DNA from: a virus
Length of the DNA stretch: 64,000 nucleotides
Strand: one strand, 5' to 3'
IMG/VR virus record: IMGVR_UViG_3300026488_000015
Coordinates: 64,001-128,000 of that record
How positions within the stretch are numbered: the first letter of the stretch is position 1; each line of letters begins with the position of its first letter. A model generated the notes under the pieces. It made no database searches. It had not been told where the DNA came from and saw nothing but the letters and a program-made list of their open reading frames with translations. Both the position numbers and the translations under genes were made by a program. Below, piece by piece: positions 1 through 64,000 of the stretch.

Positions 1-85
1 TCATACTCCATTTAAAACTCTTCAATACCACAGTTCTATTTGTGATGATTCCATCTCCGTTTTTGTCAAACATTTTGAATGCCAT
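1..85 (-). CDS. 5' end of a gene truncated by the window edge (MAFKMFDKNGDGIITNRTVVLKSFKWSM...), probably baseplate-related by position
   Basis: ATG at 85 directly after the stop of the 1382 aa ORF, with an AGGGAG RBS; open to the window edge; manually translated. Confidence 0.55.
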   Translation of the reverse strand, partial: MAFKMFDKNGDGIITNRTVVLKSFKWSM

Positions 86-88
86 TTG

Positions 89-3000
89 TTATGCTCCCTT
101 TTCTAGTTTAGCATCTTTGATACTAGTATTATGTGTAGCACCTGCACTCGTTGTAGATGTAGTGTTTTGTATTTGAGGTGTTTTATTCTGTTTTACTTCT
201 GCTCTCGTTTGTTTGTGTGACTCAACGAGTGCTACGACAGCTGGGTCAGGCTTCTTCTCATATTTTGTGAATGCTGTTGCTTTAAGACCAGAATTCTTAA
301 ACATTTCTTGATAAGCTTCATTAGCGGCAGCACCAGTTTCATAAGATACTGGTTGTTTCGTAGTACCTTCTGTGAATGTCTTGCTATCCTTCTTAGTAAT
401 CGTTTGGCCTTCTGAATCGATACTAACACCACCTGATACTGGTGCCGGTGCTGTTCCATCTTTTCTGTATTGTTTCATACCATTATCTCTAATACTTTTT
501 CTGTCAATACCCAAAGGCTCAACATGCCAGGTTTCAGAAGCAACGATAGGTCTCCAAAAACCATATTTTCTGAATAGGTTCGCTTTGATTGCATCATTGG
601 CATCTACCGTCTGAATATCGAATGCTAGACCATAGTTGTGCATTGATTTCCCTGGTGATGCAGCCTTCTTTCCTTTTCGTTTCTTCATATCAGCTTGTTC
701 TTCAAAGCTTCTGAATGCTGAATTAACTTGCATCTTACGACCAGTGATTTCTTTAAATTCCATTGCCATACCTTTAAGGTTATGGAGAACATTTTCATCA
801 AGACCTTCGATGTCGTTGTTTCCGTTGTTAATGAATAATTCTTTGAGTGACATATCATCTGTCGTTCTAACTTGACCGGCATCTGTATAGGTAACTTTCT
901 TAGGTGTGTACTCGACACGACCTGAATAGTTACTCATTACATTAGCACCACCTTCGTTATCAAAAGTAGTGAAGCCTGATATATTATCCCTTTCTGTTTC
1001 TCTGCTTTTAAGAAACATAGCAATCTGGTGAGAAAGACTATCTCTCTTCCCTTCTATTTTAGTTTTCCTTTCTACATAAGTAGCTAAGCTTGACCACTGT
1101 GATAGAGGTATGCTTCTCATTTCTATCAAATCTTTTATTACTAATGGTTTGGCTCCCCAAATACCGGCATTATTAACTATAACAATACCCTCTTTCACTA
1201 AACCGGCAAGAAATTCTTCCATATTTTTATTCTTTAATTTTGATAGTTTATCTAGTTTCGATTTCGATGTTGCCATTACTTTTGTGTATATAGCTAATGA
1301 ACCATCTTCTAGTGCTACTTGTTTTGAATATGTAGCTTTATCTTCAAAATCTGTTCCTGAATCTCTTACTATTGCATCATCAGCACCATTTTTAAGGAAT
1401 TGTTTCTGGATAAATTTCTTTCTGTCTTTTTCTGTTAGGTCTTTACTAAGGGCCTTATATTCTTTAGTCCCAACAGCTCTTCCAGACATTTGTTTCATTA
1501 TACTATGGCTTTTCTTAATTTTTGCATCTTCTTCAGCTAAATTGTTTTGATTGTCTGTAACACCATTAATGATAGCTATCATTTTATCGCCTTCATTAGC
1601 AAATAAACTCTCATCTTTTACTCTATATTTAATATCGTTAATTAACTCAGCTCTTTGGTTCTCATCTAGGTATGTTGTGATATACTCTCTGAATCTTGAT
1701 TTCTTATATACAATACCATCATTTGTATTGTTAGGGTTCACAATATCTGCATCAATCATTGCTTCATAAATATCATCACCACTAGCATCTTTACGAACAG
1801 CATCTAATGTAGCTTTCTTACTCTTATCTTCAAATCTCATAGTAGTTTTTTTAGATGTTATTATACCAGTCTTAGCATTTTTTACTAATTTTGTACCGCT
1901 CGTACCGAATATAGCCATAGCTTCTTCACCATATTGTAATACCGCTGGGTCAGATGCTCCAAATTTTTCTCTTCTCACCATAATAATTTTTAAGAAATCA
2001 TCATTATTACCTTCGATGTAGCTCATAGCTTTGTCGAATTCTTCTAACGAAAGCTCTTCACTCGTTATAATATATTTAACGAAATCTTCCTCTGGTGATG
2101 AACCCCATAACCAAGAAGCCTGTGATGTCCCTAGTGCCGCTATACTTTTAGCTATTACAGCAACTCGTTTCTCGTAATTCGGGCCGAAAATATTTTTCGT
2201 TGCATTTCTGATTTCCACTGCATCTACAGCTAGTAGAGCACCAGTGATTAAACCAGCTGTTAAGACACCACCAATCTTGAATACTGATTTACCTAGACCC
2301 TTTACTCCTTTAAAAGCAGTTTTAAAGAATCCACTCTTAGCCATTTTAGGTTTGAAATGATTTGCTTTGGGTTTAGGTGTACTCCCTTTTTTTATAGTAG
2401 ATTTAGTATCACCAGACATCTTAGTTTTTCTTTTTTGTTCTGTTTCCATTCGTTTTTTGTTGGCTTCTGATTTCTTCTGCTGTTTGTCTTTACTATTTTG
2501 TTGCTGTTGTTTTTTCTTGTCGTTACCTTTTTTATTCTTCTTATCTTTTTTATCAGGCATACAACCACAACCAGACATAACCCCACGACCTTTCCCTTTA
2601 CCTCTTCTTCTACTAGAATTATTTCTTCGTTGGCTTCTATTTCTTTTTCTGTCTCTTTTGGATTGTTTTTTATCATTCTGGCTATTCTTTTTGTCTTTAC
2701 CTGGGCCTTCAGGCATATCCATACTTTTTGAAGAATTCAATAAATTTTTACCAAATACAGCTTTCCAAACCTTGTTAATCATTCTCTTAGCAAATCTTAG
2801 AGCTTTCTTAACCATTATCTTAAATTTTCTGAACATTTTCTTGAATGGAGCCAACAGCTTACCGAACATTTTCTTAACCATCGGACCTATCTTTTTCCAC
2901 AGCTTCGTAGCCAATAGACCTAATCCAGCCATTATCATATCCCATATCGATGTGTCTTCATCATCTTTTATGGCTTTACCATTTTTATCAAATTTTTGTT

Positions 3001-4237
3001 TTTTGTCTTTCTTGCCTTTTCTATCGATTGAAGTATCTTGCTCATCAACCATCTGGTCAGCAATCTTTTCTAGGTTCTCATTAATGCTTTCAGAAAGCTT
3101 AATCATTTTCTTAGAATCATCAGCTGTATAATCATTATCATTTAGAGAATTTTTGATACCCAATGAAGCTCCTAATGAACCTAGCATACCGTATTGCTCT
3201 TCCTTCTTTTCTTGTGTTTCTTTCTGTTTTTTCTCTTTAAGCTTATCAGCTGGAGTCGGGTTCTTTTCTGAATCTTCTTCTGTTTTTTGTCGTTCTTTAT
3301 CGTTAGCTCTAGCTTGTTCTACATCATCGCTTACACCGAAGGCATCAGTAATGTATTGGTTACCTAAGCTAGAAATAAAATCATCCTTAGAAATACTAGA
3401 ATAACCATATTTCTTTCTAATGTCATTGTGCATCTTCATCAAAGCTAATGTTTCATTTTGTACCATATTTCTAGCATCATTTTGTTCATTAATATTATCT
3501 ACTGTGTATGCATTACTAACCAGTGTAACATATTTGTACATATTAACGCTTTTATCGAGAACCATTTTCTGGCCTCTCGTTTCTTGGTCTAATGAATCAG
3601 TAACCTTATCTAATGTATCACCAGAGAATTTTAAAGCAGAAGATTTTACTGTATCTTGTGCTCTCTCCATTAGAGAACCTTTTTCTGATTTCTCTGCTAG
3701 TGAATCTTCTTTCTCTTTGATTTTAGATTGTAGTTTTAGTGTTTTCTTCTCATCGCCAGTAATTTTAGCTACTTCTAGTTCTTCTTCGAGGTCTGATAGT
3801 CTATTCTGGCTTCTCTCTCGTGATTCTCTTGTATTGAATAAAGCACCGATTGATTCTGATGCAAGATTTTTGATAGCATCAAGTGGGCTATCTATCATAT
3901 CAGAAAGTTTTTTGTGTTTCTTCTCTTTTAGATTATCTACTTTTTCTCTATCTGATATAGCCTTATCTAAATCAGAAAGTTTTTCTGGTGTTCCTGATGT
4001 TTCTATGCCGTCTGTTTTTTTCTGTTGTATTGCTACTTTTTTATCGTGTTGTGCTCTAGCAATGAATAAAGTGGTTAATAATTGTTTTGTTTGTGTGAGT
4101 TCAAGCTCAATAGTATCTGAAGGTTGACCTTGTTCTTTTTTCGAGGCTATAGATTTTTCTATTTTAGCCATACTCTTATAAGAATCTTCAAGCCTAGTGT
4201 TAATATCTATTATATTTTGTTGGTCTTGTGCGTTCAT
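89..4237 (-). CDS. Tape measure / baseplate hub-like protein with C-terminal M15-family (VanY-like) peptidoglycan peptidase
   Basis: 1382 aa, coiled-coil and charged N-terminus, two hydrophobic segments; C-terminal SAFRSFEEQ...PGKSMHNYGLAFDI...ETWHVE M15 Zn motifs; next to baseplate and tail genes. Confidence 0.7.
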   Translation of the reverse strand: MNAQDQQNIIDINTRLEDSYKSMAKIEKSIASKKEQGQPSDTIELELTQTKQLLTTLFIARAQHDKKVAIQQKKTDGIETSGTPEKLSDLDKAISDREKVDNLKEKKHKKLSDMIDSPLDAIKNLASESIGALFNTRESRERSQNRLSDLEEELEVAKITGDEKKTLKLQSKIKEKEDSLAEKSEKGSLMERAQDTVKSSALKFSGDTLDKVTDSLDQETRGQKMVLDKSVNMYKYVTLVSNAYTVDNINEQNDARNMVQNETLALMKMHNDIRKKYGYSSISKDDFISSLGNQYITDAFGVSDDVEQARANDKERQKTEEDSEKNPTPADKLKEKKQKETQEKKEEQYGMLGSLGASLGIKNSLNDNDYTADDSKKMIKLSESINENLEKIADQMVDEQDTSIDRKGKKDKKQKFDKNGKAIKDDEDTSIWDMIMAGLGLLATKLWKKIGPMVKKMFGKLLAPFKKMFRKFKIMVKKALRFAKRMINKVWKAVFGKNLLNSSKSMDMPEGPGKDKKNSQNDKKQSKRDRKRNRSQRRNNSSRRRGKGKGRGVMSGCGCMPDKKDKKNKKGNDKKKQQQQNSKDKQQKKSEANKKRMETEQKRKTKMSGDTKSTIKKGSTPKPKANHFKPKMAKSGFFKTAFKGVKGLGKSVFKIGGVLTAGLITGALLAVDAVEIRNATKNIFGPNYEKRVAVIAKSIAALGTSQASWLWGSSPEEDFVKYIITSEELSLEEFDKAMSYIEGNNDDFLKIIMVRREKFGASDPAVLQYGEEAMAIFGTSGTKLVKNAKTGIITSKKTTMRFEDKSKKATLDAVRKDASGDDIYEAMIDADIVNPNNTNDGIVYKKSRFREYITTYLDENQRAELINDIKYRVKDESLFANEGDKMIAIINGVTDNQNNLAEEDAKIKKSHSIMKQMSGRAVGTKEYKALSKDLTEKDRKKFIQKQFLKNGADDAIVRDSGTDFEDKATYSKQVALEDGSLAIYTKVMATSKSKLDKLSKLKNKNMEEFLAGLVKEGIVIVNNAGIWGAKPLVIKDLIEMRSIPLSQWSSLATYVERKTKIEGKRDSLSHQIAMFLKSRETERDNISGFTTFDNEGGANVMSNYSGRVEYTPKKVTYTDAGQVRTTDDMSLKELFINNGNNDIEGLDENVLHNLKGMAMEFKEITGRKMQVNSAFRSFEEQADMKKRKGKKAASPGKSMHNYGLAFDIQTVDANDAIKANLFRKYGFWRPIVASETWHVEPLGIDRKSIRDNGMKQYRKDGTAPAPVSGGVSIDSEGQTITKKDSKTFTEGTTKQPVSYETGAAANEAYQEMFKNSGLKATAFTKYEKKPDPAVVALVESHKQTRAEVKQNKTPQIQNTTSTTSAGATHNTSIKDAKLEKGA

Positions 4238-4274
4238 CAGATAACCCTCTTTTAGTATTATTTATCTGAATCGT

Positions 4275-4970
4275 TTATTGTGCGTTTTCTTCTTCTCTAG
4301 CTTTCTCTATTAGACTAAAATAAATTTCTCTCTCGAATGGTAGCATATTATATACATCTTGTAAAGCGAATTTTCCATAATAAGTGAATTCCTGAGCTTG
4401 TTGATATACATTACCTATACTGCTTTTCGATAAATCTGCCTTATAAAAATTATAACAATCCTTGATGTCGATATGCTGGCATTTTATACAAGGCATTTCA
4501 CAAAGAATCGACAACCCATCAGCACACAGCTTATCCATTTCTTGAGCACTCAAAAAATCCATTTCCTCGATATAGTACCTAGCTTCGTCGCTATCCAATT
4601 GCACATCATTATGATACACGGTGTTGTCGCCTACATTAATTTTGTATTCTCCGTCCTGGTAGAACACTTCCTCAGTATTGTATTTAATAAACGGGTCTAT
4701 ATTAATGGTATTTTCGTTAGGTTGTGAGCATTCCGAGCATTTATACTGAACCGTGAAATCTCCACCTACACTATTCACATAGGTTTTGTATAGGATGAAT
4801 AGCATATCTTCATCAGTAAGCTTTAAGGGTGTAGGTGTGATTTTTACGAGAAGCTTATAAATGTCTCTGATACTAGCACCATCTCCGTATAGGAGGTATG
4901 CCATTTCGTCCCTCGTTGTCCAAGGTTCTATATTGTATTCAGTACCCTTTAGCTCTAAACTAAAAAACAT
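4275..4970 (-). CDS. Baseplate hub assembly protein (T4 gp26/gp51-like)
   Basis: PWTTRDE N-terminal motif, two CxxC pairs, C-terminal LPFEREIYFSLI resembling gp51. Confidence 0.65.
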   Translation of the reverse strand: MFFSLELKGTEYNIEPWTTRDEMAYLLYGDGASIRDIYKLLVKITPTPLKLTDEDMLFILYKTYVNSVGGDFTVQYKCSECSQPNENTINIDPFIKYNTEEVFYQDGEYKINVGDNTVYHNDVQLDSDEARYYIEEMDFLSAQEMDKLCADGLSILCEMPCIKCQHIDIKDCYNFYKADLSKSSIGNVYQQAQEFTYYGKFALQDVYNMLPFEREIYFSLIEKAREEENAQ

Positions 4971-5677
4971 TATAAAGTACCGAAAAAGTTTGGAAGAACA
5001 TCAAATTCTAAATTGTGTTCCTTATTACAGCCCTCTGTTTGGCATTGATAAGTACCAGTAATATCAAAATAACTCATTTGTTTAACATATTCTTCTAGTA
5101 ACTGCTCATAATCGCTCATATCTAAGTCGCTGATGTACTCGAACATTTCTTCAAAAGTGTACTCGTTTTTGATTCCATCAGCATCTTCAAAAGAATTTAC
5201 CCTAAGAACCATTTCAATAATAGTAGCATCATCTTCAAGATATTTTCCCTCTTGTGCTGAAAGAACCTCAGCTTTAATATCTTTTTGGAGATTAAAAGTA
5301 ATATCGCCTATTACTATTTTTGCGAAAGTATCTGGTTCAAAATTACTACATTTAGCTAAATCCACATCGATTTTTGTATTCTCTTCACATTTAGGGCATA
5401 AATAATCGAATTTAATATTGTTACCTAGTGTGTTTTTTCTAATCTGTGTAAGCATATATAAGAGGTCGTAGTTTGAAAGGTATTCTCCCTCGTAATCTTT
5501 AACACAAGGTAGAACCAATGTACGGAGTTGTTCTTCGGTTAGCATTTCAATATCGAACGAATTTTCTAAGACTTCATTGAATGACTTAACATCACGACCT
5601 TTCCATTTTCTTAGAAACATAGGTTTATCGTGCATTTCTATTTCAATATCGAATTTATCTTCTTTCTTAATACTCAT
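4970..5677 (-). CDS. Baseplate hub subunit (T4 gp26-like)
   Basis: LLYMLTQIRKNTLG...CPKC...C..C..NFF pattern typical of the gp26 family. Confidence 0.65.
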   Translation of the reverse strand: MSIKKEDKFDIEIEMHDKPMFLRKWKGRDVKSFNEVLENSFDIEMLTEEQLRTLVLPCVKDYEGEYLSNYDLLYMLTQIRKNTLGNNIKFDYLCPKCEENTKIDVDLAKCSNFEPDTFAKIVIGDITFNLQKDIKAEVLSAQEGKYLEDDATIIEMVLRVNSFEDADGIKNEYTFEEMFEYISDLDMSDYEQLLEEYVKQMSYFDITGTYQCQTEGCNKEHNLEFDVLPNFFGTL

Positions 5678-5702
5678 TAAGTATCCTTTATTTTAATATT
5701 AT

Positions 5703-6227
5703 TTATCTAGTTTTGAATGATATACTAAATTCTGCTATTTGTGATTCGTTTGTTCTATCTAAAGAAATATTTGAAACACTATCAAGTATAGCTACTTCAG
5801 TTTCAAAAATGACTACATCTGAATCGTAAGGAGTAATTTTAAGACCCCAATACTGGTCTTCAGGAAACATATCTTTAGTCCCATCGAGAATATAAGTCAT
5901 TAATCTATATAGGTAAAAATCATCAAAATCATTAAATGTTACATCTATTCTCTTTAGTTCTTTGATACCGGTAGTATAACTCCACTGCCCACCTACAAAA
6001 GTTTCTATGGGTTGAGTTACTAAATCTGGTATAGTAAAGGTTTTTATAGCTAAATTAAGTTTATCTACTTCATCAGCTGAATCTTCATCAAAATCTACTT
6101 CTTTAAGCTTAGTATAAGTTTCATCTATATAGAAATACCCTGCAGGGAAACTTACAGTAAGTTTGAAGTCATTAACATAATCCCACTTTGTTTCATATAT
6201 TTTTGTGATAACATCTTTTAATGCCAT
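5703..6227 (-). CDS. Tail tube-fold protein (gp19/gp54-like)
   Basis: TFTIPDL...IDVTFND...IAEFSISF resembles the tube-family motifs of the paralogs at 8.9-12.3 kb. Confidence 0.5.
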   Translation of the reverse strand: MALKDVITKIYETKWDYVNDFKLTVSFPAGYFYIDETYTKLKEVDFDEDSADEVDKLNLAIKTFTIPDLVTQPIETFVGGQWSYTTGIKELKRIDVTFNDFDDFYLYRLMTYILDGTKDMFPEDQYWGLKITPYDSDVVIFETEVAILDSVSNISLDRTNESQIAEFSISFKTR

Positions 6228-6249
6228 AATATACCTCTTTTAGAAGTAT

Positions 6250-6678
6250 TTATACTTTAAACGATAATGTTTCTTTGGATATTTCTAATAATGAAGTTTT
6301 CCTTTCTAGTACGAGTTTTTGTAAATGAACTAATGAAGCTAATTCTAATGTGAGTTTAGTTTTATAAGCGGATTCTTTCTCTTTAGGGGTACTGAAGTAA
6401 ATTACATATAATCCTTGTTCAGGACGAGGCTCACCATAAGCATCTACTTCAAAAATTAAAATGTATTCATCTTGTTTAAAATAAGGAGAACTCTTCATCC
6501 TAGATTTAAGATTTTCTAAAGTTTTCTTAAATATGTTAGTGCTTGTTCTTTCATCGAATTTGATATATGATACTGAACCTTCATCTTTATTTTGTTTGGA
6601 TTCGTATGCAACTGCATTTCTGTAAGAGTAGTTTGGTAAGTATTTGTTGATTTCTTTAGTGAGAGTGAATGAAGTCAT
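6250..6678 (-). CDS. Hypothetical protein with its own early-type promoter
   Basis: 142 aa ORF with RBS, TGTTATAAT promoter at about 6700-6720. Confidence 0.55.
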   Translation of the reverse strand: MTSFTLTKEINKYLPNYSYRNAVAYESKQNKDEGSVSYIKFDERTSTNIFKKTLENLKSRMKSSPYFKQDEYILIFEVDAYGEPRPEQGLYVIYFSTPKEKESAYKTKLTLELASLVHLQKLVLERKTSLLEISKETLSFKV

Positions 6679-6734
6679 AATATATCCTTTATAAGATATA
6701 TTATAACATAAGTAGACTTAAAGCCTACTTAAAA

Positions 6735-8666
6735 TTAACCGATGATTGTATCAATATCAGTCGAAGCATTAACAGCAGTGAATCTAAGAGTAATAAATTC
6801 AGCGATGTAGTTAGGTTTAACAATGATGTCTGCAATGAACTCGTTTTTCTCAACGATAGCAGGCGTGTTGTTAGACGCATCACAAATTGCTCTGTACTCA
6901 TTAATACCACGGTTACTTTGAACTGTGTTAAGGAATGGAACGATAGCACTTAAAAATCTGTTTCTTGTGAAAGAATCATTGATTTCGAATGTGAAAGATT
7001 TTGAAGTCTTATAGATTACTCTTTCAAGGTAGTTGAATAAAGCTCTTGTAGTAACTCTATCAAATGCACTTGGTACAGAAGTATAAGTCTTGTTACCCCA
7101 AATAACATTTCCAGAACCTGGGAATGAAGTTACGATATTTGTCTTGTTTTGGTACATAGCGTCTCTTTGAGTCTTGTTTGGAATGAAAGCGAATTTCTTA
7201 ACATTCTTAACGCCACCTCTTTGAATACCTGCTGCTGCAGTCCACGGATTTTGTAACTCATTAGTCTGAGCTCTAATTCCAGCCATATCTCCTGCAAGAT
7301 TTAACCATACATTTTTACCAGTGAATTTATCGAATTGGAACTTGTAGTTACCATAAAATGCTGCATAAACAGTATTTACATTCATATCTCCAGCTTTAGT
7401 GTAATCAACGATTGCTTGAGTAGCATTGATTGAAGTTTTACCAACAGTATCTTCAAATCTAGCACCAACATAAGCGATACAATCTCTTCTCATATTTGCT
7501 AAGTTAATAGCTGAAACTGGTGAAAGTTCATTAGCGATAATTAAATCAACATCGATTTCATCAATATTTTCATATAATTTGTAACCATCAATGATTTCTG
7601 CTTGAGTAGCCATACCGTTATTACCACCAGCGAATTCAACTGTATCAGCTGTAATTACACCATCTTGTGAATACATCTTAGAAGCAACACCATCAACGGC
7701 ACCGTTATCTTTAACATAAACAAGATTAGATTTTTCATTTATAACATTTTCGATGTAAGTTGATTTATTTGCATAATCAACAGCACTTTCATCTAAAGAA
7801 ACGATATAAGTTTCAACAACGATATTGTCCTTAGTGATAAGAACGGCAACTTCTCCTGCTGCAGCAGCATATTCGAATTGGTCATCGATAGTAACACCTG
7901 AGAATGCTTCTGAAGGAGTAGCTGTACTGAAATCTGATGCGTTAGCAATAGATACTTCTAAATTATCTCCCCAAACACCTGGGTTTCTAGCAAAGAATTT
8001 AAGTTTTGAACCTGCGTCATCTGTAAGTGCACTAATAGTTTCAGTTACAACATCTAATTGATATGGAACACCTGGTACATAAGCACCACCACCATCAGTA
8101 TAACCAGCAACGATTGCACCAAATCCAACTTTTGTAAACTTACCTGCACCTTCGATAGTGTAAATTACGCCGTCTTCTAAAGAAACAGTCGTAGCGTCAT
8201 CTGCTAGTGATAATTGAGTACCATTAAGTGAAACACCTAAATCAGTTAAAGAAACAAGAACATCTCCTGACTCATCTACACCGAATTGAACTCCACCTAA
8301 TGAGAACACATCCCAATCAGATTTATTCTTAACAAGTTGTGGTGTAGCTGTGATATGTGCGTCATTTGCTACAGAACCGATTTCTGCTACTGAATTAAGT
8401 GCGTCTGCACCAACTACACGAGTTACATAAGAAAAACCTGCACCGTAGTTAAGGAAGTTATAACCTTGATACCATTGATTCATAATACTTGAATTTGGTT
8501 TACCGAAAACTGTTACATAATCATTTGTTGTTCCGATTGCTGTTAATTCATCAACTGGACCTTTTACGAAATCACCAACAAATACTGCTGCTGAATTACC
8601 TACACGATTTGTTACAACCGATGCATCTATTTCTACTACTTCTGAACCTGGGCTTAATAATGCCAT
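6735..8666 (-). CDS. Tail sheath protein (T4 gp18-like)
   Basis: LSPG..V.EID N-terminus, RNPGVWGD, PWTAAAGIQRG, WGNKT, FDRV..R.LF, FEINDSFTR, CDASNNTP, IKP..IAEFITL.F. Confidence 0.95.
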   Translation of the reverse strand: MALLSPGSEVVEIDASVVTNRVGNSAAVFVGDFVKGPVDELTAIGTTNDYVTVFGKPNSSIMNQWYQGYNFLNYGAGFSYVTRVVGADALNSVAEIGSVANDAHITATPQLVKNKSDWDVFSLGGVQFGVDESGDVLVSLTDLGVSLNGTQLSLADDATTVSLEDGVIYTIEGAGKFTKVGFGAIVAGYTDGGGAYVPGVPYQLDVVTETISALTDDAGSKLKFFARNPGVWGDNLEVSIANASDFSTATPSEAFSGVTIDDQFEYAAAAGEVAVLITKDNIVVETYIVSLDESAVDYANKSTYIENVINEKSNLVYVKDNGAVDGVASKMYSQDGVITADTVEFAGGNNGMATQAEIIDGYKLYENIDEIDVDLIIANELSPVSAINLANMRRDCIAYVGARFEDTVGKTSINATQAIVDYTKAGDMNVNTVYAAFYGNYKFQFDKFTGKNVWLNLAGDMAGIRAQTNELQNPWTAAAGIQRGGVKNVKKFAFIPNKTQRDAMYQNKTNIVTSFPGSGNVIWGNKTYTSVPSAFDRVTTRALFNYLERVIYKTSKSFTFEINDSFTRNRFLSAIVPFLNTVQSNRGINEYRAICDASNNTPAIVEKNEFIADIIVKPNYIAEFITLRFTAVNASTDIDTIIG

Positions 8667-8817
8667 TATATTTCTCCTAGTTACCTATTAGGTAACGATT
8701 GTTTTTGAGTGTCAATCTTACTCGTTATAGTATCTCTTTATGCAAAAGATGTATTTCGTATATACTCTATACAGTTCTTCGCCATATAGAACTTAAACAA
8801 GATTTAGCTCTTAAATG

Positions 8818-8825
8818 TATTTATA
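8818..8825 (-). promoter_or_regulatory. T4-type late promoter TATAAATA (representative)
   Basis: Exact TATAAATA also at 6247, 10569, 13388, 17898, 18251(+), 18257, 22691, 41833, 49180, 51517(+), 56249; each lies upstream of a structural, CTS-bearing or GKYADLL gene, except 18257 (thermonuclease). Confidence 0.75.
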
Positions 8826-8885
8826 ATTGATTTTAAAAAAGTTTTGTGAGAATAGTCCAAGAAAAGGACTATATAGTGTGTTTTG

Positions 8886-9404
8886 TTATAATGCTACTGG
8901 AACTGCACTGTCGAAAGCAAATGTTACAGTAAAAGTACCTACTGTGTTTACTTCCGAAGCATCCATTGACATTTCACCAACTGCTTGAGGCCACATATTT
9001 AATAATGTGTAAGCTCCACCAAAGTGATTTGTACTACCGTCATTTTGTAATTGTTTAATAGTAGCTGTACTTACATAAGTGTAGTTATGCATATCAAGCA
9101 CATCATCATCCATTAACCGCATCCATAAAAGAAAAATAGTTCTTACTCTATGGTCTGAAGTTTCATAGAATGTTACTTCAAAAGTGTTACCGTAATCAGT
9201 CATACCTTGTAGTAAAGTTTTACGACCCCTAAGAAATGCTTCAACCATTGGTATATTTTTTCCAGGGAATGCAGTACTCTTAGCTAGAAGGCTACCTATC
9301 TCTTTAAAAATATCTACACCAGGTATAGCTTGGAATTGTACTTCGAATTTATTTGTTCTAGCTCCACTTCCAAGTGCTCTCTTAAGGTCGCTTATTTTAC
9401 TCAT
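8886..9404 (-). CDS. Tail tube protein paralog 1 (gp19-like)
   Basis: LGSGARTNKFEV, FPG, VTFYET, MWPQAVG, FTVTFAFD. Confidence 0.85.
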   Translation of the reverse strand: MSKISDLKRALGSGARTNKFEVQFQAIPGVDIFKEIGSLLAKSTAFPGKNIPMVEAFLRGRKTLLQGMTDYGNTFEVTFYETSDHRVRTIFLLWMRLMDDDVLDMHNYTYVSTATIKQLQNDGSTNHFGGAYTLLNMWPQAVGEMSMDASEVNTVGTFTVTFAFDSAVPVAL

Positions 9405-9408
9405 CTAT

Positions 9409-10011
9409 CTATCCGTTAGTTGTAGTTGTAGTTGTAACGGTATCTTTTTTCAGTTTCCAGTAATCGAATGATAAAGTTACTGTGAACTCACCAATAGCAT
9501 TAACTGAATCATTTGCCATATCTAAAGTACTGATAACCTGAGGCCATATATTATGGAATGTATATGTCATTGTAGGGTTACCTTGACCATCTAGTTGTGA
9601 AATAGTGGCTGTACCACCAACACTACGGTCATTTTTGTTGTACCCTTCTACATCATCGATACTATCTTGCCAAGCGATAAACGCTTCACGAAGCTTGTGG
9701 TCTTCTGTTTCATAGAAAACTAAGTCCCAAGTGTGGTCGAATTCTGTATCACCTACTAGCATACCCTTTTTACCGCCTACCCAAACTTCCGTTTGACCTA
9801 CAGTTTTTTGTGGGAATGATGTACCTTTACATAGCAAATCAAGTTGTGTAGCATCAGTAGTTGCTGTTTGTGTGATTTTGCCATCCACTTGTACTTCTGC
9901 CGTATCGTTAAACGATGTAATAGCAGTATTTGTAGGTATAATCTGTACTAAATATTTTGTTGTTCTTAAACCAGCACCTAATGCTGATTTTAAGTTTGAA
10001 ATTGCGCTCAT
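9409..10011 (-). CDS. Tail tube protein paralog 2 (gp19-like)
   Basis: LGAGLRTTKY, LCKGTSFP, GDTEFDHTW, QLDGQG, IWPQVIS, EFTVTLSFDYW. Confidence 0.9.
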   Translation of the reverse strand: MSAISNLKSALGAGLRTTKYLVQIIPTNTAITSFNDTAEVQVDGKITQTATTDATQLDLLCKGTSFPQKTVGQTEVWVGGKKGMLVGDTEFDHTWDLVFYETEDHKLREAFIAWQDSIDDVEGYNKNDRSVGGTATISQLDGQGNPTMTYTFHNIWPQVISTLDMANDSVNAIGEFTVTLSFDYWKLKKDTVTTTTTTNG

Positions 10012-10034
10012 AGAAGCCTCCTTATGATTTTATG

Positions 10035-10532
10035 TTAGTTCTTTTCCCAAAAATCAAAAGAGAATGTTACTGTGAACTCACCAATAGCATTAACTGAATC
10101 ATCAGCCATATCTAATGAACTAACAACTTGCGGCCATAAGTTTGTGAACTCATACTCAGCAGTTTCTTTACCTGCACCGTCTAGTTGAAATACTTTAGCA
10201 GTTTTCATTTCTGTTTCATCGATGTGTGTATTTGTTTTAGTATCATCGATAGCCTTCATCCAAGCAATAAATTCTTCTCTTAGTGAATGGTCTTCTGTTT
10301 CGTAGAATGTAACATCCCAAGTATAATCGAATTCTGTTTCGCCTTGTAACATTGCCTTACGACCTTGTGACCATACTTCAACTTGACCTATTGTAATCTG
10401 TGGAAAGTTTGTTGCTTTACATAATGTATCAATAGTTGCTAATGCACTTGGTGTATTTATGTTTACTTTGTATTTTGTTGTTCTAACTCCACTACCTAAT
10501 GTAGTTTTTAAATCTGAAATTGCGTTTGCCAT
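10035..10532 (-). CDS. Tail tube protein paralog 3 (gp19-like)
   Basis: LCKATNFP, GETEFDYTWDVTF, QLDGAG, LWPQVVS, EFTVTFSFDFW; own late promoter. Confidence 0.9.
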   Translation of the reverse strand: MANAISDLKTTLGSGVRTTKYKVNINTPSALATIDTLCKATNFPQITIGQVEVWSQGRKAMLQGETEFDYTWDVTFYETEDHSLREEFIAWMKAIDDTKTNTHIDETEMKTAKVFQLDGAGKETAEYEFTNLWPQVVSSLDMADDSVNAIGEFTVTFSFDFWEKN

Positions 10533-10591
10533 ATTTCTTCTCCTGTTTTGTGTGTTTATTTACAACTGTATTTATATCTTCTATATACTAC

Positions 10592-11191
10592 CTAAAATAA
10601 ACTCATAAGTCCACCAGCAGCATCTTCTGTTTCAAAAAAACTGTATGCTAGTGTGATAGTACTTGTAGTTAATTCGGATGTATTTGTGCCATCTAAAGTT
10701 AAATCAGAAATAGCAGTAGGATAAACCCCCATATATGTATGGACTAGGCTCGTTGAACCTATTAAATCTACTAATGCTTTCTTTGTCTTTGGTGTTATTT
10801 TAATTGTAGCATCGTAAGGATTAAGATAATCAGAACCCTTAACGGCATTCAACCAATTCATAAAGAATCTTCTAGTTGTAAGCTCTCTATCATTATAATA
10901 TTCTAACTCTATTGTACCCGAATAATCATCCTCTCCAGCAACAACATATTTTCTACCCCTATGATGATATTCAGTAGTAGTAAGATTCTTACCTGGCAAT
11001 GTTACTTGTTTACAAAGAACATTAATTTTAGGCGAAATATCACTACCTATACTAGCAAGCGAATCCAACATTCCACCTGATGGGTATTCTACCTCATCTG
11101 CAAGACTACCTAAGAATATTTCGACATCGTAATCATTTCCTTGAAAACCACCTGATAAATTAAATTGTAGTGTGTATGTGTTTAAAAACAT
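10592..11191 (-). CDS. Tail tube-family protein (gp19/gp54-like)
   Basis: LCKQVTLPG, RGRKYVVAG, RRFFMNW, GVYPTAISDL. Confidence 0.7.
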   Translation of the reverse strand: MFLNTYTLQFNLSGGFQGNDYDVEIFLGSLADEVEYPSGGMLDSLASIGSDISPKINVLCKQVTLPGKNLTTTEYHHRGRKYVVAGEDDYSGTIELEYYNDRELTTRRFFMNWLNAVKGSDYLNPYDATIKITPKTKKALVDLIGSTSLVHTYMGVYPTAISDLTLDGTNTSELTTSTITLAYSFFETEDAAGGLMSLF

Positions 11192-11727
11192 TATTTTTTC
11201 TCCTCTTCAATATCTGATTTAGTGAATAAACTAAAAGCAAATGTTACTGTGAACTCTAATAGTTCATTATTTTCTGAACTTAATGATACAGCACTTATTT
11301 CTGTTGGAAAAGAATTTAAAAATGTGTATTCTATATACTCTTTATTGTCATCTATCATACCACTTGAGCGTTTATGGACAACTTTTATGTCTTGGTATAC
11401 TTTTTTCTCGTTCGTATCTGATTTATCGGTATCGTATTCTTCAGAATAGAATTGCATCCACTTCATAAAGTTTTCTCTAAGACCATCTTCTGTCATATAA
11501 AATGTTATTTCTGTTGTGTTCTTATATGATACTTCTCTAGCAATCGGATATTTTACACCGTTCCAGACTTTCTCTATTTGTTTTCTTTCTATACTAGGTA
11601 GCTCAACACTTTTTGCTGAATATACTACAATAGCGGGATTCAATATACCTTCATCCATTCCAGGAAATATCACTTCAAACCTATTAGCACTGGCAAATTT
11701 GTTTATTATCGTATTAATATTAATCAT
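11191..11727 (-). CDS. Tail tube-family protein (gp19/gp54-like)
   Basis: ANRFEV, SVELP, ITFY, FMKW, FPTEISAVSLS, EFTVTFAF. Confidence 0.7.
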   Translation of the reverse strand: MININTIINKFASANRFEVIFPGMDEGILNPAIVVYSAKSVELPSIERKQIEKVWNGVKYPIAREVSYKNTTEITFYMTEDGLRENFMKWMQFYSEEYDTDKSDTNEKKVYQDIKVVHKRSSGMIDDNKEYIEYTFLNSFPTEISAVSLSSENNELLEFTVTFAFSLFTKSDIEEEKK

Positions 11728-11737
11728 ATATCATCTC

Positions 11738-12292
11738 CTAAAATAGTAAATCTAATAGACTGCCACCAGATGAGGCTTCTTTTGATTCTGCAGTTGAACT
11801 TGTGCTCGTTTCTTTAACCCAATTATATCCGAATGATACAGTAAATTCAGGTATTTCTATCGAGCTTGATGATAATGCAATCTCGCTCACACTCTTAACA
11901 AACCCATCAGAAAATGTATTAACTGTAAAACTATCAGGCACATCAATATCGTTATTGGTCATTTCTGAATTTGTCTGTTGAGTTACAATAATGTTTAAAT
12001 CTTTTACATCAGTGCTCATCATTGTTAGGAATGCTTCTCGGATATTTTCGCTCTCATCTTGTATAAAAGTCATTGACACTTCATTTGTAAAAGCAATCTC
12101 TCTAGGTATTACATATTTTATGCCGTTCAACCAATACTCTGCTTCATTTCTCGTTTGTTCAACTAATCTTAAATCTTTACATAATGTGTCTATAGCTAAA
12201 TCTACATCAGTTCCTGTTATTTGTAGTGAATATCTATTTGATGAAGCAAGATTCGGTAAAACTACTGTCAATACATCTGTTATTAATGCCAT
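11738..12292 (-). CDS. Tail tube-family protein (gp19/gp54-like)
   Basis: SNRY, LCKD, NGIKYVIPRE shared with its neighbour, EFTVSFGYNW. Confidence 0.6.
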   Translation of the reverse strand: MALITDVLTVVLPNLASSNRYSLQITGTDVDLAIDTLCKDLRLVEQTRNEAEYWLNGIKYVIPREIAFTNEVSMTFIQDESENIREAFLTMMSTDVKDLNIIVTQQTNSEMTNNDIDVPDSFTVNTFSDGFVKSVSEIALSSSSIEIPEFTVSFGYNWVKETSTSSTAESKEASSGGSLLDLLF

Positions 12293-12293
12293 C

Positions 12294-13367
12294 TTAAACT
12301 CCTATTTCTATGCTGAAATCATAAGGTTTACTCTGTAATCCTTTATTGTCTATCACTATAACTCTTATATGTGCTGAAGAATCTTCCGTAAGATTTCCTG
12401 GTGTTACATATTTAACCTTATCTTTATTCGTTTCTATGGTACCTATATCGTTATATACACTCCATACATAAGTAAAAATATCACTATCTCTATCTTTGAA
12501 GTGGACTTTTAATACAGCACTCTTACCATCATTAAGACTTACATTTCCTGATATATGAGATATAATGGGTTCTGTATTACCATCTTCATCTTCGCTTGAA
12601 ATGTTATCTATTATAGGATTATTCTGACCCATTGTTTCGAAAAATTCTTCTTTCTTATGTGAAGTTTTATTTAGTAATTCATCTACATCAAACTCGTACT
12701 TAGCACTTCTTAGTTCTTCATCGTTGGGTTTCATACCCATATAGATTTTAACTTTTTCTACTTTCTCTGCATCTTTAATCGGTGGATACATATTACCTTT
12801 TACTAAGATACTTAATGAACCTTCGATTAGTCTGATTTCATCTTCGCCGTATTCTTCAGGTAAAACAATATCTGCACTTTCTAACATAATAGGAATACTA
12901 GTTGGTTCATCTTGAATCTCTAATTCATTAACGAAAAGAGAATAACTAGGATTAAAGAAAGGTATAATTTGTTCTTGAATCATACTCATATCCATCATAG
13001 TTCTCGTAGCAATACTAATAGTGAATGAGAAATCTACTGCAACAGCATTATACTGAAACGATATTCTTTCTCCATCAATTACTTTGTTAATTTTTGTGTA
13101 TTTGTTTGTTTGTCTTTGTTTATTTGGAGTCATACTCTCAAAAGTTAATGCCATTCTAGGTAGAATATTAACATTTCCTCTAAGCATAGCTTCAGAATCT
13201 TGTTCGCTAAGAATAAAGGCTTTATCTCTCGCACCAAAAGTGATAGGTACAGTATGATGTGTAGTGGACAGACCATCGCTAGAAACTCTTTCAATTTCTA
13301 TATCATTGAAAGTGTCTAGTAAAGCCATAGTTATTTTAGAAATTGTTTTATGGTGATAAAAGGTCAT
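12294..13367 (-). CDS. Tail sheath stabilizer / tail terminator (T4 gp15-like) with C-terminal extension
   Basis: FYH.TI......F.DI, VPITFG, LPRMAL, EQIIPFFNP, KGNMYPP; start revised to ATG 13367 (AAGGAG RBS, late promoter 13388-13395). Confidence 0.85.
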   Translation of the reverse strand: MTFYHHKTISKITMALLDTFNDIEIERVSSDGLSTTHHTVPITFGARDKAFILSEQDSEAMLRGNVNILPRMALTFESMTPNKQRQTNKYTKINKVIDGERISFQYNAVAVDFSFTISIATRTMMDMSMIQEQIIPFFNPSYSLFVNELEIQDEPTSIPIMLESADIVLPEEYGEDEIRLIEGSLSILVKGNMYPPIKDAEKVEKVKIYMGMKPNDEELRSAKYEFDVDELLNKTSHKKEEFFETMGQNNPIIDNISSEDEDGNTEPIISHISGNVSLNDGKSAVLKVHFKDRDSDIFTYVWSVYNDIGTIETNKDKVKYVTPGNLTEDSSAHIRVIVIDNKGLQSKPYDFSIEIGV

Positions 13368-13395
13368 TTTGATTCTCCTTTTAGAGATATTTATA

Positions 13396-14091
13396 TTACT
13401 TATCAGGTAAGAAGCCATTAATCAAATCATTTGTTGAAAGGATATAATTATTTTGTATATTAGTAGTACCATTTTCAGAACCGTTTATGTCATCGTTCAT
13501 TTGTTCTTGACGCATATACTGCTTCAGCTTGACCTGAGTTTCTGCTACATCCTTATAGATTTTTGAAAGGAGCTGTACCTGATTAGCTACAGCTTTCATT
13601 AAGGAAGAGAATCCCTCTAATATTGTGGGAGAAATATCATCGATTGATACCATTAACATTTCATCTGTGAATTTTTTCTGAACAGCTCTACCATCAGCTA
13701 GAGAATCCAAAAGAATAGCTCTCATTTTAGCAAAATCGTTACTCAATAAATCAATATTGAATGCTGATGCTTTAATGTCCTCTGTTATTTCGTAACCAGC
13801 TTGTTTGTACTCAACAGCATCTTTCCTTACAGTATCTATACCTTCTTGTATATTGCTTGTCATAGCATCAGAGCTAACACCGAATGCGTCTGATAGCGTA
13901 TCAAATTTTGCTGCTACACCTGCTATATTTTCTTGTGAGGGGTTGTGTTCAAACTGCTCTATGATGTCGATAAATTCCTGAGTGGTTTCATCAACATCTT
14001 CTATGAGTTCTACGGTATTTACTTCTTCTAGTGTTTCTTCTAAATCACCTAGTATATCTGCTAGACCTAAATCATCTAAATTTGTATCCAT
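13396..14091 (-). CDS. Probable terminase small subunit (gp16-like)
   Basis: Helical acidic protein near the large terminase; C-terminal TTNIQNNYILSTNDL resembles the gp16-family tail. Confidence 0.5.
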   Translation of the reverse strand: MDTNLDDLGLADILGDLEETLEEVNTVELIEDVDETTQEFIDIIEQFEHNPSQENIAGVAAKFDTLSDAFGVSSDAMTSNIQEGIDTVRKDAVEYKQAGYEITEDIKASAFNIDLLSNDFAKMRAILLDSLADGRAVQKKFTDEMLMVSIDDISPTILEGFSSLMKAVANQVQLLSKIYKDVAETQVKLKQYMRQEQMNDDINGSENGTTNIQNNYILSTNDLINGFLPDK

Positions 14092-14125
14092 ATCTATTCC
14101 TTATAAAGACTCGCTTTATAAGTAT

Positions 14126-14674
14126 TTATGAATCTAGTAAATCAGCGTATTTACCTATTTTCTTAACGGCTTTAGCGTGTTTTTCTTGTGCCTTCCAAGC
14201 CTTTTCTATAATAACTTTAATTTTAGAATTCATAGGTAGTTCACGAATTTCTTCTGTGATTTTAGCACCATTCTTTATAAGCATTCTTACTGTACCAGCT
14301 TCTGTATCATAACCTTTGAGGTGGTTACCTAATGGTGTATCTCCCCATTTATTTTCCTTAGCCCAATCCATTTTCTCATTTTTGATGACCTTAAAGAATT
14401 CTGGTTTGTCTTGTTGGAATAATGTGTGTAATACTGTTGATTGGTTGTCTTCATCTTCAGCATTTAGATTACAATCTCCACTCTTTACAAGATATTTGAA
14501 AATCTTAAACGAACCTTTATTTACTGTCGTTCTATCTAAAATATTCTGATAACCTAGATAAGCATCAAGATTTCCACCGGCTTTATGCCATTTCTTAAAT
14601 TTTGTTAAATCATCTTGTTTAATGATTTCTGATACGGTTTCTAATTCTTCGCCTTCTAATATTTCTTTTTTCAT
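14126..14674 (-). CDS. Ankyrin-repeat protein with C-terminal GKYADLL tag
   Basis: NAED...STVLH, ENKWGDTPL, VRMLIKNGA ankyrin signatures. Confidence 0.75.
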   Translation of the reverse strand: MKKEILEGEELETVSEIIKQDDLTKFKKWHKAGGNLDAYLGYQNILDRTTVNKGSFKIFKYLVKSGDCNLNAEDEDNQSTVLHTLFQQDKPEFFKVIKNEKMDWAKENKWGDTPLGNHLKGYDTEAGTVRMLIKNGAKITEEIRELPMNSKIKVIIEKAWKAQEKHAKAVKKIGKYADLLDS

Positions 14675-14704
14675 TGTTATCTCCGTTTATTGGTATTTAT
14701 CGTT

Positions 14705-16645
14705 CTAAAAATTGCTAGGTCCTTCAAACCCTTGACCTCCGCCACCTGCATCGTGGATATCGAATCCGTTAAAATTCGTTGGACTCTGTGGTTTGTCTTC
14801 AAGCTCATCATTAAACCCAAGGTCGAAAAAGGCACTCATTGATTCCTGATTCACATCCTCTGCCTTCTTTTGTGCTTCAATAAGAGAAATCATACCTTGG
14901 AAGTCATCAAAGTTTTTTATCTCCAAGAATACAGCAAATGTAAGAGCTAGAGCCATTGCCATATCATCCTTGTAACCTTCTTCTGCACTGAATGAACCAT
15001 TACTCTTTTCGATGAAAGAAAATAATTGATTCACGGTTAATTCGTCCTGAATGATAAGCTTACCCTCTTCAATGAATTTTTTCATAAACGATAGAATCTG
15101 CTTCTTTGTTCTCGTAGTGGTCCTAAAACCTTGTATTTTTTTATGCGATTCTTTGTATATATTTTCGTACTCGTAGTGATAGAATAGAGCATCCACGATA
15201 GTCTGGTCAAGATTATTCTCAACGACTACCAAAGCCTCATTGTAATACATACCAAGGTCGAATACTTTTGATGGAGCCGTTAGATACGATTCCTGAAGAT
15301 TCGCACAGGCTACTTGTTTAAAAGGAAGACCAGTCACATCGATTACCTGAATACCAGCATCATCGATACCATCTTTCTTAGGGTCCACTGTTAGGATATA
15401 ATGCTTACCCGGTTCGGGTTCATTAAAGATTCGTAGACCTTGAAAAATGTTATTAAATGTTATTTCGTCCTCTTCAACCCACGATAACGATTTTAGTACT
15501 GAACCAGTGATTAGTGTAGCAGAAGAACCTAAAAATTCCCCTCCAAAGTTTTGTTCGAAATACATTTGAGAAAATTTAGCTACTGTCTCGCTTCTGAAAT
15601 CATCATTTGTTTTAGGTGAACCATCTTTATTGAAACGGGGAACGCTTGTCCACGATGCTTCTGATAAAAGATACCCATTAATACCAGTATTGAAATTTAC
15701 TGTATATACATTGTCATTCAATGCAACAGAATCAATCTGCTTAGGCATACTGTCAAGGTTGTATAGCTCTTGTACTGTCATATTCTTAGCACCGATTTTG
15801 ATATTTTCATTCTCTTTGAAATCTTTAACGGCTTTCTTACGAGCACCTTTAACGAGAGCATAGAAATGATTCATACCACCAGCAGTACTCGATAGAATAG
15901 CTTGTGAATTTTGTAGAGCGGCCTGAGCAGGGAAAACTGAATCTGAAAATTCTTCCCATAACCCATTCTTAATAAAGGCAACCTCATCCACATAAAGGAT
16001 ATGAATAGAGTAACCACGAAATGAATCTGAAGATGTAGCTGATGTAAGAACTCTCGTTCCATTATCGAATTCGATTGATTGTTTATTCCATACAGTAACA
16101 CCTGATTGAAGCCAAATAGGTAATTCTAAAAAGATTTTCTTAATCTTATCTAGTACCTCAGTTGATAGTTTTTGTACATTGGCAGCGATACCAATATTGA
16201 TATTCGGGAAGAACATTGCTTTCCATAATAGATATATAGCCGTTGTAACGGTCTTGCCTGACTGTCTAGGAAAGAATAATACAACATCTTCACCAGTCAA
16301 ATAAGCATCTTCAGCATCTTCTTGATATTGTCTAGGTTCTGGTCTTGTGATACCAGTTCTATTAACAACTTTACAATAATGTTTTCGGAAGTATTTGAAG
16401 TCGTTCATACAATGATAAATTTCATTTTTGTGTACTTCGGTAAGTGCGAGTTTTGTGTCTGTTTTCTTCATAGTCTTAGCACCATTGTACGAAATCTTTG
16501 AACCAAAAGCATCCACATAGAATCCTTCATCGTTCGTTTTCATATCAATTTTCACTAAGATAGCATCTTTCTCTCTATCAGTAAGCTCAGAGCCTTTTTT
16601 ATCTGCTAGAGCGTCGAATAAACCCTTTTCAGTAGGTTCTTGCAT
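14705..16645 (-). CDS. Terminase large subunit (T4 gp17-like)
   Basis: PRQSGKT Walker A, LYVDEVAF Walker B, SST coupling motif, LTVD nuclease Asp, VVENN, GYKDDMAMAL; likely start MQEP at 16645. Confidence 0.95.
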   Translation of the reverse strand: MQEPTEKGLFDALADKKGSELTDREKDAILVKIDMKTNDEGFYVDAFGSKISYNGAKTMKKTDTKLALTEVHKNEIYHCMNDFKYFRKHYCKVVNRTGITRPEPRQYQEDAEDAYLTGEDVVLFFPRQSGKTVTTAIYLLWKAMFFPNINIGIAANVQKLSTEVLDKIKKIFLELPIWLQSGVTVWNKQSIEFDNGTRVLTSATSSDSFRGYSIHILYVDEVAFIKNGLWEEFSDSVFPAQAALQNSQAILSSTAGGMNHFYALVKGARKKAVKDFKENENIKIGAKNMTVQELYNLDSMPKQIDSVALNDNVYTVNFNTGINGYLLSEASWTSVPRFNKDGSPKTNDDFRSETVAKFSQMYFEQNFGGEFLGSSATLITGSVLKSLSWVEEDEITFNNIFQGLRIFNEPEPGKHYILTVDPKKDGIDDAGIQVIDVTGLPFKQVACANLQESYLTAPSKVFDLGMYYNEALVVVENNLDQTIVDALFYHYEYENIYKESHKKIQGFRTTTRTKKQILSFMKKFIEEGKLIIQDELTVNQLFSFIEKSNGSFSAEEGYKDDMAMALALTFAVFLEIKNFDDFQGMISLIEAQKKAEDVNQESMSAFFDLGFNDELEDKPQSPTNFNGFDIHDAGGGGQGFEGPSNF

Positions 16646-16655
16646 AGTATTTCCT

Positions 16656-17348
16656 TTAGTTGTTCCAGTAGTTAGCAAAATCTTTCTTTGCTTTATCTAA
16701 TTCTTTGTCTATCTTATCAAAAACTTTCATAACTTTTTTAAGCATAGATAGTTCCTTTTTTGAATCTTTAATCTCTGTTTGGTATTCTACTATTCTTTCT
16801 TTAGTTGTTATTATATAATCTTCGAGATAACCTATATTAGCTATTCTTATTTCGGTTCGTTTCTTTAGCTTCTGCTGGAATGCTTTTACTGGATATTCAG
16901 TATCGTTCCTTAAACCCGACCTTAGTTCTTCTATTTCTTCCTTGTATTTTTTAATATTTTTTAATTCAGTTTCAATACCACTATCTGCTGAGTGTTGGTG
17001 GTGCTCAGTCTTCTCTATATCAAGTACCACACTCTCTCTGTCTTCATAAGGTTTTGATTCTTTGGGTAACTTGAATTTTTTAAGTAGCTTCTTCTTTTCT
17101 TCTTTCAAAAAATCTCTTAGCTCCAGTGAGTGTAAATCGCCAGCATATAAAGTTTTGCTTTTACTACTACTGGAATAATCGCTCTTATTTCGAAAAGCAC
17201 TAGATATTTGTGTAGAATGTGCATCTTTAACTTTCTTCTGAGCTATCTTAGAGAAATCTTGCTTTGAAGAATCAACACCGTATCTAGCCATCATATCTTC
17301 TATTTCTTTCTTTGACATTTCTGTTATTAAATCTTTAAAATTCTTCAT
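16656..17348 (-). CDS. Putative internal virion protein (capsid-targeting-like N-terminus MKNFKDLITE)
   Basis: N-terminal motif like T4 IP leaders; coiled coil. Confidence 0.5.
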   Translation of the reverse strand: MKNFKDLITEMSKKEIEDMMARYGVDSSKQDFSKIAQKKVKDAHSTQISSAFRNKSDYSSSSKSKTLYAGDLHSLELRDFLKEEKKKLLKKFKLPKESKPYEDRESVVLDIEKTEHHQHSADSGIETELKNIKKYKEEIEELRSGLRNDTEYPVKAFQQKLKKRTEIRIANIGYLEDYIITTKERIVEYQTEIKDSKKELSMLKKVMKVFDKIDKELDKAKKDFANYWNN

Positions 17349-17593
17349 AGTAATCCCATCTCCTTTATTTGAAAAAGTTGTTTTCCTTGAGCCTTGACTA
17401 CTAATTGTTTACCATCATAAGAAAACATTATTTCATCGTTGTTCCAATAGAAAGTTGTTGAGCCTTTCTTCTCAATCTTACCGTGTTCGCCGTCAATCCA
17501 TCTAGTAAATGATTTAGCGAAATCATTTTTGTTTACTTTATAAGATAGACCTTCATTAATAATATTTTCAGCTATTTGTTTGAATGTTACCAT
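17345..17593 (-). CDS. Putative internal virion protein (MVTFKQIAE...INEG)
   Basis: N-terminal CTS-like motif. Confidence 0.45.
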   Translation of the reverse strand: MVTFKQIAENIINEGLSYKVNKNDFAKSFTRWIDGEHGKIEKKGSTTFYWNNDEIMFSYDGKQLVVKAQGKQLFQIKEMGLL

Positions 17594-17874
17594 TTGCCAT
17601 CGTTCTCTTCAGCTTCTTCAGCGTTAAAACCATAGTTCTTGATTTCTTCTCTGATAATGTCATCTATATTTCCGATTGTGGTGTTCACTTCATTAAGAGG
17701 TGAAGCAACTTCATTCTTTAGACCTAACATTTTCATAATCTCTCTAAGGTCTTCCAAATCTTCTTGTATATCAACCATTAAATCTTCGTAGTACTCAGCC
17801 ATTTCAAATTCTTCAACATCTTTGATGTCTTCATCACGAATATCTGCTTCAGCTATATTTTTAAAACTTCTCAT
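17587..17874 (-). CDS. Putative internal virion protein, acidic (MRSFKNIAE)
   Basis: N-terminal CTS-like motif; TATAAATA at 17898-17905. Confidence 0.45.
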   Translation of the reverse strand: MRSFKNIAEADIRDEDIKDVEEFEMAEYYEDLMVDIQEDLEDLREIMKMLGLKNEVASPLNEVNTTIGNIDDIIREEIKNYGFNAEEAEENDGKW

Positions 17875-17896
17875 ATTCTTCTCCGAATGTTTATTG

Positions 17897-18238
17897 TTAT
17901 TTATAGACTTCTGCTAGTCCAAGACTAAGAAGTTCTTCATTTATATCTGTCTCTTCAACGAACACAACACCTAAATATCTACCATATTTACCTTGTTTGT
18001 CTTTTGTTGTCTTAATGAATATTTCTTTGTTCATTTCATAAGCAAGATACAATCTCTCTCTTAAATAGTCACGAGAAATAATCCCTGATTCGTACTCATC
18101 ACCTCGAAGTTCTGGTGTATCAATACCTAATAATCTAATTGTTTCGTGTTTATAGATTCCGAAACCCAAATCTAAAATAACTTGAATTGTGTCACCATCA
18201 TATATTTTGACAATTTCTTTTACTCGGTATGTGTACAT
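17897..18238 (-). CDS. Thermonuclease (staphylococcal nuclease family)
   Basis: IYDGDTI, IRLLGIDTPE, GKYGRYL, INEELL..GLA. Confidence 0.9.
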   Translation of the reverse strand: MYTYRVKEIVKIYDGDTIQVILDLGFGIYKHETIRLLGIDTPELRGDEYESGIISRDYLRERLYLAYEMNKEIFIKTTKDKQGKYGRYLGVVFVEETDINEELLSLGLAEVYK

Positions 18239-18248
18239 TGCTGACTCC

Positions 18249-18266
18249 TTTATAAATATTTATAAA
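18249..18266. promoter_or_regulatory. Palindromic bidirectional T4-type late promoter
   Basis: TTTATAAATATTTATAAA is a perfect palindrome with TATAAATA on both strands, between divergent genes. Confidence 0.7.
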
Positions 18267-18280
18267 CTACGGAGAACACA

Positions 18281-18862
18281 ATGAAATTCACAGAATTTAT
18301 AGCTGAACAAGATTTAACAGAAGAAACAGAAGATAAAATATCGATAATGATGTATATGATAGAAAATGATTCTATTCTTACGGAGAGTGATTTAGAAAAT
18401 CTTACAGAAGCACAAGAACTATTAATCATTGAAGGTGTACACGATTGGTTAAAGAAAACGGGGTTAAAACTTCATAAGGGTAACGGTATTATCGACTATG
18501 TGATTCAGTTTAGTAAAGGTGCAGGAAAACTTATAATGGCAGCATTTAAGAATGATAAAGAAGAAGTGAAGAGAATTGCAGGTACATTAAAGAAAGAACA
18601 AGTGATTGACTTTTTGTTAAAATTAGATATGGCAACGATACATATTGTTACTGGAACTATACACCGTATAGATGCTTGGACAGGATGGGATTTATCAGCG
18701 AATCTAAATGCTCTTGCTAAGAAAGCAGAAAGTTCATTACATACATTTTATAAAGCTATGAAATCTGTAAAAGATTCGTTATTATCTGTGCTAGACGGCG
18801 ATAAACAAAAAAGAATGATGAAATTAGCAGATAAAATAGAAAATAATCTTCCAGATTTATAG
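18281..18862 (+). CDS. Putative internal virion protein (MKFTEFIAE)
   Basis: Near-canonical T4 capsid-targeting sequence, GGAG RBS, late promoter. Confidence 0.6.
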   Translation: MKFTEFIAEQDLTEETEDKISIMMYMIENDSILTESDLENLTEAQELLIIEGVHDWLKKTGLKLHKGNGIIDYVIQFSKGAGKLIMAAFKNDKEEVKRIAGTLKKEQVIDFLLKLDMATIHIVTGTIHRIDAWTGWDLSANLNALAKKAESSLHTFYKAMKSVKDSLLSVLDGDKQKRMMKLADKIENNLPDL

Positions 18863-18874
18863 GAAGATTATTTT
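18841..18874. terminator. Probable bidirectional intrinsic terminator
   Basis: AAATAATCTTCC-N9-GGAAGATTATTT inverted repeat between convergent genes. Confidence 0.55.
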
Positions 18875-18880
18875 ACTGAG

Positions 18881-19330
18881 CTAAGGCTTAACGAGTTCGA
18901 AATGCGGTAAATCATCAAAACTCTGGTCTCTAAATGTATCATCTCCATCCCAATCTAACCCAAAACGAACCTTGTGATTAATGGCACCTTGAGCATATAA
19001 ATCTTCTGATATTGCTTTAACCATACCCATCATCATATAAAATCTAGCATTGTCTTTAGTGTTATTACTAAAAGCATTTGAACCTTTCTTGTACGGCATA
19101 ATATCTACTGCGTAAGAAAAACCATCACCTTTATCTTGATGTTTAGATTTCTTTTTGATACCATCAAGCTTTGAACGGCCTTCGTTAAATAACATTTGTT
19201 GTCGTTCTTCAGTTCTAAGACCTTCGAGGACACTAAAATCGTAAAACTTAATGAGGACATTAAGAATTGCTTGAATGTCTTCGTGGCAAGTAACTAGTTG
19301 AGCTTCTGATTTTCTTCCAAAATTATACAT
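18881..19330 (-). CDS. Endolysin, M15 L-Ala-D-Glu peptidase (T5 endolysin-like)
   Basis: FG.KS..QL..CH.D, EGLRT.ERQ..L, SKH, AVDI, GLDW, DLPHFEL. Confidence 0.9.
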   Translation of the reverse strand: MYNFGRKSEAQLVTCHEDIQAILNVLIKFYDFSVLEGLRTEERQQMLFNEGRSKLDGIKKKSKHQDKGDGFSYAVDIMPYKKGSNAFSNNTKDNARFYMMMGMVKAISEDLYAQGAINHKVRFGLDWDGDDTFRDQSFDDLPHFELVKP

Positions 19331-19338
19331 ATTATCCT

Positions 19339-19929
19339 CTATTTTTTAAGTTTCTTTAAAAACTTTAATGATGGTAAGAATACCATTTCGATTGTCTTAC
19401 CTCTTTTAGAAGCAGATACAGTAAATTCTTCTGTTTCAAATTCTAATTCGTTATAATCTTTATCAAGAATTTTCTCTTTCATACCACCTTTCTCTAAAGC
19501 AGCAGCAAGTTTCATTAACCAACCTCTTGGTGGTTTAGATACATCGATGAAAATTTCTTTAGCATCATCTGTGTCCATCCAAATCGGGTCATCTTTTCTT
19601 ACTAATTTGTTTGTCTTACCAAAATTCTTATTGATTGAATCAACAACTTTCGCTACAGATTCAGCAGGTAAAGAACCTACATCAGCACCTTCTGTTAGTG
19701 AAACTGACCAAGACTTTGTGTATTTTTTAAATTTAGTAGGAATTTCAATTATACTATCATCAGCATAACTCCAATCTTTGTCTTTTAAACCATATTGCTT
19801 AAGACTATCTATGAAATAGAAAAAGTCATCATTTTCTTGTTCTTGTCCATCTGAATAAGTGCCAATTAAGTCACTCACATTTACTTTTAATGTTTTCTCT
19901 TCATTTACGAATTTACTAAATTTTATCAT
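19339..19929 (-). CDS. Putative internal virion protein (MIKFSKFVNE)
   Basis: CTS-like leader, internal LTEG site. Confidence 0.55.
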   Translation of the reverse strand: MIKFSKFVNEEKTLKVNVSDLIGTYSDGQEQENDDFFYFIDSLKQYGLKDKDWSYADDSIIEIPTKFKKYTKSWSVSLTEGADVGSLPAESVAKVVDSINKNFGKTNKLVRKDDPIWMDTDDAKEIFIDVSKPPRGWLMKLAAALEKGGMKEKILDKDYNELEFETEEFTVSASKRGKTIEMVFLPSLKFLKKLKK

Positions 19930-20327
19930 TATGATTCTCCATTTTCGTGTTTAAATATTCTAATGTATGCTTTACCATCATTTTTCTTAGCGAACTCATT
20001 ACTAGCACTAAAAGAAAATTCAGTACCATCAGCAGTGAAAGTACCTTCTACATCTTCTGCTTTAGAAGCACTGTTTTGTTTGAATTTATATTTCTTTAAG
20101 AAATTTGTAAGTTCAACTTTTTGTTCATACGAAAATTCACCTTCAACAAACTGCCATAAATTGATACTTACACCATCCATACTACGAACTTTATCTTGTA
20201 GTTTACCTTTAGGTTTCATTCCAATCTTTTTTAATGCTAGAACTATAACTGACTCAACAAAATCCCAATCATCATCTTTCTTTGGGCTAAAAAGACCTTC
20301 ATTTACGAATTTACTAAATTTTATCAT
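19929..20327 (-). CDS. Putative internal virion protein (MIKFSKFVNEG)
   Basis: Leader identical to its neighbour. Confidence 0.55.
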   Translation of the reverse strand: MIKFSKFVNEGLFSPKKDDDWDFVESVIVLALKKIGMKPKGKLQDKVRSMDGVSINLWQFVEGEFSYEQKVELTNFLKKYKFKQNSASKAEDVEGTFTADGTEFSFSASNEFAKKNDGKAYIRIFKHENGES

Positions 20328-20337
20328 TTTGTTTCTC

Positions 20338-20880
20338 CTATACCTTTATATTCCAAAAAGCAAAAACTAATTCTTTGCCGTTTGCATCTTTTGCCATTAT
20401 TTCTGTATCAGCGTGTTTCTTATCGAGTTTTTGTTTTTGAACTGTAACAACTGTATCTTTAATAAGTTTTACATTTGTTTCGTATTCAAAATCAATCTTT
20501 TCGCCTTTCGCTAAAGTTACTTTTGTTTCGCCTTTAGTAATACTCTTCATAATATCTCTTGTATCAAAGAAAATTCCATTAGGGTTACCAACCCAATCTC
20601 TATTATGTTTGGCTTCTAACTTTCTCCACTCACTCCAAGGCATATTGATTGTTTTACCTGATTTATAATCAAGTAGTTCAATAGTTTCTTTTCCTAGTTT
20701 CGTCTTCTTATATAGTACATCGGGTATTACTTTAGCACTTTCTGATTTACCAATAGTTACAGACTCGCCTACATCGTGTTCATCATAAATTGACATACTT
20801 CTATCTAATTTATTTTTGAACCAAGACCAAAGACCTTCGTTTATATTGCTTTCTGATACGAACTCGCTAAATTTTATCAT
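20338..20880 (-). CDS. Putative internal virion protein (MIKFSEFVSE..INEG)
   Basis: CTS-like leader. Confidence 0.55.
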   Translation of the reverse strand: MIKFSEFVSESNINEGLWSWFKNKLDRSMSIYDEHDVGESVTIGKSESAKVIPDVLYKKTKLGKETIELLDYKSGKTINMPWSEWRKLEAKHNRDWVGNPNGIFFDTRDIMKSITKGETKVTLAKGEKIDFEYETNVKLIKDTVVTVQKQKLDKKHADTEIMAKDANGKELVFAFWNIKV

Positions 20881-20898
20881 TTTGTTTCTCCTATTTAA

Positions 20899-21201
20899 TT
20901 ACTTTAATCTTACCCATATCATTTTAATATCTTCAACTTCTATATTAACGAACTTTTGGTCGTTCCCGTCCACAGCTTTAATGGGTTTCAAAGACCTGAT
21001 ATTTTTTTCGTCTCTTTCCGTAAATACTCTTGAGCTTTGGATGCTACCATCTTCATCTTTGTATTCTACTTCACCAAACCAGCCTGTCCCATCAGTAGTC
21101 ATTACTTCTTTAAAACCATAGTTGTCCTTAGTCACTAAGTACATTTCTGATGCTTCATTTATTGCCTCATTGTCGTGAGTATATTCGCTAAATTTTTTCA
21201 T
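20899..21201 (-). CDS. Putative internal virion protein (MKKFSEY...INEA)
   Basis: Start revised to ATG 21201 (GGAG RBS); CTS-like leader. Confidence 0.5.
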   Translation of the reverse strand: MKKFSEYTHDNEAINEASEMYLVTKDNYGFKEVMTTDGTGWFGEVEYKDEDGSIQSSRVFTERDEKNIRSLKPIKAVDGNDQKFVNIEVEDIKMIWVRLK

Positions 21202-21686
21202 TAGTCTTCTCCTTTTGTGTTTTTCCAATCTAAATTTAATTCTTCTGTGTATTCTTCTTGAACAAAGAAATCTATATCATCTAAATCTTCAATATCTAAA
21301 GTATTTATATCATAATCTTCTAAATCGTAGCTTAATGTGATATGAGGAATGTAATCAGGGAAATCATAAGTACCATCGTATTCTTTCATAAGATATTCGT
21401 GTCTTGCTTTTAAATCAGGAGAATCTAACTGCAGTACAAGTACTTTTGTGTCACCCTCAAAGATTTTAAATGAGTGTAGTGGTGTATCGTATTGAACTTT
21501 TCCAGCTGACTCATAGCCCTCAAGCTTTGAACGGCTAAACATAATAGTTGTATGGTAATCTGTATTGATATTAGGAATATCGTTATCTTTACAGAATTCC
21601 TCTAAACCCTTTTCAACATCTTTCGAGAAGCGACCACCAACATAGGTACCTTTCTTCTCTTCATTACAAAATTCTGAAAATCTCAT
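21201..21686 (-). CDS. acb1: 2H phosphoesterase, T4 gp57B / anti-CBASS Acb1-like
   Basis: GTYV, YHTTIMFSR and YDFPDYIPHITLSYD (two HxT motifs), EY.EEL..DW end, as in gp57B/Acb1. Confidence 0.8.
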   Translation of the reverse strand: MRFSEFCNEEKKGTYVGGRFSKDVEKGLEEFCKDNDIPNINTDYHTTIMFSRSKLEGYESAGKVQYDTPLHSFKIFEGDTKVLVLQLDSPDLKARHEYLMKEYDGTYDFPDYIPHITLSYDLEDYDINTLDIEDLDDIDFFVQEEYTEELNLDWKNTKGED

Positions 21687-22006
21687 CTATAACCCTTTTT
21701 ATTGATATATTCTATTGTAGTATCAGTTAATTTTGTTTTAATAGTATAGTACCAATTATCGTAAACTTTCGATTCAGAAGTCTTCTCTATTTCCCAATCA
21801 ATGTCGGGGAATTGTTTGCTTAATCTTCTCATATCTTTAATTACTACTTCAGACATATCGGTTCCATCACCTACAAGGTATTTCCCTTTTATGCTCCAAG
21901 AACCTACAATATCCGTAACTAGTCTTAAAATACTAGCAGTTTTATCATCTAATTTTGCTTTCTTACTAAATAATCCTTCCTTTATTAATTCGCTAAATGA
22001 TTTCAT
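21683..22006 (-). CDS. Putative internal virion protein (MKSFSELIKEG)
   Basis: CTS-like leader. Confidence 0.5.
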   Translation of the reverse strand: MKSFSELIKEGLFSKKAKLDDKTASILRLVTDIVGSWSIKGKYLVGDGTDMSEVVIKDMRRLSKQFPDIDWEIEKTSESKVYDNWYYTIKTKLTDTTIEYINKKGYR

Positions 22007-22668
22007 TAGTGTTTCTTTCCATTAATCGTTTTGATTTGCCAATCAGTAATAACTGGTTCTCTACCTTTAGTAAATCTTTGAGCAAGATAAGGGTCAATTT
22101 TAGCATCATAATCGATTTTAAACATTTTAGAACCGTTATCAAGTGTAATGTCAATGATAGTACCACCTAGCTCCATACTTCTGTATGTGAACATAACATA
22201 GTCGCCTACTTTAGGTTTTGTTGATTCAGTTACTTCAACTTTTTCTTCTTCCTTTTCAGGTTTCTCTTCATCTTTTACTTCCTTCTTCTCAGGTTTCTCT
22301 TCTTTTTTCTTAGGCTTTTCTTTCTTCTCAGGTTTCTCTTCAGGAACTTCTTCCTCTTCTGGCTCAGGCTCTAATTCAGCATCTTCACCTTCTTCAGTCT
22401 CTACATCAGCAATATTATCAGCTATGAACTGTCCCATTTCTGCACTTAAATCGTGTAGTTTTGCTTCCATATCTAAGATGTTAGCTCTAAGAGGATTATC
22501 CTCTCTCATAACTCCTAATACACCTAAAAGTGATACATTAGCTATACTCGCTTGAATTTCTTTCATCGCTGCTAGAGCCTCGTAACGAACTGCGTTTTCT
22601 GTTACTTCTGTTTCTGGAATGATTTCTACTTTTGATTTAACACCAAGATGGTCTTTGAATGATTTCAT
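22006..22668 (-). CDS. Putative prohead core/internal protein with E/K/P-rich linker
   Basis: MKSFKDHL leader, EKPEKK repeats, late promoter at 22691-22698. Confidence 0.45.
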   Translation of the reverse strand: MKSFKDHLGVKSKVEIIPETEVTENAVRYEALAAMKEIQASIANVSLLGVLGVMREDNPLRANILDMEAKLHDLSAEMGQFIADNIADVETEEGEDAELEPEPEEEEVPEEKPEKKEKPKKKEEKPEKKEVKDEEKPEKEEEKVEVTESTKPKVGDYVMFTYRSMELGGTIIDITLDNGSKMFKIDYDAKIDPYLAQRFTKGREPVITDWQIKTINGKKH

Positions 22669-22693
22669 ATGGTTCTCCTAACTTTATTGATAT

Positions 22694-22975
22694 TTATAGG
22701 AGATAATGAGGGTGGAATTCTATGAGTATTTTTTTGAATGAGGGGAATTTTATTAGGTTATGCAATGATGTGTATATGTATTCTCCAGTGAATACGCCTT
22801 CGTTTGAGTATTCTTTAGTGTGGAATGAACCCCAAGAGTCTTCGTTTAAGTAGTTTTTAAGGATATTTTCGTATGAGTGGTATTTTATTTCATTCTGCCA
22901 TTTTATAGAGAAAATATGATGGACTCTTCCTTCCAAATCAATCACGAAAGGAAAACCAAAAGAGTCTTTATTCAT
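22694..22975 (-). CDS. Hypothetical protein, C-terminal PHYLL tag
   Basis: ORF track; motif family. Confidence 0.55.
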   Translation of the reverse strand: MNKDSFGFPFVIDLEGRVHHIFSIKWQNEIKYHSYENILKNYLNEDSWGSFHTKEYSNEGVFTGEYIYTSLHNLIKFPSFKKILIEFHPHYLL

Positions 22976-23216
22976 AACGAGATTCGCCGTTCCGTTCTAC
23001 TAGGATAGGTACTGGTGCTATGTCAAAATTGAATGCACAAGTGTCACCACATTTGTTGCAAGTGTATCTTACTAAATCTGTATCAGTACAATCTGCTTGG
23101 TCGTTGAGTGGGTCGCCACATCCGGGGCATTTACATACGCAACCACACTGCTCTAGTATTTTTTCTTCTCTACTCTTCTCTAGGCGGAACAGCTTTCTTA
23201 TGATTCCTAATAACAT
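22968..23216 (-). CDS. Small Zn-ribbon protein
   Basis: CPGC and CNKC. Confidence 0.5.
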   Translation of the reverse strand: MLLGIIRKLFRLEKSREEKILEQCGCVCKCPGCGDPLNDQADCTDTDLVRYTCNKCGDTCAFNFDIAPVPILVERNGESRYE

Positions 23217-23444
23217 ATTTGCCTCCTTCTTTGACTAAATATTTATTTAATATTGTTGTTTCTTGTACTGAAATATTTCTCCAATGGCCACCTTGACTAT
23301 CGTATAAAAATTCTTGGATTGTAGAACATTTCTCGCATATTCTATGTGATGGATAAAAACTATCGTATGTTTCATCAAGATATGTCCTTGAGATTACTTG
23401 ATTTACTTCCACCCATTTATGGAATTGATACCATTTACATTTCA

Positions 23445-23798
23445 TTATTCTAGCCAATCAGATATTAAATCAGTTGTTTTATCTGTATTTTCTGCTTTGA
23501 AATAACAGATTGCCTCTACCGTTGTATTCTCAAATTCTACCTCGATAACGCCTCTAGTATATAAATCAGGCACATCTTCAAATCTATCCAATTCAATAAG
23601 CTGTTCTTCGGTTACTTCGTACAGTTCGCCTTGAATAATATTGCCTTCTTGAGGTCTATCCTCTAAGAAAGGGAAATACCAACGGCTCTTATACATAGGG
23701 TAAGGTACTGTCGTTTCGCAAGGAAACAAGAACTTGCTATGGTTGTAGTGGTTATTTCTGCAACCTTGTTTGAGTGTTCCATATACAAATAATTTCAT
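23445..23798 (-). CDS. Gamma-glutamylcyclotransferase (AIG2-like)
   Basis: LFVYGTLK.G..N, GELYEV, LDRFE, LYTR. Confidence 0.9.
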   Translation of the reverse strand: MKLFVYGTLKQGCRNNHYNHSKFLFPCETTVPYPMYKSRWYFPFLEDRPQEGNIIQGELYEVTEEQLIELDRFEDVPDLYTRGVIEVEFENTTVEAICYFKAENTDKTTDLISDWLE

Positions 23799-23848
23799 TT
23801 TATTCCTTAATTTTTAATATAATATTATAACATAAAGTAGCTTAATGG

Positions 23849-24406
23849 CTACTTTATTTCCGAAAGAATGACTTCATTTACTTTTTTATTGTACTCTGAA
23901 TCAGTCTTGTAGTGTTTTGCTACTATAAATCCATTATAACGGTGTTCTGTCGTGATAGTAAATTTTGAAACATCAGTCATCTTAGCTAATCGTTGTGCTT
24001 CTCCTTTAGGGAAGAAAAAGGTAACAGTTTTATTGCCATCGATTACTGCATCCATATGATACTGTGAACCCATCTGATACACTTTTACTTTTGTTGGTGT
24101 ATGTACTTCTGTGTAATGCTCAAAAATAAAGATTCTAGGAAATAGATAGAATGCTATAGTAAGCACAACAAATGCTATAGATTGCATCATCAATGCTAAA
24201 GCCATATTCGCCTGTTCATCTGTTATATCAAGCATTTGAGCAAAGATAAAGAAAAATGTAGCAAATACCCAAAACACTAAATTAAATCCAATTACACTTA
24301 ACCAGATACTATACGAATCACCTAAATAAATGTATATACCAAGACCTACGAACCATATCAACGGGTACAGACCAAATCTGTATAAATTTTCTATATTTGT
24401 TTTCAT
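23849..24406 (-). CDS. Membrane protein
   Basis: Three N-terminal hydrophobic helices. Confidence 0.6.
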   Translation of the reverse strand: MKTNIENLYRFGLYPLIWFVGLGIYIYLGDSYSIWLSVIGFNLVFWVFATFFFIFAQMLDITDEQANMALALMMQSIAFVVLTIAFYLFPRIFIFEHYTEVHTPTKVKVYQMGSQYHMDAVIDGNKTVTFFFPKGEAQRLAKMTDVSKFTITTEHRYNGFIVAKHYKTDSEYNKKVNEVILSEIK

Positions 24407-24770
24407 CTTCTTCCTTTCTTCCTTTTTGTATTAGCCAATCCACAGAAGCTATTTGCTTCAATAACTATTAAGAGTATCATTAATCCAGTAAATATCGAAC
24501 CTTCTAATAATGACATTTAGTGCTCTCTTATTTCGAAACCAGGGTTAATGACTCTCATTGCATCTTGTAAGTTATCCAGGATTGCTGCTTTTTTATTAAC
24601 TTCTGTTACTAAGGCCAAATCTCTTGGTGAACTGAAACCGTCTTCAGGTACCATATTTTTAATCTCGTGATATAGTTCATTAATCAATCTATAAAGTCGT
24701 TGTTCTGTATCCATCTTTCTATCCTTTGTTTGATATGTAGTATTATAACATAAAATACCTTATAGATACC

Positions 24771-25097
24771 TTAAAGTACTAAATGTGGATTTTCTTTATA
24801 ATAATCTCTTATGTCAAAAGAGAACTCATTCTTAAAGAAATCCTGAAATTCTGGTAGATATTCAGAATATTCATCAAAATATCTATCCGTAAATATTTCT
24901 TGGAATGCCTTCGACATTTCGGTAATAGGACCAGTACCACCAATATCCATTAATTCTATTCTCGAATACCATAGCGAATAGAACCTATTCAATGAAGGAG
25001 ATACAATCAGTTCAAAATCAGGAACATCTGAAACATCATTAGCAAAACATTCTTGTATTAATTTATCGGTCTCTTTTGTTTTGCCTTTAAGAATCAT
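24771..25097 (-). CDS. Hypothetical protein, C-terminal PHLVL tag
   Basis: ORF track; motif family. Confidence 0.55.
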   Translation of the reverse strand: MILKGKTKETDKLIQECFANDVSDVPDFELIVSPSLNRFYSLWYSRIELMDIGGTGPITEMSKAFQEIFTDRYFDEYSEYLPEFQDFFKNEFSFDIRDYYKENPHLVL

Positions 25098-25354
25098 TAC
25101 ATTCTACGCTACAAATGGATTAGATAGGCTTATAGCATTCTCTGTTTGAAAATAGTATGAAATATCTCCGACTACAATACCCGCTAAAAATATCATTATG
25201 ATTGCTTGGACGATGACACCACCAACACCAGTCCCATCTTGTTTAAATATCATAAATACAGCAATAACGAATAAAGCTAACTGTGCTGCTAATACAAACT
25301 GTGTTCCCACTATAATTCCCGCCACAAAAACCCCTATCGTAAGTATGAATTCCA

Positions 25355-26515
25355 TTATAGACCCTCTACGAATTCTTTTGCTTTACCTAAAGAGTTGGTT
25401 TGTTTTTCGATGTGCTCTTTAACCATTTTACCCGCAGTTTGTTCTACATCACGAAATGATGTGTTAAGTGACTTCATAACACCACCAAATAATGGTTCGT
25501 TTCTATATTTTAAAGCGAATTCTTTTCTGTTTTCATCAAAATCTTGGAAATACTTTCTTCTTAGTTCTTTAAAAGCAACCACTTGATGATTATAATAATG
25601 AGAAACTTTTTCTTCCATTTCAATAATCATATCTTTTTTAGGACCTTGTACTAATTGAGCTATAACATCATCGATATTACCATCTAAGATAGTCTTCACT
25701 AAAAGATTCTCTCTAAATGCATCAGGACCAACTAAACCGTGTAATTGGATATAGTGGTCTGTTTTGATTTTTGCCATTTGACCATCTTCAAAAGTAACTA
25801 CCCAACCTTCGATGTTTGCTTGTGAAGTTTCTTTGAGTCTTAATAAACCATCGAGTGCTAGATTTTCATTTGGGAAGATTTTAAAGTCTTCAGTCACATT
25901 AATATTGAAAATATCAGCTAAAGATTTCATTTCTAATTTCTCTAAATAACTTCCATCATTTCTTCTAACTTGTAGTAGTGTCAAAGCATTAGCTACTTCA
26001 TAATTTAGTACAATTTGATTTTCAAATCCAACTAATTCAAAGATTGGAGTAAAATCTCTAATATTACATTCAGTAATAAAATGTTGGAATTCTCTGCTAG
26101 TATCATAGATATTTTGTGCCATTACAGCTTGTTCTGAAATAAATGACATTTTAGATTTAGCTCTAACTTTGCTATTCGGGAACTCAACAAAAGAGATAAC
26201 TGAACCGTCTTCTTTATTTTGTACACGAGCAACTTTCTTACCTTGTAAATCTTCTGGCATCCACCCTAAAGTTTGACCATAATTGAAGAATTTTTGCATT
26301 AAAAGATTTCTTTTCCAAGTGCCATCTGGTTGTTCAATGAATGTTAAACCTCTAAGTTCAAATGCTTCATCATTTGCGAAATCAGAAATTGATGCAAGGC
26401 GATAATCATACATTACTACATTAACACCTTCAACTTCTCGTTCTGCTTTAATAAATGCTTCATTACGAGCAACAATTTCATCACATTCTTGTTTTGTTTT
26501 TAAATAAAATTTCAT
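25355..26515 (-). CDS. rnlA: RNA ligase 1 (T4 RnlA-like)
   Basis: ELRGLTF, KFFN, KEDGS motif I, TPIFEL, EGWVV, KIKT..Y. Confidence 0.9.
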   Translation of the reverse strand: MKFYLKTKQECDEIVARNEAFIKAEREVEGVNVVMYDYRLASISDFANDEAFELRGLTFIEQPDGTWKRNLLMQKFFNYGQTLGWMPEDLQGKKVARVQNKEDGSVISFVEFPNSKVRAKSKMSFISEQAVMAQNIYDTSREFQHFITECNIRDFTPIFELVGFENQIVLNYEVANALTLLQVRRNDGSYLEKLEMKSLADIFNINVTEDFKIFPNENLALDGLLRLKETSQANIEGWVVTFEDGQMAKIKTDHYIQLHGLVGPDAFRENLLVKTILDGNIDDVIAQLVQGPKKDMIIEMEEKVSHYYNHQVVAFKELRRKYFQDFDENRKEFALKYRNEPLFGGVMKSLNTSFRDVEQTAGKMVKEHIEKQTNSLGKAKEFVEGL

Positions 26516-27067
26516 TTCTTATCCTTCTTTTGTTCGTATGATATAATCATCTTGAATTATTTTAGTAAATTCTTTAATAGCTTTAATTTCTTTCTTGTAT
26601 GGTATAGTGTTATTCAAATCTATCATAACATCTTTAAGCGAAATTAGCAGATTTGTTTTGGTTGTTATTTGTTTATTACAAATTCTATCCATATTACTAT
26701 AAATTTTGAAGCATTCTATTATAAAGGCCTCAATATTATCAGCACTTCTAAAAGACTTATCAGTTAAATTAAGTTTATTCTTTATAGTGTTAAACAATAA
26801 TTGGCTTTCGCAGAATGAAGAGAAATTATTCATCTAGTATCCCTTCTTTGACTAATGCATCTAATTCTTTTCTTAAATTAGGCATCAATCTTTTCATCTT
26901 TCTAATATTTTCTGCGTGTCTTACCGTAGAAAATAATGTACATTCTTTGTCTGAATATTTCTCGTTCAGGCTTTCTTTAAGTTCATTAATTTCTATTAGT
27001 ACATCAGAAAATTCTGAATCTGTTAATGACAATAAATCTTCTTTCGTATAATTCATTTCTTATCCTT

Positions 27068-27106
27068 CTCTCTTTATATGTAATATTATAACATAAGTAA
27101 CCTTAA
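27068..27106 (-). promoter_or_regulatory. Representative early promoter (TTAAG-N-TATGTTATAAT-ATTACATATAAAGAGAG)
   Basis: Extended -10 TGnTATAAT with TTAAG upstream; followed by AAGGA RBS. Confidence 0.85.
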
Positions 27107-27545
27107 GACCTTCTTAATTTCCAGTCCGACCACTCTCAGGTTCTACACCTCTTCTACGAGGCATTTGTTTTGCTATTTGTAATGCTGTTAATTTCATTTT
27201 CTTATCCTTTATTAGTATAATTGTTCATTTCATTAATGGATTTTTCTACTAAGATTCTTAAATATTTTGTCTTTTGTTCGTAAGCCTCTTTAGGGGAAGT
27301 ACCAAACATATTCCAACGGTCATCGCACTTTAATTGATTGCTTGATGCTTTTATCGTATCTCCGAATTGGTCGATTAGTAAAAAATAACCTCTTAAACCA
27401 CCATCAAAACTTTTAATAACTTCTAATGCTTCTTTTGGATTATCTCTGTGGTAAAATATCTTTTTTAACATTTTTAGTCCTTATCTCTCTTTATATGTAA
27501 TATTATAACATAAGTAACCTTAAAAGTAGATTAAGATTATATCAT

Positions 27546-28271
27546 TTATGCATACATTTTGATGTGATTGATTACATCTTGATTATTGTATTGACCCATT
27601 TTAAATCTACCTAATGCTGAATTTATTATCTCGACATTCGTTAAAGACTTAAACTCTTCTTTTGTAAGAATTGCTTTAAGCATTCTGAAAACTTTCATAT
27701 CTTTTTTAACAAGACCAAAATGAACCTTCTCACCAAAGATGGCATTCATACACTCATATCTATCTGAATACATATTTTTGATAAGATTCAATCTTTTTTC
27801 AAGTGAGTATTCTTTAATTCTATTAGTCATCTTTTTACTAATATCAGCATTAACCTCGACAATAACTGGTGAAGTTTTATAAGAAGTGTTCATAGGTTTT
27901 AAATTAAGAGGTGTAGCAACAAGTGTATGTGCTAATTTAGATAATCTGTCAGCATCTTCATTGAACTCTCTAGGAATCCAATTCAATGTGATGTTAAGAC
28001 CTTTTGCTAATGTAGATGAAACACCTTTAGCAGCAACACCTCTATTATCTGTGAATAAATGAGCAGATTCAATATTTCTATCTCTCATATATGTAAGAGT
28101 CTTTACTAATGCCATCGTTTCCATAAGTTCTGAATTATTTTGTGCTTTCGTTTTGTAAGGTAATTCATATCTGATATAGATTTCTTCTTTCGTGTCAAAG
28201 TTATAGATACCTATACCACAAAAACCTTCGTGGTAACTAGCATCGAAACAGATTTTAGTTTGAGTACTCAT
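27546..28271 (-). CDS. Ribonuclease H (type I-like) N-terminal domain protein
   Basis: ICFDAS..G..GIG, NNSELMETMAL, LFTDN, WIPREFNEDADRLSK. Confidence 0.85.
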   Translation of the reverse strand: MSTQTKICFDASYHEGFCGIGIYNFDTKEEIYIRYELPYKTKAQNNSELMETMALVKTLTYMRDRNIESAHLFTDNRGVAAKGVSSTLAKGLNITLNWIPREFNEDADRLSKLAHTLVATPLNLKPMNTSYKTSPVIVEVNADISKKMTNRIKEYSLEKRLNLIKNMYSDRYECMNAIFGEKVHFGLVKKDMKVFRMLKAILTKEEFKSLTNVEIINSALGRFKMGQYNNQDVINHIKMYA

Positions 28272-30735
28272 TTTAAATTCCTTTTGTCTCTTTATATGTA
28301 ATATTATAACATAAAGAACCTTAGAGCTTTATTAAGAGATTACGGTAACATTTTTCTGTGATTTATATTTTAGTAGTGCTTCGATTATTAGAGGGCTTTT
28401 CTTTGGGTTGATGGATACATTAGTTCTATCTAAAATTAGCACATTATTAACAAAATGAATAATTTCATCAAAGAATACTAGTGAATCAGAACCTAGAGTC
28501 AAATATCTACCTTCTTGGTCAATCTTGAGGTATTCGTATCCTAATGGTAACGATTCTAAAATCTCATCGAATTTTGGGTAGTTTAAGTGGTCTTTAAGAC
28601 CTAATACTAATTCTTTGATATTATCTGGTATCTCGTGTTGCACTTCAAAAGGTTCAACCCAAGAGGTGCTCTTATTATATTTCGCGTGGTCACCGTGTGG
28701 TTTGCCTGTGTATAGAAAGAACCCTTTATGACCAGAGCCGTTTTTTTCTGTTCTAAGAATCCACGAATCGTATTCTTCTAAGTACATAACGGCTACATCT
28801 TCCATTGTAAGAGGGAATGCTATGTTATTTGTGTTTACTTCCATTAGTACACCCCATTTTCTAATTTAATAAGAGGACCTTTGATATTGTATATTTCTAT
28901 ATGAGGCATCTTATCATATTTCCCATTTAGTAGCTCCTTATAATAAATATAAGCTTCTTCAGAATCTAAAAAACATCCTAGTTCTTGATTATTCCGACCA
29001 TCATAAACCCTATACATATTATAAGCTTCTATATCGATTGACATCTGCTCGTAAAATTCTTTGTAACCCATAATTATCCTTTGTTCTCTGTGAAGCTAGT
29101 AAGCTAATATACCCAGCGTGAGGCTATGACTAAGGCTCGTTTCCAGAATCTCGTTCATATCGTAATAAAATATCTGTCTCTATCTCTTTAAGCTTCTCAG
29201 CAATATCGTAATAGCATTCAGAATAGCAATCTTCACATAAATGTAAGTGAGTACCATATTTGTCGTGTTGTTCATTTAATGAAGCTGTAAGGTGGTGTTC
29301 ACCAACCCCTCCACATAAATCGCATTGTAAATCTTTCATTGATTAACCTTTCTAAGCTTCTGTACTTTTTCCCATCGTTCAAAATCTTCTGAATCTAAAG
29401 CCATCGGGTCTTTTTCTTGTACTTTTATTCCAAAATGTCTAGGTTGAAATTGAGCACCTGACATAATAATGGCAACTATAATAGTCCACTCACTCCAACC
29501 TAGAATGATTATGAGGTACAGAAATATACCCCAAATCATTCCTTCATAAAGCACTGTGTACAATAAGAAGTAAAATAATCTAGTTGAGTCTTTCATTAGA
29601 GGTCCTCCAAAATATTATCTACATTTGCAAAGAATACGGTGTTATAAGAACCATCGTATCCCTCGAATGTAACATAAGATGTACTATCTTCTATTTCAAT
29701 GTCTTCAATGGTTAAAACGCAACCTAACGAAAACTGCTCTTTCATTCTTTTTTGGTCGTTTGCGTAACCATTATTAGGGAATGCAAAGACTACCCTACTA
29801 CCCGCTTCAGAATATATATCCATCACGGGTCTAGTACCTATAATAGTGTTTGGTATTTTGTCTTCTATTGTGACTTCATCAACGGGGTCAAACGAAATAT
29901 TCAGCTGTACCCGAGTACCAACCATATCCACTTCATAAATATCTAACTCATTTAATCTTGATTCTGCTTGGGCAATAATAATTTCTTTTCTCGTATGTAG
30001 TCTAGCTCTACTAATGTTAGCACCGAACTCGGTGCTGCTGTTAATATACGATACCAAATAAGGGTAATTATTCTCGCCCTTTTTCTTTAAATAGTAGTTT
30101 TTCATAGTTTTCCTTATACAAAAAATGCCATCTGAAGAGCCAGAAGCTCATCACTGGTTAATGGTTTAATATTGCTCTTTGTACCTTTACTGAATACATA
30201 AACAGAATTCCTAGTACTGATAGAAATCTCGTAATAGTGGCGTGAAACTTCGTTGTACTCTATTTTTTCTATTGTAGATGTACTATATCTACCGTGTCGC
30301 AAATCAAAATTGCAATCAGTAGCATCGAATGTAAAACTAGCAGTCATATCGATATGTAATTTACATTCTTTACCTACGATTTCATCAGCATTAGAATTTG
30401 TTGTGCTTAGTAATGTTGTGGTCATTATTTTTCCTTTTCTCTTTATATGTAATATTATAACACAAAGTAGCTTAAACCTTCTTTTTAAGTATCATTTGGT
30501 TCTCTCCAAGTGCCAAAATTATATGTCTCACCATTAAATGGCTTCCATAAATCAAAATATAGTATTTTTGTTTGTGTTTTATTCCAACATCTGATTTGTG
30601 TATCGGTGTGCTCGATAAACTCTCTTATCTGATAATGAGTTTTATGCCATTCATTTTTTCTAACAAATATTAACATTATAATTCCTTTTCTCTCTTTATA
30701 TGTAATATTATAACATACTAAAGATAAGAGCCACC

Positions 30736-31551
30736 TTAAAGCAACATTGCTGGTGCTTTCTTACAAACTCGGTCAAAATCAAGATTGATAACATCTTTAA
30801 TCTTATCTATATAATTCAAGCCCATTTTCTCAAAAGATACTAATAGATTGCTTAGATATTTTTGTCTGAATGCTAGTGCTGATATTCTATCTGTAAAAAT
30901 ATAAACAGGCTGTCTATAATTTATTTTTGAAGAAGGTGTGGATAACGATATTGTTTCTTTACCTGATTCAGTAAATACTTTTAATGCCGTTACTGAATCG
31001 GATTGACCTTGAATAAACGAACCAGTAGCCTTATATACATCAAAACGCCATTCTGAAGGAACGGAGAGTGAGTTCCATTTATATATAGCACCAGGCATAA
31101 CATAATATGTTTCGCCTCTTTTAACATCATCGAAGATATTTTCTACCATATTTTCTGCATCTTTAAATAATGAATAATCATAACCAATATTCAGCGTCTT
31201 AAAAAGATGTCTAGGTATATCAAAGACCGTAGTTATTTCTGTGTTTTCTTTCATCTTATCTTTCATATACATTTCATCTTCTGTGGTGCTAATTTTATAT
31301 TGTTTCTTTAATTGTATAATACGATTCATTTGACCTACACTAGAAGTGTGGTTAATATGAATGAATAGTTCAATGAACTTCTTCCATTCAGATGTCTTAG
31401 CAGTGAGCTTTGGTGTCCTAGGTTTCGAACCTAAAGGGTACATTCTAAAACCACAACATTCAGCCCCACCTTTATTTGATTTGAGACAATACAAACATAT
31501 AGATTTACTATGTGATGCTTTAGGTTTTCTCAATTCTTCTCTATATTTCAT
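30736..31551 (-). CDS. Hypothetical protein with N-terminal Cys cluster and C-terminal PAMLL tag
   Basis: CLYC...CCG; motif family. Confidence 0.5.
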   Translation of the reverse strand: MKYREELRKPKASHSKSICLYCLKSNKGGAECCGFRMYPLGSKPRTPKLTAKTSEWKKFIELFIHINHTSSVGQMNRIIQLKKQYKISTTEDEMYMKDKMKENTEITTVFDIPRHLFKTLNIGYDYSLFKDAENMVENIFDDVKRGETYYVMPGAIYKWNSLSVPSEWRFDVYKATGSFIQGQSDSVTALKVFTESGKETISLSTPSSKINYRQPVYIFTDRISALAFRQKYLSNLLVSFEKMGLNYIDKIKDVINLDFDRVCKKAPAMLL

Positions 31552-32013
31552 TTCTTAATCCTTATTTTAACAGCTTCCCCACCTAAAAGATTGTAATGCT
31601 GTCTCTCCACAGTCTTCACCAACAAAGAAACCAAATTCTTCTAACAAATCTATATCTTCTTCAGATACTTCCTCTGGTTCTACACCACAAATACATAAAA
31701 TATCGTGTGCACAAAATGTTCTAAAATCGTGATTATATTTCTCTATAATCATAAGTGCTTTTATTAAATCGTTCATTTATATCCTTTTAACAGCGCATTA
31801 AACCATTGGCATTAAGATAGTCCACTATACATTTATAATGGAAACCTACATATTTTCCATTGTAAGTGACGGCACTACCAGAAACACCTTGAGTGTACAT
31901 AAAAGTTTTTTGTGTGTCTTCTTTCTCTTCGTAAGAGATTCCTTCTTCATCGAGAATAGCTTTGATTACTGTATTTCTATTCTCGTAGCCTTTGGCGTAA
32001 AATAGCAAAAACT

Positions 32014-33165
32014 TCATAGCACTTTACTTTTGAAGTACTGTACTGCTGCTTTACTGATATTTCCGTTAAGAACTTTCGGTTCAAAACCTTCATCTATCAT
32101 ATCTTGTGTATGCTCTTTAACGACATCACGCATAACAAGTCCAAGAAATTCTTTCATATCGGTCATACCAATCCTAGTCTCATCGCCATTATGTGTAGCA
32201 TTAATGATTTCTTGGTACATTTGCTCTAAACGACCTTCAGTACAAGCAATATCATTAACAAATGCTCTTTTACGGTTTTCGAGTGCTTCATCGACTGGTT
32301 TAAGAACCTTAACTTTTCCTGAACCTTTTGAATGCTCTTCACCTTTTACTTTAAATCTGTACACTTCATCTTTGTAATCGAATGTGAACACATATCCTTC
32401 AGCAATATTGTTATCGATACCAAATTGTTTACCTACTGGTGAATCTTGTTCAATCTCATCAACTAATTTAATAAGAGTATTTTGCGACATCTTAGCATCA
32501 TTAAAATCGATTACAATTTCTACTGTTGGAAAATTCATAATGTTATAGATGTTTTTGTCTTCATTTGAAACCCATTTTGTTCTCATATCATCCGTAATAT
32601 ATGATGGGTCTACAAAACCTTTAGGTAGAGAAACCGTAGTTTTCGTTTCTAACCATTTAGCACTTTCAGGTATTTCAGCACCATCATTACCAATTTGTGG
32701 TTCGATAGGAGATACTTTGAAATATTGAAAAATCATACTTCTCTTATCAAGACCAGTCAATGCTGATTTCTTTTGAACATTGCCACCACTCCACTCAAAG
32801 TAAACAGAAATGATATGTTTGTTCAAATCGATACTGTATTCATTAGCAAGACCAAAGATGATTTCTGCCCATTCATTCTCATAAGCATAAGTTTGGAATG
32901 CACAACCAGCATTATCTTTTTCTGGTGTGATAATATTTTTACGAGATTGAACCCAAAAACCATCTGGGATTGAATAACATACAGAGGCATTAGTCCCGTG
33001 AATCTTTTCAGAACCAGTTGCTACAATAGTAGGCGACAAAGCTGTTCTATCCATAGTTACTTCTTTAGTAACCTCATCGTATGACACAAATTGTGCTTGT
33101 CTTTGTAAATTTTTTGTTACTGTGCTGAATTGGTCAATACTGCCGTATGTGATAAATCTTTTCAT
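32014..33165 (-). CDS. RNA ligase 2 family (Rnl2-like)
   Basis: EKIHGTNA motif I, QSRK.II, FEWSG, EGYV, FKVKGE.H. Confidence 0.85.
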   Translation of the reverse strand: MKRFITYGSIDQFSTVTKNLQRQAQFVSYDEVTKEVTMDRTALSPTIVATGSEKIHGTNASVCYSIPDGFWVQSRKNIITPEKDNAGCAFQTYAYENEWAEIIFGLANEYSIDLNKHIISVYFEWSGGNVQKKSALTGLDKRSMIFQYFKVSPIEPQIGNDGAEIPESAKWLETKTTVSLPKGFVDPSYITDDMRTKWVSNEDKNIYNIMNFPTVEIVIDFNDAKMSQNTLIKLVDEIEQDSPVGKQFGIDNNIAEGYVFTFDYKDEVYRFKVKGEEHSKGSGKVKVLKPVDEALENRKRAFVNDIACTEGRLEQMYQEIINATHNGDETRIGMTDMKEFLGLVMRDVVKEHTQDMIDEGFEPKVLNGNISKAAVQYFKSKVL

Positions 33166-35046
33166 TTTCTTTCCTTCTTATTTTGTATATGTAGTATTAT
33201 AACATAGTATTACTTAAAGCCTTCTTAAATTCGCTCACCCAAAAAGAAAGGGAGTTCATCCAACGGGTATGCGTTTGTGTCATTTTGGTATCTGTCTTTT
33301 AGTACTGTAAATGAATCTTTATCAACATAAACTGCCGCATCAGCCTCAAAAAGTGTTTTCATATTTTTGGGTATAATATCACCATCTTTAATGTTTACAT
33401 CTTTTGTTCTGTATATGATAATCATTCTTATCCTTTGATTTGTACCAGAATAACATCTGTAATCGGTACAGTAATCTGCATATACCAATTACTAAGCGTT
33501 ACTTCATCTTCTTTAACTGAAATTACTTTATAGTTTTCGTGTGTTTTTAGGAATGGATGGAATCCATTATATTGTACTGTGTCATCTTTTTCCATTCTAT
33601 TGTCTCTCAACTTTATAATCTTTTGCTTTGTCATAAAACAGAGCAATAGCATTCAATTCTCTAACGCTGTATTCATCAATCTCGATGAGTTTAGATTTAC
33701 CTGATTTGTGTGTGATTTTAAATTGTGTAAACATTATATATCTCCATTTCTAGCTTCTTCAGCTCTGTAACCACGAATGTCTGCTCTACGAAGGTTCTCT
33801 TTAACCTGAGCAACTCCGATGTCTCTAGCACTCTCTAAAGCACTCTCTGTGCTCATCTGACAATCATCATTCCAAGAACCGTTATTAAAACTTCGTACTG
33901 ATAATTCGATTTCTGTGATTTCTGTTTGAGTTAATTCTTTCATTTCTTATCCTTTATATGCAATATTATAACATAAGTAACCTTAAAGCTAGTTGAAGTT
34001 AATCTCTGTATTTGAAACTTTTTTCTTCGTTGGTTTTACTGAATCTAAAAATTTCATATTTCTTGTCTTCTCTAATATAGTTTCTATCATTTTATCGGCA
34101 TAATCAGTAGCATTTATGTTTAGAGTAGCTGTATATTGTTTATCGCTCTCAGTAGCACCATTGTAGAAACTCGAATAAGCATTTGACCATATGACCATAT
34201 AATCAGATTTTGTCATATCCATTATTTCTCCAATTTCAGCTCAATAACATTACCTGCTTTAGGCATTATCTGCATGTTTGCACCATCTAAAGAAATAGTA
34301 ACCGTACCATTCTTTGTGAAGTGAACTAGCATTTCCACATCGTTACCTAAGTCCATAAAGACTCTCTTTTCTTTTGGTAAATTGATTTCCATCTTATCTT
34401 TCCTTATCTTTCTTTATATGTAATATTATAACATAAAAGACCTTACAGCCACCTTAAAATGTTGTAACTGTTGGTATCTCATTAGAATCTTTTCTTAATT
34501 CTACTTCGTTGCATAGTTCATCAACATCTATACCACTAAAAAACTTGATGAATCGTTTGATTAACGAATCCATCTTATAGTCCTTCTACTTCTACGATTT
34601 GTTCTAAAATATATTCAGGAATCTCATTGATATTAGATGTCATTTCAACACCATTTCGTTCAATCTCTGCTGCTAATTTATTGTAAAAATTACTGATACC
34701 CAAAGTACTATCACCTTGACCTCTAACGATGTTCTCTAATGAGTTTAAAATTGATTCTTTCATTTCTTATCCTTTGTCTCTTTATATGTAATATTATAAC
34801 ATAACGAACCTTAAAGGCTACTTAATATTTATTTTCCATTTCGGTTGTTACTTTAATATGGTCACTACAATCTCTTACCCACATAGTGGTCCTTGTACCC
34901 GTATCGATTTGGCATTCTTCAAGACCATTTTCGATTGCTCTTTGTGTTGTTTTGTAATCTGCGTAAATTGCTGCTATACCTGCTATACTTAGTAATATTG
35001 CTACTACTACTGATATGATTGTTTCATTTTTATTCATTATATATCC

Positions 35047-35280
35047 TTATAGTAAATAGTGAGGTTTATCTGCTAAGATTCTCTTTATGAATGTCTTAGC
35101 GTCTTTTTGAGGATAGCCTAATAGTATCATCAAGTCAAGACTCGAATCTTCTATCAGCTGTAAGCATTTGTCTGCTGCTTCCTGTTTTGTAGGACTGTAT
35201 TGTGCATCCCAGTTTTCCATAGCAACTTCAAACCACCAGTATTCTTGGTCTTCGTTTGGTTGTAATAATTTGAAATACAT
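35047..35280 (-). CDS. Hypothetical protein, C-terminal PHYLL tag
   Basis: Start revised to MYFKLL at 35280, coupled to the upstream stop. Confidence 0.5.
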   Translation of the reverse strand: MYFKLLQPNEDQEYWWFEVAMENWDAQYSPTKQEAADKCLQLIEDSSLDLMILLGYPQKDAKTFIKRILADKPHYLL

Positions 35281-35841
35281 TATTTTCCGGCCATAGCACC
35301 AGAAACGAGTGAAATGAATCCAACAAAGCCTACACCAATCCAAATCTTGAACGCCGTCCAAGCAGCAAGACCGACGGCCATATCATTTGCACCCCAATTA
35401 TAGAGAAATGTACCTACACCAATGATGTTAGCAAAAACCAATAAAACAATACCGAAAATAAATAATAACGGCATCTGTTATCCTTTCGCTATCGTTACGC
35501 ATACAGCAACAACAAAAGTCATTATTAAGCCGATGTAAAAAATTGTACCATTTGTGCTAAGAGAGTCCCATTTAAAACCTTGTAAATCTATCATATTATT
35601 TCCTTTAATTAAATAACGAACCGAGACCGTAAATTAATACTGTCACGGTTGAAATGATTACTGCTAGAGCAATCGACACTTTGATTATAATACCAGTAAT
35701 AAAACCATTAGCTACATCTGCACCAGTTTCTAAACCAGCTTTAAGCCCATCTTTGGCTAACTCTTTAACATCTACATCTTTTACTGAATCAACAGCAATA
35801 TCTTTCATTTTCTTAAACATTCATTTCCTTTTTAACTGAAT

Positions 35842-36069
35842 CTAACTAAACCTAACTAAACCAACTAAGTTGATTAAACTGAATACTACATTCATTATAA
35901 GCAACTGTCTATTATCATTATTATAAGCATAAATTGACCATAATATAGAACTCGTGATGAATAATGTATAGCACAACATAAACAAGTCTAAATTTAACGC
36001 CATTAACATTGCTGCTGTAACACCCGTTGTAGTTGCTGAATTTGTAATAAATGTTTCTGATATTCTCAT
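35842..36069 (-). CDS. Small three-helix membrane protein
   Basis: Hydrophobic helices; early promoter upstream. Confidence 0.55.
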   Translation of the reverse strand: MRISETFITNSATTTGVTAAMLMALNLDLFMLCYTLFITSSILWSIYAYNNDNRQLLIMNVVFSLINLVGLVRFS

Positions 36070-36245
36070 AATCTTTCCTTCTTCTCTTTATATACAGTAT
36101 TATAACATAACATAGCTTAAAGGCTACTTAAATTTGGAGAAATAAAAAGAATTTTGAAATTCTTTTAGTAGAACTTGGTTTTTACTAAAGTTTTACCTCT
36201 AACTTTTATAGATACTACTAAGATACAAAACAAACAAGTATCTAA

Positions 36246-36282
36246 CCTCAAGGAAGAGGATGTTTTACACAACGGAGGTGTA
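36246..36282 (+). promoter_or_regulatory. Putative CsrA-binding 5' leader: two hairpins with ANGGA loops, the second covering the RBS
   Basis: CCTC-AAGGAA-GAGG (36246-36259) and TACAC-AACGGAG-GTGTA (36266-36282), directly before the flagellin ATG. Confidence 0.65.
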
Positions 36283-36284
36283 TT

Positions 36285-37109
36285 ATGGGATTTACAATCA
36301 ACACAAACAATAGCGCAAACTTCGCACTATTATATGGTAGACAAACACAACAAAAAATAGATAGTTCTTTAGAAAAACTATCAACTGGTCTTAGAATTAA
36401 CAGAGCAGCAGATGATGCAGCAGGAATGGCTATTGCTAATCAGTTAAGAAGCCAATCACAAGGTTTAATTCAAGGTAACAAAAATGCACAAGATGCTATT
36501 GGTCTTGTTAAAATAGCAGATGGCGCAATGGATGAGTATCAAAAAATTCTCGTGACTGCTAGAGATAAATCAGTTCAGGCAGCAAGTGATACGAATTCAC
36601 CTGAAGCAAGAGCAGTACTCGAAGAGGAAGTTAAGCAATTACTTCAACAAGCAGATGATATTGCCACTACGACATCATTCAATGGTATTAATCTTTTAGA
36701 TGGTACATTTACTAGCAAGAAATTTCAAGTAGGTTCAGAATCTGGCCAAACTATTAGTATGAGTATAGCTAATACTGATATTGCTTCTCAAAATATTGCT
36801 GACGCTGATATTGATTTAACTACTCAAGCAGGTGCTGATGCAGCAATCGTTTCATTGGATGCAGCGATAAAAAGTATTGATGCCGTTAGAAGTGGAATAG
36901 GTTCGACTCAAAATGCACTAGAAAGTAGAGTCCGTGTTAATGAGGCAACTGCCGCAAATGTTATGGCCGCAGAGAGCGCGATTCGTGAAGTTGATTATGC
37001 TGCAGAACAAACAGCATTAAATACAAACACAATCAAGTTACAAGCTAATACATTCGCTTTAGGTAAAGCATTAGAGAACCAACAAATGATTCTTAGTCTG
37101 CTTAGATAG
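36285..37109 (+). CDS. Flagellin (short; D0/D1 only)
   Basis: MGFTINTN, SLEKLSTGLRINRAADDAAGMAIA, NAQDAIGLVKIADGAMDE, TSFNGINLLDG, FQVG, RSGIGSTQN.LE, AESAIREVDYAAE, ILSLLR. Confidence 0.95.
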   Translation: MGFTINTNNSANFALLYGRQTQQKIDSSLEKLSTGLRINRAADDAAGMAIANQLRSQSQGLIQGNKNAQDAIGLVKIADGAMDEYQKILVTARDKSVQAASDTNSPEARAVLEEEVKQLLQQADDIATTTSFNGINLLDGTFTSKKFQVGSESGQTISMSIANTDIASQNIADADIDLTTQAGADAAIVSLDAAIKSIDAVRSGIGSTQNALESRVRVNEATAANVMAAESAIREVDYAAEQTALNTNTIKLQANTFALGKALENQQMILSLLR

Positions 37110-37461
37110 GGTTTAGGAAAACATCAACTATGATGATAACCAATCCATAATAGTGTAGAGACTCTTCTTTGGTCTCTGCAATATTACCTTTACCAATAAA
37201 CAATCCAATATCATTTAAAATATCAAATAGACCTAGACCTTCAGGTTTAGTATAATCAATCATATCAGACATCAAACGAATACTTTCAAGCATCTTAGAT
37301 GTAGTTTCAAATTTAATTTTTTGTTGGGATAATGCTGGTTCTTTTTTCTTTTTTTCTGTTTCTATCTTTATAAGTACAAGAGTTTTTTTCTTTAATAAAG
37401 TATAAAATGTTTTTAAGAATTCTTCTTTACCTAAGACAGCATTTTGTTCGTAAGGGTTCAT
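37102..37461 (-). CDS. Putative FliS-like flagellin export chaperone (divergent)
   Basis: 119 aa helical protein; N-terminal PYEQNAV like the FliS AYxQN motif; IRLMSDMIDY..EG..L, GN, VIIIV pattern aligns with the FliS helices; convergent with flagellin. Confidence 0.5.
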   Translation of the reverse strand: MNPYEQNAVLGKEEFLKTFYTLLKKKTLVLIKIETEKKKKEPALSQQKIKFETTSKMLESIRLMSDMIDYTKPEGLGLFDILNDIGLFIGKGNIAETKEESLHYYGLVIIIVDVFLNPI

Positions 37462-37485
37462 AATCTTTCCTTCTTTTTTGTATGG

Positions 37486-37725
37486 TTACCAAGTAAGATG
37501 AGTGCCGTTGCAGTTCCCGCACATTTTTACGGATGGTGCGTACACTCTATCACATTTAGGACAAAGCCAACCCCTATCTAATTGAGTTCTATCTTGAGGT
37601 ATCTTTAGTCCATAACCACCAACACCAAAACCAGTATCGATGATAGTGCTGTATTCAACATCACTAACACCATCTATCTCTTTAATTTCTTCTATTTTCT
37701 TATCGTTTGCGTTGTTCCAGAACAT
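37486..37725 (-). CDS. Small Zn-finger protein
   Basis: GWLCPKCDRVYAP...CGNC. Confidence 0.55.
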   Translation of the reverse strand: MFWNNANDKKIEEIKEIDGVSDVEYSTIIDTGFGVGGYGLKIPQDRTQLDRGWLCPKCDRVYAPSVKMCGNCNGTHLTW

Positions 37726-37739
37726 TTTGTTTCCTTAAA

Positions 37740-38663
37740 TTATATTGATATTCTCATTTCGTGACGGTTTGGACCAGTAGTATAAATTAATGTACCTGCA
37801 CCAATTTTTGACATTCTACTGATAAGTACTTTATTGGCATCTTCAGCTTGTCTGTGACCACTATCGATTGCCCAAACCTCAGTATCGAATGAAGAAAGAA
37901 TTCTACTTGCTTCTTCTAAATCATTACCTTTCTGCGTAAATACGATGTAAGCACCGTTAGCTCCTAATGCAATATAATCCGATTCAGTCTTTTCTGTTTT
38001 CTTAATCTTTTCCATAGCTTCGTACTTAGCTTTGTTTTCTTTTTTGAGTCTGTCATCTATAGCATCTTGATAGTCTTTCTCTAAACGAGCGTACTCTTTT
38101 TTCGTAGTAGGTTTGTTGAATAGCTCATCAGAAGTCGTATTACAAGTTTTTGTAGAGAATGCATTAACGGCACTAACAAATCTTTTCTTATTCTTTAAGT
38201 CTCTTGCTATCTTCTCTGAAGTCTTCTTATCGAGTTTAACTTTATCACCATTAACGAGAACTTGTACAACTTTACCTTGAAGCATAATAGGTTTTATATG
38301 TACTTGTGGTTCATCGTTACGACTAGGCCAAAATGCAGAACTAACTTTTACTGGAACTTCCAATACAACATCCACAATGTCCTCAGTAGAATTAATAATG
38401 GTGCTTATACCTACGGTCACTAAATCAGTATTGATAACCTCTATCGTTTGTCTACGAATAATATTTAAGTTATCCAGGTTATTATATGTAAATCTAGCAT
38501 CATCGATGTCTTTAGCGCCCAAGGCCTCGATTCCTCTAATTGCTACTTCTCTTTGTTCTTTTGTTGTAAGTGTTTTTGTACTTACTAAGCTCTTAAATGT
38601 TCTCATTGCGTCTCCTGGTTTACTATTATTTATATCTCTTAGAGATAAATTCGTTAATATCAC
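37740..38663 (-). CDS. Hypothetical protein
   Basis: Long ORF in the operon; no motif recognised. Confidence 0.55.
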   Translation of the reverse strand: MILTNLSLRDINNSKPGDAMRTFKSLVSTKTLTTKEQREVAIRGIEALGAKDIDDARFTYNNLDNLNIIRRQTIEVINTDLVTVGISTIINSTEDIVDVVLEVPVKVSSAFWPSRNDEPQVHIKPIMLQGKVVQVLVNGDKVKLDKKTSEKIARDLKNKKRFVSAVNAFSTKTCNTTSDELFNKPTTKKEYARLEKDYQDAIDDRLKKENKAKYEAMEKIKKTEKTESDYIALGANGAYIVFTQKGNDLEEASRILSSFDTEVWAIDSGHRQAEDANKVLISRMSKIGAGTLIYTTGPNRHEMRISI

Positions 38664-39381
38664 TAAAACAAATCTGAACCTTAGGTCCTTTTTCTAGCTG
38701 TACTGTTTCAATATCTGCAATAACATCACCATTGACACCGTCAATCCAACAAGTAACGCTCTGTCTTGATTCTACCGAAACTTCAGTAAATCTTGGTTTG
38801 ATAACAGTACTAAGATGCATATTTGTTTTATCTCCCGTAACAACCCATTGCTTTGAGTCGATAGGTATCACAACACCTTGATTATTTACACTAATTCCTG
38901 TTGAACCTTGTGGTGTACTGATAATTATTCCACCACCCTTAAACGATTCAGGAAGAACCTTAGATTTAACAGAAAAATCTATCCAATCCATCATAGTACC
39001 ACCGATAGCAACTTCATTGAATGCATAGTATGATTTAGTTGCCAGATGATGGTTTCGTTTTACTGTTGCTTTAATAGTTCGCAGTGTCTTAGTATTAAAA
39101 AATTCTCTCTCGCATACATCTACAATAAAATTGTATGGTTCTATATCATTCATAAGAAAGCCTAGTGTCCCAGCATTGATGCCATAGATAGGTAAATCGA
39201 AATCGATGTAAGTCTTTACTGTTTTGAGTAAAGTCCCGTCTCCACCAGCACAGACAATCATTTCTGCTTCGTTAGGTGTATCAACGAGAAATCTTTGAAT
39301 ATTCTCATTTTTCTCAAATAAATCGTTCCATTCTTGTGTTTTTTTGTTATGTGCTTCATATTTTACGAAGAATATTTTCAT
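38626..39381 (-). CDS. nadK: NAD kinase
   Basis: GGDGTLL, GINAGTLGFL, AFNEV, ISTPQGSTG, IDG. Confidence 0.9.
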   Translation of the reverse strand: MKIFFVKYEAHNKKTQEWNDLFEKNENIQRFLVDTPNEAEMIVCAGGDGTLLKTVKTYIDFDLPIYGINAGTLGFLMNDIEPYNFIVDVCEREFFNTKTLRTIKATVKRNHHLATKSYYAFNEVAIGGTMMDWIDFSVKSKVLPESFKGGGIIISTPQGSTGISVNNQGVVIPIDSKQWVVTGDKTNMHLSTVIKPRFTEVSVESRQSVTCWIDGVNGDVIADIETVQLEKGPKVQICFSDINEFISKRYK

Positions 39382-40126
39382 TACTTTCCTTTCTTATTGA
39401 TGCTAGGTTGAGTAAAACCTTTTTGTGTGCCGATTGGCAATATTTCTACATTAGCTATATCAGCAGTCGTGTAAGCACTTTTGTCTGTCCAATTCCAAGC
39501 ATCGATATATTCAAATATAGCAACAACAAATGTTACTGTTTGTCTAATCGTAAAGCCGTCTTTGAATGTTACTTCACAATCGAACTCTTCTGCCTTGTAT
39601 GGTTCAGTATTAATTTCTGTAGCCGGTGGAGATAATTTTCTTCCGCCTTCTGTTGTATGAAACATAGTATCTCCTTCTCTTTCTTTATATGTAATATTAT
39701 AACATAATAAAGATAATAGCCACCTTAAGGCTTGGGAATTTTTTTCTTTTGTGATTTACCTATCAGTACATTGTTTTTATTATTAGCGTACCAAGAATTA
39801 GTTAGTTGAATCCAACCTAGAATTGTACTGAATGCATTTACGATAGGCACTAATGAAATTAGTAAATTTGAGAGGAGAATCTTGCCAGTAGCAAAATAAA
39901 CTGTGATTAAGTGTAAGATAACGAATGCCCAATAAGCTGAAGCACTAACGATGATATAATTTTCCATTATAATCCTTTATGATTATTTATCTTCTCTTGG
40001 TTTTCTCTCATTTCTTTAGCTTGAGCATCCATTACTTTCTTAAGCATTTTATGAGTCCTGGCATTTTTACGAGATTCAAAGACACCGTTGGCATCTTTAG
40101 ACATATCAAACGGGTTTTTATGCACC

Positions 40127-41158
40127 TTATAGCCCTACCATTTTTTCGATTTCAAGTCTGATTCTCTCTAGTGAAAGAATAGTTTCAGAAAGTTCCTCTA
40201 CGCTCATTGTAACAGTTGGTGCTCTTTTGACCATTTTGTTGTCGTTTCTTTGAAATTCAAGTGCAGTTTCAACTGCTTCAGATACACCAGGTAGTGTAAG
40301 TACAAGTTGTAGTTCTGTGATTCTCTTTGAATCGTTTTGTACTCTCTCACGAACAGCTTGAAGTGATTTCTTATCTGCTGTGAATCCTCTACCAACGAAT
40401 CTCATAAATCTAAATGCTCTAAGAGGGTCTTCTTCAAGACGGTCTTTTGGTTTACCAACAAATCTAAGTGTTTTTGTCTTGATGTCATCTATGAAACATT
40501 CAGTAGGGTCGATAATCAGTTCAGATGTAAGATTAAAGAAACCAGCACCGATAGTGAAATCTCTACGATTACCATCTTCTTCAATAGTACCTGCTTCTCC
40601 ACCCGCATTATCCTTATCTTTCCTAAAATTAGCAATCTCGAAATCTTGGTTGTTCTTAGAAGCAATAAGTACAAGAAATTGTTTACCTACATTGTTTACT
40701 TTAAACCCATTTTCTTTGAAAGTTTTTTCTAGTGTATCCATATCTGTGTCCGTACAAAAATCAAAATCGTTTGGTACTTTATTGATAAGAAAATCTCTTA
40801 CAGCACCACCAACAAGACAAGCTTCAGTAGAAAGACCTTTAAGAATCTCTGCTACTTCTTCTGCTTGAGCAAAATGACCATTAAATTCTTCTGAAATAAC
40901 AGCACTCATACCGATATTTTCATCAACCATTTCGCACATTGTATCTGATAGAGGTGTAAATGTATCTGGAAAATCACCAAACATAAACTCTGAAATATCG
41001 TGTAGAATATAAAACATTTGTGTATCATAATCATCAGCAAGTGATAGATTTACTTCAACTTCCCATTTCTCAGGAGGGTTTGATAGTTTAATCAAATCTG
41101 TATCTTGGAAGTTTCTAAAGAACATTTCGTTGAATTTCTTTGTTAGTTTGTTTCTCAT
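40127..41158 (-). CDS. tRNA nucleotidyltransferase (CCA-adding / poly(A) polymerase family), compact
   Basis: LVGGAVRD, DFDFCT, EIANFRKD, RRDFTI, EDPLRAFRFMRF, ERIRLE. Confidence 0.9.
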   Translation of the reverse strand: MRNKLTKKFNEMFFRNFQDTDLIKLSNPPEKWEVEVNLSLADDYDTQMFYILHDISEFMFGDFPDTFTPLSDTMCEMVDENIGMSAVISEEFNGHFAQAEEVAEILKGLSTEACLVGGAVRDFLINKVPNDFDFCTDTDMDTLEKTFKENGFKVNNVGKQFLVLIASKNNQDFEIANFRKDKDNAGGEAGTIEEDGNRRDFTIGAGFFNLTSELIIDPTECFIDDIKTKTLRFVGKPKDRLEEDPLRAFRFMRFVGRGFTADKKSLQAVRERVQNDSKRITELQLVLTLPGVSEAVETALEFQRNDNKMVKRAPTVTMSVEELSETILSLERIRLEIEKMVGL

Positions 41159-41219
41159 CTTATCTTTCCTTCTTTCTCTTTATATGTAATATTATAACAT
41201 AAGAGACCTTAAAACCTTC

Positions 41220-41813
41220 TTATGAACTATAACTATCTGGCCAACCACCATTAGAAACAGACTTAGTAGAACCTGGTGATAATGTGATATATCCAGGCAT
41301 CTTAGTTTTAAGTAAAATACCTTCTTCGTTCCCTTCTTTAAAAAGAGCAGTACAAGCTTTTACATTTTTTACAAGAGCAGGAGAATTAATATCTATAAGT
41401 TTTTTGATGTTATTAGAGATTTCATACGAACCACTACCTGCTTTTTTAGGTGTAACTACTATTGAGATATATTCTATCCAAGTAGTTGTTTTCTTTCCAG
41501 CATAAACTGAACCATAAACATCATAAGTAATAAACATTGTAACGCCATTTTCAATTATTTCTAATTTAGCTGTACCATATCTGTTATTAACAAACTCTCC
41601 ACTTGTATGATATTGCATATTATCTTTAGTTTCAATGCTAACCAGTTTTGGTTCATATCCTGCTTTCTTTAGTGTTTCAAATACTTTAGATTTTTTATAT
41701 ACTGTCTTTATTTTCTTTTCAACTGCATCCATAGTCGGGAGCATACTATGTTGCTCACCTGATGGGTTTACCTCTGTTGTAGCTTCATTCACAAATTTAC
41801 TAAATTTTACCAT
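41220..41813 (-). CDS. Putative internal virion protein (MVKFSKFVNEA), isolated late gene
   Basis: CTS-like leader nearly identical to those at 19.9 and 20.3 kb; TATAAATA at 41833-41840. Confidence 0.55.
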   Translation of the reverse strand: MVKFSKFVNEATTEVNPSGEQHSMLPTMDAVEKKIKTVYKKSKVFETLKKAGYEPKLVSIETKDNMQYHTSGEFVNNRYGTAKLEIIENGVTMFITYDVYGSVYAGKKTTTWIEYISIVVTPKKAGSGSYEISNNIKKLIDINSPALVKNVKACTALFKEGNEEGILLKTKMPGYITLSPGSTKSVSNGGWPDSYSS

Positions 41814-42318
41814 ATTGTACCTCTTTTATTGTTATTTATATTTCAATCTTAGGTTTTTTGTTTAGTGTAAGTTCCCATAAAGAAAGTGAATGAGAATAAT
41901 CTTCAATATGCTGTAAAGAAGCATATTCTTCAACACATTCTTCAGATAAGATAAGTTCTTCGGAACTCATAAATAGCACTAATTTTTTTGGAAATTGCTC
42001 AAAGTTCTGCACTGATTTTAATACTTTTTTGTAATCTTTAATGAACTCAAAAATATCATCTTCTATACTTAACTCTGTAGCTGTATAAAAAGTAAAATCT
42101 TCATCTAAAGCATCTTCAAAAGTGGTATCACCTGAATCTGTTTGAAACGATTTGTCTTCTAAATCTACGAAACGAAAATGCTCATTACAATAAAAAACTA
42201 CTTCATCTATCATATCCGATTTGTTTGTTAATAACTCTATCATTTTTTGGCTTAACATATTATTTTCCTTATCTCTCTTTATATGTAATATTATAACATA
42301 AAGAACCTTTAGGCCTTC

Positions 42319-42555
42319 TTAAAGCATATCTGCAGGATAATTCTCTTGAATATATCCCATCAGCTCTGGTGGAATATTGGTTGCTAATGAATTTTCGGTT
42401 GTTATTCCAACCAATATCATTTCGCCTTCGTATCTAGGATACATTTCTGATACTGCATCATTAAAATCTTTTTGCATAGCTGTTCTATGGTATTCATCTA
42501 ATATTTGGTGGAGATATGTTTCTGCTATTTCTGTGAGTTTAACTGCTAAATCCAC
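42319..42555 (-). CDS. Hypothetical protein, C-terminal PADML tag
   Basis: Motif family. Confidence 0.5.
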   Translation of the reverse strand: MDLAVKLTEIAETYLHQILDEYHRTAMQKDFNDAVSEMYPRYEGEMILVGITTENSLATNIPPELMGYIQENYPADML

Positions 42556-42894
42556 CCTACTTCCTTCTGTAATCTGTGCATAATGATAAATTCTTCCATC
42601 GTGTCGAAATCTTTACACCACTTGAAAAAATTAGTAACGAAATAATGAAAATCGGAGACATCATAATAAGAATTCCCAAGGTCAATGATGTCTAAGCCGT
42701 CCAGCATCAAGATATAACCAGGGTACTCATTCACTATTGTTTTGATAACTGGTATGTACACAGCATCGAATAGCATCATTCTGTCAATACCTGCTTTGTC
42801 TCCACTCATAACGAATTCTTTATATTTCTTCAATGCTCTAGGAGAGTTCATAATGTTTTGTTCTTTTTGCGATAATGTGCCGTATATTTTCATT

Positions 42895-43185
42895 CTATCC
42901 CTTTATGAGGTAAATACCATTTTTAAATCCACCTAGCTTCTCTTCTTTGAGTCTTTTTGCTTCAAGTATATCATCTAACGAAAACCCTTGAATTAAAGCT
43001 AAATCTTCCATTACCTGGAGAACATCACCGTACTCTAAAATATCTTTGCATTTAGCATCAATAAGCTCATCCATTTCTTCTTTTAGTTTTTTCACTAAGA
43101 ACATCTTTCGTTGTTTCTCGCAATCACTAATATGTAGCTCTTTAGGCTCGATTATGTCGATGTACTTATCTCTGATTATTTTCAT
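42895..43185 (-). CDS. MazG-like nucleoside triphosphate pyrophosphohydrolase
   Basis: KIIRDK, LVKKLKEE..E, EYGDVLQV, K..K.GGF..GIYL. Confidence 0.75.
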   Translation of the reverse strand: MKIIRDKYIDIIEPKELHISDCEKQRKMFLVKKLKEEMDELIDAKCKDILEYGDVLQVMEDLALIQGFSLDDILEAKRLKEEKLGGFKNGIYLIKG

Positions 43186-44014
43186 AACTAATCCTTCAAT
43201 CTTTTAAATGTTTCATAATCCATTCTGCTTCTATTTCGAAACCACCAAAAGTGAGGCCAAAAATAAAGAACCTCCCAAATACCTTTATCATTTTTCACTA
43301 CTTGAATATCAATTATATCTTTATTTAATATTTCAGAAAGCATATCTTTGTATTCTTGAAGATTCTCTATCTCTCTTTGTATTTGAGCAGTCATCTAACA
43401 CCACTCTGAAGCAATTGATTGTGCTTCTTCAAAAGTTTTAAGAACTACATTTGATTGTTCTTGTTGTTCATTATCATAGTTAAATTCAAGAACTCGACAT
43501 TCATTAGAAGTTATCTCATAGACAATTTCCCAAGATGGAGAACGAACTTCTATAAGTTGCACAAATGAAAGTTCTGATTTGTCATTCTTAGTAGTAAAAC
43601 CTAAATCTAATAATTCTAGGTTGTTTTCTTCATAGTCTTTAAGTATTTTGTTTAAATCATTCATAGTCTTTCCTTCTTTCTTTATATGTAATATTATAAC
43701 ATAAAGAACCTTACATCTTCCTTAATTCTTCATCTATCATCTTATAAATGCGAAGGAAATCGATATTGCACTCATTTTTTATTTTTGAAGCATTATCATC
43801 GCACTTAGCATTATACTCGCTAAGGACATCCTGAACATCTTCTGTTAATAGTTTTGCTCTTAAATATTCTTGCGTAATTCTTAAATCTTTCTTCGAAACA
43901 ATACCACTTTCAATAAGTGTATCTATGAAAACTTTTAGGTTATTAGCAGTACGACCTGCTTTATATAACAATTCGTTATATTCTTGTGAGTCTTTTACAT
44001 CCATTATTGTCACC

Positions 44015-44458
44015 TTAAAGCATTAAATCAGGTCGAGTATTCGTTACATATTCGTAAGCATCTTCTCTCAATGTTTTTGTATCAGAATCAAAATCAAAAA
44101 AGAACGAACCATCACCACCATAAAATTGGATATGACCACTTAATAGCTCTTTACCTGATTCTTTGTACACATCATTCATAAACATAATATCTTTTTTTGA
44201 ACCACTGAATACATTCGTATAACCATAAACCTGAGGGAGAACTGAACGAAAACCTTGTACTTCATCGTGAAATTTATCTATAAATTCTCTTGCCATAATA
44301 CTACTATTTAACCCGTTAGGTGTTAATGTTGTTGAGTATTCTTTGGTGTTTAATTTCGTTTTAGCAGTAAATACTTTTTCTTCTCTCGTTACTATAGCAG
44401 ATACTTTATATGTTTGTCTTAATATCATTTCTATATTTACTTCAAAATCAGTTCTCAT
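44015..44458 (-). CDS. Hypothetical protein, C-terminal PDLML tag
   Basis: Motif family. Confidence 0.5.
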   Translation of the reverse strand: MRTDFEVNIEMILRQTYKVSAIVTREEKVFTAKTKLNTKEYSTTLTPNGLNSSIMAREFIDKFHDEVQGFRSVLPQVYGYTNVFSGSKKDIMFMNDVYKESGKELLSGHIQFYGGDGSFFFDFDSDTKTLREDAYEYVTNTRPDLML

Positions 44459-44467
44459 AATTTTTCC

Positions 44468-44743
44468 TTATAATATTAAATGTGGGTAATGTTCACCAAT
44501 AAGCGTCATTATTTGTCTGTGAATGTAAAGAGATTTTGCTTGACTTCCTATTCGGGTATTGAATGTATCTGCTATAAGATATTCTTTAGCGAAATATTCA
44601 AAATCTCTCATAAATCTATCGTCCATATACTCTTCTATACTAACTTTAATAAGTGTATCAGTACCATTAAAGAATACATTTTTAGTGTGGTGATTTGGGC
44701 TCACATTTATGAACTCAATAAGATTGTTATCAATCGTTATCAT
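44468..44743 (-). CDS. Hypothetical protein, C-terminal PHLIL tag
   Basis: Motif family. Confidence 0.5.
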   Translation of the reverse strand: MITIDNNLIEFINVSPNHHTKNVFFNGTDTLIKVSIEEYMDDRFMRDFEYFAKEYLIADTFNTRIGSQAKSLYIHRQIMTLIGEHYPHLIL

Positions 44744-46045
44744 TTTGCTCCTTTAAAATTTATCTGAAGCCATTATACCTGATACTAGACCAAATGTGAT
44801 ACCAAACATTATAGCACAAATACCGTACCCATTTAGTACCACACTTAACGCTACAGCACAACCTACAATAATACCAGTTTTAACTGGTTTTGGTATATTT
44901 TTAATTTTTCCCATTATCTAGTCCAATTGGTAATCGACCACATCGCCAATACCATCATATATTTCATTCTCGTATGTCTCATCCCAAAAATCATTCCAAA
45001 CCATTTTTATATATTCAATCATTTTATTTCCTTTATATCTGAAATAGTGTAATCACAAGCACTAATTATTTCAAAAAGTTCCTCTGAATATGAGTTTAAC
45101 GAATCAATTTCGTATGCTTGGTATTCATCCATCGTTTGCATATCTTCATCCCAATCAGCAGGGTCAAATTCTAAGGTTTCTGTGACCTCGAATGTTACTG
45201 TATATGATATTTTACGAGTTTCTGTTAAATCTTGTTCTGGTTCTTGATTTGCTTTTTCTAATGCATCTTCCATTAGGGCATTCATCATTTCTTTCTGTGA
45301 ATCTTCTAATTCTTTCATTTTTTCGATTGTAGGTATTTTTGGTAACTGAGGTTCAATCCAATCACAATCAGGACATTGCAGATAAAAATTAGGCTCGCTT
45401 ACAGTAGGTGTTAATTTACTACCACATAAACAAGTGAGTTTATGCCCGAAAGAACTATTTTGAAAATAATTGTATTGTTTTTGTAAGTCATTGTTTGTCA
45501 TCTGATTATCCTTTAATCCCAAGCATCGATGTATTCGATAGCTTCTAAATCTCTATCGAGTATTTCAAAATGGTTACTAAAACGACCAATGAAGTACACG
45601 AAATATACAGTTTTTCCTTCGTAACCTACATATCTAGGTCTTCCAGTCCTTAAGCTATAATTTTCATTCTCGTATCGAATTACATTATTCCAATGCTCAG
45701 GGTCTACATCTGTATGTGTAGTGACATAACCTTTAGAATCTGTACTCGTATATGTACTTGTACTTCTAGCTACATAAGTACAAGTAATAAGCTTACCTAC
45801 TGCAGAATGTTCTTCTACACCAACTCTATCTGCAACAGCAAATATAAGACTGAATAATATAGCACCAAATACTACTATGAACATTTTGTGTATATTGCTT
45901 GTTCTCCATAATCCAACTAGAGTCTCTTTAATATCTACAAATAACTCTAATGTACCACTAAACACATTGTTTAAAAACTTATTCATCTTTCTATCCTTTG
46001 TCTCTTTATATGTAATATTATAACATAAAGAACCTTAGAGCTTTA

Positions 46046-46330
46046 TTAACAGCGTTCACCTGGTTGTAAATTATTGAAATACGACTGAATAGCTTCGGTT
46101 TGTTCTATTCTTTCACCTTCTGGCAAGTTCCCAAAAACATTAGAACCACCTTCGTGTATATGACTCAAAGCGTGTTGATGCTCAATCGAGCCCATACTCG
46201 GGTCTATATCATCACGAAAGGCTAATCTAAGATGCCCTTTGATACGCTGTAAGTCTTTTGCTGATATTTCTTTTGGGTCATTTAATTCAAGAAAACCTTG
46301 AAGGAAGTAACAAAAATTTGTACTGGTCAT
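46046..46330 (-). CDS. Conserved phage hypothetical protein (MT..FCY.LQGF.EL type), paralog A
   Basis: Similar to 46565-46786. Confidence 0.55.
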   Translation of the reverse strand: MTSTNFCYFLQGFLELNDPKEISAKDLQRIKGHLRLAFRDDIDPSMGSIEHQHALSHIHEGGSNVFGNLPEGERIEQTEAIQSYFNNLQPGERC

Positions 46331-46564
46331 ATTAATCCTTTACTGTTTCACGGAGTTTAAGTAAATCCATTTCTTTCTTCCTGACTTCTTCTATGTTCTT
46401 ATACAGTTTGATTTTCTCATCATTATATACTTCTAATGCTTTATCAATTTGTTCTCTATTCATTTCGTTTCCTTTAAGTATCGTTTCTTCCATATTTCAT
46501 AGTCTGGTATATTTCTATCTTCAGACCACAACCGCCAGTGCAACATAATAAGTTCTTCTTCCAC

Positions 46565-46786
46565 TTAACAGTTTACTGTTGGCATACCATAGAAACCATA
46601 ATCTTCTTTGGTAGGGTGCACAGTTTTAGGTTCATCTTTCAAAGTACCATCTTCATTTACTATATGTTCAAAAACCATATTTAAGTGGTTCTTCAAAATC
46701 TGTGTTTGTTTCTCATTAAGTCCGTCTTCTGGTTCAATAAGCTCTAACGAACCCATCATCCAGAAACAAAAATCTCTAGTGGTCAT
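46565..46786 (-). CDS. Conserved phage hypothetical protein, paralog B
   Basis: MTTRDFCFWMMGSLEL...ILKNHL. Confidence 0.55.
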   Translation of the reverse strand: MTTRDFCFWMMGSLELIEPEDGLNEKQTQILKNHLNMVFEHIVNEDGTLKDEPKTVHPTKEDYGFYGMPTVNC

Positions 46787-46795
46787 ATTTTTCCT

Positions 46796-47305
46796 TTATA
46801 TGTTAGTTAAGAATTGTAAACATACCATTCTAATTTTTAACATTACAATTTCTTGTTTCATTGTAATTTCTCTGTTTTGTGCTAATTGAATCATCATATC
46901 TAATGTGTTACGAACATATTTTTCTTTAGGTTCATCAGAAATGTTTGAGAGCCTATCACATAATTTTACTTCAAAAGCGCCATCAGTCATTTCAGACATT
47001 TCAGAAATAAGATAAGTGTTTTTACCTAATCTTTTGGTTTCTTTTTCATCCGAAGTGAGTTCTTGTACCATATCAGCAATCGTTTCACCAAATTCTCTAC
47101 TAATATCTGAATGAGATACATCGCAATCTTCAATAGTATCGTGTAAAAATGCTACTGACATCAATACACCATCTGAACCGAAATGCTTCTCAACTCTTTT
47201 AGCAACATCCATCGGATGAACTATATAAGGCAACTTTGAACCTCTTCTGATTTGACCTTCGTGTGCTTTCGTTGCAAATAATAATGCTCTTTCAATAAAT
47301 CTCAT
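46796..47305 (-). CDS. HD-domain hydrolase, Mesh1/SpoT-like (p)ppGpp hydrolase
   Basis: A..FA..AH.GQ.R....PYIVHP, LHDTIED, FG..IA..V..LT, VKLCDRLSN. Confidence 0.88.
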   Translation of the reverse strand: MRFIERALLFATKAHEGQIRRGSKLPYIVHPMDVAKRVEKHFGSDGVLMSVAFLHDTIEDCDVSHSDISREFGETIADMVQELTSDEKETKRLGKNTYLISEMSEMTDGAFEVKLCDRLSNISDEPKEKYVRNTLDMMIQLAQNREITMKQEIVMLKIRMVCLQFLTNI

Positions 47306-47360
47306 AATTTCTTTCCTTCTTTATATGTAATATTATAACATATCTTTACTTAAAGCTCTA

Positions 47361-47870
47361 TTAAAGAAGGTCTGCGTATTTACCTAGTTTTCGTTTTAGT
47401 TTTCTGTTATTGAATTCATCAAATGCTTCTAATAGGTTTTCATCGTAATCTAAGGCGTTCTTTTTGAGTTCTTTTTGTACTCGTTTGTCGCCGAACATTA
47501 TTTGGACTGTTTTTCTGTATTCATCATATTCTTTACCTTTTCTTGATGTCATTGACCAAGCCATTCTAAGCCCTCTACATCTACCGCTAATAGGGTTTAC
47601 TCTCTTATCAGTTAATAAAAGTTTCACTATTTCCGAATAACCATTACTAGCCGACATCTGAAGTGATTCATTACCATTATCCGATGGGTCTACTCTCTTA
47701 TCTTTCATTAAAAGTTTTACTGTCCCAAGATAACCGTGCGTACTAGCTTCTCTGATTAACCAGTTAGCATTTTCAGTTGGGTCTGCTTTTAGTCCAAGTT
47801 GTTTTACTATATAAGATTCAAAATCTTTCTCGTTTCTTGTGTATTTGTAAGCATCTACGAAACTAGCCAT
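47361..47870 (-). CDS. Ankyrin-repeat protein with GKYADLL tag
   Basis: ASTHGYLGTVKLLMKDKRVDPS and ASNGYSEIVKLLLTDKRVNP repeats. Confidence 0.8.
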   Translation of the reverse strand: MASFVDAYKYTRNEKDFESYIVKQLGLKADPTENANWLIREASTHGYLGTVKLLMKDKRVDPSDNGNESLQMSASNGYSEIVKLLLTDKRVNPISGRCRGLRMAWSMTSRKGKEYDEYRKTVQIMFGDKRVQKELKKNALDYDENLLEAFDEFNNRKLKRKLGKYADLL

Positions 47871-48193
47871 TAGTCATCTCCGAGTAAATCGGCATATTTA
47901 CCAATCTTTTTGTTCTTGTATTTTCTTATTCTATTTCTGATTTCGGGAACTGCATCATCTAAGAACTTATCGATATTATCTGGTAATTTGATTTCATTAT
48001 CGATGAACATCTGAACCATCTTAGTGTCTTTGTTCTTGATAGCCATACCAAAAGGTGAATCGTTGAAATTATTTGTTAATTCGACCCATTCAGGAACTTT
48101 AATCTTTAATATTTTCTTGGCTTTATCGTAATCACTTGATAGCACAACATCGATTAATATCTGATTTAGTGCTTTCTCTTCTATTGTCCCCAT
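47870..48193 (-). CDS. Ankyrin-like protein with GKYADLL tag
   Basis: DSPFGMAIKNKDTKMVQMFIDN. Confidence 0.65.
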   Translation of the reverse strand: MGTIEEKALNQILIDVVLSSDYDKAKKILKIKVPEWVELTNNFNDSPFGMAIKNKDTKMVQMFIDNEIKLPDNIDKFLDDAVPEIRNRIRKYKNKKIGKYADLLGDD

Positions 48194-49158
48194 TAGTCAT
48201 CTCCTAGTAAGTCTGCATACTTACCTAATTTTTTATTATTCGATTTCTTTGCTATCAGTTTTATTGCTTTATCGTACCATTTCCACTTCGGTTTAGCTAG
48301 TAACATTTCAAGAACTCTATCATCTTTCATAAGTATTTTAGCTATCCCTGGTGTTACTGAATTCATATCATCAACGATACCACTTGGTACTTGAAATTTA
48401 TCATCAGCTAATAATATTCTAACCATTTCTAAATTCCCAGCCATTGCTGCAGTACCTAGAGCACCATAATCTAAATTAGAAATATTTACATCCACATCGT
48501 ATAACCACTTAGCGATTTTCTCTCTTTTGTATTCGAGTGCATTAGCAAACCAATAATTTTCATCCTTGAATAAGCTATAACCACCTCTTATAGCAGTTGT
48601 CATTAATTTCAATAGTACATCATCATCTTTCTCTGTTTTAAATTTCATAATGTACATTTCGCCCTCTTCATCTAAAATGATATAAGGATATTCCACTGAT
48701 TCGACCACTATTCTATCCTGCTTTTGTCTCGATTTTGTGAAGTAAAATTCCGGGTCTTTCTCTCTACCTTGGATAAATGTGATGATGGTTATGTAACCAT
48801 TTTCTTTGTTGATTATCATCATATCGTAACGAGCTTTAGAATTTTTGTAAACGATTATTGTTTTGTTGCCTGGTACAAGCTCACCAGAATCGAAAACTTT
48901 TTTAATCTTCTTTAGAATTAATTCATCTTTGATACCGTGGTCACGAGCTTTCTTCTCACCGTCACGCTTTTGAGTGCTATGAGAAGATTTATAGACATCT
49001 ATATTATCTACTGTCCCGACTTTTAAAGAGTCGCTAGGTCGTTTTGCTTTGATTTTTTGGGGAGTCGGGGTAGGTTGCTCAGTCTTATCAGATGCTTTCT
49101 TCTTTATTTTAAGTGCTTCTGTTATTGAGTCGTTAAGTATTTTATTGAATGTTTGCAT
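48193..49158 (-). CDS. Two-domain protein: unknown N-terminal domain plus ankyrin repeats, GKYADLL tag
   Basis: ALGTAAMAGNLEMVRILL; late promoter at 49180-49187. Confidence 0.7.
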   Translation of the reverse strand: MQTFNKILNDSITEALKIKKKASDKTEQPTPTPQKIKAKRPSDSLKVGTVDNIDVYKSSHSTQKRDGEKKARDHGIKDELILKKIKKVFDSGELVPGNKTIIVYKNSKARYDMMIINKENGYITIITFIQGREKDPEFYFTKSRQKQDRIVVESVEYPYIILDEEGEMYIMKFKTEKDDDVLLKLMTTAIRGGYSLFKDENYWFANALEYKREKIAKWLYDVDVNISNLDYGALGTAAMAGNLEMVRILLADDKFQVPSGIVDDMNSVTPGIAKILMKDDRVLEMLLAKPKWKWYDKAIKLIAKKSNNKKLGKYADLLGDD

Positions 49159-50010
49159 AAGTACTCTCGTGTTTGAGAGTATTTATATTAAGCTTGTTTA
49201 ATGTTATCGTTATCTAAATCATAGAGAGAGGCTCTTTCCCATTTCTCATCATAAATATAAATAGTGTTTAAACCATTCTCTATTTTCCATTCTAACATCG
49301 GTGCATCATCTGAATCTAGTGCTAATGCTGTATAGGCTACTTTGTCTCCAGATTCTTTATCAGTGCAAACTGTGTAAACATCCAGTTCTTCTAATTCTAC
49401 TGTACCAAATTCTAATTCTTGAAGTAAATCATTTACTTCCTGGGGTATGATGATATTCATAATAAATCCTTTGTTTCTTTATATGTAATATTATAACATA
49501 GTGTTTCTTAAACTCTACTTAACATATTTTAAATACTCTGCTCGTGTATCAAATGTTTTGCCTGATTTTGTCTGAATAAGAATATGATTATCTGAAGCAT
49601 CGTAATACTTATCATCATTTGAATTATATGTAGCATTTTTACCATATTGGGTGACTTCAGCATCCATCGCCATACATATTTTACATACATTATTCGACAT
49701 TGCTACCCAAGCACTCGATACAACAAAGCAATCTTCATCTGATTTACCACATACCTCACAAGGTCTTCCTGTAGGTTCCATTATATCTCTCCTCTATATT
49801 TTAATTCATTAAATAATTCCAACCAAGGCGTGTACATAAATGCTTCTGGATTCTCTTTGATAAGGATTATCATTACAGAACCAATATCTTTATTATTTCT
49901 TAGAATAATTTTATTATCATCCATATAACCATCGAGAATAGTATTTTCAACATTTACAGAACCAATAAATTCTCCAGTCTCTCTCGGTGGATACATTCTC
50001 TTAGTGCCAA

Positions 50011-50673
50011 TCATAATAAATCCCTTAATTTTTTCGGTCTGAAATTGATATGTTCTAAACAAACATTTACAGAATCTTTAAAAACACTTTTGTTGCTATG
50101 TGTATGTCCGTGAATATTCTTAGAACAACCAAATGAATCATAATATTTTTCGAGTTTTTTAACTCTCGGAGTGATTCTCTCATTTTTTCTATCCCATTCA
50201 TCATTATCGAATAATGGGTAGTGAGAGAACATAAATTGCTCATCGCCAAATTGCTTAACGATACCACTAAATAATGGGTCTTCAGGTACTAAGAAATGAA
50301 GCATATCGTTTGATTCGGAATCGGAGTAATCTAAAAGAAGTTCACCAGAGATAACACCTTCAAACATTTTGTATGTTTGAGAGCCTTTTCTATCGTGATT
50401 CCCCATAATAAGATATTTTCTACCATTCATACGAGAGATTGCTTCAAGATTTTTAAATGCTACATCACCAACGATTAACACAATATCATCATTAGTAACA
50501 GTTTCATTATGAATATCGATAATCCATTCCGTATGGTCTTCATAACCATCAATTCTCATAGCAGTCGCTCTCATTGGTTCAAATTGAGTGATATTTTTAT
50601 GTCCGATATGATGGTCACTACATACGAATGTGTCTAGCGTGAGCCAATCTAAATTTGTTACTTTTTTATTCAT
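50011..50673 (-). CDS. Calcineurin-like metallophosphoesterase
   Basis: SDHHIGH, VGDVA, GNHD, SHYP, NIHGHTH. Confidence 0.9.
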   Translation of the reverse strand: MNKKVTNLDWLTLDTFVCSDHHIGHKNITQFEPMRATAMRIDGYEDHTEWIIDIHNETVTNDDIVLIVGDVAFKNLEAISRMNGRKYLIMGNHDRKGSQTYKMFEGVISGELLLDYSDSESNDMLHFLVPEDPLFSGIVKQFGDEQFMFSHYPLFDNDEWDRKNERITPRVKKLEKYYDSFGCSKNIHGHTHSNKSVFKDSVNVCLEHINFRPKKLRDLL

Positions 50674-50941
50674 CGTTAATCCTTCCCTATTTCTTCTAAG
50701 ATTGCTGCACCAACAATAAAAATGCTGGATATTGCTACCATTGCATAATATGTTGTCTTATCAGCAAGTTTCTGCAACACATCTATTGTTTCAGTTCCAT
50801 AATCAGTAAACGATAAATTTACTGCTAGGGCCATCCATATGATACCGACAATTAAAAATAATGTACTTCTTTTCATATTTCTTCCTTCTTCTCTTTATAT
50901 GTAGTATTATAACATAAGCAACCTTAAAACCTTATTAAAGA

Positions 50942-51319
50942 TTAAAGGAACTCGGCAGGATTGTTTTCTATATAAGCATCGATACTTATTTTAGTGAGTT
51001 CTTTAAGAAACATTGGTTGAGCACCCAAAAGAAGAGCCTGCATTAGTTCTGCTTGTGTTGGTTCATCAAAAAATCGTATATTGTTAGGATTTTCAATGAG
51101 TGTGGATTCTCTCGTTTCAATAGAGTATTTTTCTCGGAATTCGCCGAATTTCTGAATTCTTTCTATATTTGTTCCTTGTACTTCTCGAAAATCTATGTCA
51201 TCGACATTAGATATAGTATTAGTCAAGGATACACTATCAAAACTTAAATCGTTACTGTAAACGAGACTTGAGCTATCAATTACTAAGTCACCTTGAACTG
51301 TATTTGCTAAAGCAGCCAT
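50942..51319 (-). CDS. Hypothetical protein, C-terminal PAEFL tag
   Basis: Motif family. Confidence 0.5.
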   Translation of the reverse strand: MAALANTVQGDLVIDSSSLVYSNDLSFDSVSLTNTISNVDDIDFREVQGTNIERIQKFGEFREKYSIETRESTLIENPNNIRFFDEPTQAELMQALLLGAQPMFLKELTKISIDAYIENNPAEFL

Positions 51320-51550
51320 TATTTCAGTAACCTATGTACTTCAGAAAAATGAGAAATACTTATATTCAGATAAGCTTTCTTGGTTTCCATATCTTCTGTT
51401 TTCATAAATTTTTGCAGTAGTTTTTGTGCTTTTTGAAAATGTTCTTCAATCTCTTGTGTTTCTTTTACGGTCATAATAATCCTTTATGAAACATTATAAC
51501 ATAAATGTTCTTAACATATAAATATAAGAAAACTCACTTAGAGGTATAAA

Positions 51551-54500
51551 ATGATAACTAGAAGTTTTAACAAAATTGATTTAGATTTAGCAGTAGTAGA
51601 AGCAGAGATTGCTGGTGTTGTAATCTCAACAAACAAAATTACATCGGTGCAGAGTAATTCAACTCTTACTTTGGAAGGTAATGGTACTGGAAAAATAACA
51701 CTCAACGATGATACAAAAGTAAACGGGAGCCTGAGCACTTCTAAGGATGTCGTATTCCATAGTGACTTTGCTTTAATAGCTGATGATTCTTCTGGAGAAT
51801 TTTCTAATAGAAGTGGTACAAACATAGACCATATTTGGCACAATGATACTACCAATTCTTGGAATTTTGTTTCTGATGGTACTTATAGAAAAGATGGAAT
51901 TTCAGGTTCAAGTACTTTAAGAGCTCAACACTTAGCTCTTGGTTCACATCTTACTGTAAATGGAAATACAGTTCTTGGTAATGCTAATACCGATTCAACA
52001 ACGGCTAGAGGTACAGTAACATTATCTGATGCAGGAAAATTGACTAATATCAAGGGAACATTAAATGTGGACCAAGCAGTTTCTTTCGATTCAACATTAA
52101 ATGTTGCTAGTACCACGACTTTAAATTCAACTCTTACTGTAAATGGTAGCACGACTTTAAAATCAAATCTTACTGTAAATGGGAATACAGTTCTTGGTAA
52201 TGCTAATACAGATACTTCAGTAATTCGTGGAACTCTTACATTATCTGATTTAGACAAACTTACTACTATCAAAGGTTCTTTAAGAATTAATCAAGACCTT
52301 GTTATCGATAAAGCACTAAATGTTACGAACGATTTAGTTGTTGGTGATTTCAATGATTCAAACTCTAATATTACAGTTCTAGCTGGGGAAACGAAAATAG
52401 CACAAATATCTGCATACGGGTCTAGTCAAGGTACTGGAATTGTATATGTAGGACAAAGCAGTTCTCACGGTGGTGGTATCGTTTATAATGGCGATGACAA
52501 CCCTAATTTACCTTTCAGTACTGATAGTATATCAATGTTTAGAAGAAGTTCAGGTGTAGATTACGAGATTATACACGCAAGTCACGGTTCAAGTCGAGTT
52601 TTATTCAATGATAGCATTACTATTGAAGGTACATCTGATTCATCAAGCACTATTACTGGTTCATTCCAGACTAAAGGTGGTGTAGGAATTGCTAAGAAGT
52701 TATATGTTGGTACTTCTGTTTATGCACCGACTTATTACGATTTAAACAATACTGGATATTATGGTAACTTTGCTAGTACAAGTAGAATGAATTTACTAAA
52801 TCTTACGACTCTTAATGTTTATGGTATTACTACTCTTGGTGATGCAGTTACTGATTCGACTAGAATTCGTGGTACTGTTACTATAAGTGATAATACGAAA
52901 TTAACTAAGATTGAAGGTAAACTTACAGTCGATGAAGCAACTATTTTAAGTTCTACTCTTAATGTTAATGGTAATACTACTCTTGGTAATGCAGTTACTG
53001 ATTCAACGACTATTCGTGGTACTGTTACTATCGGTGATGATACGAAAAATACTAGAATTGGTGGTACACTTTCAGTTGATGAAACTGCTACATTCTCTGG
53101 TATCATAAATGCTAACGCTGGAATCAAACAAGATAATTTCTCTATTCTTAATGGTTCTGATACTTGGTTAAGAACTTCTGGGAATACTGGTTGGTATTCT
53201 GCCACTCACGGTGGTGGTATGTATATGACTGATACTACCTGGGTTCAGACTTATGCAGATAAAGGTCTATCAGGTAGAGTACTAAGAAGTACTGTTGCAC
53301 AAGGAACAGCACCTCTTGTTGTTACTAGTACGACTAAAGTTGCCAAACTAAATGTCGATTATCTTGATGGTCAAGATATTTCATATTATAGAAATGCTAC
53401 AAACTTGAATGCAGGTACAATATCTGATGCAAGATTACCAAATATTATCACTTCTGATATAAAAGGTATCAAGTATGTGGATAGTAGTAATGAAATGACA
53501 TTAGCACAAGGCTTCGTTGGTGGTAGATTGTACTTAAATTATAGAGGAGCAACTTCTGCTATTACAGAATTATACATAGCTAATGGTCGTGGTGCTACTA
53601 CAACTAATGTTATAGCAAGACAATACACATCTAATGTTGCACAAGGAACAGCACCTCTTATTGTTGCTAGTTCAACTAAAGTAACGAACTTGAATGCTGA
53701 TTATCTTGATGGTCAGACTTTGACATCTGCAGGGACAGCAAATACAGTTGTCGGTCGTGATGGTTCGGGCGATATAAATGCTAGATTATTCAAGAGTACT
53801 TACGGTACAACATCATCATTAGCAGCAACTGCAGATATTTGTTTCAGAAATAGCACTTCAGATAATTATTTAAGATTCGTAGACCACGCAGGAATAATTT
53901 CTTGGATTGGTAAAGTAAACGATTCACAAAAACTTGATAATCTCGATTCTACACAATTTTTAAGAAGCGATACAGCAGATACATACACTTCATTAAGTGG
54001 GGGTAGACTCACAGCAACTGGTACGGGTAACAACTATACTAATGGTGGAATAGAAGTGCGTTCATCGGGTAGTGCTATACCAACAATCGGTTTTCATAAA
54101 CCAGGTGCTTTCGCTGGAGAACTACAACTAAGAGCTAACAACGAATTTTACTTCCGTAATAATGGCGATACTGGAAATGCAAATGTAACTGCAGAGGTGT
54201 TTAGAGGTAAAGCAACAAGTGCTAACTACGCCGATGTCGCAGAAAATTATCTTTCTGATTCAGTACAAGTTCCAGGTACTGTAATGGGTATAGGAGGAGA
54301 AAACGAGATTGCAGTATGGACTGAAGGAATGCCTCTAGCAGGTGTTGTAAGTACTAATCCAGCTCTTATTATGAATAACGAAGATTCTATTAAGGATAAT
54401 GAATTGTATCTTGAAATAGCACTTAAAGGAAAGATTCCTTGTTTCATAGAAGGAGAAGCTAAGAAAGGACAATATTTAGTCCCTTCAAGTAATGGTAAAG

Positions 54501-54589
54501 CAAAAGTTTCTACTACATACAATCCAGAATTTAATATAGGTGTATGCATAGAAGATTCCGTAAACGGGACTGTAATGGTTAAAGTCTAA
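51551..54589 (+). CDS. Tail fibre / receptor-binding protein with C-terminal intramolecular chaperone-like (peptidase G2-type) domain
   Basis: G/T/S/N-rich beta repeats (LTVNGNTVLGNANTD, VAQGTAPL..S.TKV..LN.DYLDG), C-terminal YADVAENY...GVVSTNPA...ALKGKIPC; TATAAATA at 51517-51524. Confidence 0.8.
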   Translation: MITRSFNKIDLDLAVVEAEIAGVVISTNKITSVQSNSTLTLEGNGTGKITLNDDTKVNGSLSTSKDVVFHSDFALIADDSSGEFSNRSGTNIDHIWHNDTTNSWNFVSDGTYRKDGISGSSTLRAQHLALGSHLTVNGNTVLGNANTDSTTARGTVTLSDAGKLTNIKGTLNVDQAVSFDSTLNVASTTTLNSTLTVNGSTTLKSNLTVNGNTVLGNANTDTSVIRGTLTLSDLDKLTTIKGSLRINQDLVIDKALNVTNDLVVGDFNDSNSNITVLAGETKIAQISAYGSSQGTGIVYVGQSSSHGGGIVYNGDDNPNLPFSTDSISMFRRSSGVDYEIIHASHGSSRVLFNDSITIEGTSDSSSTITGSFQTKGGVGIAKKLYVGTSVYAPTYYDLNNTGYYGNFASTSRMNLLNLTTLNVYGITTLGDAVTDSTRIRGTVTISDNTKLTKIEGKLTVDEATILSSTLNVNGNTTLGNAVTDSTTIRGTVTIGDDTKNTRIGGTLSVDETATFSGIINANAGIKQDNFSILNGSDTWLRTSGNTGWYSATHGGGMYMTDTTWVQTYADKGLSGRVLRSTVAQGTAPLVVTSTTKVAKLNVDYLDGQDISYYRNATNLNAGTISDARLPNIITSDIKGIKYVDSSNEMTLAQGFVGGRLYLNYRGATSAITELYIANGRGATTTNVIARQYTSNVAQGTAPLIVASSTKVTNLNADYLDGQTLTSAGTANTVVGRDGSGDINARLFKSTYGTTSSLAATADICFRNSTSDNYLRFVDHAGIISWIGKVNDSQKLDNLDSTQFLRSDTADTYTSLSGGRLTATGTGNNYTNGGIEVRSSGSAIPTIGFHKPGAFAGELQLRANNEFYFRNNGDTGNANVTAEVFRGKATSANYADVAENYLSDSVQVPGTVMGIGGENEIAVWTEGMPLAGVVSTNPALIMNNEDSIKDNELYLEIALKGKIPCFIEGEAKKGQYLVPSSNGKAKVSTTYNPEFNIGVCIEDSVNGTVMVKV

Positions 54590-55611
54590 GTAAGAAAACT
54601 TAGCACTACTTTATTCATAAACTCTCTATCTGATTTCTCAGGTAGAGTAGTCCTCAACATAAGTTCATCAACTCTATCTAAAGTATCTCGTACTTCATCA
54701 AGAGCATCATCTACATCGACACGGCCTTCTTTGACATCTTTCAATCTCTCTGCTTTTGTGAGAGGAAATTTAAGAAAGTTGGTGGTAAGAAGTTCTTCAA
54801 CCTCTACAGCTACTCTAAGAGCGTGAGATAAAGCTTTAAAGTCTGTTTTTGATTCAGTCTTAGCAACAGTTTTTGTTCTGTTACCAAAACCTTCATATAA
54901 TTTCTTAACTCTCTCAAGCATATACAAGAAAGTAACATTTCCTTCGTACATTTTACCAAGGACAGAAAAATACTCACATTCAGTATGTTCACCAAGACCA
55001 CGAGAGTTAGGTGCCATAACGAACTTAACATATTTGTATCCTCTTGTAATAACTTTCAAATCATCAAATCTATCACTAAGTTTTGTATCAGGTGAACCTT
55101 GTGCCCAGCCATCTAGTGCTTTTACAAGTTTATCTAGCTCTGCATATCTATCACCTTTGACACCGAATTTCTTCGTTTGTCCGACAGCATATCCAACAAA
55201 TTTCTTCATATTTCTATTTTGGAATTTTGTGTGATTATCTTTCATTACTTTAGTAAATTCAGGTACTTCGTAAACGACTGTATCCTTTCTAAACATAGAG
55301 TAAAGTAAATCTACTGCACCCGTTTCAGAACCTTCGAGTAAATCCATAAATTTGTATGGAGAATATCCATCTAAATCTACATCATCAGCACCATTCTTTT
55401 CTTTAGTGTCTTTACCAACTTTAAGAAATTCTACATCTTTTTTCAATAGAACATCTTCTTTACTTGGAGCGAACAAAAATTTATAATCAGTATCAGAATT
55501 AACATTATCTGTACCGTATAATTTTGAACCACTAAGAGTCACATATAGAACCCTAACATTGTGTTTTTCTTCTAGTCCTCTGAGGACCTCTTTTAGTTTT
55601 TCGTTTGTCAT
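54586..55611 (-). CDS. Pol-beta superfamily nucleotidyltransferase (T4 NrdC.11-like)
   Basis: GSKLYGTDNVNSDTDYK (GS..DxD), FVGYA, DFKALSHALR, LP...D; start likely MTNEK at 55611. Confidence 0.85.
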   Translation of the reverse strand: MTNEKLKEVLRGLEEKHNVRVLYVTLSGSKLYGTDNVNSDTDYKFLFAPSKEDVLLKKDVEFLKVGKDTKEKNGADDVDLDGYSPYKFMDLLEGSETGAVDLLYSMFRKDTVVYEVPEFTKVMKDNHTKFQNRNMKKFVGYAVGQTKKFGVKGDRYAELDKLVKALDGWAQGSPDTKLSDRFDDLKVITRGYKYVKFVMAPNSRGLGEHTECEYFSVLGKMYEGNVTFLYMLERVKKLYEGFGNRTKTVAKTESKTDFKALSHALRVAVEVEELLTTNFLKFPLTKAERLKDVKEGRVDVDDALDEVRDTLDRVDELMLRTTLPEKSDREFMNKVVLSFLT

Positions 55612-55720
55612 TTTATGACCTTTATTTTGATTTTCCACCAATCAATTTACGGTATTAATAACCGAATAAAGTATCTCTCTTTATATGTAATATTATAACA
55701 TAAGTAACCTTAAAACCTTC

Positions 55721-56236
55721 TTAATCTAGTAAATCAGCATATTTACCTAGTTTCTTTAATTTCACGCCTTCTAAAAACTCTTTGATGAATAGCTTGAAGT
55801 TATTGGAATCCCATCCACTGTATTGCATAGCTTGTTCTAATATTTTTGGGTTGCTTAGAGCTATTTCAGCTGTCTTACGGAATTTGTCGTGGTGAAGGTT
55901 AGCAATAGCGTGTCTATTCAATTCGTACATCAAATCATATTTACCAGTGAATTCTTTTATTCTTGGTAAAATAATCTCTAATGCCTCATAATTACCTAGT
56001 TCAATTGCTGTTTTTATAATCTGATTGAAATTTTGTGAGTACTCATAACCTTTAAGATTACTGACCAGTTTAACTGCCTTTACATTATTCGTTTGGATTA
56101 TTCTGCGTATAACCTCATCTTCATAAGGTATTTTGTTTTTTAAAAGTCCCTTGATTTCTTTATCAAGATTCCTTCCACCTGGTCCCATTGTATCTAAATC
56201 CCACCAATCTGTTACTTTTTCGTTCATATCCAACAC
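55721..56236 (-). CDS. Degenerate ankyrin-like protein with GKYADLL tag
   Basis: IIKTAIELGNYEALEIIL; late promoter at 56249-56256. Confidence 0.6.
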   Translation of the reverse strand: MLDMNEKVTDWWDLDTMGPGGRNLDKEIKGLLKNKIPYEDEVIRRIIQTNNVKAVKLVSNLKGYEYSQNFNQIIKTAIELGNYEALEIILPRIKEFTGKYDLMYELNRHAIANLHHDKFRKTAEIALSNPKILEQAMQYSGWDSNNFKLFIKEFLEGVKLKKLGKYADLLD

Positions 56237-56251
56237 CTCGTTTAATAATAT

Positions 56252-56503
56252 TTATAAGAATAAGTGAGGTGCCAGTTCTTTAGCTTCTTCTAAAGATTTA
56301 AAATCGTGTTTAATGTTGTTGGATTCCATTTTGTAGTTTTCTATCAGCTCGTAATCGCCTGAAGCACTATGGATGACTAAAACATCATCTAAGGTATATC
56401 GTTCCGTGTCTTCATCGTATCCGAGGACTTCGGCAAAGAATCTGAATTCGGCTCTATCGTCCTCTTTGTAATCCACATAAACGATAGCACCTATCCCATA
56501 CAT
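56252..56503 (-). CDS. Hypothetical protein, C-terminal PHLFL tag
   Basis: Motif family. Confidence 0.5.
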   Translation of the reverse strand: MYGIGAIVYVDYKEDDRAEFRFFAEVLGYDEDTERYTLDDVLVIHSASGDYELIENYKMESNNIKHDFKSLEEAKELAPHLFL

Positions 56504-56505
56504 TT

Positions 56506-56979
56506 TTAGCTCTTCGAGAATAAATGAGGGTTATTTTTCTTCATTGAATCCCACGAGTGTTTCGCAGCATCTGTAAGCTCAACAGCTTCTTCAAGCTCGT
56601 ACTCTTCAGTTCTATCGTTATCATATGGTTTAATCATAACAGGCGTACCTGATGCTAAATCCACGATACCCATAATGTCAAAAATATCTAATGAGCGGTA
56701 ATAAGCCTCACCGTCAAAACCCGTAACGATATAAATCGTGTCGTTATCTACATTGTAATAGCTGTCATCTAGCGACTGGCCTTCGATGTCTAATACCATC
56801 ATTCCTTCAGACTGCTCTAAAACATCTTCTGGTAGTGGTTTATCCCATCGGTCTTCTGGTGTTAAAATTAATCTGAATGGTATCCCAGCATCTAAATAAG
56901 TTGCTACTAGCATAAACATTTGGTCATCTATCACTTCTTTTACCATTTCCGGGTAGTCTGTTTGTGGGGCTTTCATCAT
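56506..56979 (-). CDS. Putative SspB-fold protein (protease adaptor-like)
   Basis: By-eye alignment to the SspB core: LDAGIPFRLIL / LPE..L....MMVLDI / DNDTIYIVTGFDG / SLDIFDIMGIVD..SG, then an acidic linker and short tail. Confidence 0.45.
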   Translation of the reverse strand: MMKAPQTDYPEMVKEVIDDQMFMLVATYLDAGIPFRLILTPEDRWDKPLPEDVLEQSEGMMVLDIEGQSLDDSYYNVDNDTIYIVTGFDGEAYYRSLDIFDIMGIVDLASGTPVMIKPYDNDRTEEYELEEAVELTDAAKHSWDSMKKNNPHLFSKS

Positions 56980-57638
56980 TACATCCTTTGTTTTGTTTTA
57001 AATCTTCTATACATAGATAATCTACTAATATCTATTGTAGTTAATATTTTTCTTACACCACAAAAATCGTTATCTTGTGGTTTAGGGAACATATAATCTC
57101 GCGTGGCTTTCTCTACTTCATCTAAAAATTGATATTCTCCATCTACCCAAGCATAATCTTTTGTGACTAAATCATTGCTATACACTTTAACATCACTAAA
57201 ATTATCCAGCATATAATTTAAGCAAGATATTTCTTGTTTAGTTTGGAGTACTTCAAGAGGAGCTATTCTTCTCATATATAATAATATTTCCTCAGCGTCG
57301 AACTCCTTAACTGGTGCTACGCACGAATTAAAATCGTTCATATCACCCGCTTCAGCGCAAATAACATAATCATCTGCAATATTAGCAAAGTTGTGTATAA
57401 CAATGATATTAATAGCAAGATTCAATTCATAAAGCAACTCTAAGAATAGCATATTCTTATCTTGGTCGTAAGACATATTGATATAAGCGTCTTGTTTAAT
57501 ATTCAGCTGATTGCCGATATAGGTTTTATTGTCAAACTTACGCCTATTTGTACAGACAGCAGGCAATGAAAGTGTGTCCGTAAAAAAATCAATATCTGTA
57601 TTGCAATCGTTTATAAACATATAAAGCGTTGGTTTCAT
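56979..57638 (-). CDS. Hypothetical protein
   Basis: 219 aa ORF in the operon. Confidence 0.5.
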   Translation of the reverse strand: MKPTLYMFINDCNTDIDFFTDTLSLPAVCTNRRKFDNKTYIGNQLNIKQDAYINMSYDQDKNMLFLELLYELNLAINIIVIHNFANIADDYVICAEAGDMNDFNSCVAPVKEFDAEEILLYMRRIAPLEVLQTKQEISCLNYMLDNFSDVKVYSNDLVTKDYAWVDGEYQFLDEVEKATRDYMFPKPQDNDFCGVRKILTTIDISRLSMYRRFKTKQRM

Positions 57639-57645
57639 ATTTACT

Positions 57646-58059
57646 TTACATCCTTAAAATTTTTGTTCGTTCGTTGAAATAAAAGACAATATCGTCCATT
57701 ATTTTTTGTTGATTCTTAGATGTTACTACACCGTCATCGATTCTGACCCAGCTGTAAGAGAAAATCTCCTCCGGGTCAGCACTAATACTAATTTCTTTAT
57801 CAGTAAAACTTATAAGGAATATACCTACATCTTTACGGGAACCTTTTTGGAAAAAGTAATCACCAAGATATGACTGTGCTACTACAATTCCTGATTCTTC
57901 TTCGAATTCACGAACTGCACAGTCCTCAATGCTTTCTCCTTCTTCAATCTTTCCCTTGAAAAAATTGTAGTCACCTATTCTTCCTGTTTTATTTAATAGG
58001 ACATAAACACCGTCCTCTCTAATCTGATAAGGACAAATACCATAAGAAAATTCTTTCAT
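57646..58059 (-). CDS. Nudix hydrolase
   Basis: Nudix box GKIEEGESIEDCAVREFEEESG. Confidence 0.92.
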   Translation of the reverse strand: MKEFSYGICPYQIREDGVYVLLNKTGRIGDYNFFKGKIEEGESIEDCAVREFEEESGIVVAQSYLGDYFFQKGSRKDVGIFLISFTDKEISISADPEEIFSYSWVRIDDGVVTSKNQQKIMDDIVFYFNERTKILRM

Positions 58060-58597
58060 ATTTTTCTCCTTCTTGTATTATAACACTCTTTTACTTAATT
58101 TTATTCTAGCTGTCGATACTGCAGTTTGTTATATCTTGTGGTATTTCTGTTACTGGTTTAGCTGTCATAATATCAAACAGCATCTTCTCAGCAAAATCAT
58201 TGAGATTTGTATCGATTTTTACTGTTTTTACTATATTGAGCACATTCGTTGTTAATCCTGCTATACTGCAGTTAAGATGCAATTCAGGTTCTATTTTTTC
58301 TATTTTTTTCAGTAAAGCTTGAGGTAATGTCGTGCTAGTTAGTTCCATTATACCATCAACATATATGTCCCACATACCTATGGTATCTGTTTGTGCTACC
58401 ACCACCTCTTTAGAGAATGATACATAACCTTCTGGTGTTGTATTATCATAAACTAAATGATACATATTAAAATTACAATAAACGGGTACTGTGGCTCTGT
58501 AGCATATCTGTTTAAATACACTAAAATTTAGTACCTTGCTAGTTTCAAGATATATACCTTGAAATCCCGATACTACTACGCTCTTAGAGCTTAACAT

Positions 58598-58771
58598 TTA
58601 CTTTTTCTTAGGTAAAGCTAAGTAGAAACCTGCAAGACCGAGAACAGCACCAGATAGTAATCCACCTGCAAGTAATACACCAGTAACACCTACGCCAACA
58701 CCTACTTTTAATGGAGTGTTCTCCATACCTTTGTCGAATAACTCTTTTACTTTTGTTTTATCTATTTTCAT
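58598..58771 (-). CDS. Small glycine-rich membrane peptide (57 aa; not in the ORF track)
   Basis: MKIDKTKVKELFDKGMENTPLKVGVGVGVTGVLLAGGLLSGAVLGLAGFYLALPKKK; AAGGA RBS and early promoter at about 58805. Confidence 0.6.
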   Translation of the reverse strand: MKIDKTKVKELFDKGMENTPLKVGVGVGVTGVLLAGGLLSGAVLGLAGFYLALPKKK

Positions 58772-58838
58772 CTTTTAATTCCTTTGTTTTGTTTAATGTG
58801 TACTATTATAACACACTTATACTTAATCTCTTCTTAAA

Positions 58839-60207
58839 TTACAGCAATAAATGAGGTTTTTCGTCCAAGTAATCTTGGAACTCCATTGATTTGTATATTC
58901 GTTCTTTGGGGTTGTCGTGAGTGTACTTATTTCTATAATTGCTTATTATGCTATCTGAAGCTTCTTCTTCGGATGAGAATCTTGAAGCTAAATTAGCCAT
59001 ATTATATGCTACACCATTATAAGAAACAAATCCACCTTGTGCTTCATCGTAAATATCTTTTGGTATAGATAGTACATCTAAGAATGCTAAATGTTTTACA
59101 CTATCTAGCTCCCATTTGTAAAATTTGTACACTCTCGTAGCTGTATTTTCCAATAATCCACCTTCGTTATGTAGAGACATTTCCCAGCACTCATACTTTT
59201 TGAATCTCATATAAACCATCCTGGAAATGTAGACCTAAAATCTTCTGTGTCTTTTTCTGATAACAAAGTGGGTGTACTGAATATTAAAGCATCACTTTCG
59301 CCCTCATCATTAATATTCAGTATTTCTCCACGAAAGGTACCAGATTGCCCTTTCGTTTTATTTGATGTATATGATTCGATTACACCATACAGCCGTCCAT
59401 CGCCAATGTCAGCTAGGTTGGCTAGAGTCTTATCGTATAACGGGTACAGAATCACTACCCTACCTATACAAGATTCGTTAGCCTTCATTAAAATCTGAAA
59501 AGTCATATCGTTCCTTTATAGAAAAATGTGAGGGTGGTTATCGATGTGGGGGTTCAACCACCTTAAGGTTTTCGTTAATTCCCCTTGCATTGTCTGTTTT
59601 GTTTTGTTACCTGATTCTAATTCTGAATGCTCAGAAACATTCTGGTAATAGGGTGTATCTAACAGCTCTTGGAGATATTTGGCTCTCTGAATACTAGAAT
59701 CTATTTTAGCCTCTAATGAGGTCCCGTAAATATCTGTCCACGACCAACCCAACCTATCTCTCTGTATTCGTTCCTTAAGGAATTCTTCGGTACCAGAGAA
59801 ATATTGCTCGAGGACTTTTTTCTCTTTATTCATTCTAACGGCAAACATTACAGAAACCAATGTGGATAACGAGCTTTCATTTCATTAGAGCTATCGTGAC
59901 CTAGGACAGAATACTCGTTATTCCACATATAGTGGGTATAATTTTCGTTTCTCTCTATACTCGTGTATGAGTGTGTACTAGTTAATTTCGGTTGACCGAA
60001 ATCTATCGAGCCGTTAAGCAAAACACCAGAAAGACTATTATTATCTCTAACGGTTTGAATTAAGGCATAAAGAACATTATCTTTACACCAAACACCCTCA
60101 AGGTTGCTTATTTTTCCTTGTTCATTCATATTGTTATTGAAGATAAGTATCTCACCTACCTTATGTTTATCTCTGTATCCATCTTTTACATATATTGTGA
60201 ACTGCAT
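58839..60207 (-). CDS. Four tandem hypothetical genes (58839-59219, 59207-59506, 59516-59860, 59848-60207), each ending in the P-x-x-hydrophobic-hydrophobic tag
   Basis: Tails PHLLL, PGWFI, PHIFL, PHWFL. Confidence 0.6.
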
Positions 60208-60208
60208 A

Positions 60209-61519
60209 CTAATCCTTCAGGTCGATAAGGTATCTTTTTTGTCTTGGGTATGATTGTACCTGAGAACCTTCATTCATTTTTGTCGCCGATAACCAGAAGA
60301 TAGGTGCTTTTGGTAATGCTTTCCAAGAAGATAGTTCTTCTATATATAAATCTGTAATAAACATAATAGCATTAAACTTCATTCTATTTTCGTGAATATA
60401 ATCAATACCAGCTTCCATATAAGTACCACCACAACCATTTCTCTCGAATGAAAAATCTTTAGCACTAAAATCAGTAACAGCAGAAACTTGCGTATCAACT
60501 TGAACAACTTTTAATGTCGTGTTTGTCATTTCGCAAATATGTCTAATCTCATTGAGAGGTACTAAGATTTCCTCATTTGACATTGAACCTGAAGTATCAA
60601 CTAAAACGATTAACTCGAAAGTCGTATCTTTTGTTTTACCTCTCAAATCCATACGACCAGGCATTCTACGGTCACGACGCTTGATAGTCAATCTCTTATT
60701 TGCCTTCTTGTTACCTACAAGTTTTTTCAACTCTTTTTTCCAGTTCACTTGAGCTTTTCGTTTGAATAAATCCAACATACTAGCGATGTCCCCAGGTAGA
60801 TTACCTTTCGATTTACTGATAGCACTTTCAAGCATATCACTCGTGATACTATCCATAATTTCTTGAGCTTCTTCTGAAATATCTCCCCATTGGTGAACAC
60901 CGTCTGGTCCATCACCTAGAATAGGATTCCCATCAGCATCTAAAGGTTGCCCGTTCTCATCGACATTACCACTCTCTATAGCATCTTTAATAGCTTGAGC
61001 GAGTGCTTTCTGTTTCTCTTTCTTCTCTTCTTTTTGGTCTTGATAATCTTGGTCTTCATCTAATAATCTGTAATACTGTTCGGTATTCAGCTTAGAAGGA
61101 AAATTGTAATCTCGGTAATCAACACAACCTTTTGGTAAATGAGTCAAGACCTGATTAATGGCCATATCCATAGCTATATTAGCTTGTTCGTGGTCTTCAA
61201 AATCTTTTCTTACAGTCAAGTGTCGATACATAATATGCAACATTTCGTGCTTGATAACATCGATTCGTTCTCTATCTGATAAATCTTCAAAGAAGAATGG
61301 GTTAATCATTAGGTTGTATGCACTGTTACTAAACGATACACCTGCAGTAGGTAAAGCATTTGACATTCGTACCTTACATTTAGCAATCAAGTGAGCATAA
61401 AAGTTATTTCCTGAAACAGTATCAGTAAACATAGCAACGATACTTTTTTCGAATGCATCACGATTAAATACCTTTACTTCTTTTTCTTCTTTTTCATCTT
61501 CTTTTGGTGTCTCGTTCAT
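60209..61519 (-). CDS. Metallopeptidase-like (HExxH) plus vWA domain protein (DUF2201-type)
   Basis: PTAGV, HEMLH, NIAMD.AIN, VNWKKEL, VDTSGSMS MIDAS, GGT, TD. Confidence 0.88.
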   Translation of the reverse strand: MNETPKEDEKEEKEVKVFNRDAFEKSIVAMFTDTVSGNNFYAHLIAKCKVRMSNALPTAGVSFSNSAYNLMINPFFFEDLSDRERIDVIKHEMLHIMYRHLTVRKDFEDHEQANIAMDMAINQVLTHLPKGCVDYRDYNFPSKLNTEQYYRLLDEDQDYQDQKEEKKEKQKALAQAIKDAIESGNVDENGQPLDADGNPILGDGPDGVHQWGDISEEAQEIMDSITSDMLESAISKSKGNLPGDIASMLDLFKRKAQVNWKKELKKLVGNKKANKRLTIKRRDRRMPGRMDLRGKTKDTTFELIVLVDTSGSMSNEEILVPLNEIRHICEMTNTTLKVVQVDTQVSAVTDFSAKDFSFERNGCGGTYMEAGIDYIHENRMKFNAIMFITDLYIEELSSWKALPKAPIFWLSATKMNEGSQVQSYPRQKRYLIDLKD

Positions 61520-61572
61520 ATTTGTATCCTTTTCTTTATATACAGTATTATAACATAAATAAGCTTAAAGCT

Positions 61573-61890
61573 TTATAAAATAGAGTGAGGATTGTCTTCG
61601 ATGTACTGTAAGAATTCAGCTGATTTATGAATCATATTATATTTAATACCTATGACCTCTTCTGCTGTCTTGTATCCTTGGATGTATGACCAGACAGCTA
61701 ATGTTGCATCATCTTTTGATTCATAGAATAAACCATAATCTCGTTTTGTCATTAATTTCACTTGGTATAGGCCATTGTAGGTTGAAACGGCTACTGGTTT
61801 TTTGAATTCATCTACTGCGTTCTGATTGGTCATTTCTGCTTCTTGAAGAAAGACATTCAGTTCATTGGTGCATTCCCATTTGTATCGCAT
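61573..61890 (-). CDS. Hypothetical protein, C-terminal PHSIL tag
   Basis: Motif family. Confidence 0.5.
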   Translation of the reverse strand: MRYKWECTNELNVFLQEAEMTNQNAVDEFKKPVAVSTYNGLYQVKLMTKRDYGLFYESKDDATLAVWSYIQGYKTAEEVIGIKYNMIHKSAEFLQYIEDNPHSIL

Positions 61891-61907
61891 CGTTTCTCCT
61901 TGTTTCT

Positions 61908-62297
61908 TTATATGAATAAATGTGGGTCTGATTCTTTGAGTGCCTCTACTTCTACATTACTAAAAGTGTAACGAAATATAATCGTTTCTGTGTACGGGTC
62001 GAGAACATCTGCAGAGGGAGTAGCCTGTTCGTTTAATAATGTTAAATGTTTTGCTAGAGGGAAATCTTCGTGCAATTGGTGATATGCACGGCGACTGGCT
62101 TCTTCACGCTGTTCCACTGAGCAATCCGTAACGATACTGACATTATAGGCTAAGAATCTTATATATGCTTTATCATTAAATATCACATTTGTAGTACTAC
62201 GGTTTTTTGAGAAATATCTTTTTTCTAAATAAATAAATTCACTTAGAGATTGAGGTTTTTCTTCTATGAAACCATACGGGTTTATAGCGTCAAGCAT
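61908..62297 (-). CDS. Hypothetical protein, C-terminal PHLFI tag
   Basis: Motif family. Confidence 0.5.
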   Translation of the reverse strand: MLDAINPYGFIEEKPQSLSEFIYLEKRYFSKNRSTTNVIFNDKAYIRFLAYNVSIVTDCSVEQREEASRRAYHQLHEDFPLAKHLTLLNEQATPSADVLDPYTETIIFRYTFSNVEVEALKESDPHLFI

Positions 62298-63109
62298 AAA
62301 AAGTCACCTGGATTATTTTCTTTAAAATCTTCTAAAAGAACATCACCAGTAATACTAAGCATTTCATTAACGATTGCTGTTTTCGAGACCGTGTGGAATT
62401 CGAAATATTCACAACCACCATACCAATCACTTTCAGAATCATCTTCAACCTCTACAAGATGAGAATATCTATCAAAAATATCAGAGTCATCGAGACCCGT
62501 GAGTTTATATACGAAATCGAAAAATTCATAGAAATTATCTCTTGCTATCTTAGGTTCTTCATCAGGTTCAGTAGGAGTATATGTAGTATTTTCATCATCC
62601 CAGCAAGTAGCATAAGTGCTTCCTCCAGCATCCCAATGTTCTGAATTCAGTATATCTGAACCCGATTCATCTAGGTGGACTAATATACTAGGAACTAATA
62701 ATCCAGAACCTCCAGTGATGCACTTTTCTGCACTTATATGAGAATCAAATCTTATATTTTTTATTGAATGCGTAGAGAGTTTTGTGCGTTCTCCCGTACT
62801 GAATCTATATCTATCATTTGCTAAACAAGTCTCTAAGGGTGTATCGAATTTTATGAATTTGCATCTGTTAAGCGGAAGAAGATTAGTTAGCAATAATCCA
62901 GTTTTGTCTGGAAATAATCCGTCAATAAGAACTGTGCTATCTTCAGAATAAGGAAGAGATTTTAGAGTTTCTGCTAATGCTTCTAAATCATTATGGTTGA
63001 ACATAAATTCATCAGCATCAAATCTGAATACATTTGTTTTTAATGCTTGTTCTTTAGACCAGTATGTTTTTCCTGAACCAGGTAAACCGATTAATATTTC
63101 GTAATTCAT
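62282..63109 (-). CDS. P-loop kinase (polynucleotide kinase-like N-terminal domain) with acidic C-terminal domain
   Basis: ILIGLPGSGKT, VLIDG, FDTPLETCLAND..R. Confidence 0.7.
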   Translation of the reverse strand: MNYEILIGLPGSGKTYWSKEQALKTNVFRFDADEFMFNHNDLEALAETLKSLPYSEDSTVLIDGLFPDKTGLLLTNLLPLNRCKFIKFDTPLETCLANDRYRFSTGERTKLSTHSIKNIRFDSHISAEKCITGGSGLLVPSILVHLDESGSDILNSEHWDAGGSTYATCWDDENTTYTPTEPDEEPKIARDNFYEFFDFVYKLTGLDDSDIFDRYSHLVEVEDDSESDWYGGCEYFEFHTVSKTAIVNEMLSITGDVLLEDFKENNPGDFLCLTL

Positions 63110-63130
63110 TTCTTTCCTTTACAAACTAGA

Positions 63131-64000
63131 TTAAACTAGTTTGATTTTTTTCACTATTCTCGCGAACACTTCTTTTGATGTAGGCTCTTTAACCCAAGTG
63201 TTGAAGTTCTTGCTATCAGTTTTCTTGATGTTCGTGATGAACGCTGTAGCAACTTCGATTGGACAACCATAACATAAGTGATTCAGTAAAGTCCACTTAC
63301 CTTTCTCTAATGACAATGCATAAACTTCCTCAACCAAGTTGTTAATTACTGGCTGTTCTTGGTTGTCTAATAGTTTAGCAATCAAACCGTAAGATGCATC
63401 TAAGTTTTGTGCATTCGTGTTAGTTTTCTTAACCACAGACTTAACTGCTCTAGTAATATCATCAACACCAATCATATCAGAATGATTCTTATAAAAATTT
63501 AAGAATTCAGTACCTACAGCACGACCTAAACGACCTCTTAAAAGAGTGTAGAGTGCTGGATTATCTTTACCTGAGTTACCTAAATTATCAAGCAATGTTG
63601 AAACTTTTGCCCAAGCTCTTGGTGATGTACCGTGTGAACTATCTTCAGGTGAGAAGTGAATCATCTTCGGGTTCTTAGCAATGTATTTTAAAATAACATT
63701 ATTTACACCTGATTTACGGGCCCAAATTAGCCATTCTTCGGCATCAGGCTTAATCTCGATTGGTCCAACGAATCTGTCAATAAGTGCATCATCCATTTCA
63801 TTCGTTTGATAATCACCAGTTGGATTACCTGCAGCGATAATCATCGTTTCTACACCGTTATATGTAGGCAATTGATGCTCGTGAATTTGTTTATCGAGAA
63901 CTAACTGCAATGCTGCTTGTAAAACATCTGATTGAGCACGATTAATTTCATCTAAGAATAAAGAACAAGCTTTACCTGCTTTGTTTGCATCATACATTCT
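63131..64000 (-). CDS. MoxR-type AAA+ ATPase (N-terminus outside the window)
   Basis: LFLDEINRA Walker B, IAAGNP, MDDALIDRF, SPRAW; typical partner of DUF2201/vWA. Confidence 0.88.
   Translation of the reverse strand, partial: RMYDANKAGKACSLFLDEINRAQSDVLQAALQLVLDKQIHEHQLPTYNGVETMIIAAGNPTGDYQTNEMDDALIDRFVGPIEIKPDAEEWLIWARKSGVNNVILKYIAKNPKMIHFSPEDSSHGTSPRAWAKVSTLLDNLGNSGKDNPALYTLLRGRLGRAVGTEFLNFYKNHSDMIGVDDITRAVKSVVKKTNTNAQNLDASYGLIAKLLDNQEQPVINNLVEEVYALSLEKGKWTLLNHLCYGCPIEVATAFITNIKKTDSKNFNTWVKEPTSKEVFARIVKKIKLV

Follow-up and report, generated by a model that had tools for sequence, protein, structure and literature searches.

Two viral systems are known in which a constant address peptide or module is attached to hypervariable proteins, namely the loading of anti-restriction proteins into the T4 head and the hijacking of a ubiquitin ligase by poxviruses. 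In T4, a 10-residue capsid-targeting sequence (CTS) is carried by poorly conserved internal proteins engaged in an arms race (PMC9026906). In the ankyrin/PRANC adaptors of poxviruses, variable ankyrin repeats are combined with a constant module at the C-terminus, through which the protein connects to one host machine (PMC4353913, PMC9414399). The phage described here appears to have a third solution beside these two, a nine-residue C-terminal label on a library of ankyrin binders. Ankyrins are otherwise almost absent from phage records (14/50,697, none of them T4-like), and the phage with the tagged ankyrins also owns ClpXP. The identity of the reader of this label would expose either a new way in which tailed phages package proteins or natural targeted degradation in bacteria, and would also yield a ready-made portable tag for engineering.

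The window, a stretch of 64,000 nucleotides, belongs to an IMG/VR record of 146,525 bp. This record and two others are pieces, without mutual overlap, of one T4-like jumbo phage of 331,651 bp. This uncultured phage of about 332 kb encodes a tagged family of at least 26 genes, five of which are inside the window; the "five copies at three loci" of the initial annotation are therefore correct for the window and not as a total. The tail consensus over the 26 copies is K-[LI]-G-K-Y-A-[DAS]-L-[LM]. In a six-frame translation of the 146,525-bp record, GKYADLL occurred exactly five times, as did the shorter KYAD, each time 0-3 residues before a stop codon. All five tails proposed initially were found in place, on the minus strand. 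Two contigs (G001 and G002) were considered as independent conservation in other phages and were rejected, because 8/231 paralogue-type hits, complementary core genes and the presence of every protein on a single contig of 331,651 bp indicate that they are complementary pieces of the same genome. Another match (G003/L004) was out of frame and due to chance.

The first tagged gene of the window (14126..14674, minus strand) sits between the large terminase gene and the neck and tail-sheath-stabiliser genes. It encodes an ankyrin protein of 182 aa (Pfam Ank_2, E = 8.8e-5) with the C-terminus KKIGKYADLLDS, whose core K-I-G-K-Y-A-D-L-L is encoded at 14135..14161 (minus strand). In the AF2 model of this protein (pLDDT 83.6), which resembles DARPins (TM 0.6-0.7), ankyrin helix pairs are followed by a long helix (residues 150-181) containing the tail. 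Three other genes, also on the minus strand, form an array. The first (48193..49158) encodes a 321-aa protein composed of a conserved N-domain (residues ~41-135), an ankyrin-like half (residues 167-321, Z ~8; AF2 pLDDT 58.5) and the tail KKLGKYADLLGDD. Its N-domain is also present in the homologues P0002 and P0003, and the low-confidence model of this domain has weak Atlas neighbours only, including toxin-bearing haemagglutinin-repeat proteins (TM 0.51). The second gene (47870..48193) encodes a 107-aa protein ending in KKIGKYADLLGDD, for which the Pfam ankyrin match is not significant, and the third (47361..47870) a 169-aa ankyrin protein (Ank_2, 29.4 bits, above the gathering score) in which RKLGKYADLL is directly followed by the stop codon. 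The last tagged gene (55721..56227, minus strand) encodes a 168-aa protein, non-ankyrin by Pfam, with the C-terminus KKLGKYADLLD. Its start had been placed at a GTG at 56236; this triplet falls within the GAGGTG ribosome-binding site that precedes the actual ATG start at 56227. A homologue search with the 168-aa protein as query returned only that protein.

The tagged genes are under late-promoter control. The T4-type late promoter TATAAATA is found at 49180..49187 (minus strand), 21 nt ahead of the first ATG of the three-gene array, and at 56249..56256 (minus strand), 21 nt ahead of the ATG of the 168-aa protein gene, where it overlaps the stop codon of an upstream early PH-tail gene. A variant box, GATAAATA (14694..14701, minus strand), lies 19 nt ahead of the ATG of the 182-aa protein gene, within a late structural operon; it is weaker evidence, since it is not an exact TATAAATA. 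The three promoters pointed out in the initial annotation were thus all confirmed, 19-21 nt before an ATG. In the whole phage, TATAAATA was present in front of 9/11 tagged transcription units vs 54/466 other genes (p = 3e-7). It showed a coding-strand bias (29 vs 8) and was also found in front of tail-fibre and baseplate genes. The contrast with the early PH-tail class held as well, TATAAATA occurring at none of 33 PH-tail genes.

Selection targets the tail peptide and not its DNA, as had been proposed from synonymous codon differences between copies. These differences are real: over all copies, AAA and AAG are used in a 12:11 ratio, TAT and TAC 7:16, and GAT and GAC 11:12, while alanine is encoded by three codons and leucine by both codon families. 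Among the 26 copies, 24 of the 27-nt tail DNAs are distinct, an average of 3.9 of the nine third positions differ in pairwise comparisons, and the synonymous sites are near saturation. When 22-26 proteins were aligned, the mean column identity was 16% and the invariant columns came solely from the tail, which is 100% conserved vs ankyrin repeats that have drifted to 16-30% identity. The distinct tail DNAs and the tail-only invariant columns bear out selection at the peptide level. A DNA-level repeat or recombination element was rejected, as synonymous sites are free to vary.

In 15 of the 26 copies the tail is followed by one to three residues, commonly G-D-D or G-D-I. Extensions of this GDD/GDI type are the ribosome-binding site and stop/start overlap of the downstream gene. 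The GDD extension at 47871..47881 (minus strand) is encoded by GGAGATGAC and TAATG, which correspond to the Shine-Dalgarno sequence of the next gene and to the overlapping stop and start codons. The same arrangement is present at 48194-48204, and all G-x-x extensions coincide with GGAG...TAATG, the next gene starting directly after.

The Pfam scans and ankyrin tallies took in 22 tagged proteins, while the tail-DNA and extension counts took in 26. Ank_2 matches were obtained for 15/22 proteins (best E = 1.1e-41) and no ankyrin signal for the other seven. The description of the family as mostly ankyrin is hence right overall and weak in the window, where Pfam detected ankyrins in 3/5 proteins, one passing the gathering score and two below threshold. 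The tagged proteins are small and basic, with a median pI of 8.6 vs 5.2 in other proteins. The tail is preceded by a Lys-rich helix, and the linkers joining it to the last repeat contain 25% Lys and vary in length.

The tail is kept in seven further tagged proteins from other datasets, the bodies of which are 45-91% identical. Both orthologues of the 107-aa protein, P0011 (91% identical) and P0023 (48% identical), have an intact tail. The relative P0002 combines the N-domain known from one tagged protein with the body known from another and still has the C-terminus KVGKFADLL; its C-terminal half shares 36% identity with the body of the 168-aa protein (E = 4e-26). The initial annotation had suggested searching databases for GKYADLL, and this search restricts the tail to one T4-like jumbo phage lineage: no occurrence outside it was found in IMG/VR, JGI metagenomes, GTDB genomes and 1.84 billion protein representatives, and the matches of an exhaustive HMMER profile search with the tail were confined to this lineage. 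The Phe variant K-x-G-K-F-A-D-L-L gave only chance matches in IMG/VR, 7-12 residues from a stop codon, and a literature search found no paper with GKYADLL. The idea that the tail mimics a docking peptide at the C-terminus of a host protein was rejected, as in 185,579 species genomes the back-translated pattern had no match that was credible as a C-terminal tail.

The tail is probably a short, portable peptide for docking or addressing, carried by a library of variable binders. This reading is supported by the tail-only invariant columns, the near-saturated synonymous sites, the non-ankyrin bodies, the shuffling seen in P0002 and the 48-91% identical orthologues. Of the initial proposal of a variable ankyrin surface with a constant docking tail, the architecture is directly visible in the constant tail and divergent bodies; the docking itself we infer. 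Under this reading, diverse targets would be recognised through the variable body, and all family members would share one invariant reader through the constant tail.

As for this reader, we tentatively favour incorporation into the virion, in which the tail may be a C-terminal counterpart, by analogy, of the N-terminal CTS of T4. The tail would address the tagged proteins into the assembling virion, and they might then be delivered to the next host cell as pre-made effectors. Support for virion incorporation comes from the promoter, since TATAAATA heads most tagged units and also tail-fibre and baseplate genes, from the tagged copy located in the structural module beside the terminase gene, and from the small size and high pI of the tagged proteins. 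The T4 internal proteins are basic too. Encapsulin cargo-loading peptides offer another parallel, being C-terminal peptides of about 10 residues that are carried by diverse cargo and bind the inside of an HK97-fold shell, but they have no sequence similarity to the tail and encapsulins are not phages. As with the CTS of IPI-III and Alt, a constant, portable peptide of about 10 residues is found on small, poorly conserved proteins whose genes are scattered genome-wide (PMC9026906). However, the CTS is N-terminal and is cleaved by gp21 after [LI]-x-E, whereas the phage tail is C-terminal and has another sequence. A gp21-type [LI]-x-E was not enriched within the 25 residues upstream of the tail (8/26 vs 32% background, p = 1.0). 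The phage already has a separate T4-like class of N-terminal CTS-like sequences (MK-x-FSEF-x-E, about 18 proteins), so that a second packaging address is not obviously needed. Two other observations speak against virion incorporation: in the AF2 model the tail forms the last part of a long helix and does not sit on a floppy linker, and the phage encodes ClpP and a ClpX with a zinc-binding domain, ClpX being a known reader of short terminal peptides.

It is possible, although we consider it rather doubtful, that the tail is read by some other partner or surface, such as a host protein, a membrane (as an amphipathic helix) or the tails of fellow members, leading to hetero-oligomerisation. In the helical form predicted by AF2, [LI]-x-x-[YF]-A-x-x-[LM] would present a single hydrophobic stripe flanked by invariant lysines. 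The Lys-rich linker is consistent with such a partner, and direct support exists for none of the named phage readers. However, membrane helices require physicochemical character only, and G, K, Y and A are invariant in 26 old paralogues; no prokaryotic genome searched has a protein ending in the tail, which leaves mimicry of a host protein unsupported.

The ClpX of the phage is bona fide (AAA_2, 3e-29), with a zf-C4_ClpX domain scoring above the cutoff (32 bits), a GYVG pore loop and an IGY loop, and the phage also encodes ClpP (PF00574, 3.5e-50). This ClpP is not the head protease, because the T4-type prohead protease gp21 is encoded by a separate gene. With this protease at hand, the tail could dock the ankyrins on phage ClpX, for instance on its N-terminal zinc-binding domain, and deliver bound targets to phage ClpXP, a reading that we regard as unlikely. 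We give the same low credence to its corollary, that the tagged ankyrins are natural PROTAC-like adaptors whose surfaces would each capture a different host protein, e.g. a defence protein, or an early phage protein for destruction by phage ClpXP; if true, bacterial viruses would here have their first equivalent of the ankyrin/F-box system of poxviruses. The tolerance of 0-3 extra residues after the tail is as expected for a docking motif. SspB-type adaptors and the engineered CLIPPER degraders likewise join a binding module to a short C-terminal ClpX-docking peptide, but the tail differs from the XB motif of SspB, which ends in LRVVK, the bodies are ankyrin and not SspB-fold, and binding to ClpX is hypothetical here. 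In CLIPPERs, an untagged target is degraded once its binder carries a ClpX-docking peptide (PMC12373786). The timing is also mismatched: neither clpX nor clpP has a late promoter, and both are located in early/middle regions, while the tagged genes are late. Moreover, the early PH-tail class is larger and no less suitable as a candidate ClpX ligand, and ClpX and ClpP genes are not rare in jumbo phages, their role being unproven (PMC7824862). An SspB identity was examined for the gene that lies two genes ahead of a tagged gene (56506-56979); a PDB sequence search gave only spurious Kelch matches. The analogy with poxvirus ANK/F-box adaptors drawn in the initial annotation holds for the architecture, a viral multigene family with variable ankyrins on the N-terminal side of a constant C-terminal module (PMC4353913, PMC9414399). 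PRANC, however, folds as a domain of about 40-50 residues and binds Skp1 of a ubiquitin ligase, whereas the constant part in the phage is a nine-residue peptide on late proteins. The analogy does not extend to class membership, as Pfam scans of the 22 tagged proteins revealed ankyrin families only, with no PRANC or F-box domain. To our knowledge, the SCF ubiquitin ligase is absent from bacteria, and none is expected in the phage host.

The initial annotation had itself raised the alternative that the tail is simply the structural capping helix of the ankyrin fold. A single ankyrin paralogue family with a conserved cap at its C-terminus, the tail having no function of its own, would fit the predominance of ankyrin bodies and the AF2 model, in which the helix after the last repeat ends with the tail. 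This reading is improbable and largely excluded by the bodies without ankyrin signal, the inconstant distance from the last repeat to the tail, and the movement of the tail along with shuffled domains in P0002. The full conservation of the tail beside drifted repeats and its invariant Gly, unfavourable to a helix, further argue against a cap.

It is even harder to see the tail as a C-terminal degron giving the tagged proteins, as substrates of ClpXP or another protease, a short and timed life. The motif is near the C-terminus, its make-up is basic and hydrophobic and ClpXP is present, but more than half of the tails are extended, frequently with Asp-Asp at the end, and there is no obvious rationale for 26 late proteins made merely to be destroyed. 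In E. coli, ClpX no longer recognises an ssrA tag whose end has been changed from LAA to LDD. Degrons of the ssrA type require non-polar residues at the free C-terminus, whereas 15 of the 26 tails carry one to three further residues, commonly G-D-D or G-D-I.

Finally, sliding-clamp docking, as by the shared C-termini of T4 gp43, gp33 and gp55, is highly implausible: the tail has a superficial likeness to RB69/T4 clamp-binding tails (close to the C-terminus, basic residues are followed by aromatic, acidic and hydrophobic ones), but in this phage the replication and late-transcription proteins have another tail in common, of the acidic-Trp type. The C-terminus is IDEDEW in the family-B DNA polymerase, ISEEW in the gp55-like late sigma factor and TEDEW in a gp33-sized 98-aa protein, and GKYADLL is present in none of the three. 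A T4 gp45 clamp was not detectable in the phage with PF09116; a 189-aa ORF adjoins the clamp loader.

Translation of the open reading frames showed that the five genes described in the initial annotation as sharing a GKYADLL tail were all present as claimed. They lie on the minus strand of the window, at 14126-14674 (182 aa, C-terminus KKIGKYADLLDS), 47361-47870 (169 aa, RKLGKYADLL), 47870-48193 (107 aa, KKIGKYADLLGDD), 48193-49158 (321 aa, KKLGKYADLLGDD) and 55721-56227 (168 aa, KKLGKYADLLD). A six-frame scan of the 146,525-bp record that holds the window (33% GC) found GKYADLL exactly five times, each copy lying on the minus strand with 0-3 residues left before the stop codon; its core, KYAD, did not occur outside these five tails in the same scan.

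The terminase of the record shares 31-38% identity with the terminases of T4-like phages of Vibrio and Campylobacter, and PHROGs matches comprised a clamp loader, gp46/47, a gp55-like late sigma factor, NrdAB and a tail-sheath stabiliser. The estimated completeness of the record was about 68%, and no polymerase, portal or capsid gene was found in its 146,525 bp. A back-translated K-x-G-K-Y-A-D-L-L pattern located the tail on two further contigs of one metagenome, G001 (105 kb), which encodes a polymerase and a helicase, and G002 (80 kb), which carries a portal gene, gp21 and three gp23-like genes; the terminase is absent from both. Paralogue-type matches in these contigs were found for just 8 of the 231 record proteins, and a protein database assigned the proteins of the window and of both contigs to one contig of 331,651 bp, thus ruling out that G001 and G002 are independent phages. 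As the three pieces have complementary gene content and sum to 331,177 bp, we conclude that they belong to a single T4-like jumbo phage of about 332 kb.

When all three pieces were scanned with a relaxed motif, 26 tagged open reading frames emerged (22 ADLL, 2 AALL, 1 ASLL and 1 ASLM), with the consensus K-[LI]-G-K-Y-A-[DAS]-L-[LM]. The relaxed motif occurred 30 times in all six frames, 26 of them within four residues of a stop codon. Alignment of the tagged proteins, including a separate C-terminal alignment, gave a mean column identity of 16%, the only invariant columns being those of the tail. The proposal that synonymous codon differences reflect selection on the peptide was borne out: 24 of the 26 tail 27-mers are distinct and pairs of copies differ on average at 3.9 of 9 third positions, a diversity that points to selection on the peptide rather than on a DNA or RNA element. 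The tail is strongly selected, and it is also modular. Pfam assigned 15 of 22 tagged bodies to ankyrin repeats (best E = 1e-41) but not the remaining seven, so that 'mostly ankyrin' holds for the set. In P0002, a related protein from another dataset, the N-domain of the 321-aa protein is joined to a body of the 168-aa type (36% identity, E = 4e-26) with the tail kept; P0003 has this N-domain and lacks the tail. Lysine makes up 25% of the 12 residues preceding the tail, versus 9% of the proteome. Residues past the tail (GDD, GDI, GVL, GES and similar) are always encoded by GGAG...TAATG, a stretch that holds the following gene's ribosome-binding site and the overlapping stop/start within a tandem array. 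Up to three extra residues are tolerated, and there is no need for a free carboxylate at one set position.

The search of the genome and of phage databases proposed in the initial annotation returned, beyond the 26 genome copies, members of the same lineage alone. Seven further tagged proteins came from other datasets (P0010, P0011, P0012, P0021, P0023, P0026 and P0002), with bodies that share 45-91% identity with the jumbo-phage copies; the sole drift among their tails is KVGKFADLL in P0002. IMG/VR contigs with a single match were rejected as chance matches. JGI metagenomes and GTDB genomes gave no other credible C-terminally tailed protein, only internal matches, tiny open reading frames and variant endings, and when 1.84 billion representatives were searched with a profile, the only matches beyond this lineage were a single internal one in low-complexity sequence. 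The string GKYADLL was absent from the literature searched. The tag is thus confined to one jumbo-phage lineage.

The T4-type late promoter motif TATAAATA showed a coding-strand bias of 29 versus 8 in the record and lies 17-29 nt upstream of tail-fibre, baseplate and tube genes. The motif stands at the head of 9 of the 11 tagged transcription units, versus 54 among the 466 remaining genes (Fisher p = 3e-7), and of none of 33 genes of the early class ending in P-H-type peptides, in agreement with the claim that the tagged genes, unlike that class, are under late control. Several tagged units are late cassettes on the opposite strand amid early genes; at 56249-56256 the motif shares bases with the stop codon of the early P-H-type gene that precedes it (...CAC TTA TTC TTA TAA ATA).

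The AF2 model of the 182-aa protein (pLDDT 83.6) consists of ankyrin helix pairs, for which DARPins are the structural match, followed by a single long helix (150-181) extending through the tail (pLDDT about 81). In such a helix, [LI], [YF], A and [LM] would form one hydrophobic stripe between the invariant lysines, and the D/A/S position, which tolerates change, would face the opposite side. The suggested likeness to poxvirus ANK/F-box proteins stands for architecture alone, as the tagged proteins are not members of that family. The 321-aa protein was poorly modelled (pLDDT 58.5), residues 167-321 being ankyrin-like (Z about 8). Its conserved N-domain (residues ~41-135; S-x-H-S/T-x-x-x-R ... 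R-D-x-x-I, common to P0002 and P0003) has weak structural neighbours, among them the C-terminal portions of toxin proteins with haemagglutinin repeats, and could be a toxin-like or enzymatic module.

The tail most probably serves as a docking or address handle. Among specific readings, an address for incorporation into virions leads, tentatively: the tagged genes are under late control, their products are small and basic (median pI 8.6 versus 5.2), one copy lies inside a structural module, and the N-terminal capsid-targeting sequence of T4 offers a precedent (PMC9026906). However, the same phage already has a class with a similar N-terminal sequence, and the gp21 site is not enriched upstream of the tail in the tagged proteins. 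Other partners, taken together, are somewhat unlikely readers. Docking on ClpX, ranked second, is doubtful. The phage encodes a true ClpX (zinc-binding domain, GYVG and IGY loops) and ClpP, the gp21 head protease being a separate gene, and fusing a binder to a ClpX-docking peptide suffices for targeted degradation (PMC12373786). However, clpX and clpP lie in non-late regions (G002 35859-37109, L183:1198-2448, and record 143251-143892), the tail differs from the XB motif by which SspB docks on ClpX, and acidic tail extensions speak against a pore degron. Both genes occur in some jumbo phages, where their roles are unproven (PMC7824862, PMC6102473). It is unlikely that the tail is a degron or merely caps the fold.

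In T4, DNA polymerase, gp55 and gp33-type proteins form the clamp-tail set. Here the polymerase ends in IDEDEW, the gp55-like sigma in ISEEW and a gp33-sized protein in TEDEW, a different tail, so that GKYADLL is unlikely to dock on the sliding clamp. The [DE][DE]W ending is common to the family-B polymerase, the gp55-like late sigma, the gp33-sized 98-aa protein, a SLOG-domain protein and three more G001 proteins (record 14621-14992, 15001-15297 and 18767-19930, outside the window; G001 88220-91144), which makes it a candidate for docking on the replisome or the clamp.

About 18 proteins begin with MK-x-FSEF-[VI]-x-E, near the T4 capsid-targeting sequence (for example 18281-18862, plus strand; 19339-22668, a minus-strand array headed by a late promoter; 41220-41813, minus strand), and probably serve as internal head proteins of the T4 type. 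At least 33 small proteins on the three contigs, spanning 22694-62297 in the window, end in P-[HD]-x-hydrophobic-hydrophobic (PHLFL, PHLLL, PDLLL; for example 56252-56503, ending APHLFL) and constitute a separate early C-terminal tag class. A PDB sequence search with the protein at 56506-56979 gave spurious Kelch-repeat matches alone. A 274-aa open reading frame at 36285-37109 (plus strand, opposite to its neighbours) has flagellin-like termini (MGFTINTN... and ...QQMILSLLR). On G002, a gp23-like paralogue (47358-47990, plus strand) with the cysteine-rich end C-D-C-G-C-K-G-D-E-S-K-C-K-C-E-D-S-C-S-C lies directly upstream of a tagged 78-aa gene (48214-48450).

Follow-up and report, generated by a model that had tools for sequence, protein, structure and literature searches.

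A shared C-terminal tail on unrelated small accessory proteins of a T4-like phage, and its candidate readers

Why should small phage proteins with no visible similarity in their bodies end in the same few residues? The question is raised by a 64,000-nucleotide stretch of DNA (the window), positions 64001-128000 of a 146,525-bp record from a large uncultured T4-like phage. An earlier note had listed 15 C-termini with Pro at position -5 and two hydrophobic residues at the end, together with two extended variants. All of these have their stop codons where the note placed them and belong to minus-strand ORFs; the tagged proteins are all small. The features are as follows.

22694..22975, minus: tagged ORF, 93 aa, ending EFHPHYLL; one chance-level Pfam match (E 0.084)
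24771..25097, minus: tagged ORF, 108 aa, ending KENPHLVL; no credible Pfam family
30736..31551, minus: tagged ORF, 271 aa, ending KKAPAMLL (Pro-Ala variant); no credible Pfam family
35047..35361, minus: tagged ORF, at most 104 aa (start uncertain), ending ADKPHYLL; no credible Pfam family
42319..42555, minus: tagged ORF, 78 aa, ending ENYPADML; no credible Pfam family
44015..44458, minus: tagged ORF, 147 aa, ending NTRPDLML; the homologue in the relative L176 ends KQPHKFL
44468..44743, minus: tagged ORF, 91 aa, ending EHYPHLIL; no credible Pfam family
50942..51319, minus: tagged ORF, 125 aa, ending ENNPAEFL; no credible Pfam family
56252..56503, minus: tagged ORF, 83 aa, ending ELAPHLFL; the orthologue in the relative L179 ends EVSPHLFI
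56506..56979, minus: extended variant, 157 aa, NNPHLF followed by SKS; the L179 orthologue ends NNPALFKK
58839..59219, minus: tagged ORF, 126 aa, ending DEKPHLLL; the L179 orthologue ends EENPHLLL
59207..59506, minus: tagged ORF, 99 aa, ending STFPGWFI; tail kept in the L179, L176 and L177 orthologues
59516..59860, minus: tagged ORF, 114 aa, ending DNHPHIFL
59848..60207, minus: tagged ORF, 119 aa, ending ARYPHWFL; immediately downstream of the DUF2201 gene
60209..61519, minus: candidate reader, a 436-aa zincin metallopeptidase fused to a vWA domain (DUF2201)
61573..61890, minus: tagged ORF, 105 aa, ending EDNPHSIL; immediately upstream of DUF2201; the orthologous position carries the tag in four relatives (alignment A4)
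61908..62297, minus: tagged ORF, 129 aa, ending ESDPHLFI; based on alignment A5 and an AF2 model
62282..63109, minus: extended variant, 275 aa, NNPGDFL followed by CLTL, an ending likewise conserved in L179; between MoxR and DUF2201; weak, marginal AAA_33 match
63131..64000, minus: candidate reader partner, a MoxR-type AAA+ ATPase, 379 aa (Pfam AAA_5); the gene continues beyond the window end to genome position 128270

At 44468-44743 the minus-strand ORF is a likelier gene than the plus-strand ORF that overlaps it at 44480-44767.

Enrichment and form of the tail

The signal is stronger than the earlier note had stated, and the tagged ORFs outnumber the 15 that it listed. The enrichment over background that it named as a test was found in the ORFs of the whole 146,525-bp record: with tail patterns that were set after looking at the data, 26 of 231 ORFs end in P-x-x-[LIVMFWY]-[LIVMF], where the frequency of this pattern at internal positions would lead one to expect 0.63. 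PH-x-hydrophobic-hydrophobic stands at 17 C-termini and at no internal position. Three of 406 discarded ORFs have the tail ending, one of them being the real gene at 44468. About 14 further tagged ORFs lie outside the window, and another five in the flanking DNA of the same 331,651-bp ENA contig, of which about 175 of 331.6 kb were covered. The record and its flanking DNA together hold 36 tagged ORFs out of 280, about one protein in eight, a count that takes in the two extended variants and one THWFL ending and whose pattern also allows A, G or Q at -2. No description of a Pro-His-Leu-Phe-Leu tail system was found in a literature search.

The logo spans about 13 residues, with hydrophobic residues at -13, -10 and -9, Glu or Asp at -8 and -7, and then Pro (-5), His (-4), Leu (-3), Phe (-2) and Leu (-1). 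In several cases a tagged gene and the next start codon share an overlap of 4-16 bases, which could suggest a translated nucleic-acid or translation signal at gene ends, such as a terminator, a ribosome binding site for the next gene or a recombination site. That origin is hardly credible, as the Pro, His and Leu codons differ from copy to copy and synonymous forms vary freely (CCT/CCA/CCC, CAT/CAC, TTA/CTT/CTA/CTG/ATA), the DNA downstream of the stop codon also differs and is not conserved, the motif always lies equally far from the stop and in a single frame, and the amino acids are kept in relatives at 31-46% overall identity. The codon variation and the differing sequence after the stop thus place the signal in the protein and not in the DNA.

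At the sequence level the bodies are unrelated, as the earlier note had described them. All-against-all BLASTP gave two related pairs among 31 tagged proteins, and phmmer without the last 8 residues gave one related pair among 36. Pfam and PHROG scans of the tagged proteins gave no credible family, except for two weak matches to phrog_2251 (E about 1e-5 to 1e-4), a small domain onto which the tail has been added, the marginal AAA_33 match and a few at chance level. The AF2 models of two bodies differ in secondary structure. One is predicted as an all-beta, SH3-like small barrel with only weak PDB matches and the other, of the 61908..62297 protein, as an alpha+beta body with a helix at 115-123 ahead of the tail; both end in helix, Pro and turn. 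Another tagged protein has a FliM-like LSQSEIDALL peptide at its N-terminal start. The tagged proteins might still be one much-diverged paralogue family, with the tail as its best-conserved structural element: many of the genes lie in tandem arrays, the two BLASTP pairs retain residual similarity, and by eye only, several proteins have in common a loosely defined helix cap, [S/D]-x-E-E-A, about 30-45 residues from the end. Such a common origin is very unlikely in view of the single pair left without the tail, the sizes of 70 to 275 aa, the differing secondary structures of the two models, and the phrog_2251 matches and FliM-like start of particular members.

No tagged ORF was found between genome positions ~12 kb and 86 kb, and the earlier statement that none lies in the structural block was borne out. 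The tagged genes are positioned behind a conserved sigma-70-like promoter, present in 31 copies, and from that position they would be early genes.

Conservation of the tail in related phages

Among 22 orthologue pairs with 33-75% identity the tail is kept in 16; the remaining six comprise four conserved extended variants, one Pro to Ala change and one different extended ending. Pro, His, Leu and Phe are invariant in alignment A5, which joins the 61908 protein and four orthologues of 31-46% overall identity. When one tagged family was compared with a library of 1.84 billion proteins, all six small homologues ended in P-[H/D/E]-L-x-[L/I]. Four uncultured relatives carry the tail system around the same MoxR/DUF2201 locus. 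In the cultured Vibrio phage phiKT1024, 74 of 334 ORFs end in [H/Y]-P-E-x-[F/L]-I, compared with 1.4 expected, and BLASTP found no relative of any of the present tagged proteins in that phage. The tag differs genome-wide between the two, with His at -4 here and Glu in the Vibrio phage, and with a final Leu here and Ile there. As judged by these comparisons, the tail system is common to a phage clade.

The tag is therefore real and modular, it is selected at the level of the protein, and a phage clade has kept it as a system. Its strict C-terminal placement, the selection on the protein and the retention of the tail while the bodies turn over fit a shared tag with one hub, as does the presence, throughout a related genome, of that lineage's own version of the tag. 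This is the part of the earlier docking proposal that agrees with the evidence; which protein would read the tail is a matter of inference.

Candidate readers of the tail

One hub named in the earlier note was the vWA-metallopeptidase with MoxR. The 60209..61519 protein matches DUF2201_N (64 bits) and DUF2201 (45.5 bits) in Pfam, and its zincin motif HExxH (HEMLH at 91-95) and MIDAS motif DxSxS (DTSGS at 308-312) are intact and invariant across 88 DUF2201 homologues. Comparative support comes from relatives with sparse tags. All relatives found via DUF2201 at 84, 73, 52 and 44% identity have tagged genes flanking DUF2201. In L177 the 5 kb around DUF2201 contain all five clear tails and two degenerate ones, and about 33 other ORFs have none; the sole tagged gene of L180 overlaps the DUF2201 start codon. 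More distant DUF2201 genes are adjoined by different shared tails, DLGDLGF/IGF in G001, G002, L015 and L018, and NYSEYLL in L183. The Campylobacter phage F336 has neither MoxR, DUF2201 and ClpP nor a tail family. Against this hub, the DUF2201-bearing contigs L178, L181 and L182 have no tail family within 8-10 kb of DUF2201.

The adjacency argument draws on few contigs with sparse tags. Tagged genes occur in all accessory regions of the present phage and of phiKT1024, where adjacency to MoxR/DUF2201 is expected by chance. One DUF2201 column (Tyr98/Asn, beside HExxH) tracks the Leu/Ile switch at the last tail residue, and as two control partitions gave one and zero columns this is no signal. Both phages have ClpP and a classical AAA+ ATPase alongside the tag, so that presence and absence cannot separate the candidate readers. 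On the genomic link, the tail is tentatively read as a docking address tag, for which the phage MoxR AAA+ with DUF2201 is the most likely reader.

The main rival is a C-terminal degron for a Clp-type or other AAA+ protease, either the phage ClpP with host ClpX or ClpA, or the classical-clade AAA+ ATPase of the phage, which would keep the lifetime of the accessory proteins short and programmed and make their amino acids available again. In bacteria, ClpXP, ClpAP, FtsH and Tsp take non-polar C-terminal residues that bear a free carboxylate as degradation signals (the ssrA tag, studied by Sauer and colleagues), and this precedent counts in its favour. The phage also has genes for a complete ClpP, including the catalytic Ser, His and Asp (171 bits), for SmpB (160 bits), for an M17 leucyl aminopeptidase and for a Cdc48/PAN-like AAA+ ATPase. 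The F336 homologue of this ATPase shares its C-terminus, K-I-G-[M/L]-[L/I], and phiKT1024 likewise has ClpP and this AAA+. Known Clp degrons, however, have no strict Pro at -5 or His/Glu at -4, and F336 has the AAA+ homologue but no tails. SmpB is absent from phiKT1024 with its 74 tails, no ClpP match was found in the 52%-complete record of G001, where a tail family is present, and tmRNA was not found in about 175 kb of the present phage nor in phiKT1024. A degron is on balance unlikely. Slightly less doubtful is another partner that would localise or assemble the tagged proteins: some host protein, for instance RNA polymerase or a membrane or nucleoid component, or a phage protein from the remaining ~155 kb of the contig. 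The examined share of the genome, the domain scans, which took in part of the ORFs, and the circumstantial nature of the MoxR/DUF2201 evidence leave room for such a partner. The nearest cultured relatives infect Campylobacter and Vibrio, and a reader in the host would need to be common to very different hosts, or else the tag would need to have co-evolved; the genome-wide change of tag between phages fits a phage-encoded reader better.

The sliding clamp, also named earlier as a partner to be tested, is disfavoured. By its terminase, gp44 clamp loader, gp46/47 and gp55 homologue the phage is a member of the wider T4 family, and in T4 the unrelated proteins gp43, gp33 and gp55 bear short, interchangeable, acidic and hydrophobic C-terminal tails (SLDFLFG, TLDFLL, SLDFLYEAND) for one hub (PMC2988020). 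Those T4 clients are only three and serve replication or late transcription. The corresponding clients here have a separate tail of acidic residues and Trp, which disfavours the clamp as reader: the DNA polymerase ends QIDEDEW and the gp55 homologue EDISEEW. Two small replication-cluster proteins end DLDEW and TEDEW, and the phiKT1024 polymerase ends ESLDDW. The Pro tail is present on none of the canonical clients and on no recognised replication enzyme of the record, and no clamp gene was found in the DNA examined. The Pro tail is thus probably not a T4-type clamp-binding tail, and that the tagged proteins ride the phage clamp is highly improbable.

Known systems and the proposed mechanism

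One close likeness is to peptide-processing modules linked to the vWA-MoxR ternary systems, in which vWA domains were proposed to capture a client peptide for MoxR and which are adjoined by zincin-like peptidases and small, fast-diverging proteins conserved only in a C-terminal peptide (Kaur, Burroughs, Iyer, Aravind 2020, PMC7159879). They belong to bacterial conflict, have only one or a few precursors with specific motifs (FxSxx, RxD, acidic) and use AP-ATPase/TPR effectors. In the present lytic T4-like phage, by contrast, peptidase and vWA domain form one fusion protein (DUF2201), the motif is helix-P-H-L-F-L and the clients number at least 36 (74 in the Vibrio phage), genome-wide. Cleavage is putative in both. 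In NorQ-NorD an extreme C-terminus docks on the post-sensor-1 loops of the MoxR ring, and in the NorQ-NorD/CbbQ-CbbO type the MIDAS site is thought to hold the client (PMC13036017). There the docking C-terminus is that of the vWA partner itself and the client is a single enzyme, while the present DUF2201 protein ends RYLIDLKD, without a tag.

The ssrA tag and the SspB XB tail (ClpXP) likewise direct unrelated proteins to one machine by a non-polar, free-carboxylate C-terminal peptide after an adaptor-binding stretch. During translation tmRNA adds the ssrA tag, which has small residues such as LAA at its end, whereas the present tail is encoded in the gene, ends in LFL and has a fixed Pro-His. 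The poxvirus ankyrin/PRANC (F-box-like) proteins are a viral multigene set in which variable target-binding bodies are joined by a conserved C-terminal element to a host degradation hub. That element is a folded domain of ~30-50 residues in one repeat family of eukaryotic viruses, compared with 13 residues on unrelated bodies here.

For the phage, the tail would be a short linear docking motif, in which a brief amphipathic helix, acidic in character and ended by Pro at -5, leads into His-Leu-Phe-Leu with its free carboxylate. On dozens of small accessory proteins that are unrelated and evolve fast, it may serve as an address tag by which a single reader could handle the group. The vWA/peptidase protein would capture the tail, and the MoxR ring may then power ATP-driven remodelling, the zincin may cut the client at or near the tail, or both. 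The clients would by this means be switched on, switched off, or cleared at a set time.

The shared C-terminal tail and its carriers

Small, otherwise unrelated proteins of this phage end in a common tail, a short helix followed by an ending of the type Pro-His-Leu-Phe-Leu. The earlier note had placed 15 such tails, and two extended variants in which a few residues follow the tail, at particular stop codons, and all of them were located there. In the 146,525 bp record the pattern P-x-x-hydrophobic-hydrophobic ends 26 of the 231 open reading frames (ORFs), compared with 0.63 expected from its internal frequency, which confirms an enrichment at the C-terminus. The narrower pattern PH-x-hydrophobic-hydrophobic was found at 17 C-termini and at none of about 45,000 internal positions in the record. 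When the flanking DNA is included the tail is present on 36 of 280 ORFs, a count that takes in both extended variants and one THWFL ending and for which the pattern also allows A, G or Q at position -2.

The conserved element covers about 13 residues. Hydrophobic residues are found at positions -13, -10 and -9 and Glu or Asp at -8 and -7, followed by Pro at -5 (29 of 31 tails) and His at -4 (21 of 31; most of the others have Ala, Asp or Gly). The last three positions are Leu, Phe or Leu, and Leu. The codons differ between the copies at every position of the tail and the DNA downstream of the stop codon is not conserved; selection therefore acts on the protein.

The protein bodies upstream of the tail had been described as unrelated, and this is borne out by an all-against-all BLASTP comparison that links only two pairs among 31 tagged proteins. 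With the last eight residues removed, phmmer gave one related pair among 36 tagged proteins. Searches of the tagged proteins against Pfam and PHROGs gave no credible family apart from two weak matches to phrog_2251. Two AF2 models of tagged proteins differ in secondary structure, and both finish with a short helix, the Pro and a turn. One (pLDDT 79) is a five-stranded small barrel with its nearest PDB matches among Tudor, PWWP and KOW-type folds, none reaching an E-value of 0.001; the other (pLDDT 68) has an alpha+beta body and gave no significant match in a fold search. One tagged protein, encoded in L013, a stretch of this phage's own DNA, begins with MASILSQSEIDALL, a FliM-like CheY-binding peptide:

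L013:8746-9252, minus strand: tagged protein of 168 amino acids, ending EKPHLGL

No tagged gene is found between approximately 12 and 86 kb of the record, where a radical-SAM island and the structural genes lie, so that the tail is indeed absent from the structural block. The accessory regions with the tagged genes also contain a strong and highly conserved extended -10 promoter, TATGTTATAATAYTACATAT; its 31 copies in the record lie on the minus strand only and in accessory regions only. It is on these promoters that the presumed early expression of the tagged genes is based.

Window 24733-24752, 27076-27095, 30698-30717 and 61538-61557, minus strand: examples of the promoter TATGTTATAATAYTACATAT

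A second C-terminal tail, K-K-[L/I]-G-K-Y-A-D-L-L with an optional GDD or DS, closes six other proteins. Two of these have ankyrin-repeat matches, and BLASTP joins some of the others over their C-terminal parts. This tail could be another address tag or the mark of a paralogue family.

Window 14126-14674, 47361-47870, 47870-48193, 48193-49158 and 55721-56236, minus strand: five proteins with the second tail
L154:15465-15875 (the phage's own DNA): sixth protein with the second tail

The phage and the tail in its relatives

The window corresponds to bases 64001-128000 of the record. The same phage is found on the ENA metagenome contig ERZ27262635:k141_314747, which is 331,651 bp long and in which the record occupies positions 79068-225592. 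The DNA examined, about 175 kb in total, consists of the record together with approximately 10 kb past its right end and 18 kb past its left end on this contig. The record has a G+C content of about 33% and almost all its genes are on the minus strand. Its genes, among them those for tail sheath, baseplate wedge and large terminase, place the phage in the T4 family as a distant member. The terminase is 38% identical to that of Vibrio phage phiKT1024 and 31-33% identical to those of Campylobacter CP220-like phages. The gp44 clamp loader, gp46/47, ribonucleotide reductase, NAMPT, a gp55 homologue, UvsX, a DnaB-type helicase and a family-B DNA polymerase are also encoded, as are the accessory genes ThyX and an Apyc1-like protein. 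A further set comprises Rnl1-type and Rnl2-type RNA ligases, a NAD kinase, a CCA/poly(A) polymerase head domain and RlaP. A plus-strand protein of 1012 amino acids shares its C-terminus, and repeated segments of 46-63% identity, with a giant fibre-like protein of 2296 amino acids (genome 37465-44355).

Window 25355-26515, 32014-33165, 38626-39381, 40127-41158 and 54586-55641: RNA repair and nucleotide set, five genes
Window 51551-54589, plus strand: protein of 1012 amino acids

Megablast against GenBank phages gave no match, and the relatives in IMG/VR are distant only (31% identity in the terminase and 24-31% in DUF2201, a zincin metallopeptidase fused to a vWA domain). Among 5.8 billion proteins, a profile of 29 tails matched none but those of this phage itself, and when IMG/VR was scanned at the DNA level for PHL-[F/L]-x-stop, the matches listed were all single and chance-like.

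Short contigs of related uncultured phages were reached through DUF2201 homologues. In four of them, L179, L176, L177 and L180 (DUF2201 84%, 73%, 52% and 44% identical), small flanking genes end in the same type of tail. The tail is kept in 16 of 22 orthologue pairs with 33-75% identity. Four of the remaining six are conserved extended variants, in which NNPHLF-SKS is paired with NNPALF-KK or PQYF-EDDE, and PGDFL-CLTL with PGDFL-CLTL or PGAVL-KLIL; the last two are one change of Pro to Ala and one other extended ending, FPHWF-YDD. One tagged family has kept the Pro, His, Leu and Phe of the tail unchanged at an overall identity of 31-46%, and in another the only invariant positions are Met1, one Ala and the tail Pro. 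One tagged protein searched against 1.84 billion representative proteins gave six small homologues with 40-80% identity, all six terminating in P-[H/D/E]-L-x-[L/I].

A homologous tag is found in the cultured phage phiKT1024 (OM249648.1, 191,289 bp), where [H/Y]-P-E-x-[F/L]-I ends 74 of 334 ORFs against 1.4 expected. The Pro is likewise at -5, while Glu replaces His at -4 and Ile replaces Leu at the end; the median length of the tagged proteins is 107 amino acids. BLASTP of the tagged proteins of this phage against phiKT1024 gave no relative of any of them, and the tag therefore belongs to the system and not to particular gene families. Also encoded by phiKT1024 are DUF2201 (34% identity), MoxR (36%), ClpP (42%) and a classical AAA+ ATPase (32%). 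The motif goes unmentioned in the genome paper of phiTY18, a close relative of phiKT1024. The Vibrio phages phiKT1024, pv27 and phiTY18 are all cultured; the tag was verified in phiKT1024, and pv27 and phiTY18 were matched only via the terminase. Because a cultured phage with a verified homologous tag is at hand, the question is directly testable.

Candidate readers of the tail

The earlier note had proposed that the shared tag docks on one hub, either the phage vWA-peptidase with its AAA+ partner or a host protease. This proposal finds partial support: a single hub reading the tag is likely, and the vWA-peptidase/MoxR pair is the best candidate for this role. The MoxR and vWA genes occur together, and the zincin-like metallopeptidase of the locus (DUF2201_N) is fused to the vWA domain.

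Genome 127131-128270: MoxR AAA+ ATPase (AAA_5), approximately 1.6 kb from the DUF2201 vWA gene
IMGVR_UViG_3300017917_004998 (G001), 7566-11925 and 50528-58917: proteins ending D-L-x-x-[I/L]-G-F
L183:3664-7035 and 9517-10374 (other DUF2201-bearing phage DNA): proteins ending N-Y-S-E-Y-L-L

In DUF2201 the zincin motif HEMLH (HExxH) and the MIDAS motif DxSxS-T-D are intact, and they are invariant in 88 homologues. Around DUF2201 eight of 11 genes are tagged, and the tail supplies some of the few positions that are invariant in their orthologues. In relatives with few tags, these are concentrated at DUF2201. In L177 five clear and two degenerate tails all lie within 5 kb of DUF2201 and none is found on about 33 other ORFs; in L180 the sole tagged gene overlaps the start of DUF2201. 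Other endings, recognized after looking, recur beside DUF2201 in more distant phages. D-L-x-x-[I/L]-G-F ends twelve proteins of G001, of which four flank MoxR/DUF2201; G002 and L018 each have one DLGDLGF protein adjoining the vWA gene; L015 has two tail-bearing neighbours; and in L183 five or six proteins on both sides of DUF2201 end in N-Y-S-E-Y-L-L. The Campylobacter phage F336 is without MoxR, DUF2201 and ClpP and without any tail family, yet keeps the AAA+ homologue. No tails were found near DUF2201 in the contigs L178, L181 and L182. In tag-rich genomes the adjacency of tags to MoxR/DUF2201 is uninformative, and the tag is accompanied by ClpP and the AAA+ ATPase as well. Co-variation of DUF2201 or MoxR residues with the last tail residue was no better than in control partitions, the lineages being too few. 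The DLGDLGF-tailed neighbours belong to no Pfam family, and the 275-amino acid protein between MoxR and DUF2201 has no detectable homology to them. No paper on the function of DUF2201 was found in a literature search that excluded most subscription journals.

Domains of the vWA type have been proposed to capture a client peptide for MoxR, and vWA-MoxR systems are neighboured by zincin peptidases and by small, fast-diverging proteins with a conserved C-terminal peptide (PMC7159879). The present locus resembles these peptide-processing modules in having MoxR and vWA, a zincin and adjacent diverging proteins with a conserved C-terminal peptide. However, the modules have FxSxx, RxD or acidic motifs and an AP-ATPase/TPR effector, whereas the tail here is helix-P-H-L-F-L and no such effector was found among the proteins of this phage that were scanned. 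In NorQ-NorD the MoxR ring is the docking site of an extreme C-terminus (PMC13036017), but this C-terminus is the vWA partner's own, while DUF2201 ends RYLIDLKD and is without the tag. Both the vWA-MoxR modules and the clamp-binding tails of T4, which are the closest known systems, differ from the present case in their motif and setting and, most of all, in scale (13-22% of the proteome here).

In T4 the sliding clamp is bound by an acidic and hydrophobic C-terminus that gp43, gp33 and gp55 have in common and that is interchangeable between them (PMC2988020), which at first made the clamp a serious candidate reader. These tails read SLDFLFG, TLDFLL and SLDFLYEAND, and the Pro tail is similarly short, C-terminal, acidic (-8 and -7) and hydrophobic (-3 to -1). 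The T4-type epitope is nevertheless disfavoured for the Pro tail, as the canonical clients, the polymerase (located by walking the ENA contig) and the gp55 homologue, instead carry a separate tail of acidic residues and Trp, and none the Pro tail. The same ending closes two small proteins between gp46 and gp44, the phiKT1024 polymerase (ESLDDW) and several other phiKT1024 proteins. Acidic residues with a terminal Trp are likely to be the clamp-binding epitope of this clade, and the Pro tail is probably not a clamp-binding tail. A gp33 homologue was not found. The gp45 family has no match in the record and no clamp gene was found in the 175 kb; the product of a gene upstream of gp44, 189 amino acids long, was suspected to be the clamp, but on visual inspection it looks helical, and it matches no Pfam family.

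L156:16638-19562: DNA polymerase, 974 amino acids, ending QIDEDEW
L009:18767-20005: gp55 homologue, ending EDISEEW
L009:14621-15007 and L009:15001-15297: small proteins ending DLDEW and TEDEW
L013:17251-17892: ClpP (171 bits), catalytic triad intact
L013:7214-7660: SmpB, the tmRNA partner (160 bits)
L154:17242-18603: M17 leucyl aminopeptidase
L009:9770-11050, minus strand: classical-clade AAA+ ATPase, C-terminus TKIGML

The main rival to the MoxR/DUF2201 pair is a Clp-type protease for which the tail would serve as a degron. With genes for ClpP, SmpB and the M17 aminopeptidase, the phage makes an investment in proteolysis. In bacteria, a non-polar C-terminus is a classical signal for degradation, and the last three residues of the tail are hydrophobic in nearly all copies and strictly terminal; in this they resemble ssrA-like degrons of ClpX/ClpA, which have a non-polar end and a free carboxylate. 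The fixed Pro-His/Glu is, however, unlike known Clp degrons, and SmpB does not track the tag, being absent from phiKT1024 and present in the tail-poor G002. No tmRNA that might encode the tail was found in phiKT1024, nor any tmRNA or tRNA in the 175 kb of this phage. The nearest solved relatives of the classical-clade AAA+ ATPase are Cdc48, AFG2 and PAN; its homologue in F336 (38% identity) ends KKIGLI, and this conserved I-G-[M/L]-[L/I] ending is similar to the IGF/IGL loops with which Clp ATPases dock on ClpP. The two readings overlap, as the MoxR ring with the zincin could itself be a tag-reading protease.

Implications for large phages

In the most far-reaching reading, which we regard as improbable, the tagged proteins would be modular adaptors: each variable body would bind a different host target, an example being the tagged protein with the FliM-like start MASILSQSEIDALL, and the tail would plug both into the MoxR/vWA-zincin machine or the phage's Clp protease, to be remodelled or destroyed. 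This would amount to a PROTAC-like takeover of the host, encoded by the phage itself, that involves 13-22% of the proteome in a clade with a cultured Vibrio phage among its members. In the literature searched, which excluded most subscription journals, no description of this tail system was found and no paper joins MoxR, phage and a C-terminal motif.

If one reader serves an eighth to a fifth of the phage proteins through a tail of 13 residues, it becomes possible to approach most accessory 'dark matter' genes of these large phages experimentally as one group, with the tail as a handle for pull-downs, for reporter tagging and for switching many phage functions together. It would also, if true, give a function to the widespread and uncharacterised phage MoxR/DUF2201 pair, and the idea of vWA-MoxR peptide capture would reach from bacterial conflict systems to viruses.

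Follow-up and report, generated by a model that had tools for sequence, protein, structure and literature searches.

Virulent T4-type phages of cyanobacteria keep psbA and other expressed genes of host origin, which presumably sustain a host function after shut-off, and in some cyanophages psbA carries a group I intron. Phage-borne flagellin is also already known: the published precedent is FRphi (tldR-fliC^P), a temperate siphovirus of Enterobacteriaceae described as an Enterobacter prophage, the own flagellin of which is assembled into the host filament with a change in host behaviour, while the host fliC is silenced by the RNA-guided repressor TldR (Walker et al., Nat Microbiol 2026, PMC13418256). 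The terms "FliS" and "chaperone" occur nowhere in that paper (PMC13418256). For the bacterial counterparts of the elements considered below, the 5' leader of Campylobacter jejuni flaA includes two mapped CsrA stem-loops, the second covering the ribosome site, and is followed by GGA as codon 2 of the gene, and this leader titrates CsrA (Dugar et al. 2016, PMC4894983); FliS docks on FlhA with Y10 and N13/V13, and FlaG antagonises FliS-flagellin at FlhA (PMC11536152).

The locus described here occurs in a virus record of IMG/VR (146,525 bp; completeness 68% according to CheckV), identified as a T4-like myovirus phage by its tail sheath, gp15-like sheath stabiliser, large terminase and RNA ligases. 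The setting of the phage is a hydrothermal vent (metagenome). Within the window (i.e., the whole 64,000-nt stretch of DNA analysed), an intact flagellin gene and an intact ORF of 119 aa are convergent (Table 1), sharing 8 nt at their 3' ends, as the first-pass annotation had described. That annotation had let the feature begin at position 36246, which does not hold as the start of the coding sequence and turns out to be the first base of a leader hairpin, SL1. The flagellin start is preceded, at 7 nt, by a ribosome site, GGAGG. Its strand is the minority strand, on which only the flagellin and a fibre-like gene (51551-54589) are plausible genes among the ORFs of at least 200 aa; its neighbours are small ORFs, a Zn-ribbon protein and an NAD kinase, and the 119-aa ORF lies within a block of early-type genes.

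Table 1. Position of the flagellin gene, its upstream elements and the convergent ORF in the window.
Feature	Position	Strand	Description
Candidate flagellin promoter	36181-36215	+	TTTACTAAAGTT (36181-36192), 16 nt, TAGATAC (36209-36215)
Leader hairpin SL1	36246-36259	+	Stem CCUC/GAGG, loop AAGGAA; candidate CsrA site, 35 nt upstream of the start codon
Leader hairpin SL2	36266-36282	+	Stem UACAC/GUGUA, loop AACGGAG with the GGA of the Shine-Dalgarno
Flagellin CDS	36285-37109	+	274 aa, D0/D1 only, intact ORF
FliS-like chaperone candidate	37102-37461	-	119 aa, begins MNPYEQNAV, intact ORF

The 3' overlap of the two genes corresponds to positions 37102-37109. An independently assembled Logan contig of 6.4 kb covers positions 34775-38800 with zero differences and even depth, so that there is no sign of the assembly chimera considered at first pass; the contig is from the sole vent metagenome run that holds the sequence, and this run may be the source sample itself. 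Among public runs, that one DNA run holds the locus and no RNA runs are listed. A near-identity DNA search of GenBank phages with 15 kb returned no match, and a protein search of GenBank phages yielded distant flagellins in unannotated records only. Profiles for FlaG, FlgK/rod, FliD, FliW, CsrA, CheY and Pfam-FliS have no match in the 146.5-kb record (68% complete), from which a tyrosine integrase domain and a PF07282-type (TnpB/TldR) domain are likewise absent.

Until now, the one case in which a phage's own flagellin was shown to work was a temperate phage of the gut, equipped with an RNA-guided repressor of the host gene; the present locus carries the idea over to environmental phages of the virulent type and of another design, in which a host translational checkpoint appears to be kept on the gene and a putative export chaperone of the phage's own is added, and to which sister phages add length-control or junction proteins. 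The vent phage has in common with FRphi a phage-borne flagellin gene, the assembly of which into a filament, shown for FRphi, would be expected here. It differs from FRphi in being a T4-type myovirus, without integrase or TnpB/TldR-type domain in the record, and in having a private FliS-like protein, a host-type CsrA leader and a flagellin of Campylobacterota origin. With cyanophage psbA it shares the presence of a host-derived gene on a T4-type phage and, in sister copies of the flagellin gene, a group I intron (L003 and L105; narrower Rfam scan). Unlike the product of psbA, flagellin has to be secreted and is assembled outside the cell, for which a chaperone and the export machine of the host are required. 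With a probability of roughly 0.55, we consider the locus to be a minimal late-flagellar cassette, the flagellin of which would be exported via the host flagellar secretion system, sustaining or rebuilding the filament during infection.

Both Pfam flagellin domains are present in the flagellin: Flagellin_N (PF00669) over residues 5-143 (E 3.1e-42; 144.4 bits against a cut-off of 26.6; model positions 1-139 of 139) and Flagellin_C (PF00700) over residues 191-273 (E 1.5e-14; 54.5 bits against a cut-off of 23). Just 47 residues separate the two, so D2/D3 is absent, as had been noted at first pass; as a peculiarity of the phage this does not stand, since Sulfurimonas flagellins (269-279 aa) are equally short. 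More than 50 clusters of metagenome relatives, of 274 aa, are 63-85% identical to the phage flagellin. In phylogeny, the phage flagellins, including both the T4-like and the 269-aa groups, form a single clade (SH-aLRT 99) nested inside the flagellins of Campylobacterota, which are thus their origin. With a dN/dS of about 0.16-0.29 and 274-codon alignments without gaps, the gene is under purifying selection over its full length, and the encoded D0/D1 flagellin would, in our preferred reading, be competent for polymerisation.

Among cellular relatives of full length, the closest are the chromosomal flagellins of Sulfurimonas (L010-L012), which resemble the phage protein in the MGF(R/T)INTN start, the length and the restriction to D0/D1, and the genes of which have a -35 promoter region of the same type as well as an SL1 hairpin. 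They differ in being only 42-44% identical to the phage flagellin, the phage copies constituting a separate, well-supported clade, and the C-terminal D0 of the phage flagellin has diverged in sequence from theirs. This divergence would fit a subunit that caps, poisons or re-surfaces the filament against adsorption by flagellotropic competitors or by the phage's own progeny, and for FRphi, an effect of filament remodelling on how susceptible the cell is to secondary infection by phages has indeed been proposed (PMC13418256). We nevertheless regard such a defensive alteration as unlikely: the flagellins of the likely hosts being equally short, there is no obvious change of surface, no feature hints at a polymerisation defect, and a repressor of host flagellin such as TldR is absent from the record. 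Nothing here favours poisoning or capping over the simple supply of subunits.

Upstream of the flagellin gene, the predicted mRNA leader includes the hairpins SL1 and SL2, both present in the minimum-energy fold, and codon 2 of the gene supplies a third GGA. In an alignment of 11 flagellin leaders from phages and Sulfurimonas, 95% of the SL1 cells pair, with compensatory changes in all four of the pairs; the covariation score is 1.11, against 0.20 for shuffled and at most 0.24 for slid controls. The invariance of the SL1 loop in this comparison is a consequence of the choice of the segments aligned, which the covariation of the stem is not. Hairpins that enclose the ribosome site in the manner of SL2 occur in the folds of most related leaders. 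The layout with two ANGGA-loop hairpins is that of the C. jejuni flaA 5'UTR (PMC4894983), and by its structure the phage leader appears to be a host-type flaA/CsrA leader with candidate CsrA sites. It differs from the C. jejuni CsrA-FliW system in that the leader belongs to a phage gene, the -10 element departs from the canonical sigma-28 box, and neither CsrA nor FliW is found in the phage record.

The candidate promoter sequence TTTACTAAAGTT matches the -35 region of the sigma-28 promoters of Sulfurimonas flagellin genes at all 12 nt, while the candidate -10 element, TAGATAC after 16 nt, is 3 nt farther away than the host's CCGATnT after 13 nt. The composite pattern, which was defined after the sequence had been seen, occurs once in the window, at the flagellin gene. 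Since CTAAAGTT alone occurs at chance frequency (six times in the window against 5.5 expected), the -35 match draws its meaning solely from where it lies and from its identity to host promoters. Sister loci L005 and L097 carry canonical CCGATAT / GCCGATAA boxes; for the phage studied here, coupling to the host flagellar regulon is uncertain because its -10 element deviates in both sequence and spacing. The T4 late-promoter motif TATAAATA has 15 sites against 12.3 expected and none in the flagellin upstream region, where TATAGATA, with one mismatch to that motif, is found. Generic scans for sigma-70 promoters and terminators near the locus gave nothing above chance. The CTTAAA-N5-CTTAAA element that precedes the flagellin gene of many relatives was rejected as a flagellin signal; it belongs to a divergent, minus-strand early-type promoter (TGTTATAAT).

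The product of the convergent ORF has no match in Pfam at E values up to 0.1, PF02561 (FliS) has none in the whole record at E values up to 10 and none with the sister protein of L001, and PHROG gave nothing for the 119-aa protein; because the curated model is unmatched, we have not filed it as a plain PF02561 member. An IMG/VR search with a back-translated pattern gave no match. The protein belongs to a family of about 31 representative homologue clusters, met here only in phage-type contexts. Against the PDB (177,635 sequences), the top match of the family profile is FliS of Helicobacter pylori (3IQC; E 0.004), colinear over helices 2-4, and among 5,797 ORFs from the loci the same profile finds, outside its own family, genuine FliS only (Helicobacter FliS, E 2e-5). 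Comparison with Campylobacterota FliS by hhalign gave an E value of 2e-4 but a probability of 46%, and in the reverse search a five-sequence FliS profile did not recover the phage family. The N-terminus contains Tyr-x-x-Asn (Y4 and N7 in Y-E-Q-N), with the same spacing as FliS Y10/N13, while an equivalent of FliS Y7 is absent; an N-terminal aromatic residue is kept in all 26 of the family members that have an N-terminus.

The AF2 model of the protein (pLDDT 90, pTM 0.81) comprises helices 12-36, 44-66, 73-93 and 98-116, and a short N-terminal helix, 3-6. FliS reference structures are available from H. pylori (3IQC), Bacillus subtilis (5MAW/6GOW) and Aquifex (1ORY/1ORJ), and with FlhA (6CH3). 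The FliS fold, surmised from the sequence at first pass, is borne out in that FliS chains occupy the first three ranks with both structure aligners used. In Foldseek they reach TM values of about 0.7, with E values of 0.07 or worse and designed helical bundles just below; in VIA-align, run against 48,161 chains, they are 5xef (Z 13.6), 3iqc (Z 13.2, rmsd 1.9) and 1orj (Z 11.9), to be read in the light of the ease with which four-helix bundles score high, Z 13 being the stated edge for helical bundles. The ESM Atlas returned no usable feature match, and a structure search with the Atlas's low-confidence model returned generic helical bundles only.

The prediction of a complex between flagellin residues 200-274 and the 119-aa protein reached a weak score of 0.43, in the range shared by both passing mismatches, with the best control at 0.00; its runs agree in at least 63% of the contacts, with a partner pLDDT of at least 77. 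For calibration, 58 of 80 solved complexes and two of 110 mismatched pairs reach the mark for a complex; just seven of the 80 solved complexes, yet both of the passing mismatches, do so with a score no higher than 0.60. Binding to the flagellin C-terminus, anticipated in the first-pass annotation, is thus favoured over the control at a level that mismatched pairs also attain, and the pass may reflect likeness only, since FliS-flagellin complexes have already been solved.

Whether the search starts from the flagellin or from the other gene, the two are found together. Starting from flagellin, a FliS-like gene adjoins it in G000, L001, L099, L103, L105, L005, L095, L130 and L131; starting from four FliS-like representatives, a convergent flagellin of the phage clade is present on four out of four contigs. 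In all, wherever the flank of a relative is long enough, the FliS-like gene stands beside a flagellin of the phage clade. The unmatched Pfam FliS model, the hhalign probability of just 46%, the Foldseek E values with designed bundles close below and the generic bundles of the Atlas search are what one would see if the ORF encoded an unrelated small helical phage protein with a generic likeness to four-helix bundles, the flagellin using host FliS. We consider this distinctly improbable, given that FliS comes first in three independent kinds of search (profile against the PDB, profile against the locus ORFs and the two structure aligners), that the pairing with flagellin is strict in all relatives, and that the N-terminal Tyr is conserved. 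The protein shares with bacterial FliS (PF02561) a length of about 120 aa, the four-helix bundle, an N-terminal cap segment, Tyr-x-x-Asn and a gene adjacent to flagellin; it differs in being about 10-17% identical, beyond the reach of the Pfam model and in a family of its own. The FliS identity first proposed for the ORF is therefore to be narrowed: it is not plain FliS, but it appears to represent a remote, highly diverged FliS-like family with a candidate role as chaperone.

In related phages, FlaG, or FlgK together with an FlgL-like gene, is located between the flagellin and the FliS-like gene, and such additions make sense only for export and assembly. Two further ORFs, one of 117 aa following the flagellin in L003 and one of 104 aa in L142, were considered as FliS-like or FlaG-like, an identity rejected by the comparisons run. 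The first-pass annotation had stated that the locus is not a captured operon, which is right for the window alone; given the extra genes of the relatives and the host-type flaA/CsrA leader, the pair is better understood as a late-flagellar cassette, captured and variable, in its minimal form. The same evidence bears on a structure other than the flagellum, that is, a flagellin that polymerises in the cell or on the virion (e.g., as a fibre) with the helical protein as its assembly chaperone. The minority strand that the flagellin has in common with the fibre-like gene speaks for it; however, the leader is of the host CsrA type, FlaG, FlgK and the FlgL-like gene of the sister cassettes, as well as the putative FlhA-docking Tyr, tie the module to the flagellar export apparatus, and flagellin is not known to assemble without that apparatus, all of which makes such a structure very improbable.

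The same genome encodes a mimic of FliM-N (CheY-P docking), a protein beginning MASILSQSEIDALL. Mimicry elsewhere in the genome, the retention of both CsrA-type hairpins in the leader and the position of the chaperone gene among early-type genes on the other strand would suit a locus acting in the cytoplasm as decoy or regulator: the leader would soak up CsrA, as the C. jejuni flaA leader titrates it (PMC4894983), and soluble flagellin would soak up FliW or host FliS, thereby rewiring CsrA-controlled translation or blocking the export of host flagellin, without ever entering the filament. We hold this to be rather unlikely, because D0/D1 is conserved at full length and under purifying selection, beyond what a leader or a C-terminus would call for, because FlgK, the FlgL-like gene and FlaG in relatives point to assembly and export, and because a private chaperone with a conserved, putatively FlhA-docking Tyr would be needless.

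The minimal late-flagellar cassette remains our preferred reading. The flagellin is intact, its leader is in the style of the host and a diverged FliS-type chaperone is encoded next to it; therefore, the virus probably feeds a subunit of its own into the swimming apparatus. We infer the following course of events. The flagellin mRNA keeps a host-type leader with two GGA hairpins, the second lying over the ribosome site, and its translation would be gated by the host CsrA-FliW checkpoint, which opens once the flagellar type III export apparatus secretes filament subunits. The FliS-like protein would bind the C-terminal D0/D1 helices of the phage flagellin, which would stay monomeric, and would dock on host FlhA through its N-terminal Tyr-x-x-Asn motif. 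The phage subunit would then be exported and added to the host filament, which would be sustained or rebuilt as host gene expression shuts down, and with the FliM-N mimic, the phage would keep and steer the swimming of the infected cell, to its presumed benefit. Since the two genes are on opposite strands and the chaperone gene lies among early-type genes, their expression may not coincide in time, and a lytic cycle of the T4 type may end before filament growth can make a difference.

Should the subunit be exported, motility would be added to photosynthesis and nutrient uptake among the host functions that lytic phages keep up during infection, and the FliS-like proteins would provide a natural, highly diverged FliS family in which to find the minimal needs of a chaperone at the FlhA export gate. 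A wider reading, which we put forward tentatively as possible rather than probable, is that T4-type and very large phages of vent Campylobacterota share a portable kit (flagellin and FliS-like protein; variably FlaG or FlgK/FlgL-like; here also the FliM-N mimic) that takes over the building and the steering of the flagellum. If so, the FliM-N mimic would disarm CheY-P, such that in steep chemical gradients the virocell would go on swimming, and in a manner set by the phage, and in the FliS-like proteins one would have a new chaperone family, specific to phages and working through the host FlhA gate.

The carriers of the cassette are probably a lineage of T4-type phages of vent Campylobacterota, with Sulfurimonas-like hosts. 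Vent sulfur-oxidisers rely on taxis in redox gradients, and phage-controlled swimming could shape the sites at which infected cells lyse. As to the chromosomal Sulfurimonas genes, the flagellin of L010 adjoins two large ORFs that resemble, by eye only, flagellin-modification (Maf-type) genes.

The two open reading frames reported in the first-pass annotation, a 274-aa flagellin gene and a convergent 119-aa ORF (ORF119), are both present at the positions given for them, and their stop regions overlap by 8 nt (see the table of features). Position 36246, which had been taken as the start, is instead where the leader hairpin SL1 begins, and the coding start lies at 36285. The flagellin matches the whole Flagellin_N model of Pfam (3.1e-42) as well as Flagellin_C (1.5e-14); because just 47 residues lie between the two, it is a D0/D1-only flagellin, as the claimed absence of D2/D3 implied. 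An assembly chimera, against which the annotation had cautioned, is countered by an independently assembled Logan contig of 6.4 kb that covers the locus without differences and at even depth, and that comes from the only vent metagenome run containing the sequence, possibly the source sample itself.

The IMG/VR virus record that contains the window is linear, 146,525 bp long and 68% complete (CheckV). GC content in the window is around 33%, and the minus strand carries nearly all genes. PHROG matches to a tail sheath, a sheath stabiliser, a large terminase and two RNA ligases point to a T4-type myovirus as the carrier. The exact window flagellin is also listed in the protein database (P0001) on a 331,651-bp contig, and the full phage genome may far exceed the record in length.

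Features of the flagellin locus, of the surrounding record (G000) and of related contigs (L numbers)
Feature	Position	Strand	Remarks
75-aa gene	window 35842-36069		divergent
CTTAAA-N5-CTTAAA	window 36116-36132		direct repeat
SL1	window 36246-36259	+	AAGGAA loop; in minimum-energy fold
SL2	window 36266-36282	+	Shine-Dalgarno GGA in loop; in minimum-energy fold
Flagellin, 274 aa	window 36285-37109	+	Flagellin_N and Flagellin_C
Terminator-like hairpin and T-run	window 36307-36333	-	inside first flagellin codons
FliS-like ORF, 119 aa (ORF119)	window 37102-37461	-	starts MNPYEQNAV; profile and structure matches to FliS
NAD kinase-like gene	window 38626-39381	-	flanks locus
CCA-adding/PolyA_pol-type nucleotidyltransferase	window 40127-41158	-	flanks locus
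Further nucleotidyltransferase	window 54586-55641	-	flanks locus
FliM-motif protein	G000 ~135240	-	7.2 kb past window end
Flagellin insert, 1.2 kb	L105:4802-6000; L003:4798-6000		after codon 44
Intron_gpI match	L105:5646-5951		within insert
FlgL-like ORF and FlgK	L105:6722-8576; L101:3606-5468		

On its own, ORF119 has no matches in Pfam or PHROGs. An exhaustive HMMER search yielded 31 representative relatives (100-145 aa), 28 of which, the syntenic protein of contig L001 among them, make up alignment A1. The top match of the A1 profile among all PDB sequences is Helicobacter pylori FliS (3iqc; E 0.004), colinear over helices 2-4, and in the 5,797 ORFs of all fetched loci, the profile matched only genuine FliS outside its own family (Helicobacter FliS at E 2e-5). 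Compared profile to profile, A1 and five Campylobacterota FliS gave E 2e-4 at a probability of 46%. The AlphaFold model obtained with A1 is a confident four-helix bundle (pLDDT 90, pTM 0.81), for which Foldseek returned FliS chains at ranks 1-3 (TM ~0.7), with the weak E-values usual for helical bundles; FliS likewise took ranks 1-3 among 48,161 representative chains with an independent aligner (Z 13.6, 13.2 (rmsd 1.9 A) and 11.9). An N-terminal aromatic residue is kept in all 26 family members with an N-terminus, and the spacing of Y4 and N7 in ORF119 equals that of Y10 and N13 in FliS, the residues which dock on FlhA (PMC11536152). ORF119 is most likely a remote FliS homologue in a family of its own. 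Its earlier identification is upheld by the profile and structure searches, both topped by FliS, but the curated PF02561 model is not matched, and we therefore call it FliS-like and not a PF02561 member.

Complex prediction for ORF119 and the C-terminal 75 residues of the flagellin scored 0.43 (best control, 0.00), with at least 63% of contacts in agreement between runs and a partner pLDDT of at least 77. Of 80 solved complexes, 58 reached the mark, as did 2 of 110 mismatched pairs; scores up to 0.60 comprise just seven of the 80 plus both mismatches that passed. The outcome lends weak support to a predicted binding at the flagellin C-terminus; the pass may stem from a resemblance to FliS-flagellin complexes that are already solved.

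In the protein database, over 50 clusters of 274-aa flagellins share 63-85% identity with the window flagellin, several of them on contigs of 55-165 kb, and a group of 267-269 aa shares 50-62%. The closest cellular full-length relatives are chromosomal Sulfurimonas flagellins (269-279 aa; 42-44%). A flagellin phylogeny had been proposed as a check: in a maximum likelihood tree built from 100 flagellins, a single clade (SH-aLRT 99) unites the phage-type sequences, for some of which, not all, a phage contig was individually checked, and is nested within a Campylobacterota clade (SH-aLRT 100). Pairwise dN/dS amongst five gap-free 274-codon genes ranges from 0.16 to 0.29, with dS near saturation. 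The flagellin gene is old in these phages and is retained under selection.

In every relative with enough flanking DNA, the FliS-like gene closes the flagellin cassette on its 3' side and, in the reverse direction, four FliS-like representatives led to a convergent phage-clade flagellin on all four contigs. The flagellin is alone with its convergent chaperone in the window, L001 and L103; FlaG lies between the two in L099, a T4-like contig with gp23. In L105, the flagellin is followed by a 259-aa FlgL-like ORF (zero Pfam matches) and a 353-aa FlgK (Flg_bb_rod, FlgK_D1 and Flg_bbr_C all above cut-offs) before the FliS-like gene; L101 has the same two genes and ends before the chaperone position. 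The flanks of these two cassettes are phage-type (collagen-repeat protein, DNA methylase, PD-(D/E)XK nuclease). In a second group, whose contigs are very large (L005, 496 kb; L095; L130; L131), a co-directional FliS-like ORF of 90-105 aa accompanies the flagellin, with FlaG and a CheY-type receiver nearby. The window therefore carries the smallest form of a late-flagellar cassette whose content varies. No other flagellar genes had been recognised in the window, and searches of the 146.5-kb record turned up no FlaG, FlgK or rod domain, FliD, FliW, CsrA or receiver domain, but the dismissal of a captured operon has to be qualified by the sister cassettes. Together with the full-length conservation of the flagellin, these cassettes make it quite improbable that ORF119 is a chance helical neighbour, and highly improbable that the flagellin forms a non-flagellar polymer. 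NAMPT, NMNAT-like and PolyA_pol genes also adjoin sister cassettes, so that the neighbourhood is syntenic across phage groups.

The 215-bp region upstream of the flagellin includes TTTACTAAAGTT, identical to the -35 region of Sulfurimonas flagellin sigma-28 promoters; TAGATAC replaces the expected CCGATnT, 3 nt further away. We regard it as a candidate promoter with a -10 element deviating from sigma-28. L005 and L097 have canonical sigma-28 boxes ahead of their flagellin genes, and the L005 leader has textbook double AAGGA hairpins. With SL1, SL2 and GGA as codon 2, the window leader has the layout of the Campylobacter jejuni flaA leader, in which CsrA sites have been mapped to both hairpins (PMC4894983). 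Across 11 phage and Sulfurimonas leaders, 95% of SL1 cells pair, with compensatory changes in four of four pairs and a covariation score of 1.11 (shuffles, 0.20; slid registers, at most 0.24); only this stem covariation counts as evidence, because the loop motif was used in choosing the windows.

A four-step export mechanism, whose binding, export, incorporation and benefit to the phage we infer, is the most economical reading. The host CsrA-FliW checkpoint would govern translation of the phage flagellin, the FliS-like protein would hold the product, the complex would be passed to FlhA, and the exported subunit would join the host filament, which would thereby be sustained or rebuilt in the course of infection. 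FlaG and FlgK/FlgL of the sister cassettes make sense solely in an export pathway; a cytoplasmic CsrA/FliW decoy is unlikely in view of these cassettes and of the full-length conservation of the flagellin. The flagellum module of the first-pass annotation is confirmed as an observation and partly supported in its interpretation, and filament capping or re-surfacing for exclusion is an unlikely function. The export reading is joined by a protein starting MASILSQSEIDALL, the FliM N-terminal CheY-P docking motif, which would be a second phage gene aimed at the flagellar apparatus and suggests that the phage interferes with steering too.

Phage-encoded flagellin is already known. In the temperate Enterobacter phage FRphi, presented as the first prophage-encoded flagellin, the host flagellin is replaced by FliC^P after the RNA-guided repressor TldR represses the host gene, and the paper makes no mention of a chaperone (PMC13418256). 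Unlike FRphi, the vent phage record has neither a TnpB/TldR-type domain nor an integrase, and our full-text literature searches turned up no flagellin described for T4-type phages or for phages of Campylobacterota. The private diverged FliS-like chaperone, the retained host CsrA-type leader and the virulent-type T4-like carrier set the window locus apart.

The insert in the L105 and L003 flagellin genes lies inside a conserved motif, between RINRAADD and AAG, with T as the last base of exon 1 and G as that of the insert. It contains a 290-aa endonuclease-like ORF and, in L105, an Rfam Intron_gpI match of 66.6 bits (gathering score, 50; E 2.3e-16), and is a group I intron.

Contigs L005, L095 and L097 are phage-like (84-496 kb, one in NCBI assembly GCA_029935755.1), with flagellins of 267-269 aa and a short co-directional FliS-like ORF; L005 and L095 have FlaG, and a CheY-type receiver and a PolyA_pol/CCA enzyme near the cassette. 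In the 382-aa database protein P0130, five distinct segments each match the central part of the FliS-like family, resembling a tandem array of that part. The terminator-like hairpin could stop antisense read-through out of the block with the FliS-like gene; chance predicts one site of this kind for the region scanned. The CTTAAA-N5-CTTAAA repeat occurs in 12 copies in the record and, in minus-strand orientation, lies ahead of extended -10 boxes of the TGTTATAAT type; it looks like an early-type promoter of this phage, and the copy at 36116 serves the divergent 75-aa gene.

Follow-up and report, generated by a model that had tools for sequence, protein, structure and literature searches.

The flagellin gene of a T4-like phage from a hydrothermal vent is preceded by two adjacent RNA hairpins that display GGA motifs in their loops. 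We read this pair, at a probability of about one half, as a genuine CsrA-type translational operator through which the host would gate synthesis of the phage flagellin—a protein that is most likely exported, to be assembled into the host filament or secreted through it. The CsrA–FliW–flagellin switch is a bacterial checkpoint that matches flagellin synthesis to flagellin export, and the narrower prediction that CsrA binds the phage leader is, taken by itself, a probable one.

The window analysed here is a 64-kb stretch (bases 64001-128000) of a 146.5-kb IMG/VR virus record that is estimated to be 68% complete and comes from a hydrothermal-vent metagenome. Its G+C content is 33%, its minus strand holds nearly all genes, and it bears the marks of a T4-like myovirus: a tail sheath, a sheath stabiliser, a large terminase, and an RnlA-type RNA ligase. 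Megablast against deposited phages gave no match, and tblastn returned only distant flagellins with less than 60% identity. The features of the leader and of the two genes next to it are given below in window coordinates.

36246..36259, + strand: hairpin 1 (HP1), CCTC (36246-49) / AAGGAA / GAGG (36256-59), predicted CsrA site 1; seen in the sequence and by RNAfold
36266..36282, + strand: hairpin 2 (HP2), TACAC (36266-70) / AACGGAG / GTGTA (36278-82), predicted CsrA site 2; seen in the sequence and by RNAfold
36257..36260, + strand: a "third" AGGA, inside the paired 3' arm of HP1; absent from relatives
36209..36244, + strand: upstream stem of 8 bp (TAGATACT / AGTATCTA) closing a loop of 20 nt; part of the minimum-energy fold given by RNAfold
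36285..37109, + strand: flagellin gene, 274 aa, D0/D1 only (no middle domain); by Pfam
37102..37461, − strand: candidate gene for a diverged FliS-like chaperone, 119 aa; convergent with the flagellin gene, whose stop it overlaps by 8 nt

Hairpins of the flagellin leader in the window and in related phages

The sequence-only reading of this region had described two GGA-loop hairpins, the second containing the Shine-Dalgarno (SD) sequence; both are there as described, and the gene that they precede is a real flagellin gene of 274 aa. The stem of HP1 has 4 bp and that of HP2 has 5 bp. The SD, GGAGG at 36274-78, runs across the loop and stem of HP2 and lies 6 nt before the flagellin ATG (36285), and the GGA motifs of the two hairpins stand 22 nt apart. 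When the leader is folded with RNAfold, both hairpins appear in the minimum-energy and centroid structures, with a stability that is not above that of shuffled controls (z = -0.3 to -1.3); since these z-scores are ordinary, folding energy alone is no signal. The same reading had placed a third AGGA between the hairpins. An AGGA does occur, but within the 3' arm of HP1, and because it is paired there and is not conserved in relatives it is probably incidental. Codon 2 of the flagellin is also GGA, among these phages in the window phage only. The upstream 8-bp stem precedes HP1 in the window, and in the relatives, too, a hairpin precedes HP1, one that is non-homologous.

How often such structures arise by chance can be gauged from the window itself, where loops with at least 4 closing pairs hold about 9-10% of the GGA sites. 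Tandem pairs of GGA-loop hairpins number 4 on both strands of the 64-kb window, and shuffles average 0.54 per strand; such pairs are rare, their count is near the shuffle level, and the leader observation by itself is suggestive at best. Across the whole 146.5-kb record there are 8 ANGGA-loop hairpins with at least 2 G-C pairs, and the flagellin leader holds the sole tandem among these. A sponge-like cluster of GGA hairpins (CsrB/RsmZ type) was not found in the 146.5-kb record, the leader having two sites, and a search of the leader with Rfam gave no family at gathering score and chance-level matches only. HP2 alone is weak evidence, because any SD contains GGA; what raises the leader above chance is that it is conserved, with compensatory stem changes, in related phages.

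We compared the window leader with five other leaders of its family (L002, L004, L005, L006, and L013). The covariation test covers four lineages: the window, L004, L005 together with L006, and L013. In all four, the GGA of HP1 lies at -31 to -33 and that of HP2 (the SD) at -9 to -11 from the ATG, 21-23 nt apart. The stems are as follows.

HP1 stems: window CCTC/GAGG; L004 TTCTC/GAGAA; L005/L006 TGGAA/TTCCA; L013 GGAC/GTCC
HP2 stems: window TACAC/GTGTA; L004 TATAAA/TTTATA; L005/L006 TACAC/GTGTA; L013 AGAC/GTCT

The four lineages thus show four HP1 stems and three HP2 stems around kept A(A)GGA(A/T) loops, the loop of HP1 reading AAGGA(A/T). RNAalifold, run on an ungapped MAFFT alignment, recovered HP2 and missed HP1 because of a register shift of 1-2 nt between lineages; the stem arms were then compared directly. 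In this direct comparison own-arm pairing is 4/4 for each hairpin, and the cross-lineage mean is 1.42/4 for HP1 and 2.25/4 for HP2; the observed total is matched by 1/24 arm permutations for HP1 and by 2/24 for HP2. L002 is the exception—it is without HP1, its SD hairpin is weak and missing from the minimum-energy fold, and a sigma-28-like -10 element stands immediately before that hairpin. As the four lineages fall in both subclades of the family (described below), the module is ancestral to the family and has been kept by compensatory change. The comparison supports the view that a leader with CsrA-operator architecture has been kept under selection across this family of phage flagellins.

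Comparison with cellular flagellin leaders

In Campylobacter jejuni, the flaA mRNA has a 45-nt 5'UTR with a pair of stem-loops (SL1, SL2), which carry ANGGA in both loops at a spacing of 21 nt, the second motif lying over the ribosome binding site (RBS) (PMC4894983). C. jejuni CsrA recognizes the motif (C/A)A(A/T)GGA, shows a Kd of about 50 nM in binding the flaA leader, and represses translation; mutations of the flaA GGA motifs abolish the CsrA effect, FliW antagonises CsrA, and the flaA leader titrates CsrA (PMC4894983). In architecture the window leader agrees with this system item by item: it has two adjacent ANGGA-loop hairpins with the second over the RBS, its GGA spacing is 22 nt where that of flaA is 21, GGA forms codon 2 in both, the hexaloop is AAGGAA-like, HP1 reads CAAGGA, which fits the CsrA motif, and in both cases relatives preserve the structure through compensatory changes. 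The differences are also clear. The window gene is a phage gene, its predicted leader is longer, and HP1 does not stand at the guessed 5' end; the window is without the sigma-28 CGAT -10 and has a late-promoter-like element, and its HP2 is a heptaloop with ACGGA. Finally, CsrA binding is proven for flaA, whereas here it is predicted from sequence. CsrA likewise has two sites on the leader of Bacillus subtilis hag, of which the first lies in the loop of an upstream hairpin and the second at the SD, with FliW as the protein antagonist; the two-site layout is the same as in the window, but hag is a chromosomal gene of a different phylum and of different sequence. The earlier proposal that the phage leader is wired into the CsrA circuit draws support from the operator architecture, its conservation, and the match to flaA—a case made by comparison.

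Flagellin leaders of Campylobacterales offer a broader comparison. A hairpin built on the core GC-A(N)GGA-N-GC is present in 38 of 40 distinct leaders of the sigma-28 type; it mostly starts 15-22 nt after the CGAT -10 (at 30 nt in one case); the hairpin is missing from five host leaders that lack CGAT and were read by eye as sigma-54-type. When 36 host and 4 phage hairpins are aligned, 79% of cells pair versus 57% in shuffles (0/500), and the same alignment gives a covariation score of 0.53 versus 0.19, with slid controls at most 0.2. Host SL1 and the phage module both present an AAGGAN hairpin upstream of the SD GGA, with covarying stems. They differ in that the host hairpin has a near-invariant GC...GC closing core, which the phage module is without; the distance to the SD GGA is 25-55 nt for the host hairpin, and another hairpin often lies in between, against 21-23 nt for the phage hairpin; and the phage module follows CGAT, where CGAT exists, by 65-77 nt, compared with 15-22 nt in the host. 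A covariance model for which 35 host SL1 hairpins served as the input scored the window HP1 at 9.9 bits (E 7.7), not significant and the second-best match in the window, and it scored the HP1 of L013 at 16.2 bits (E 0.22); a 20-nt model of this kind holds little information. The low score of the window HP1 follows from its lack of the conserved G-C closing pairs of the host. The phage module is a variant of the host SL1 hairpin class and not a copy of it.

An operator of this type would also call for the matching proteins in the host. Absence of csrA or fliW from the host had been named as grounds for giving up the proposal; relatives of the likely host have both, with one csrA and two fliW copies in three of the four Campylobacterales genomes that hold the nearest cellular flagellins. 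Within the host family of the nearest flagellin, csrA occurs in 36 of 41 genomes, mostly in open frames of 76-99 aa (core 53 positions). The length of these frames, which are open frames and not called genes, would presumably fit the C-terminal extension of a FliW-controlled CsrA. The record of the window phage gave no Pfam match to CsrA, FliW, or canonical FliS, and CsrA and FliW are absent from three virus records of the flagellin family and from a fourth with a more distant flagellin. A host among the Campylobacterales is likely, as judged only by flagellin kinship and promoter style.

The flagellin gene, its predicted promoters and its FliS-like neighbour

The window protein matches Pfam Flagellin_N at 3.1e-42 (144.4 bits) and Flagellin_C at 1.5e-14 (54.5 bits), both above the curated cut-offs. 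Its N- and C-terminal helical domains are intact and both of its termini are canonical, the N-terminus reading MGFTINTN. It belongs to a large, metagenomic family, with roughly 50 members besides it, that are mostly 274 or 269 aa long and are 51-85% identical to it. Maximum-likelihood analysis placed 20 family members in a clade of their own (100/100 support), separate from every sampled Campylobacterales flagellin; the clade has two subclades, with protein identity down to about 51%, and some of its members come from IMG/VR virus records, one of 155 kb that is complete and has terminal repeats, one of 172 kb, and one of 290 kb. In subclade B (L005, L006, and L013) the hairpins have been kept, though the N-terminus has diverged there and reads MFNLGQAQ. 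Searched against 401 Campylobacterales genomes, the flagellin gave a best cellular match with 46-48% identity over the full length, and a scan of a genome collection found the nearest relatives over the N-terminus in Campylobacterales/Sulfurimonadaceae MAGs, four of which share the MGFTINTN start; when metagenomes were scanned with the alignment of the family, most matches were generic flagellins. The large terminase of the window has no match in two other flagellin-bearing phages (G005 and G006) and a weak match in a third (G007). Since by terminase the carriers are not close kin, the flagellin gene would move among phages as a module, and it appears to have been exchanged among different large phages.

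Some members of the wider family have unusual gene structures. In L004 the flagellin (1666-3693) is split: exon 1 (MSFSIQTN...RINRAADD) ends near 1797 and the frame resumes at ~3001 (AAGLAIANQLR...), with an insert of ~1.2 kb that holds a 290-aa HNH-like open reading frame (1838-2710) and sits inside the most conserved flagellin motif. The insert looks like an intron with a homing endonuclease; Rfam found no group I or II intron in it. The "short" members of 227-234 aa (P0034, P0037, P0045, P0047, P0050, and P0053) are probably exon-2 open reading frames of split flagellins. A more distant flagellin with 34% identity, L127 (G008:C1:38814-39227), comes from a virus record of 147 kb. The 468-aa open frame that holds it contains a single in-frame TAG, which may reflect stop-codon recoding or a split gene.

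The 119-aa neighbour of the window flagellin has no Pfam match of its own. An exhaustive search of a library of 1.8 billion proteins gave a family of 31 representatives, and Pfam FliS is matched by 10 of 26 members of this family, at best with 3.9e-6. Run against the PDB, the family profile finds Helicobacter pylori FliS (3iqc) at E 0.0094. The AlphaFold (AF2) model is a four-helix bundle with pLDDT 91, and the top Foldseek matches are FliS of B. subtilis, Aquifex, and H. pylori (TM 0.60-0.72, E at least 0.08), the four-helix bundle being a common fold. Taken together, we lean towards a FliS-like chaperone. A FliS-like homologue also adjoins the flagellin in G005 and G007, phages of 155 kb and 290 kb, which makes three lineages. 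Homologues located beside a phage flagellin are:

L002, 3779-4261, − strand: FliS-like homologue
G007:C1:29204-29401: FliS-like homologue

Two further inverted repeats lie near the flagellin start. A perfect 10-bp repeat, AAAAGAATTT-tg-AAATTCTTTT, occupies 36145-36166 in the divergent intergenic region between the flagellin and a minus-strand gene with its start at 36069; an operator and a bidirectional terminator are both possible functions. A 12-pair hairpin at 36307-36333, within flagellin codons 8-16, was flagged as terminator-like on the minus strand. It may block antisense read-through that comes from the FliS-like operon, or on the plus strand it may influence early elongation.

Whether the hairpins lie inside the mRNA depends on the promoter, for which the window offers elements of two kinds.

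36186..36190, + strand: TAAAG, sigma-28 -35-like element and possible remnant; the TAAAGTTTT word, common to host flagellin promoters and L004
36207..36222, + strand: late-promoter-like TATAGATA-ctac-TAAG, at -78, 70 nt before the flagellin ATG
6239-6254, 13380-13395, 22683-22698, 41825-41840, 56241-56256, − strand: late promoters, examples from the window
18251-18266, + strand: late promoter, example from the window

In host flagellin promoters and in L004, the TAAAGTTTT word stands before a CGAT -10. No sigma-28 CGAT -10 is present upstream of the window flagellin, where the tAGATAc that follows TAAAGTTTT is 3 nt too far downstream, and a sigma-70 promoter scan of the + strand of the window intergenic region gave no match. 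A CGAT -10 of the sigma-28 type lies at -99 to -108 in L004, L005, L006, and L013, and at -33 in L002; the -35-like word before it, TAAG/TAAAG, has the host spacing in L002 and L005 and is two bases further off in L004. In L004, ~four tandem copies of TTAAAGTTTTC, a sigma-28 -35-like word, occur at 1505-1560, just upstream of the flagellin CGAT -10.

In the window phage, late promoters have the sequence TATAAATA-N4-TAAA and precede the start codon by 15-26 nt, and the relaxed pattern TATARATA-N4-YAAR occurs 13 times where 0.5 are expected; the flagellin copy is one of two G-variants. An exact T4-type late promoter was not found before the flagellin: TATAGATA has one mismatch to TATAAATA and is 70 nt from the ATG, while its extended part, N4-YAAR, agrees with the pattern. 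An exact TATAAATA is present in L004, at a similar distance from the ATG, ~-74 by eye. The flagellin gene may thus have shifted partly or wholly to phage late control, if the element functions as a late promoter, and the 70-nt leader that it has kept would be unlike those of the other late genes of the window phage. Either of the predicted promoters, of the sigma-28 type or late, would place both hairpins inside the mRNA.

Readings of the leader and what they would mean

If the hairpins form an operator, the mechanism would run as follows. A host CsrA dimer would grip HP1 at its AAGGAA loop and HP2 at its SD GGA, 22 nt apart, and so block ribosome entry; export of flagellin would free host FliW, FliW would capture CsrA, and repression would lift. 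Synthesis of phage flagellin would thereby be coupled to an export-competent host flagellum, and the flagellin, helped by its FliS-like chaperone, would be exported and either built into the host filament or secreted through it, a role confined to the cytoplasm being less likely. In this scheme we infer who the host is, that the transcript includes HP1, that CsrA binds, and what becomes of the protein. An exported flagellin is favoured because the terminal domains are intact, a FliS-like chaperone is encoded next to it, relatives have sigma-28-type promoters, and the leader has the form of a CsrA operator. The suggestion in the sequence-only reading that the module is regulatory rather than structural finds no support here: the intact flagellin termini, the FliS-like neighbour, and the sigma-28-type promoters of relatives point to a secreted or assembled flagellin.

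A different purpose for the same binding event has to be weighed. CsrA may bind the leader mainly so that the phage can disturb its host, through titration of CsrA by the mRNA, sequestration of FliW by the flagellin, or both; sequestered FliW would free CsrA to shut host flagellin and other CsrA targets. There is precedent in C. jejuni, where the flaA leader itself titrates CsrA, and the optimal spacing of CsrA sites is quoted as 18 nt (PMC4894983); the phage spacing of 21-23 nt is near this optimum and that of the sampled host leaders is 25-55 nt, so the compact phage leader could compete well for CsrA. In C. jejuni, moreover, FliS requires an intact flagellin C-terminus and FliW requires the N-terminal subdomain (PMC5466977), and the window protein keeps the canonical MGFTINTN. 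Nevertheless, two sites per leader amount to one CsrA dimer per mRNA, and this, together with the absence of a multi-hairpin sponge from the 146.5-kb record, argues against titration as the main role. A FliS-like chaperone and the sigma-28 promoters of relatives suit an exported filament protein and not a cytoplasmic decoy, and subclade B retains its hairpins despite its diverged N-terminus. As the main purpose of the module, such interference is unlikely; as a second role, the leader may titrate CsrA or the protein may titrate FliW.

The hairpins may also be generic mRNA elements that tune ribosome access, protect against decay, or bind another RNA-binding factor, with GGA being no more than SD-like sequence. 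The GGA of HP2 is that of the SD, both hairpins have short stems of ordinary energy, the host SL1 model gives the window HP1 no significant score, and Rfam offers no family—all of which would fit. Yet HP1 is not an SD, and its loop has stayed AAGGA(A/T) while its stem was replaced three times; the fixed spacing of 21-23 nt between GGA loops corresponds to the requirement of a CsrA dimer (PMC4894983). The hairpin class is, furthermore, nearly universal on sigma-28 flagellin leaders and absent from the five that were assigned by eye to the sigma-54 type, and the other late genes of the phage have leaders of 15-26 nt, with no such hairpins noticed in the flanks shown. A homologue of RegB, which cleaves at GGAG, was not found in the record, itself 68% complete, in a search whose control gave no signal. 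We consider a generic role rather unlikely.

Also improbable is an mRNA that serves as a weapon in both of its capacities, with a compact leader of high affinity soaking up host CsrA, the protein capturing FliW, and the CsrA regulon reprogrammed as a result. That the hairpins are functionless, two short inverted repeats that happen to surround GGA motifs, looks very unlikely: ~10% of window GGA sites lie in such loops, tandem pairs arise ~once per 128 kb of shuffled sequence, and the folding z-scores are insignificant, but the same positions carry different stems in four lineages, and the only tandem among the record's G-C-containing ANGGA-loop hairpins falls exactly on the flagellin leader.

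We return to the reading of the leader as a host-gated operator, for which the closest parallel in outcome is found in Enterobacter. There a prophage encodes the flagellin FliC-P together with TldR, an RNA-guided repressor of host fliC, and the control is transcriptional; this temperate Enterobacter phage is the only case described so far of flagellar remodelling by a phage (PMC13418256). Both systems have a phage-borne flagellin that replaces or competes with that of the host, although remodelling is predicted in our case, and they differ in that the window phage is T4-like and has a minimal D0/D1 flagellin, a FliS-like partner, and a post-transcriptional leader of the CsrA type. In our reading the module serves to remodel the flagellum at a host-compatible dose, and is comparable to FliC-P in its outcome and different in its mechanism.

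In the literature searched we came across no vent phage with a reported flagellin and no phage gene with a reported CsrA operator, such as the CsrA-type operator proposed here on a phage-borne flagellin–FliS module. That the operator has been kept on this module among large phages whose terminases show little or no recognisable similarity suggests that host machinery handles the phage flagellin as its own. Were the dual-function weapon true, it would be the first viral RNA decoy for CsrA, borne by a flagellin–FliS module mobile among unrelated large phages, and a virus would be reprogramming the motility and metabolism of a vent chemolithoautotroph during infection. If the host-gated operator is true, flagellar remodelling by phages would extend to T4-like and jumbo phages of deep-sea Campylobacterota, and would there be under post-transcriptional control.
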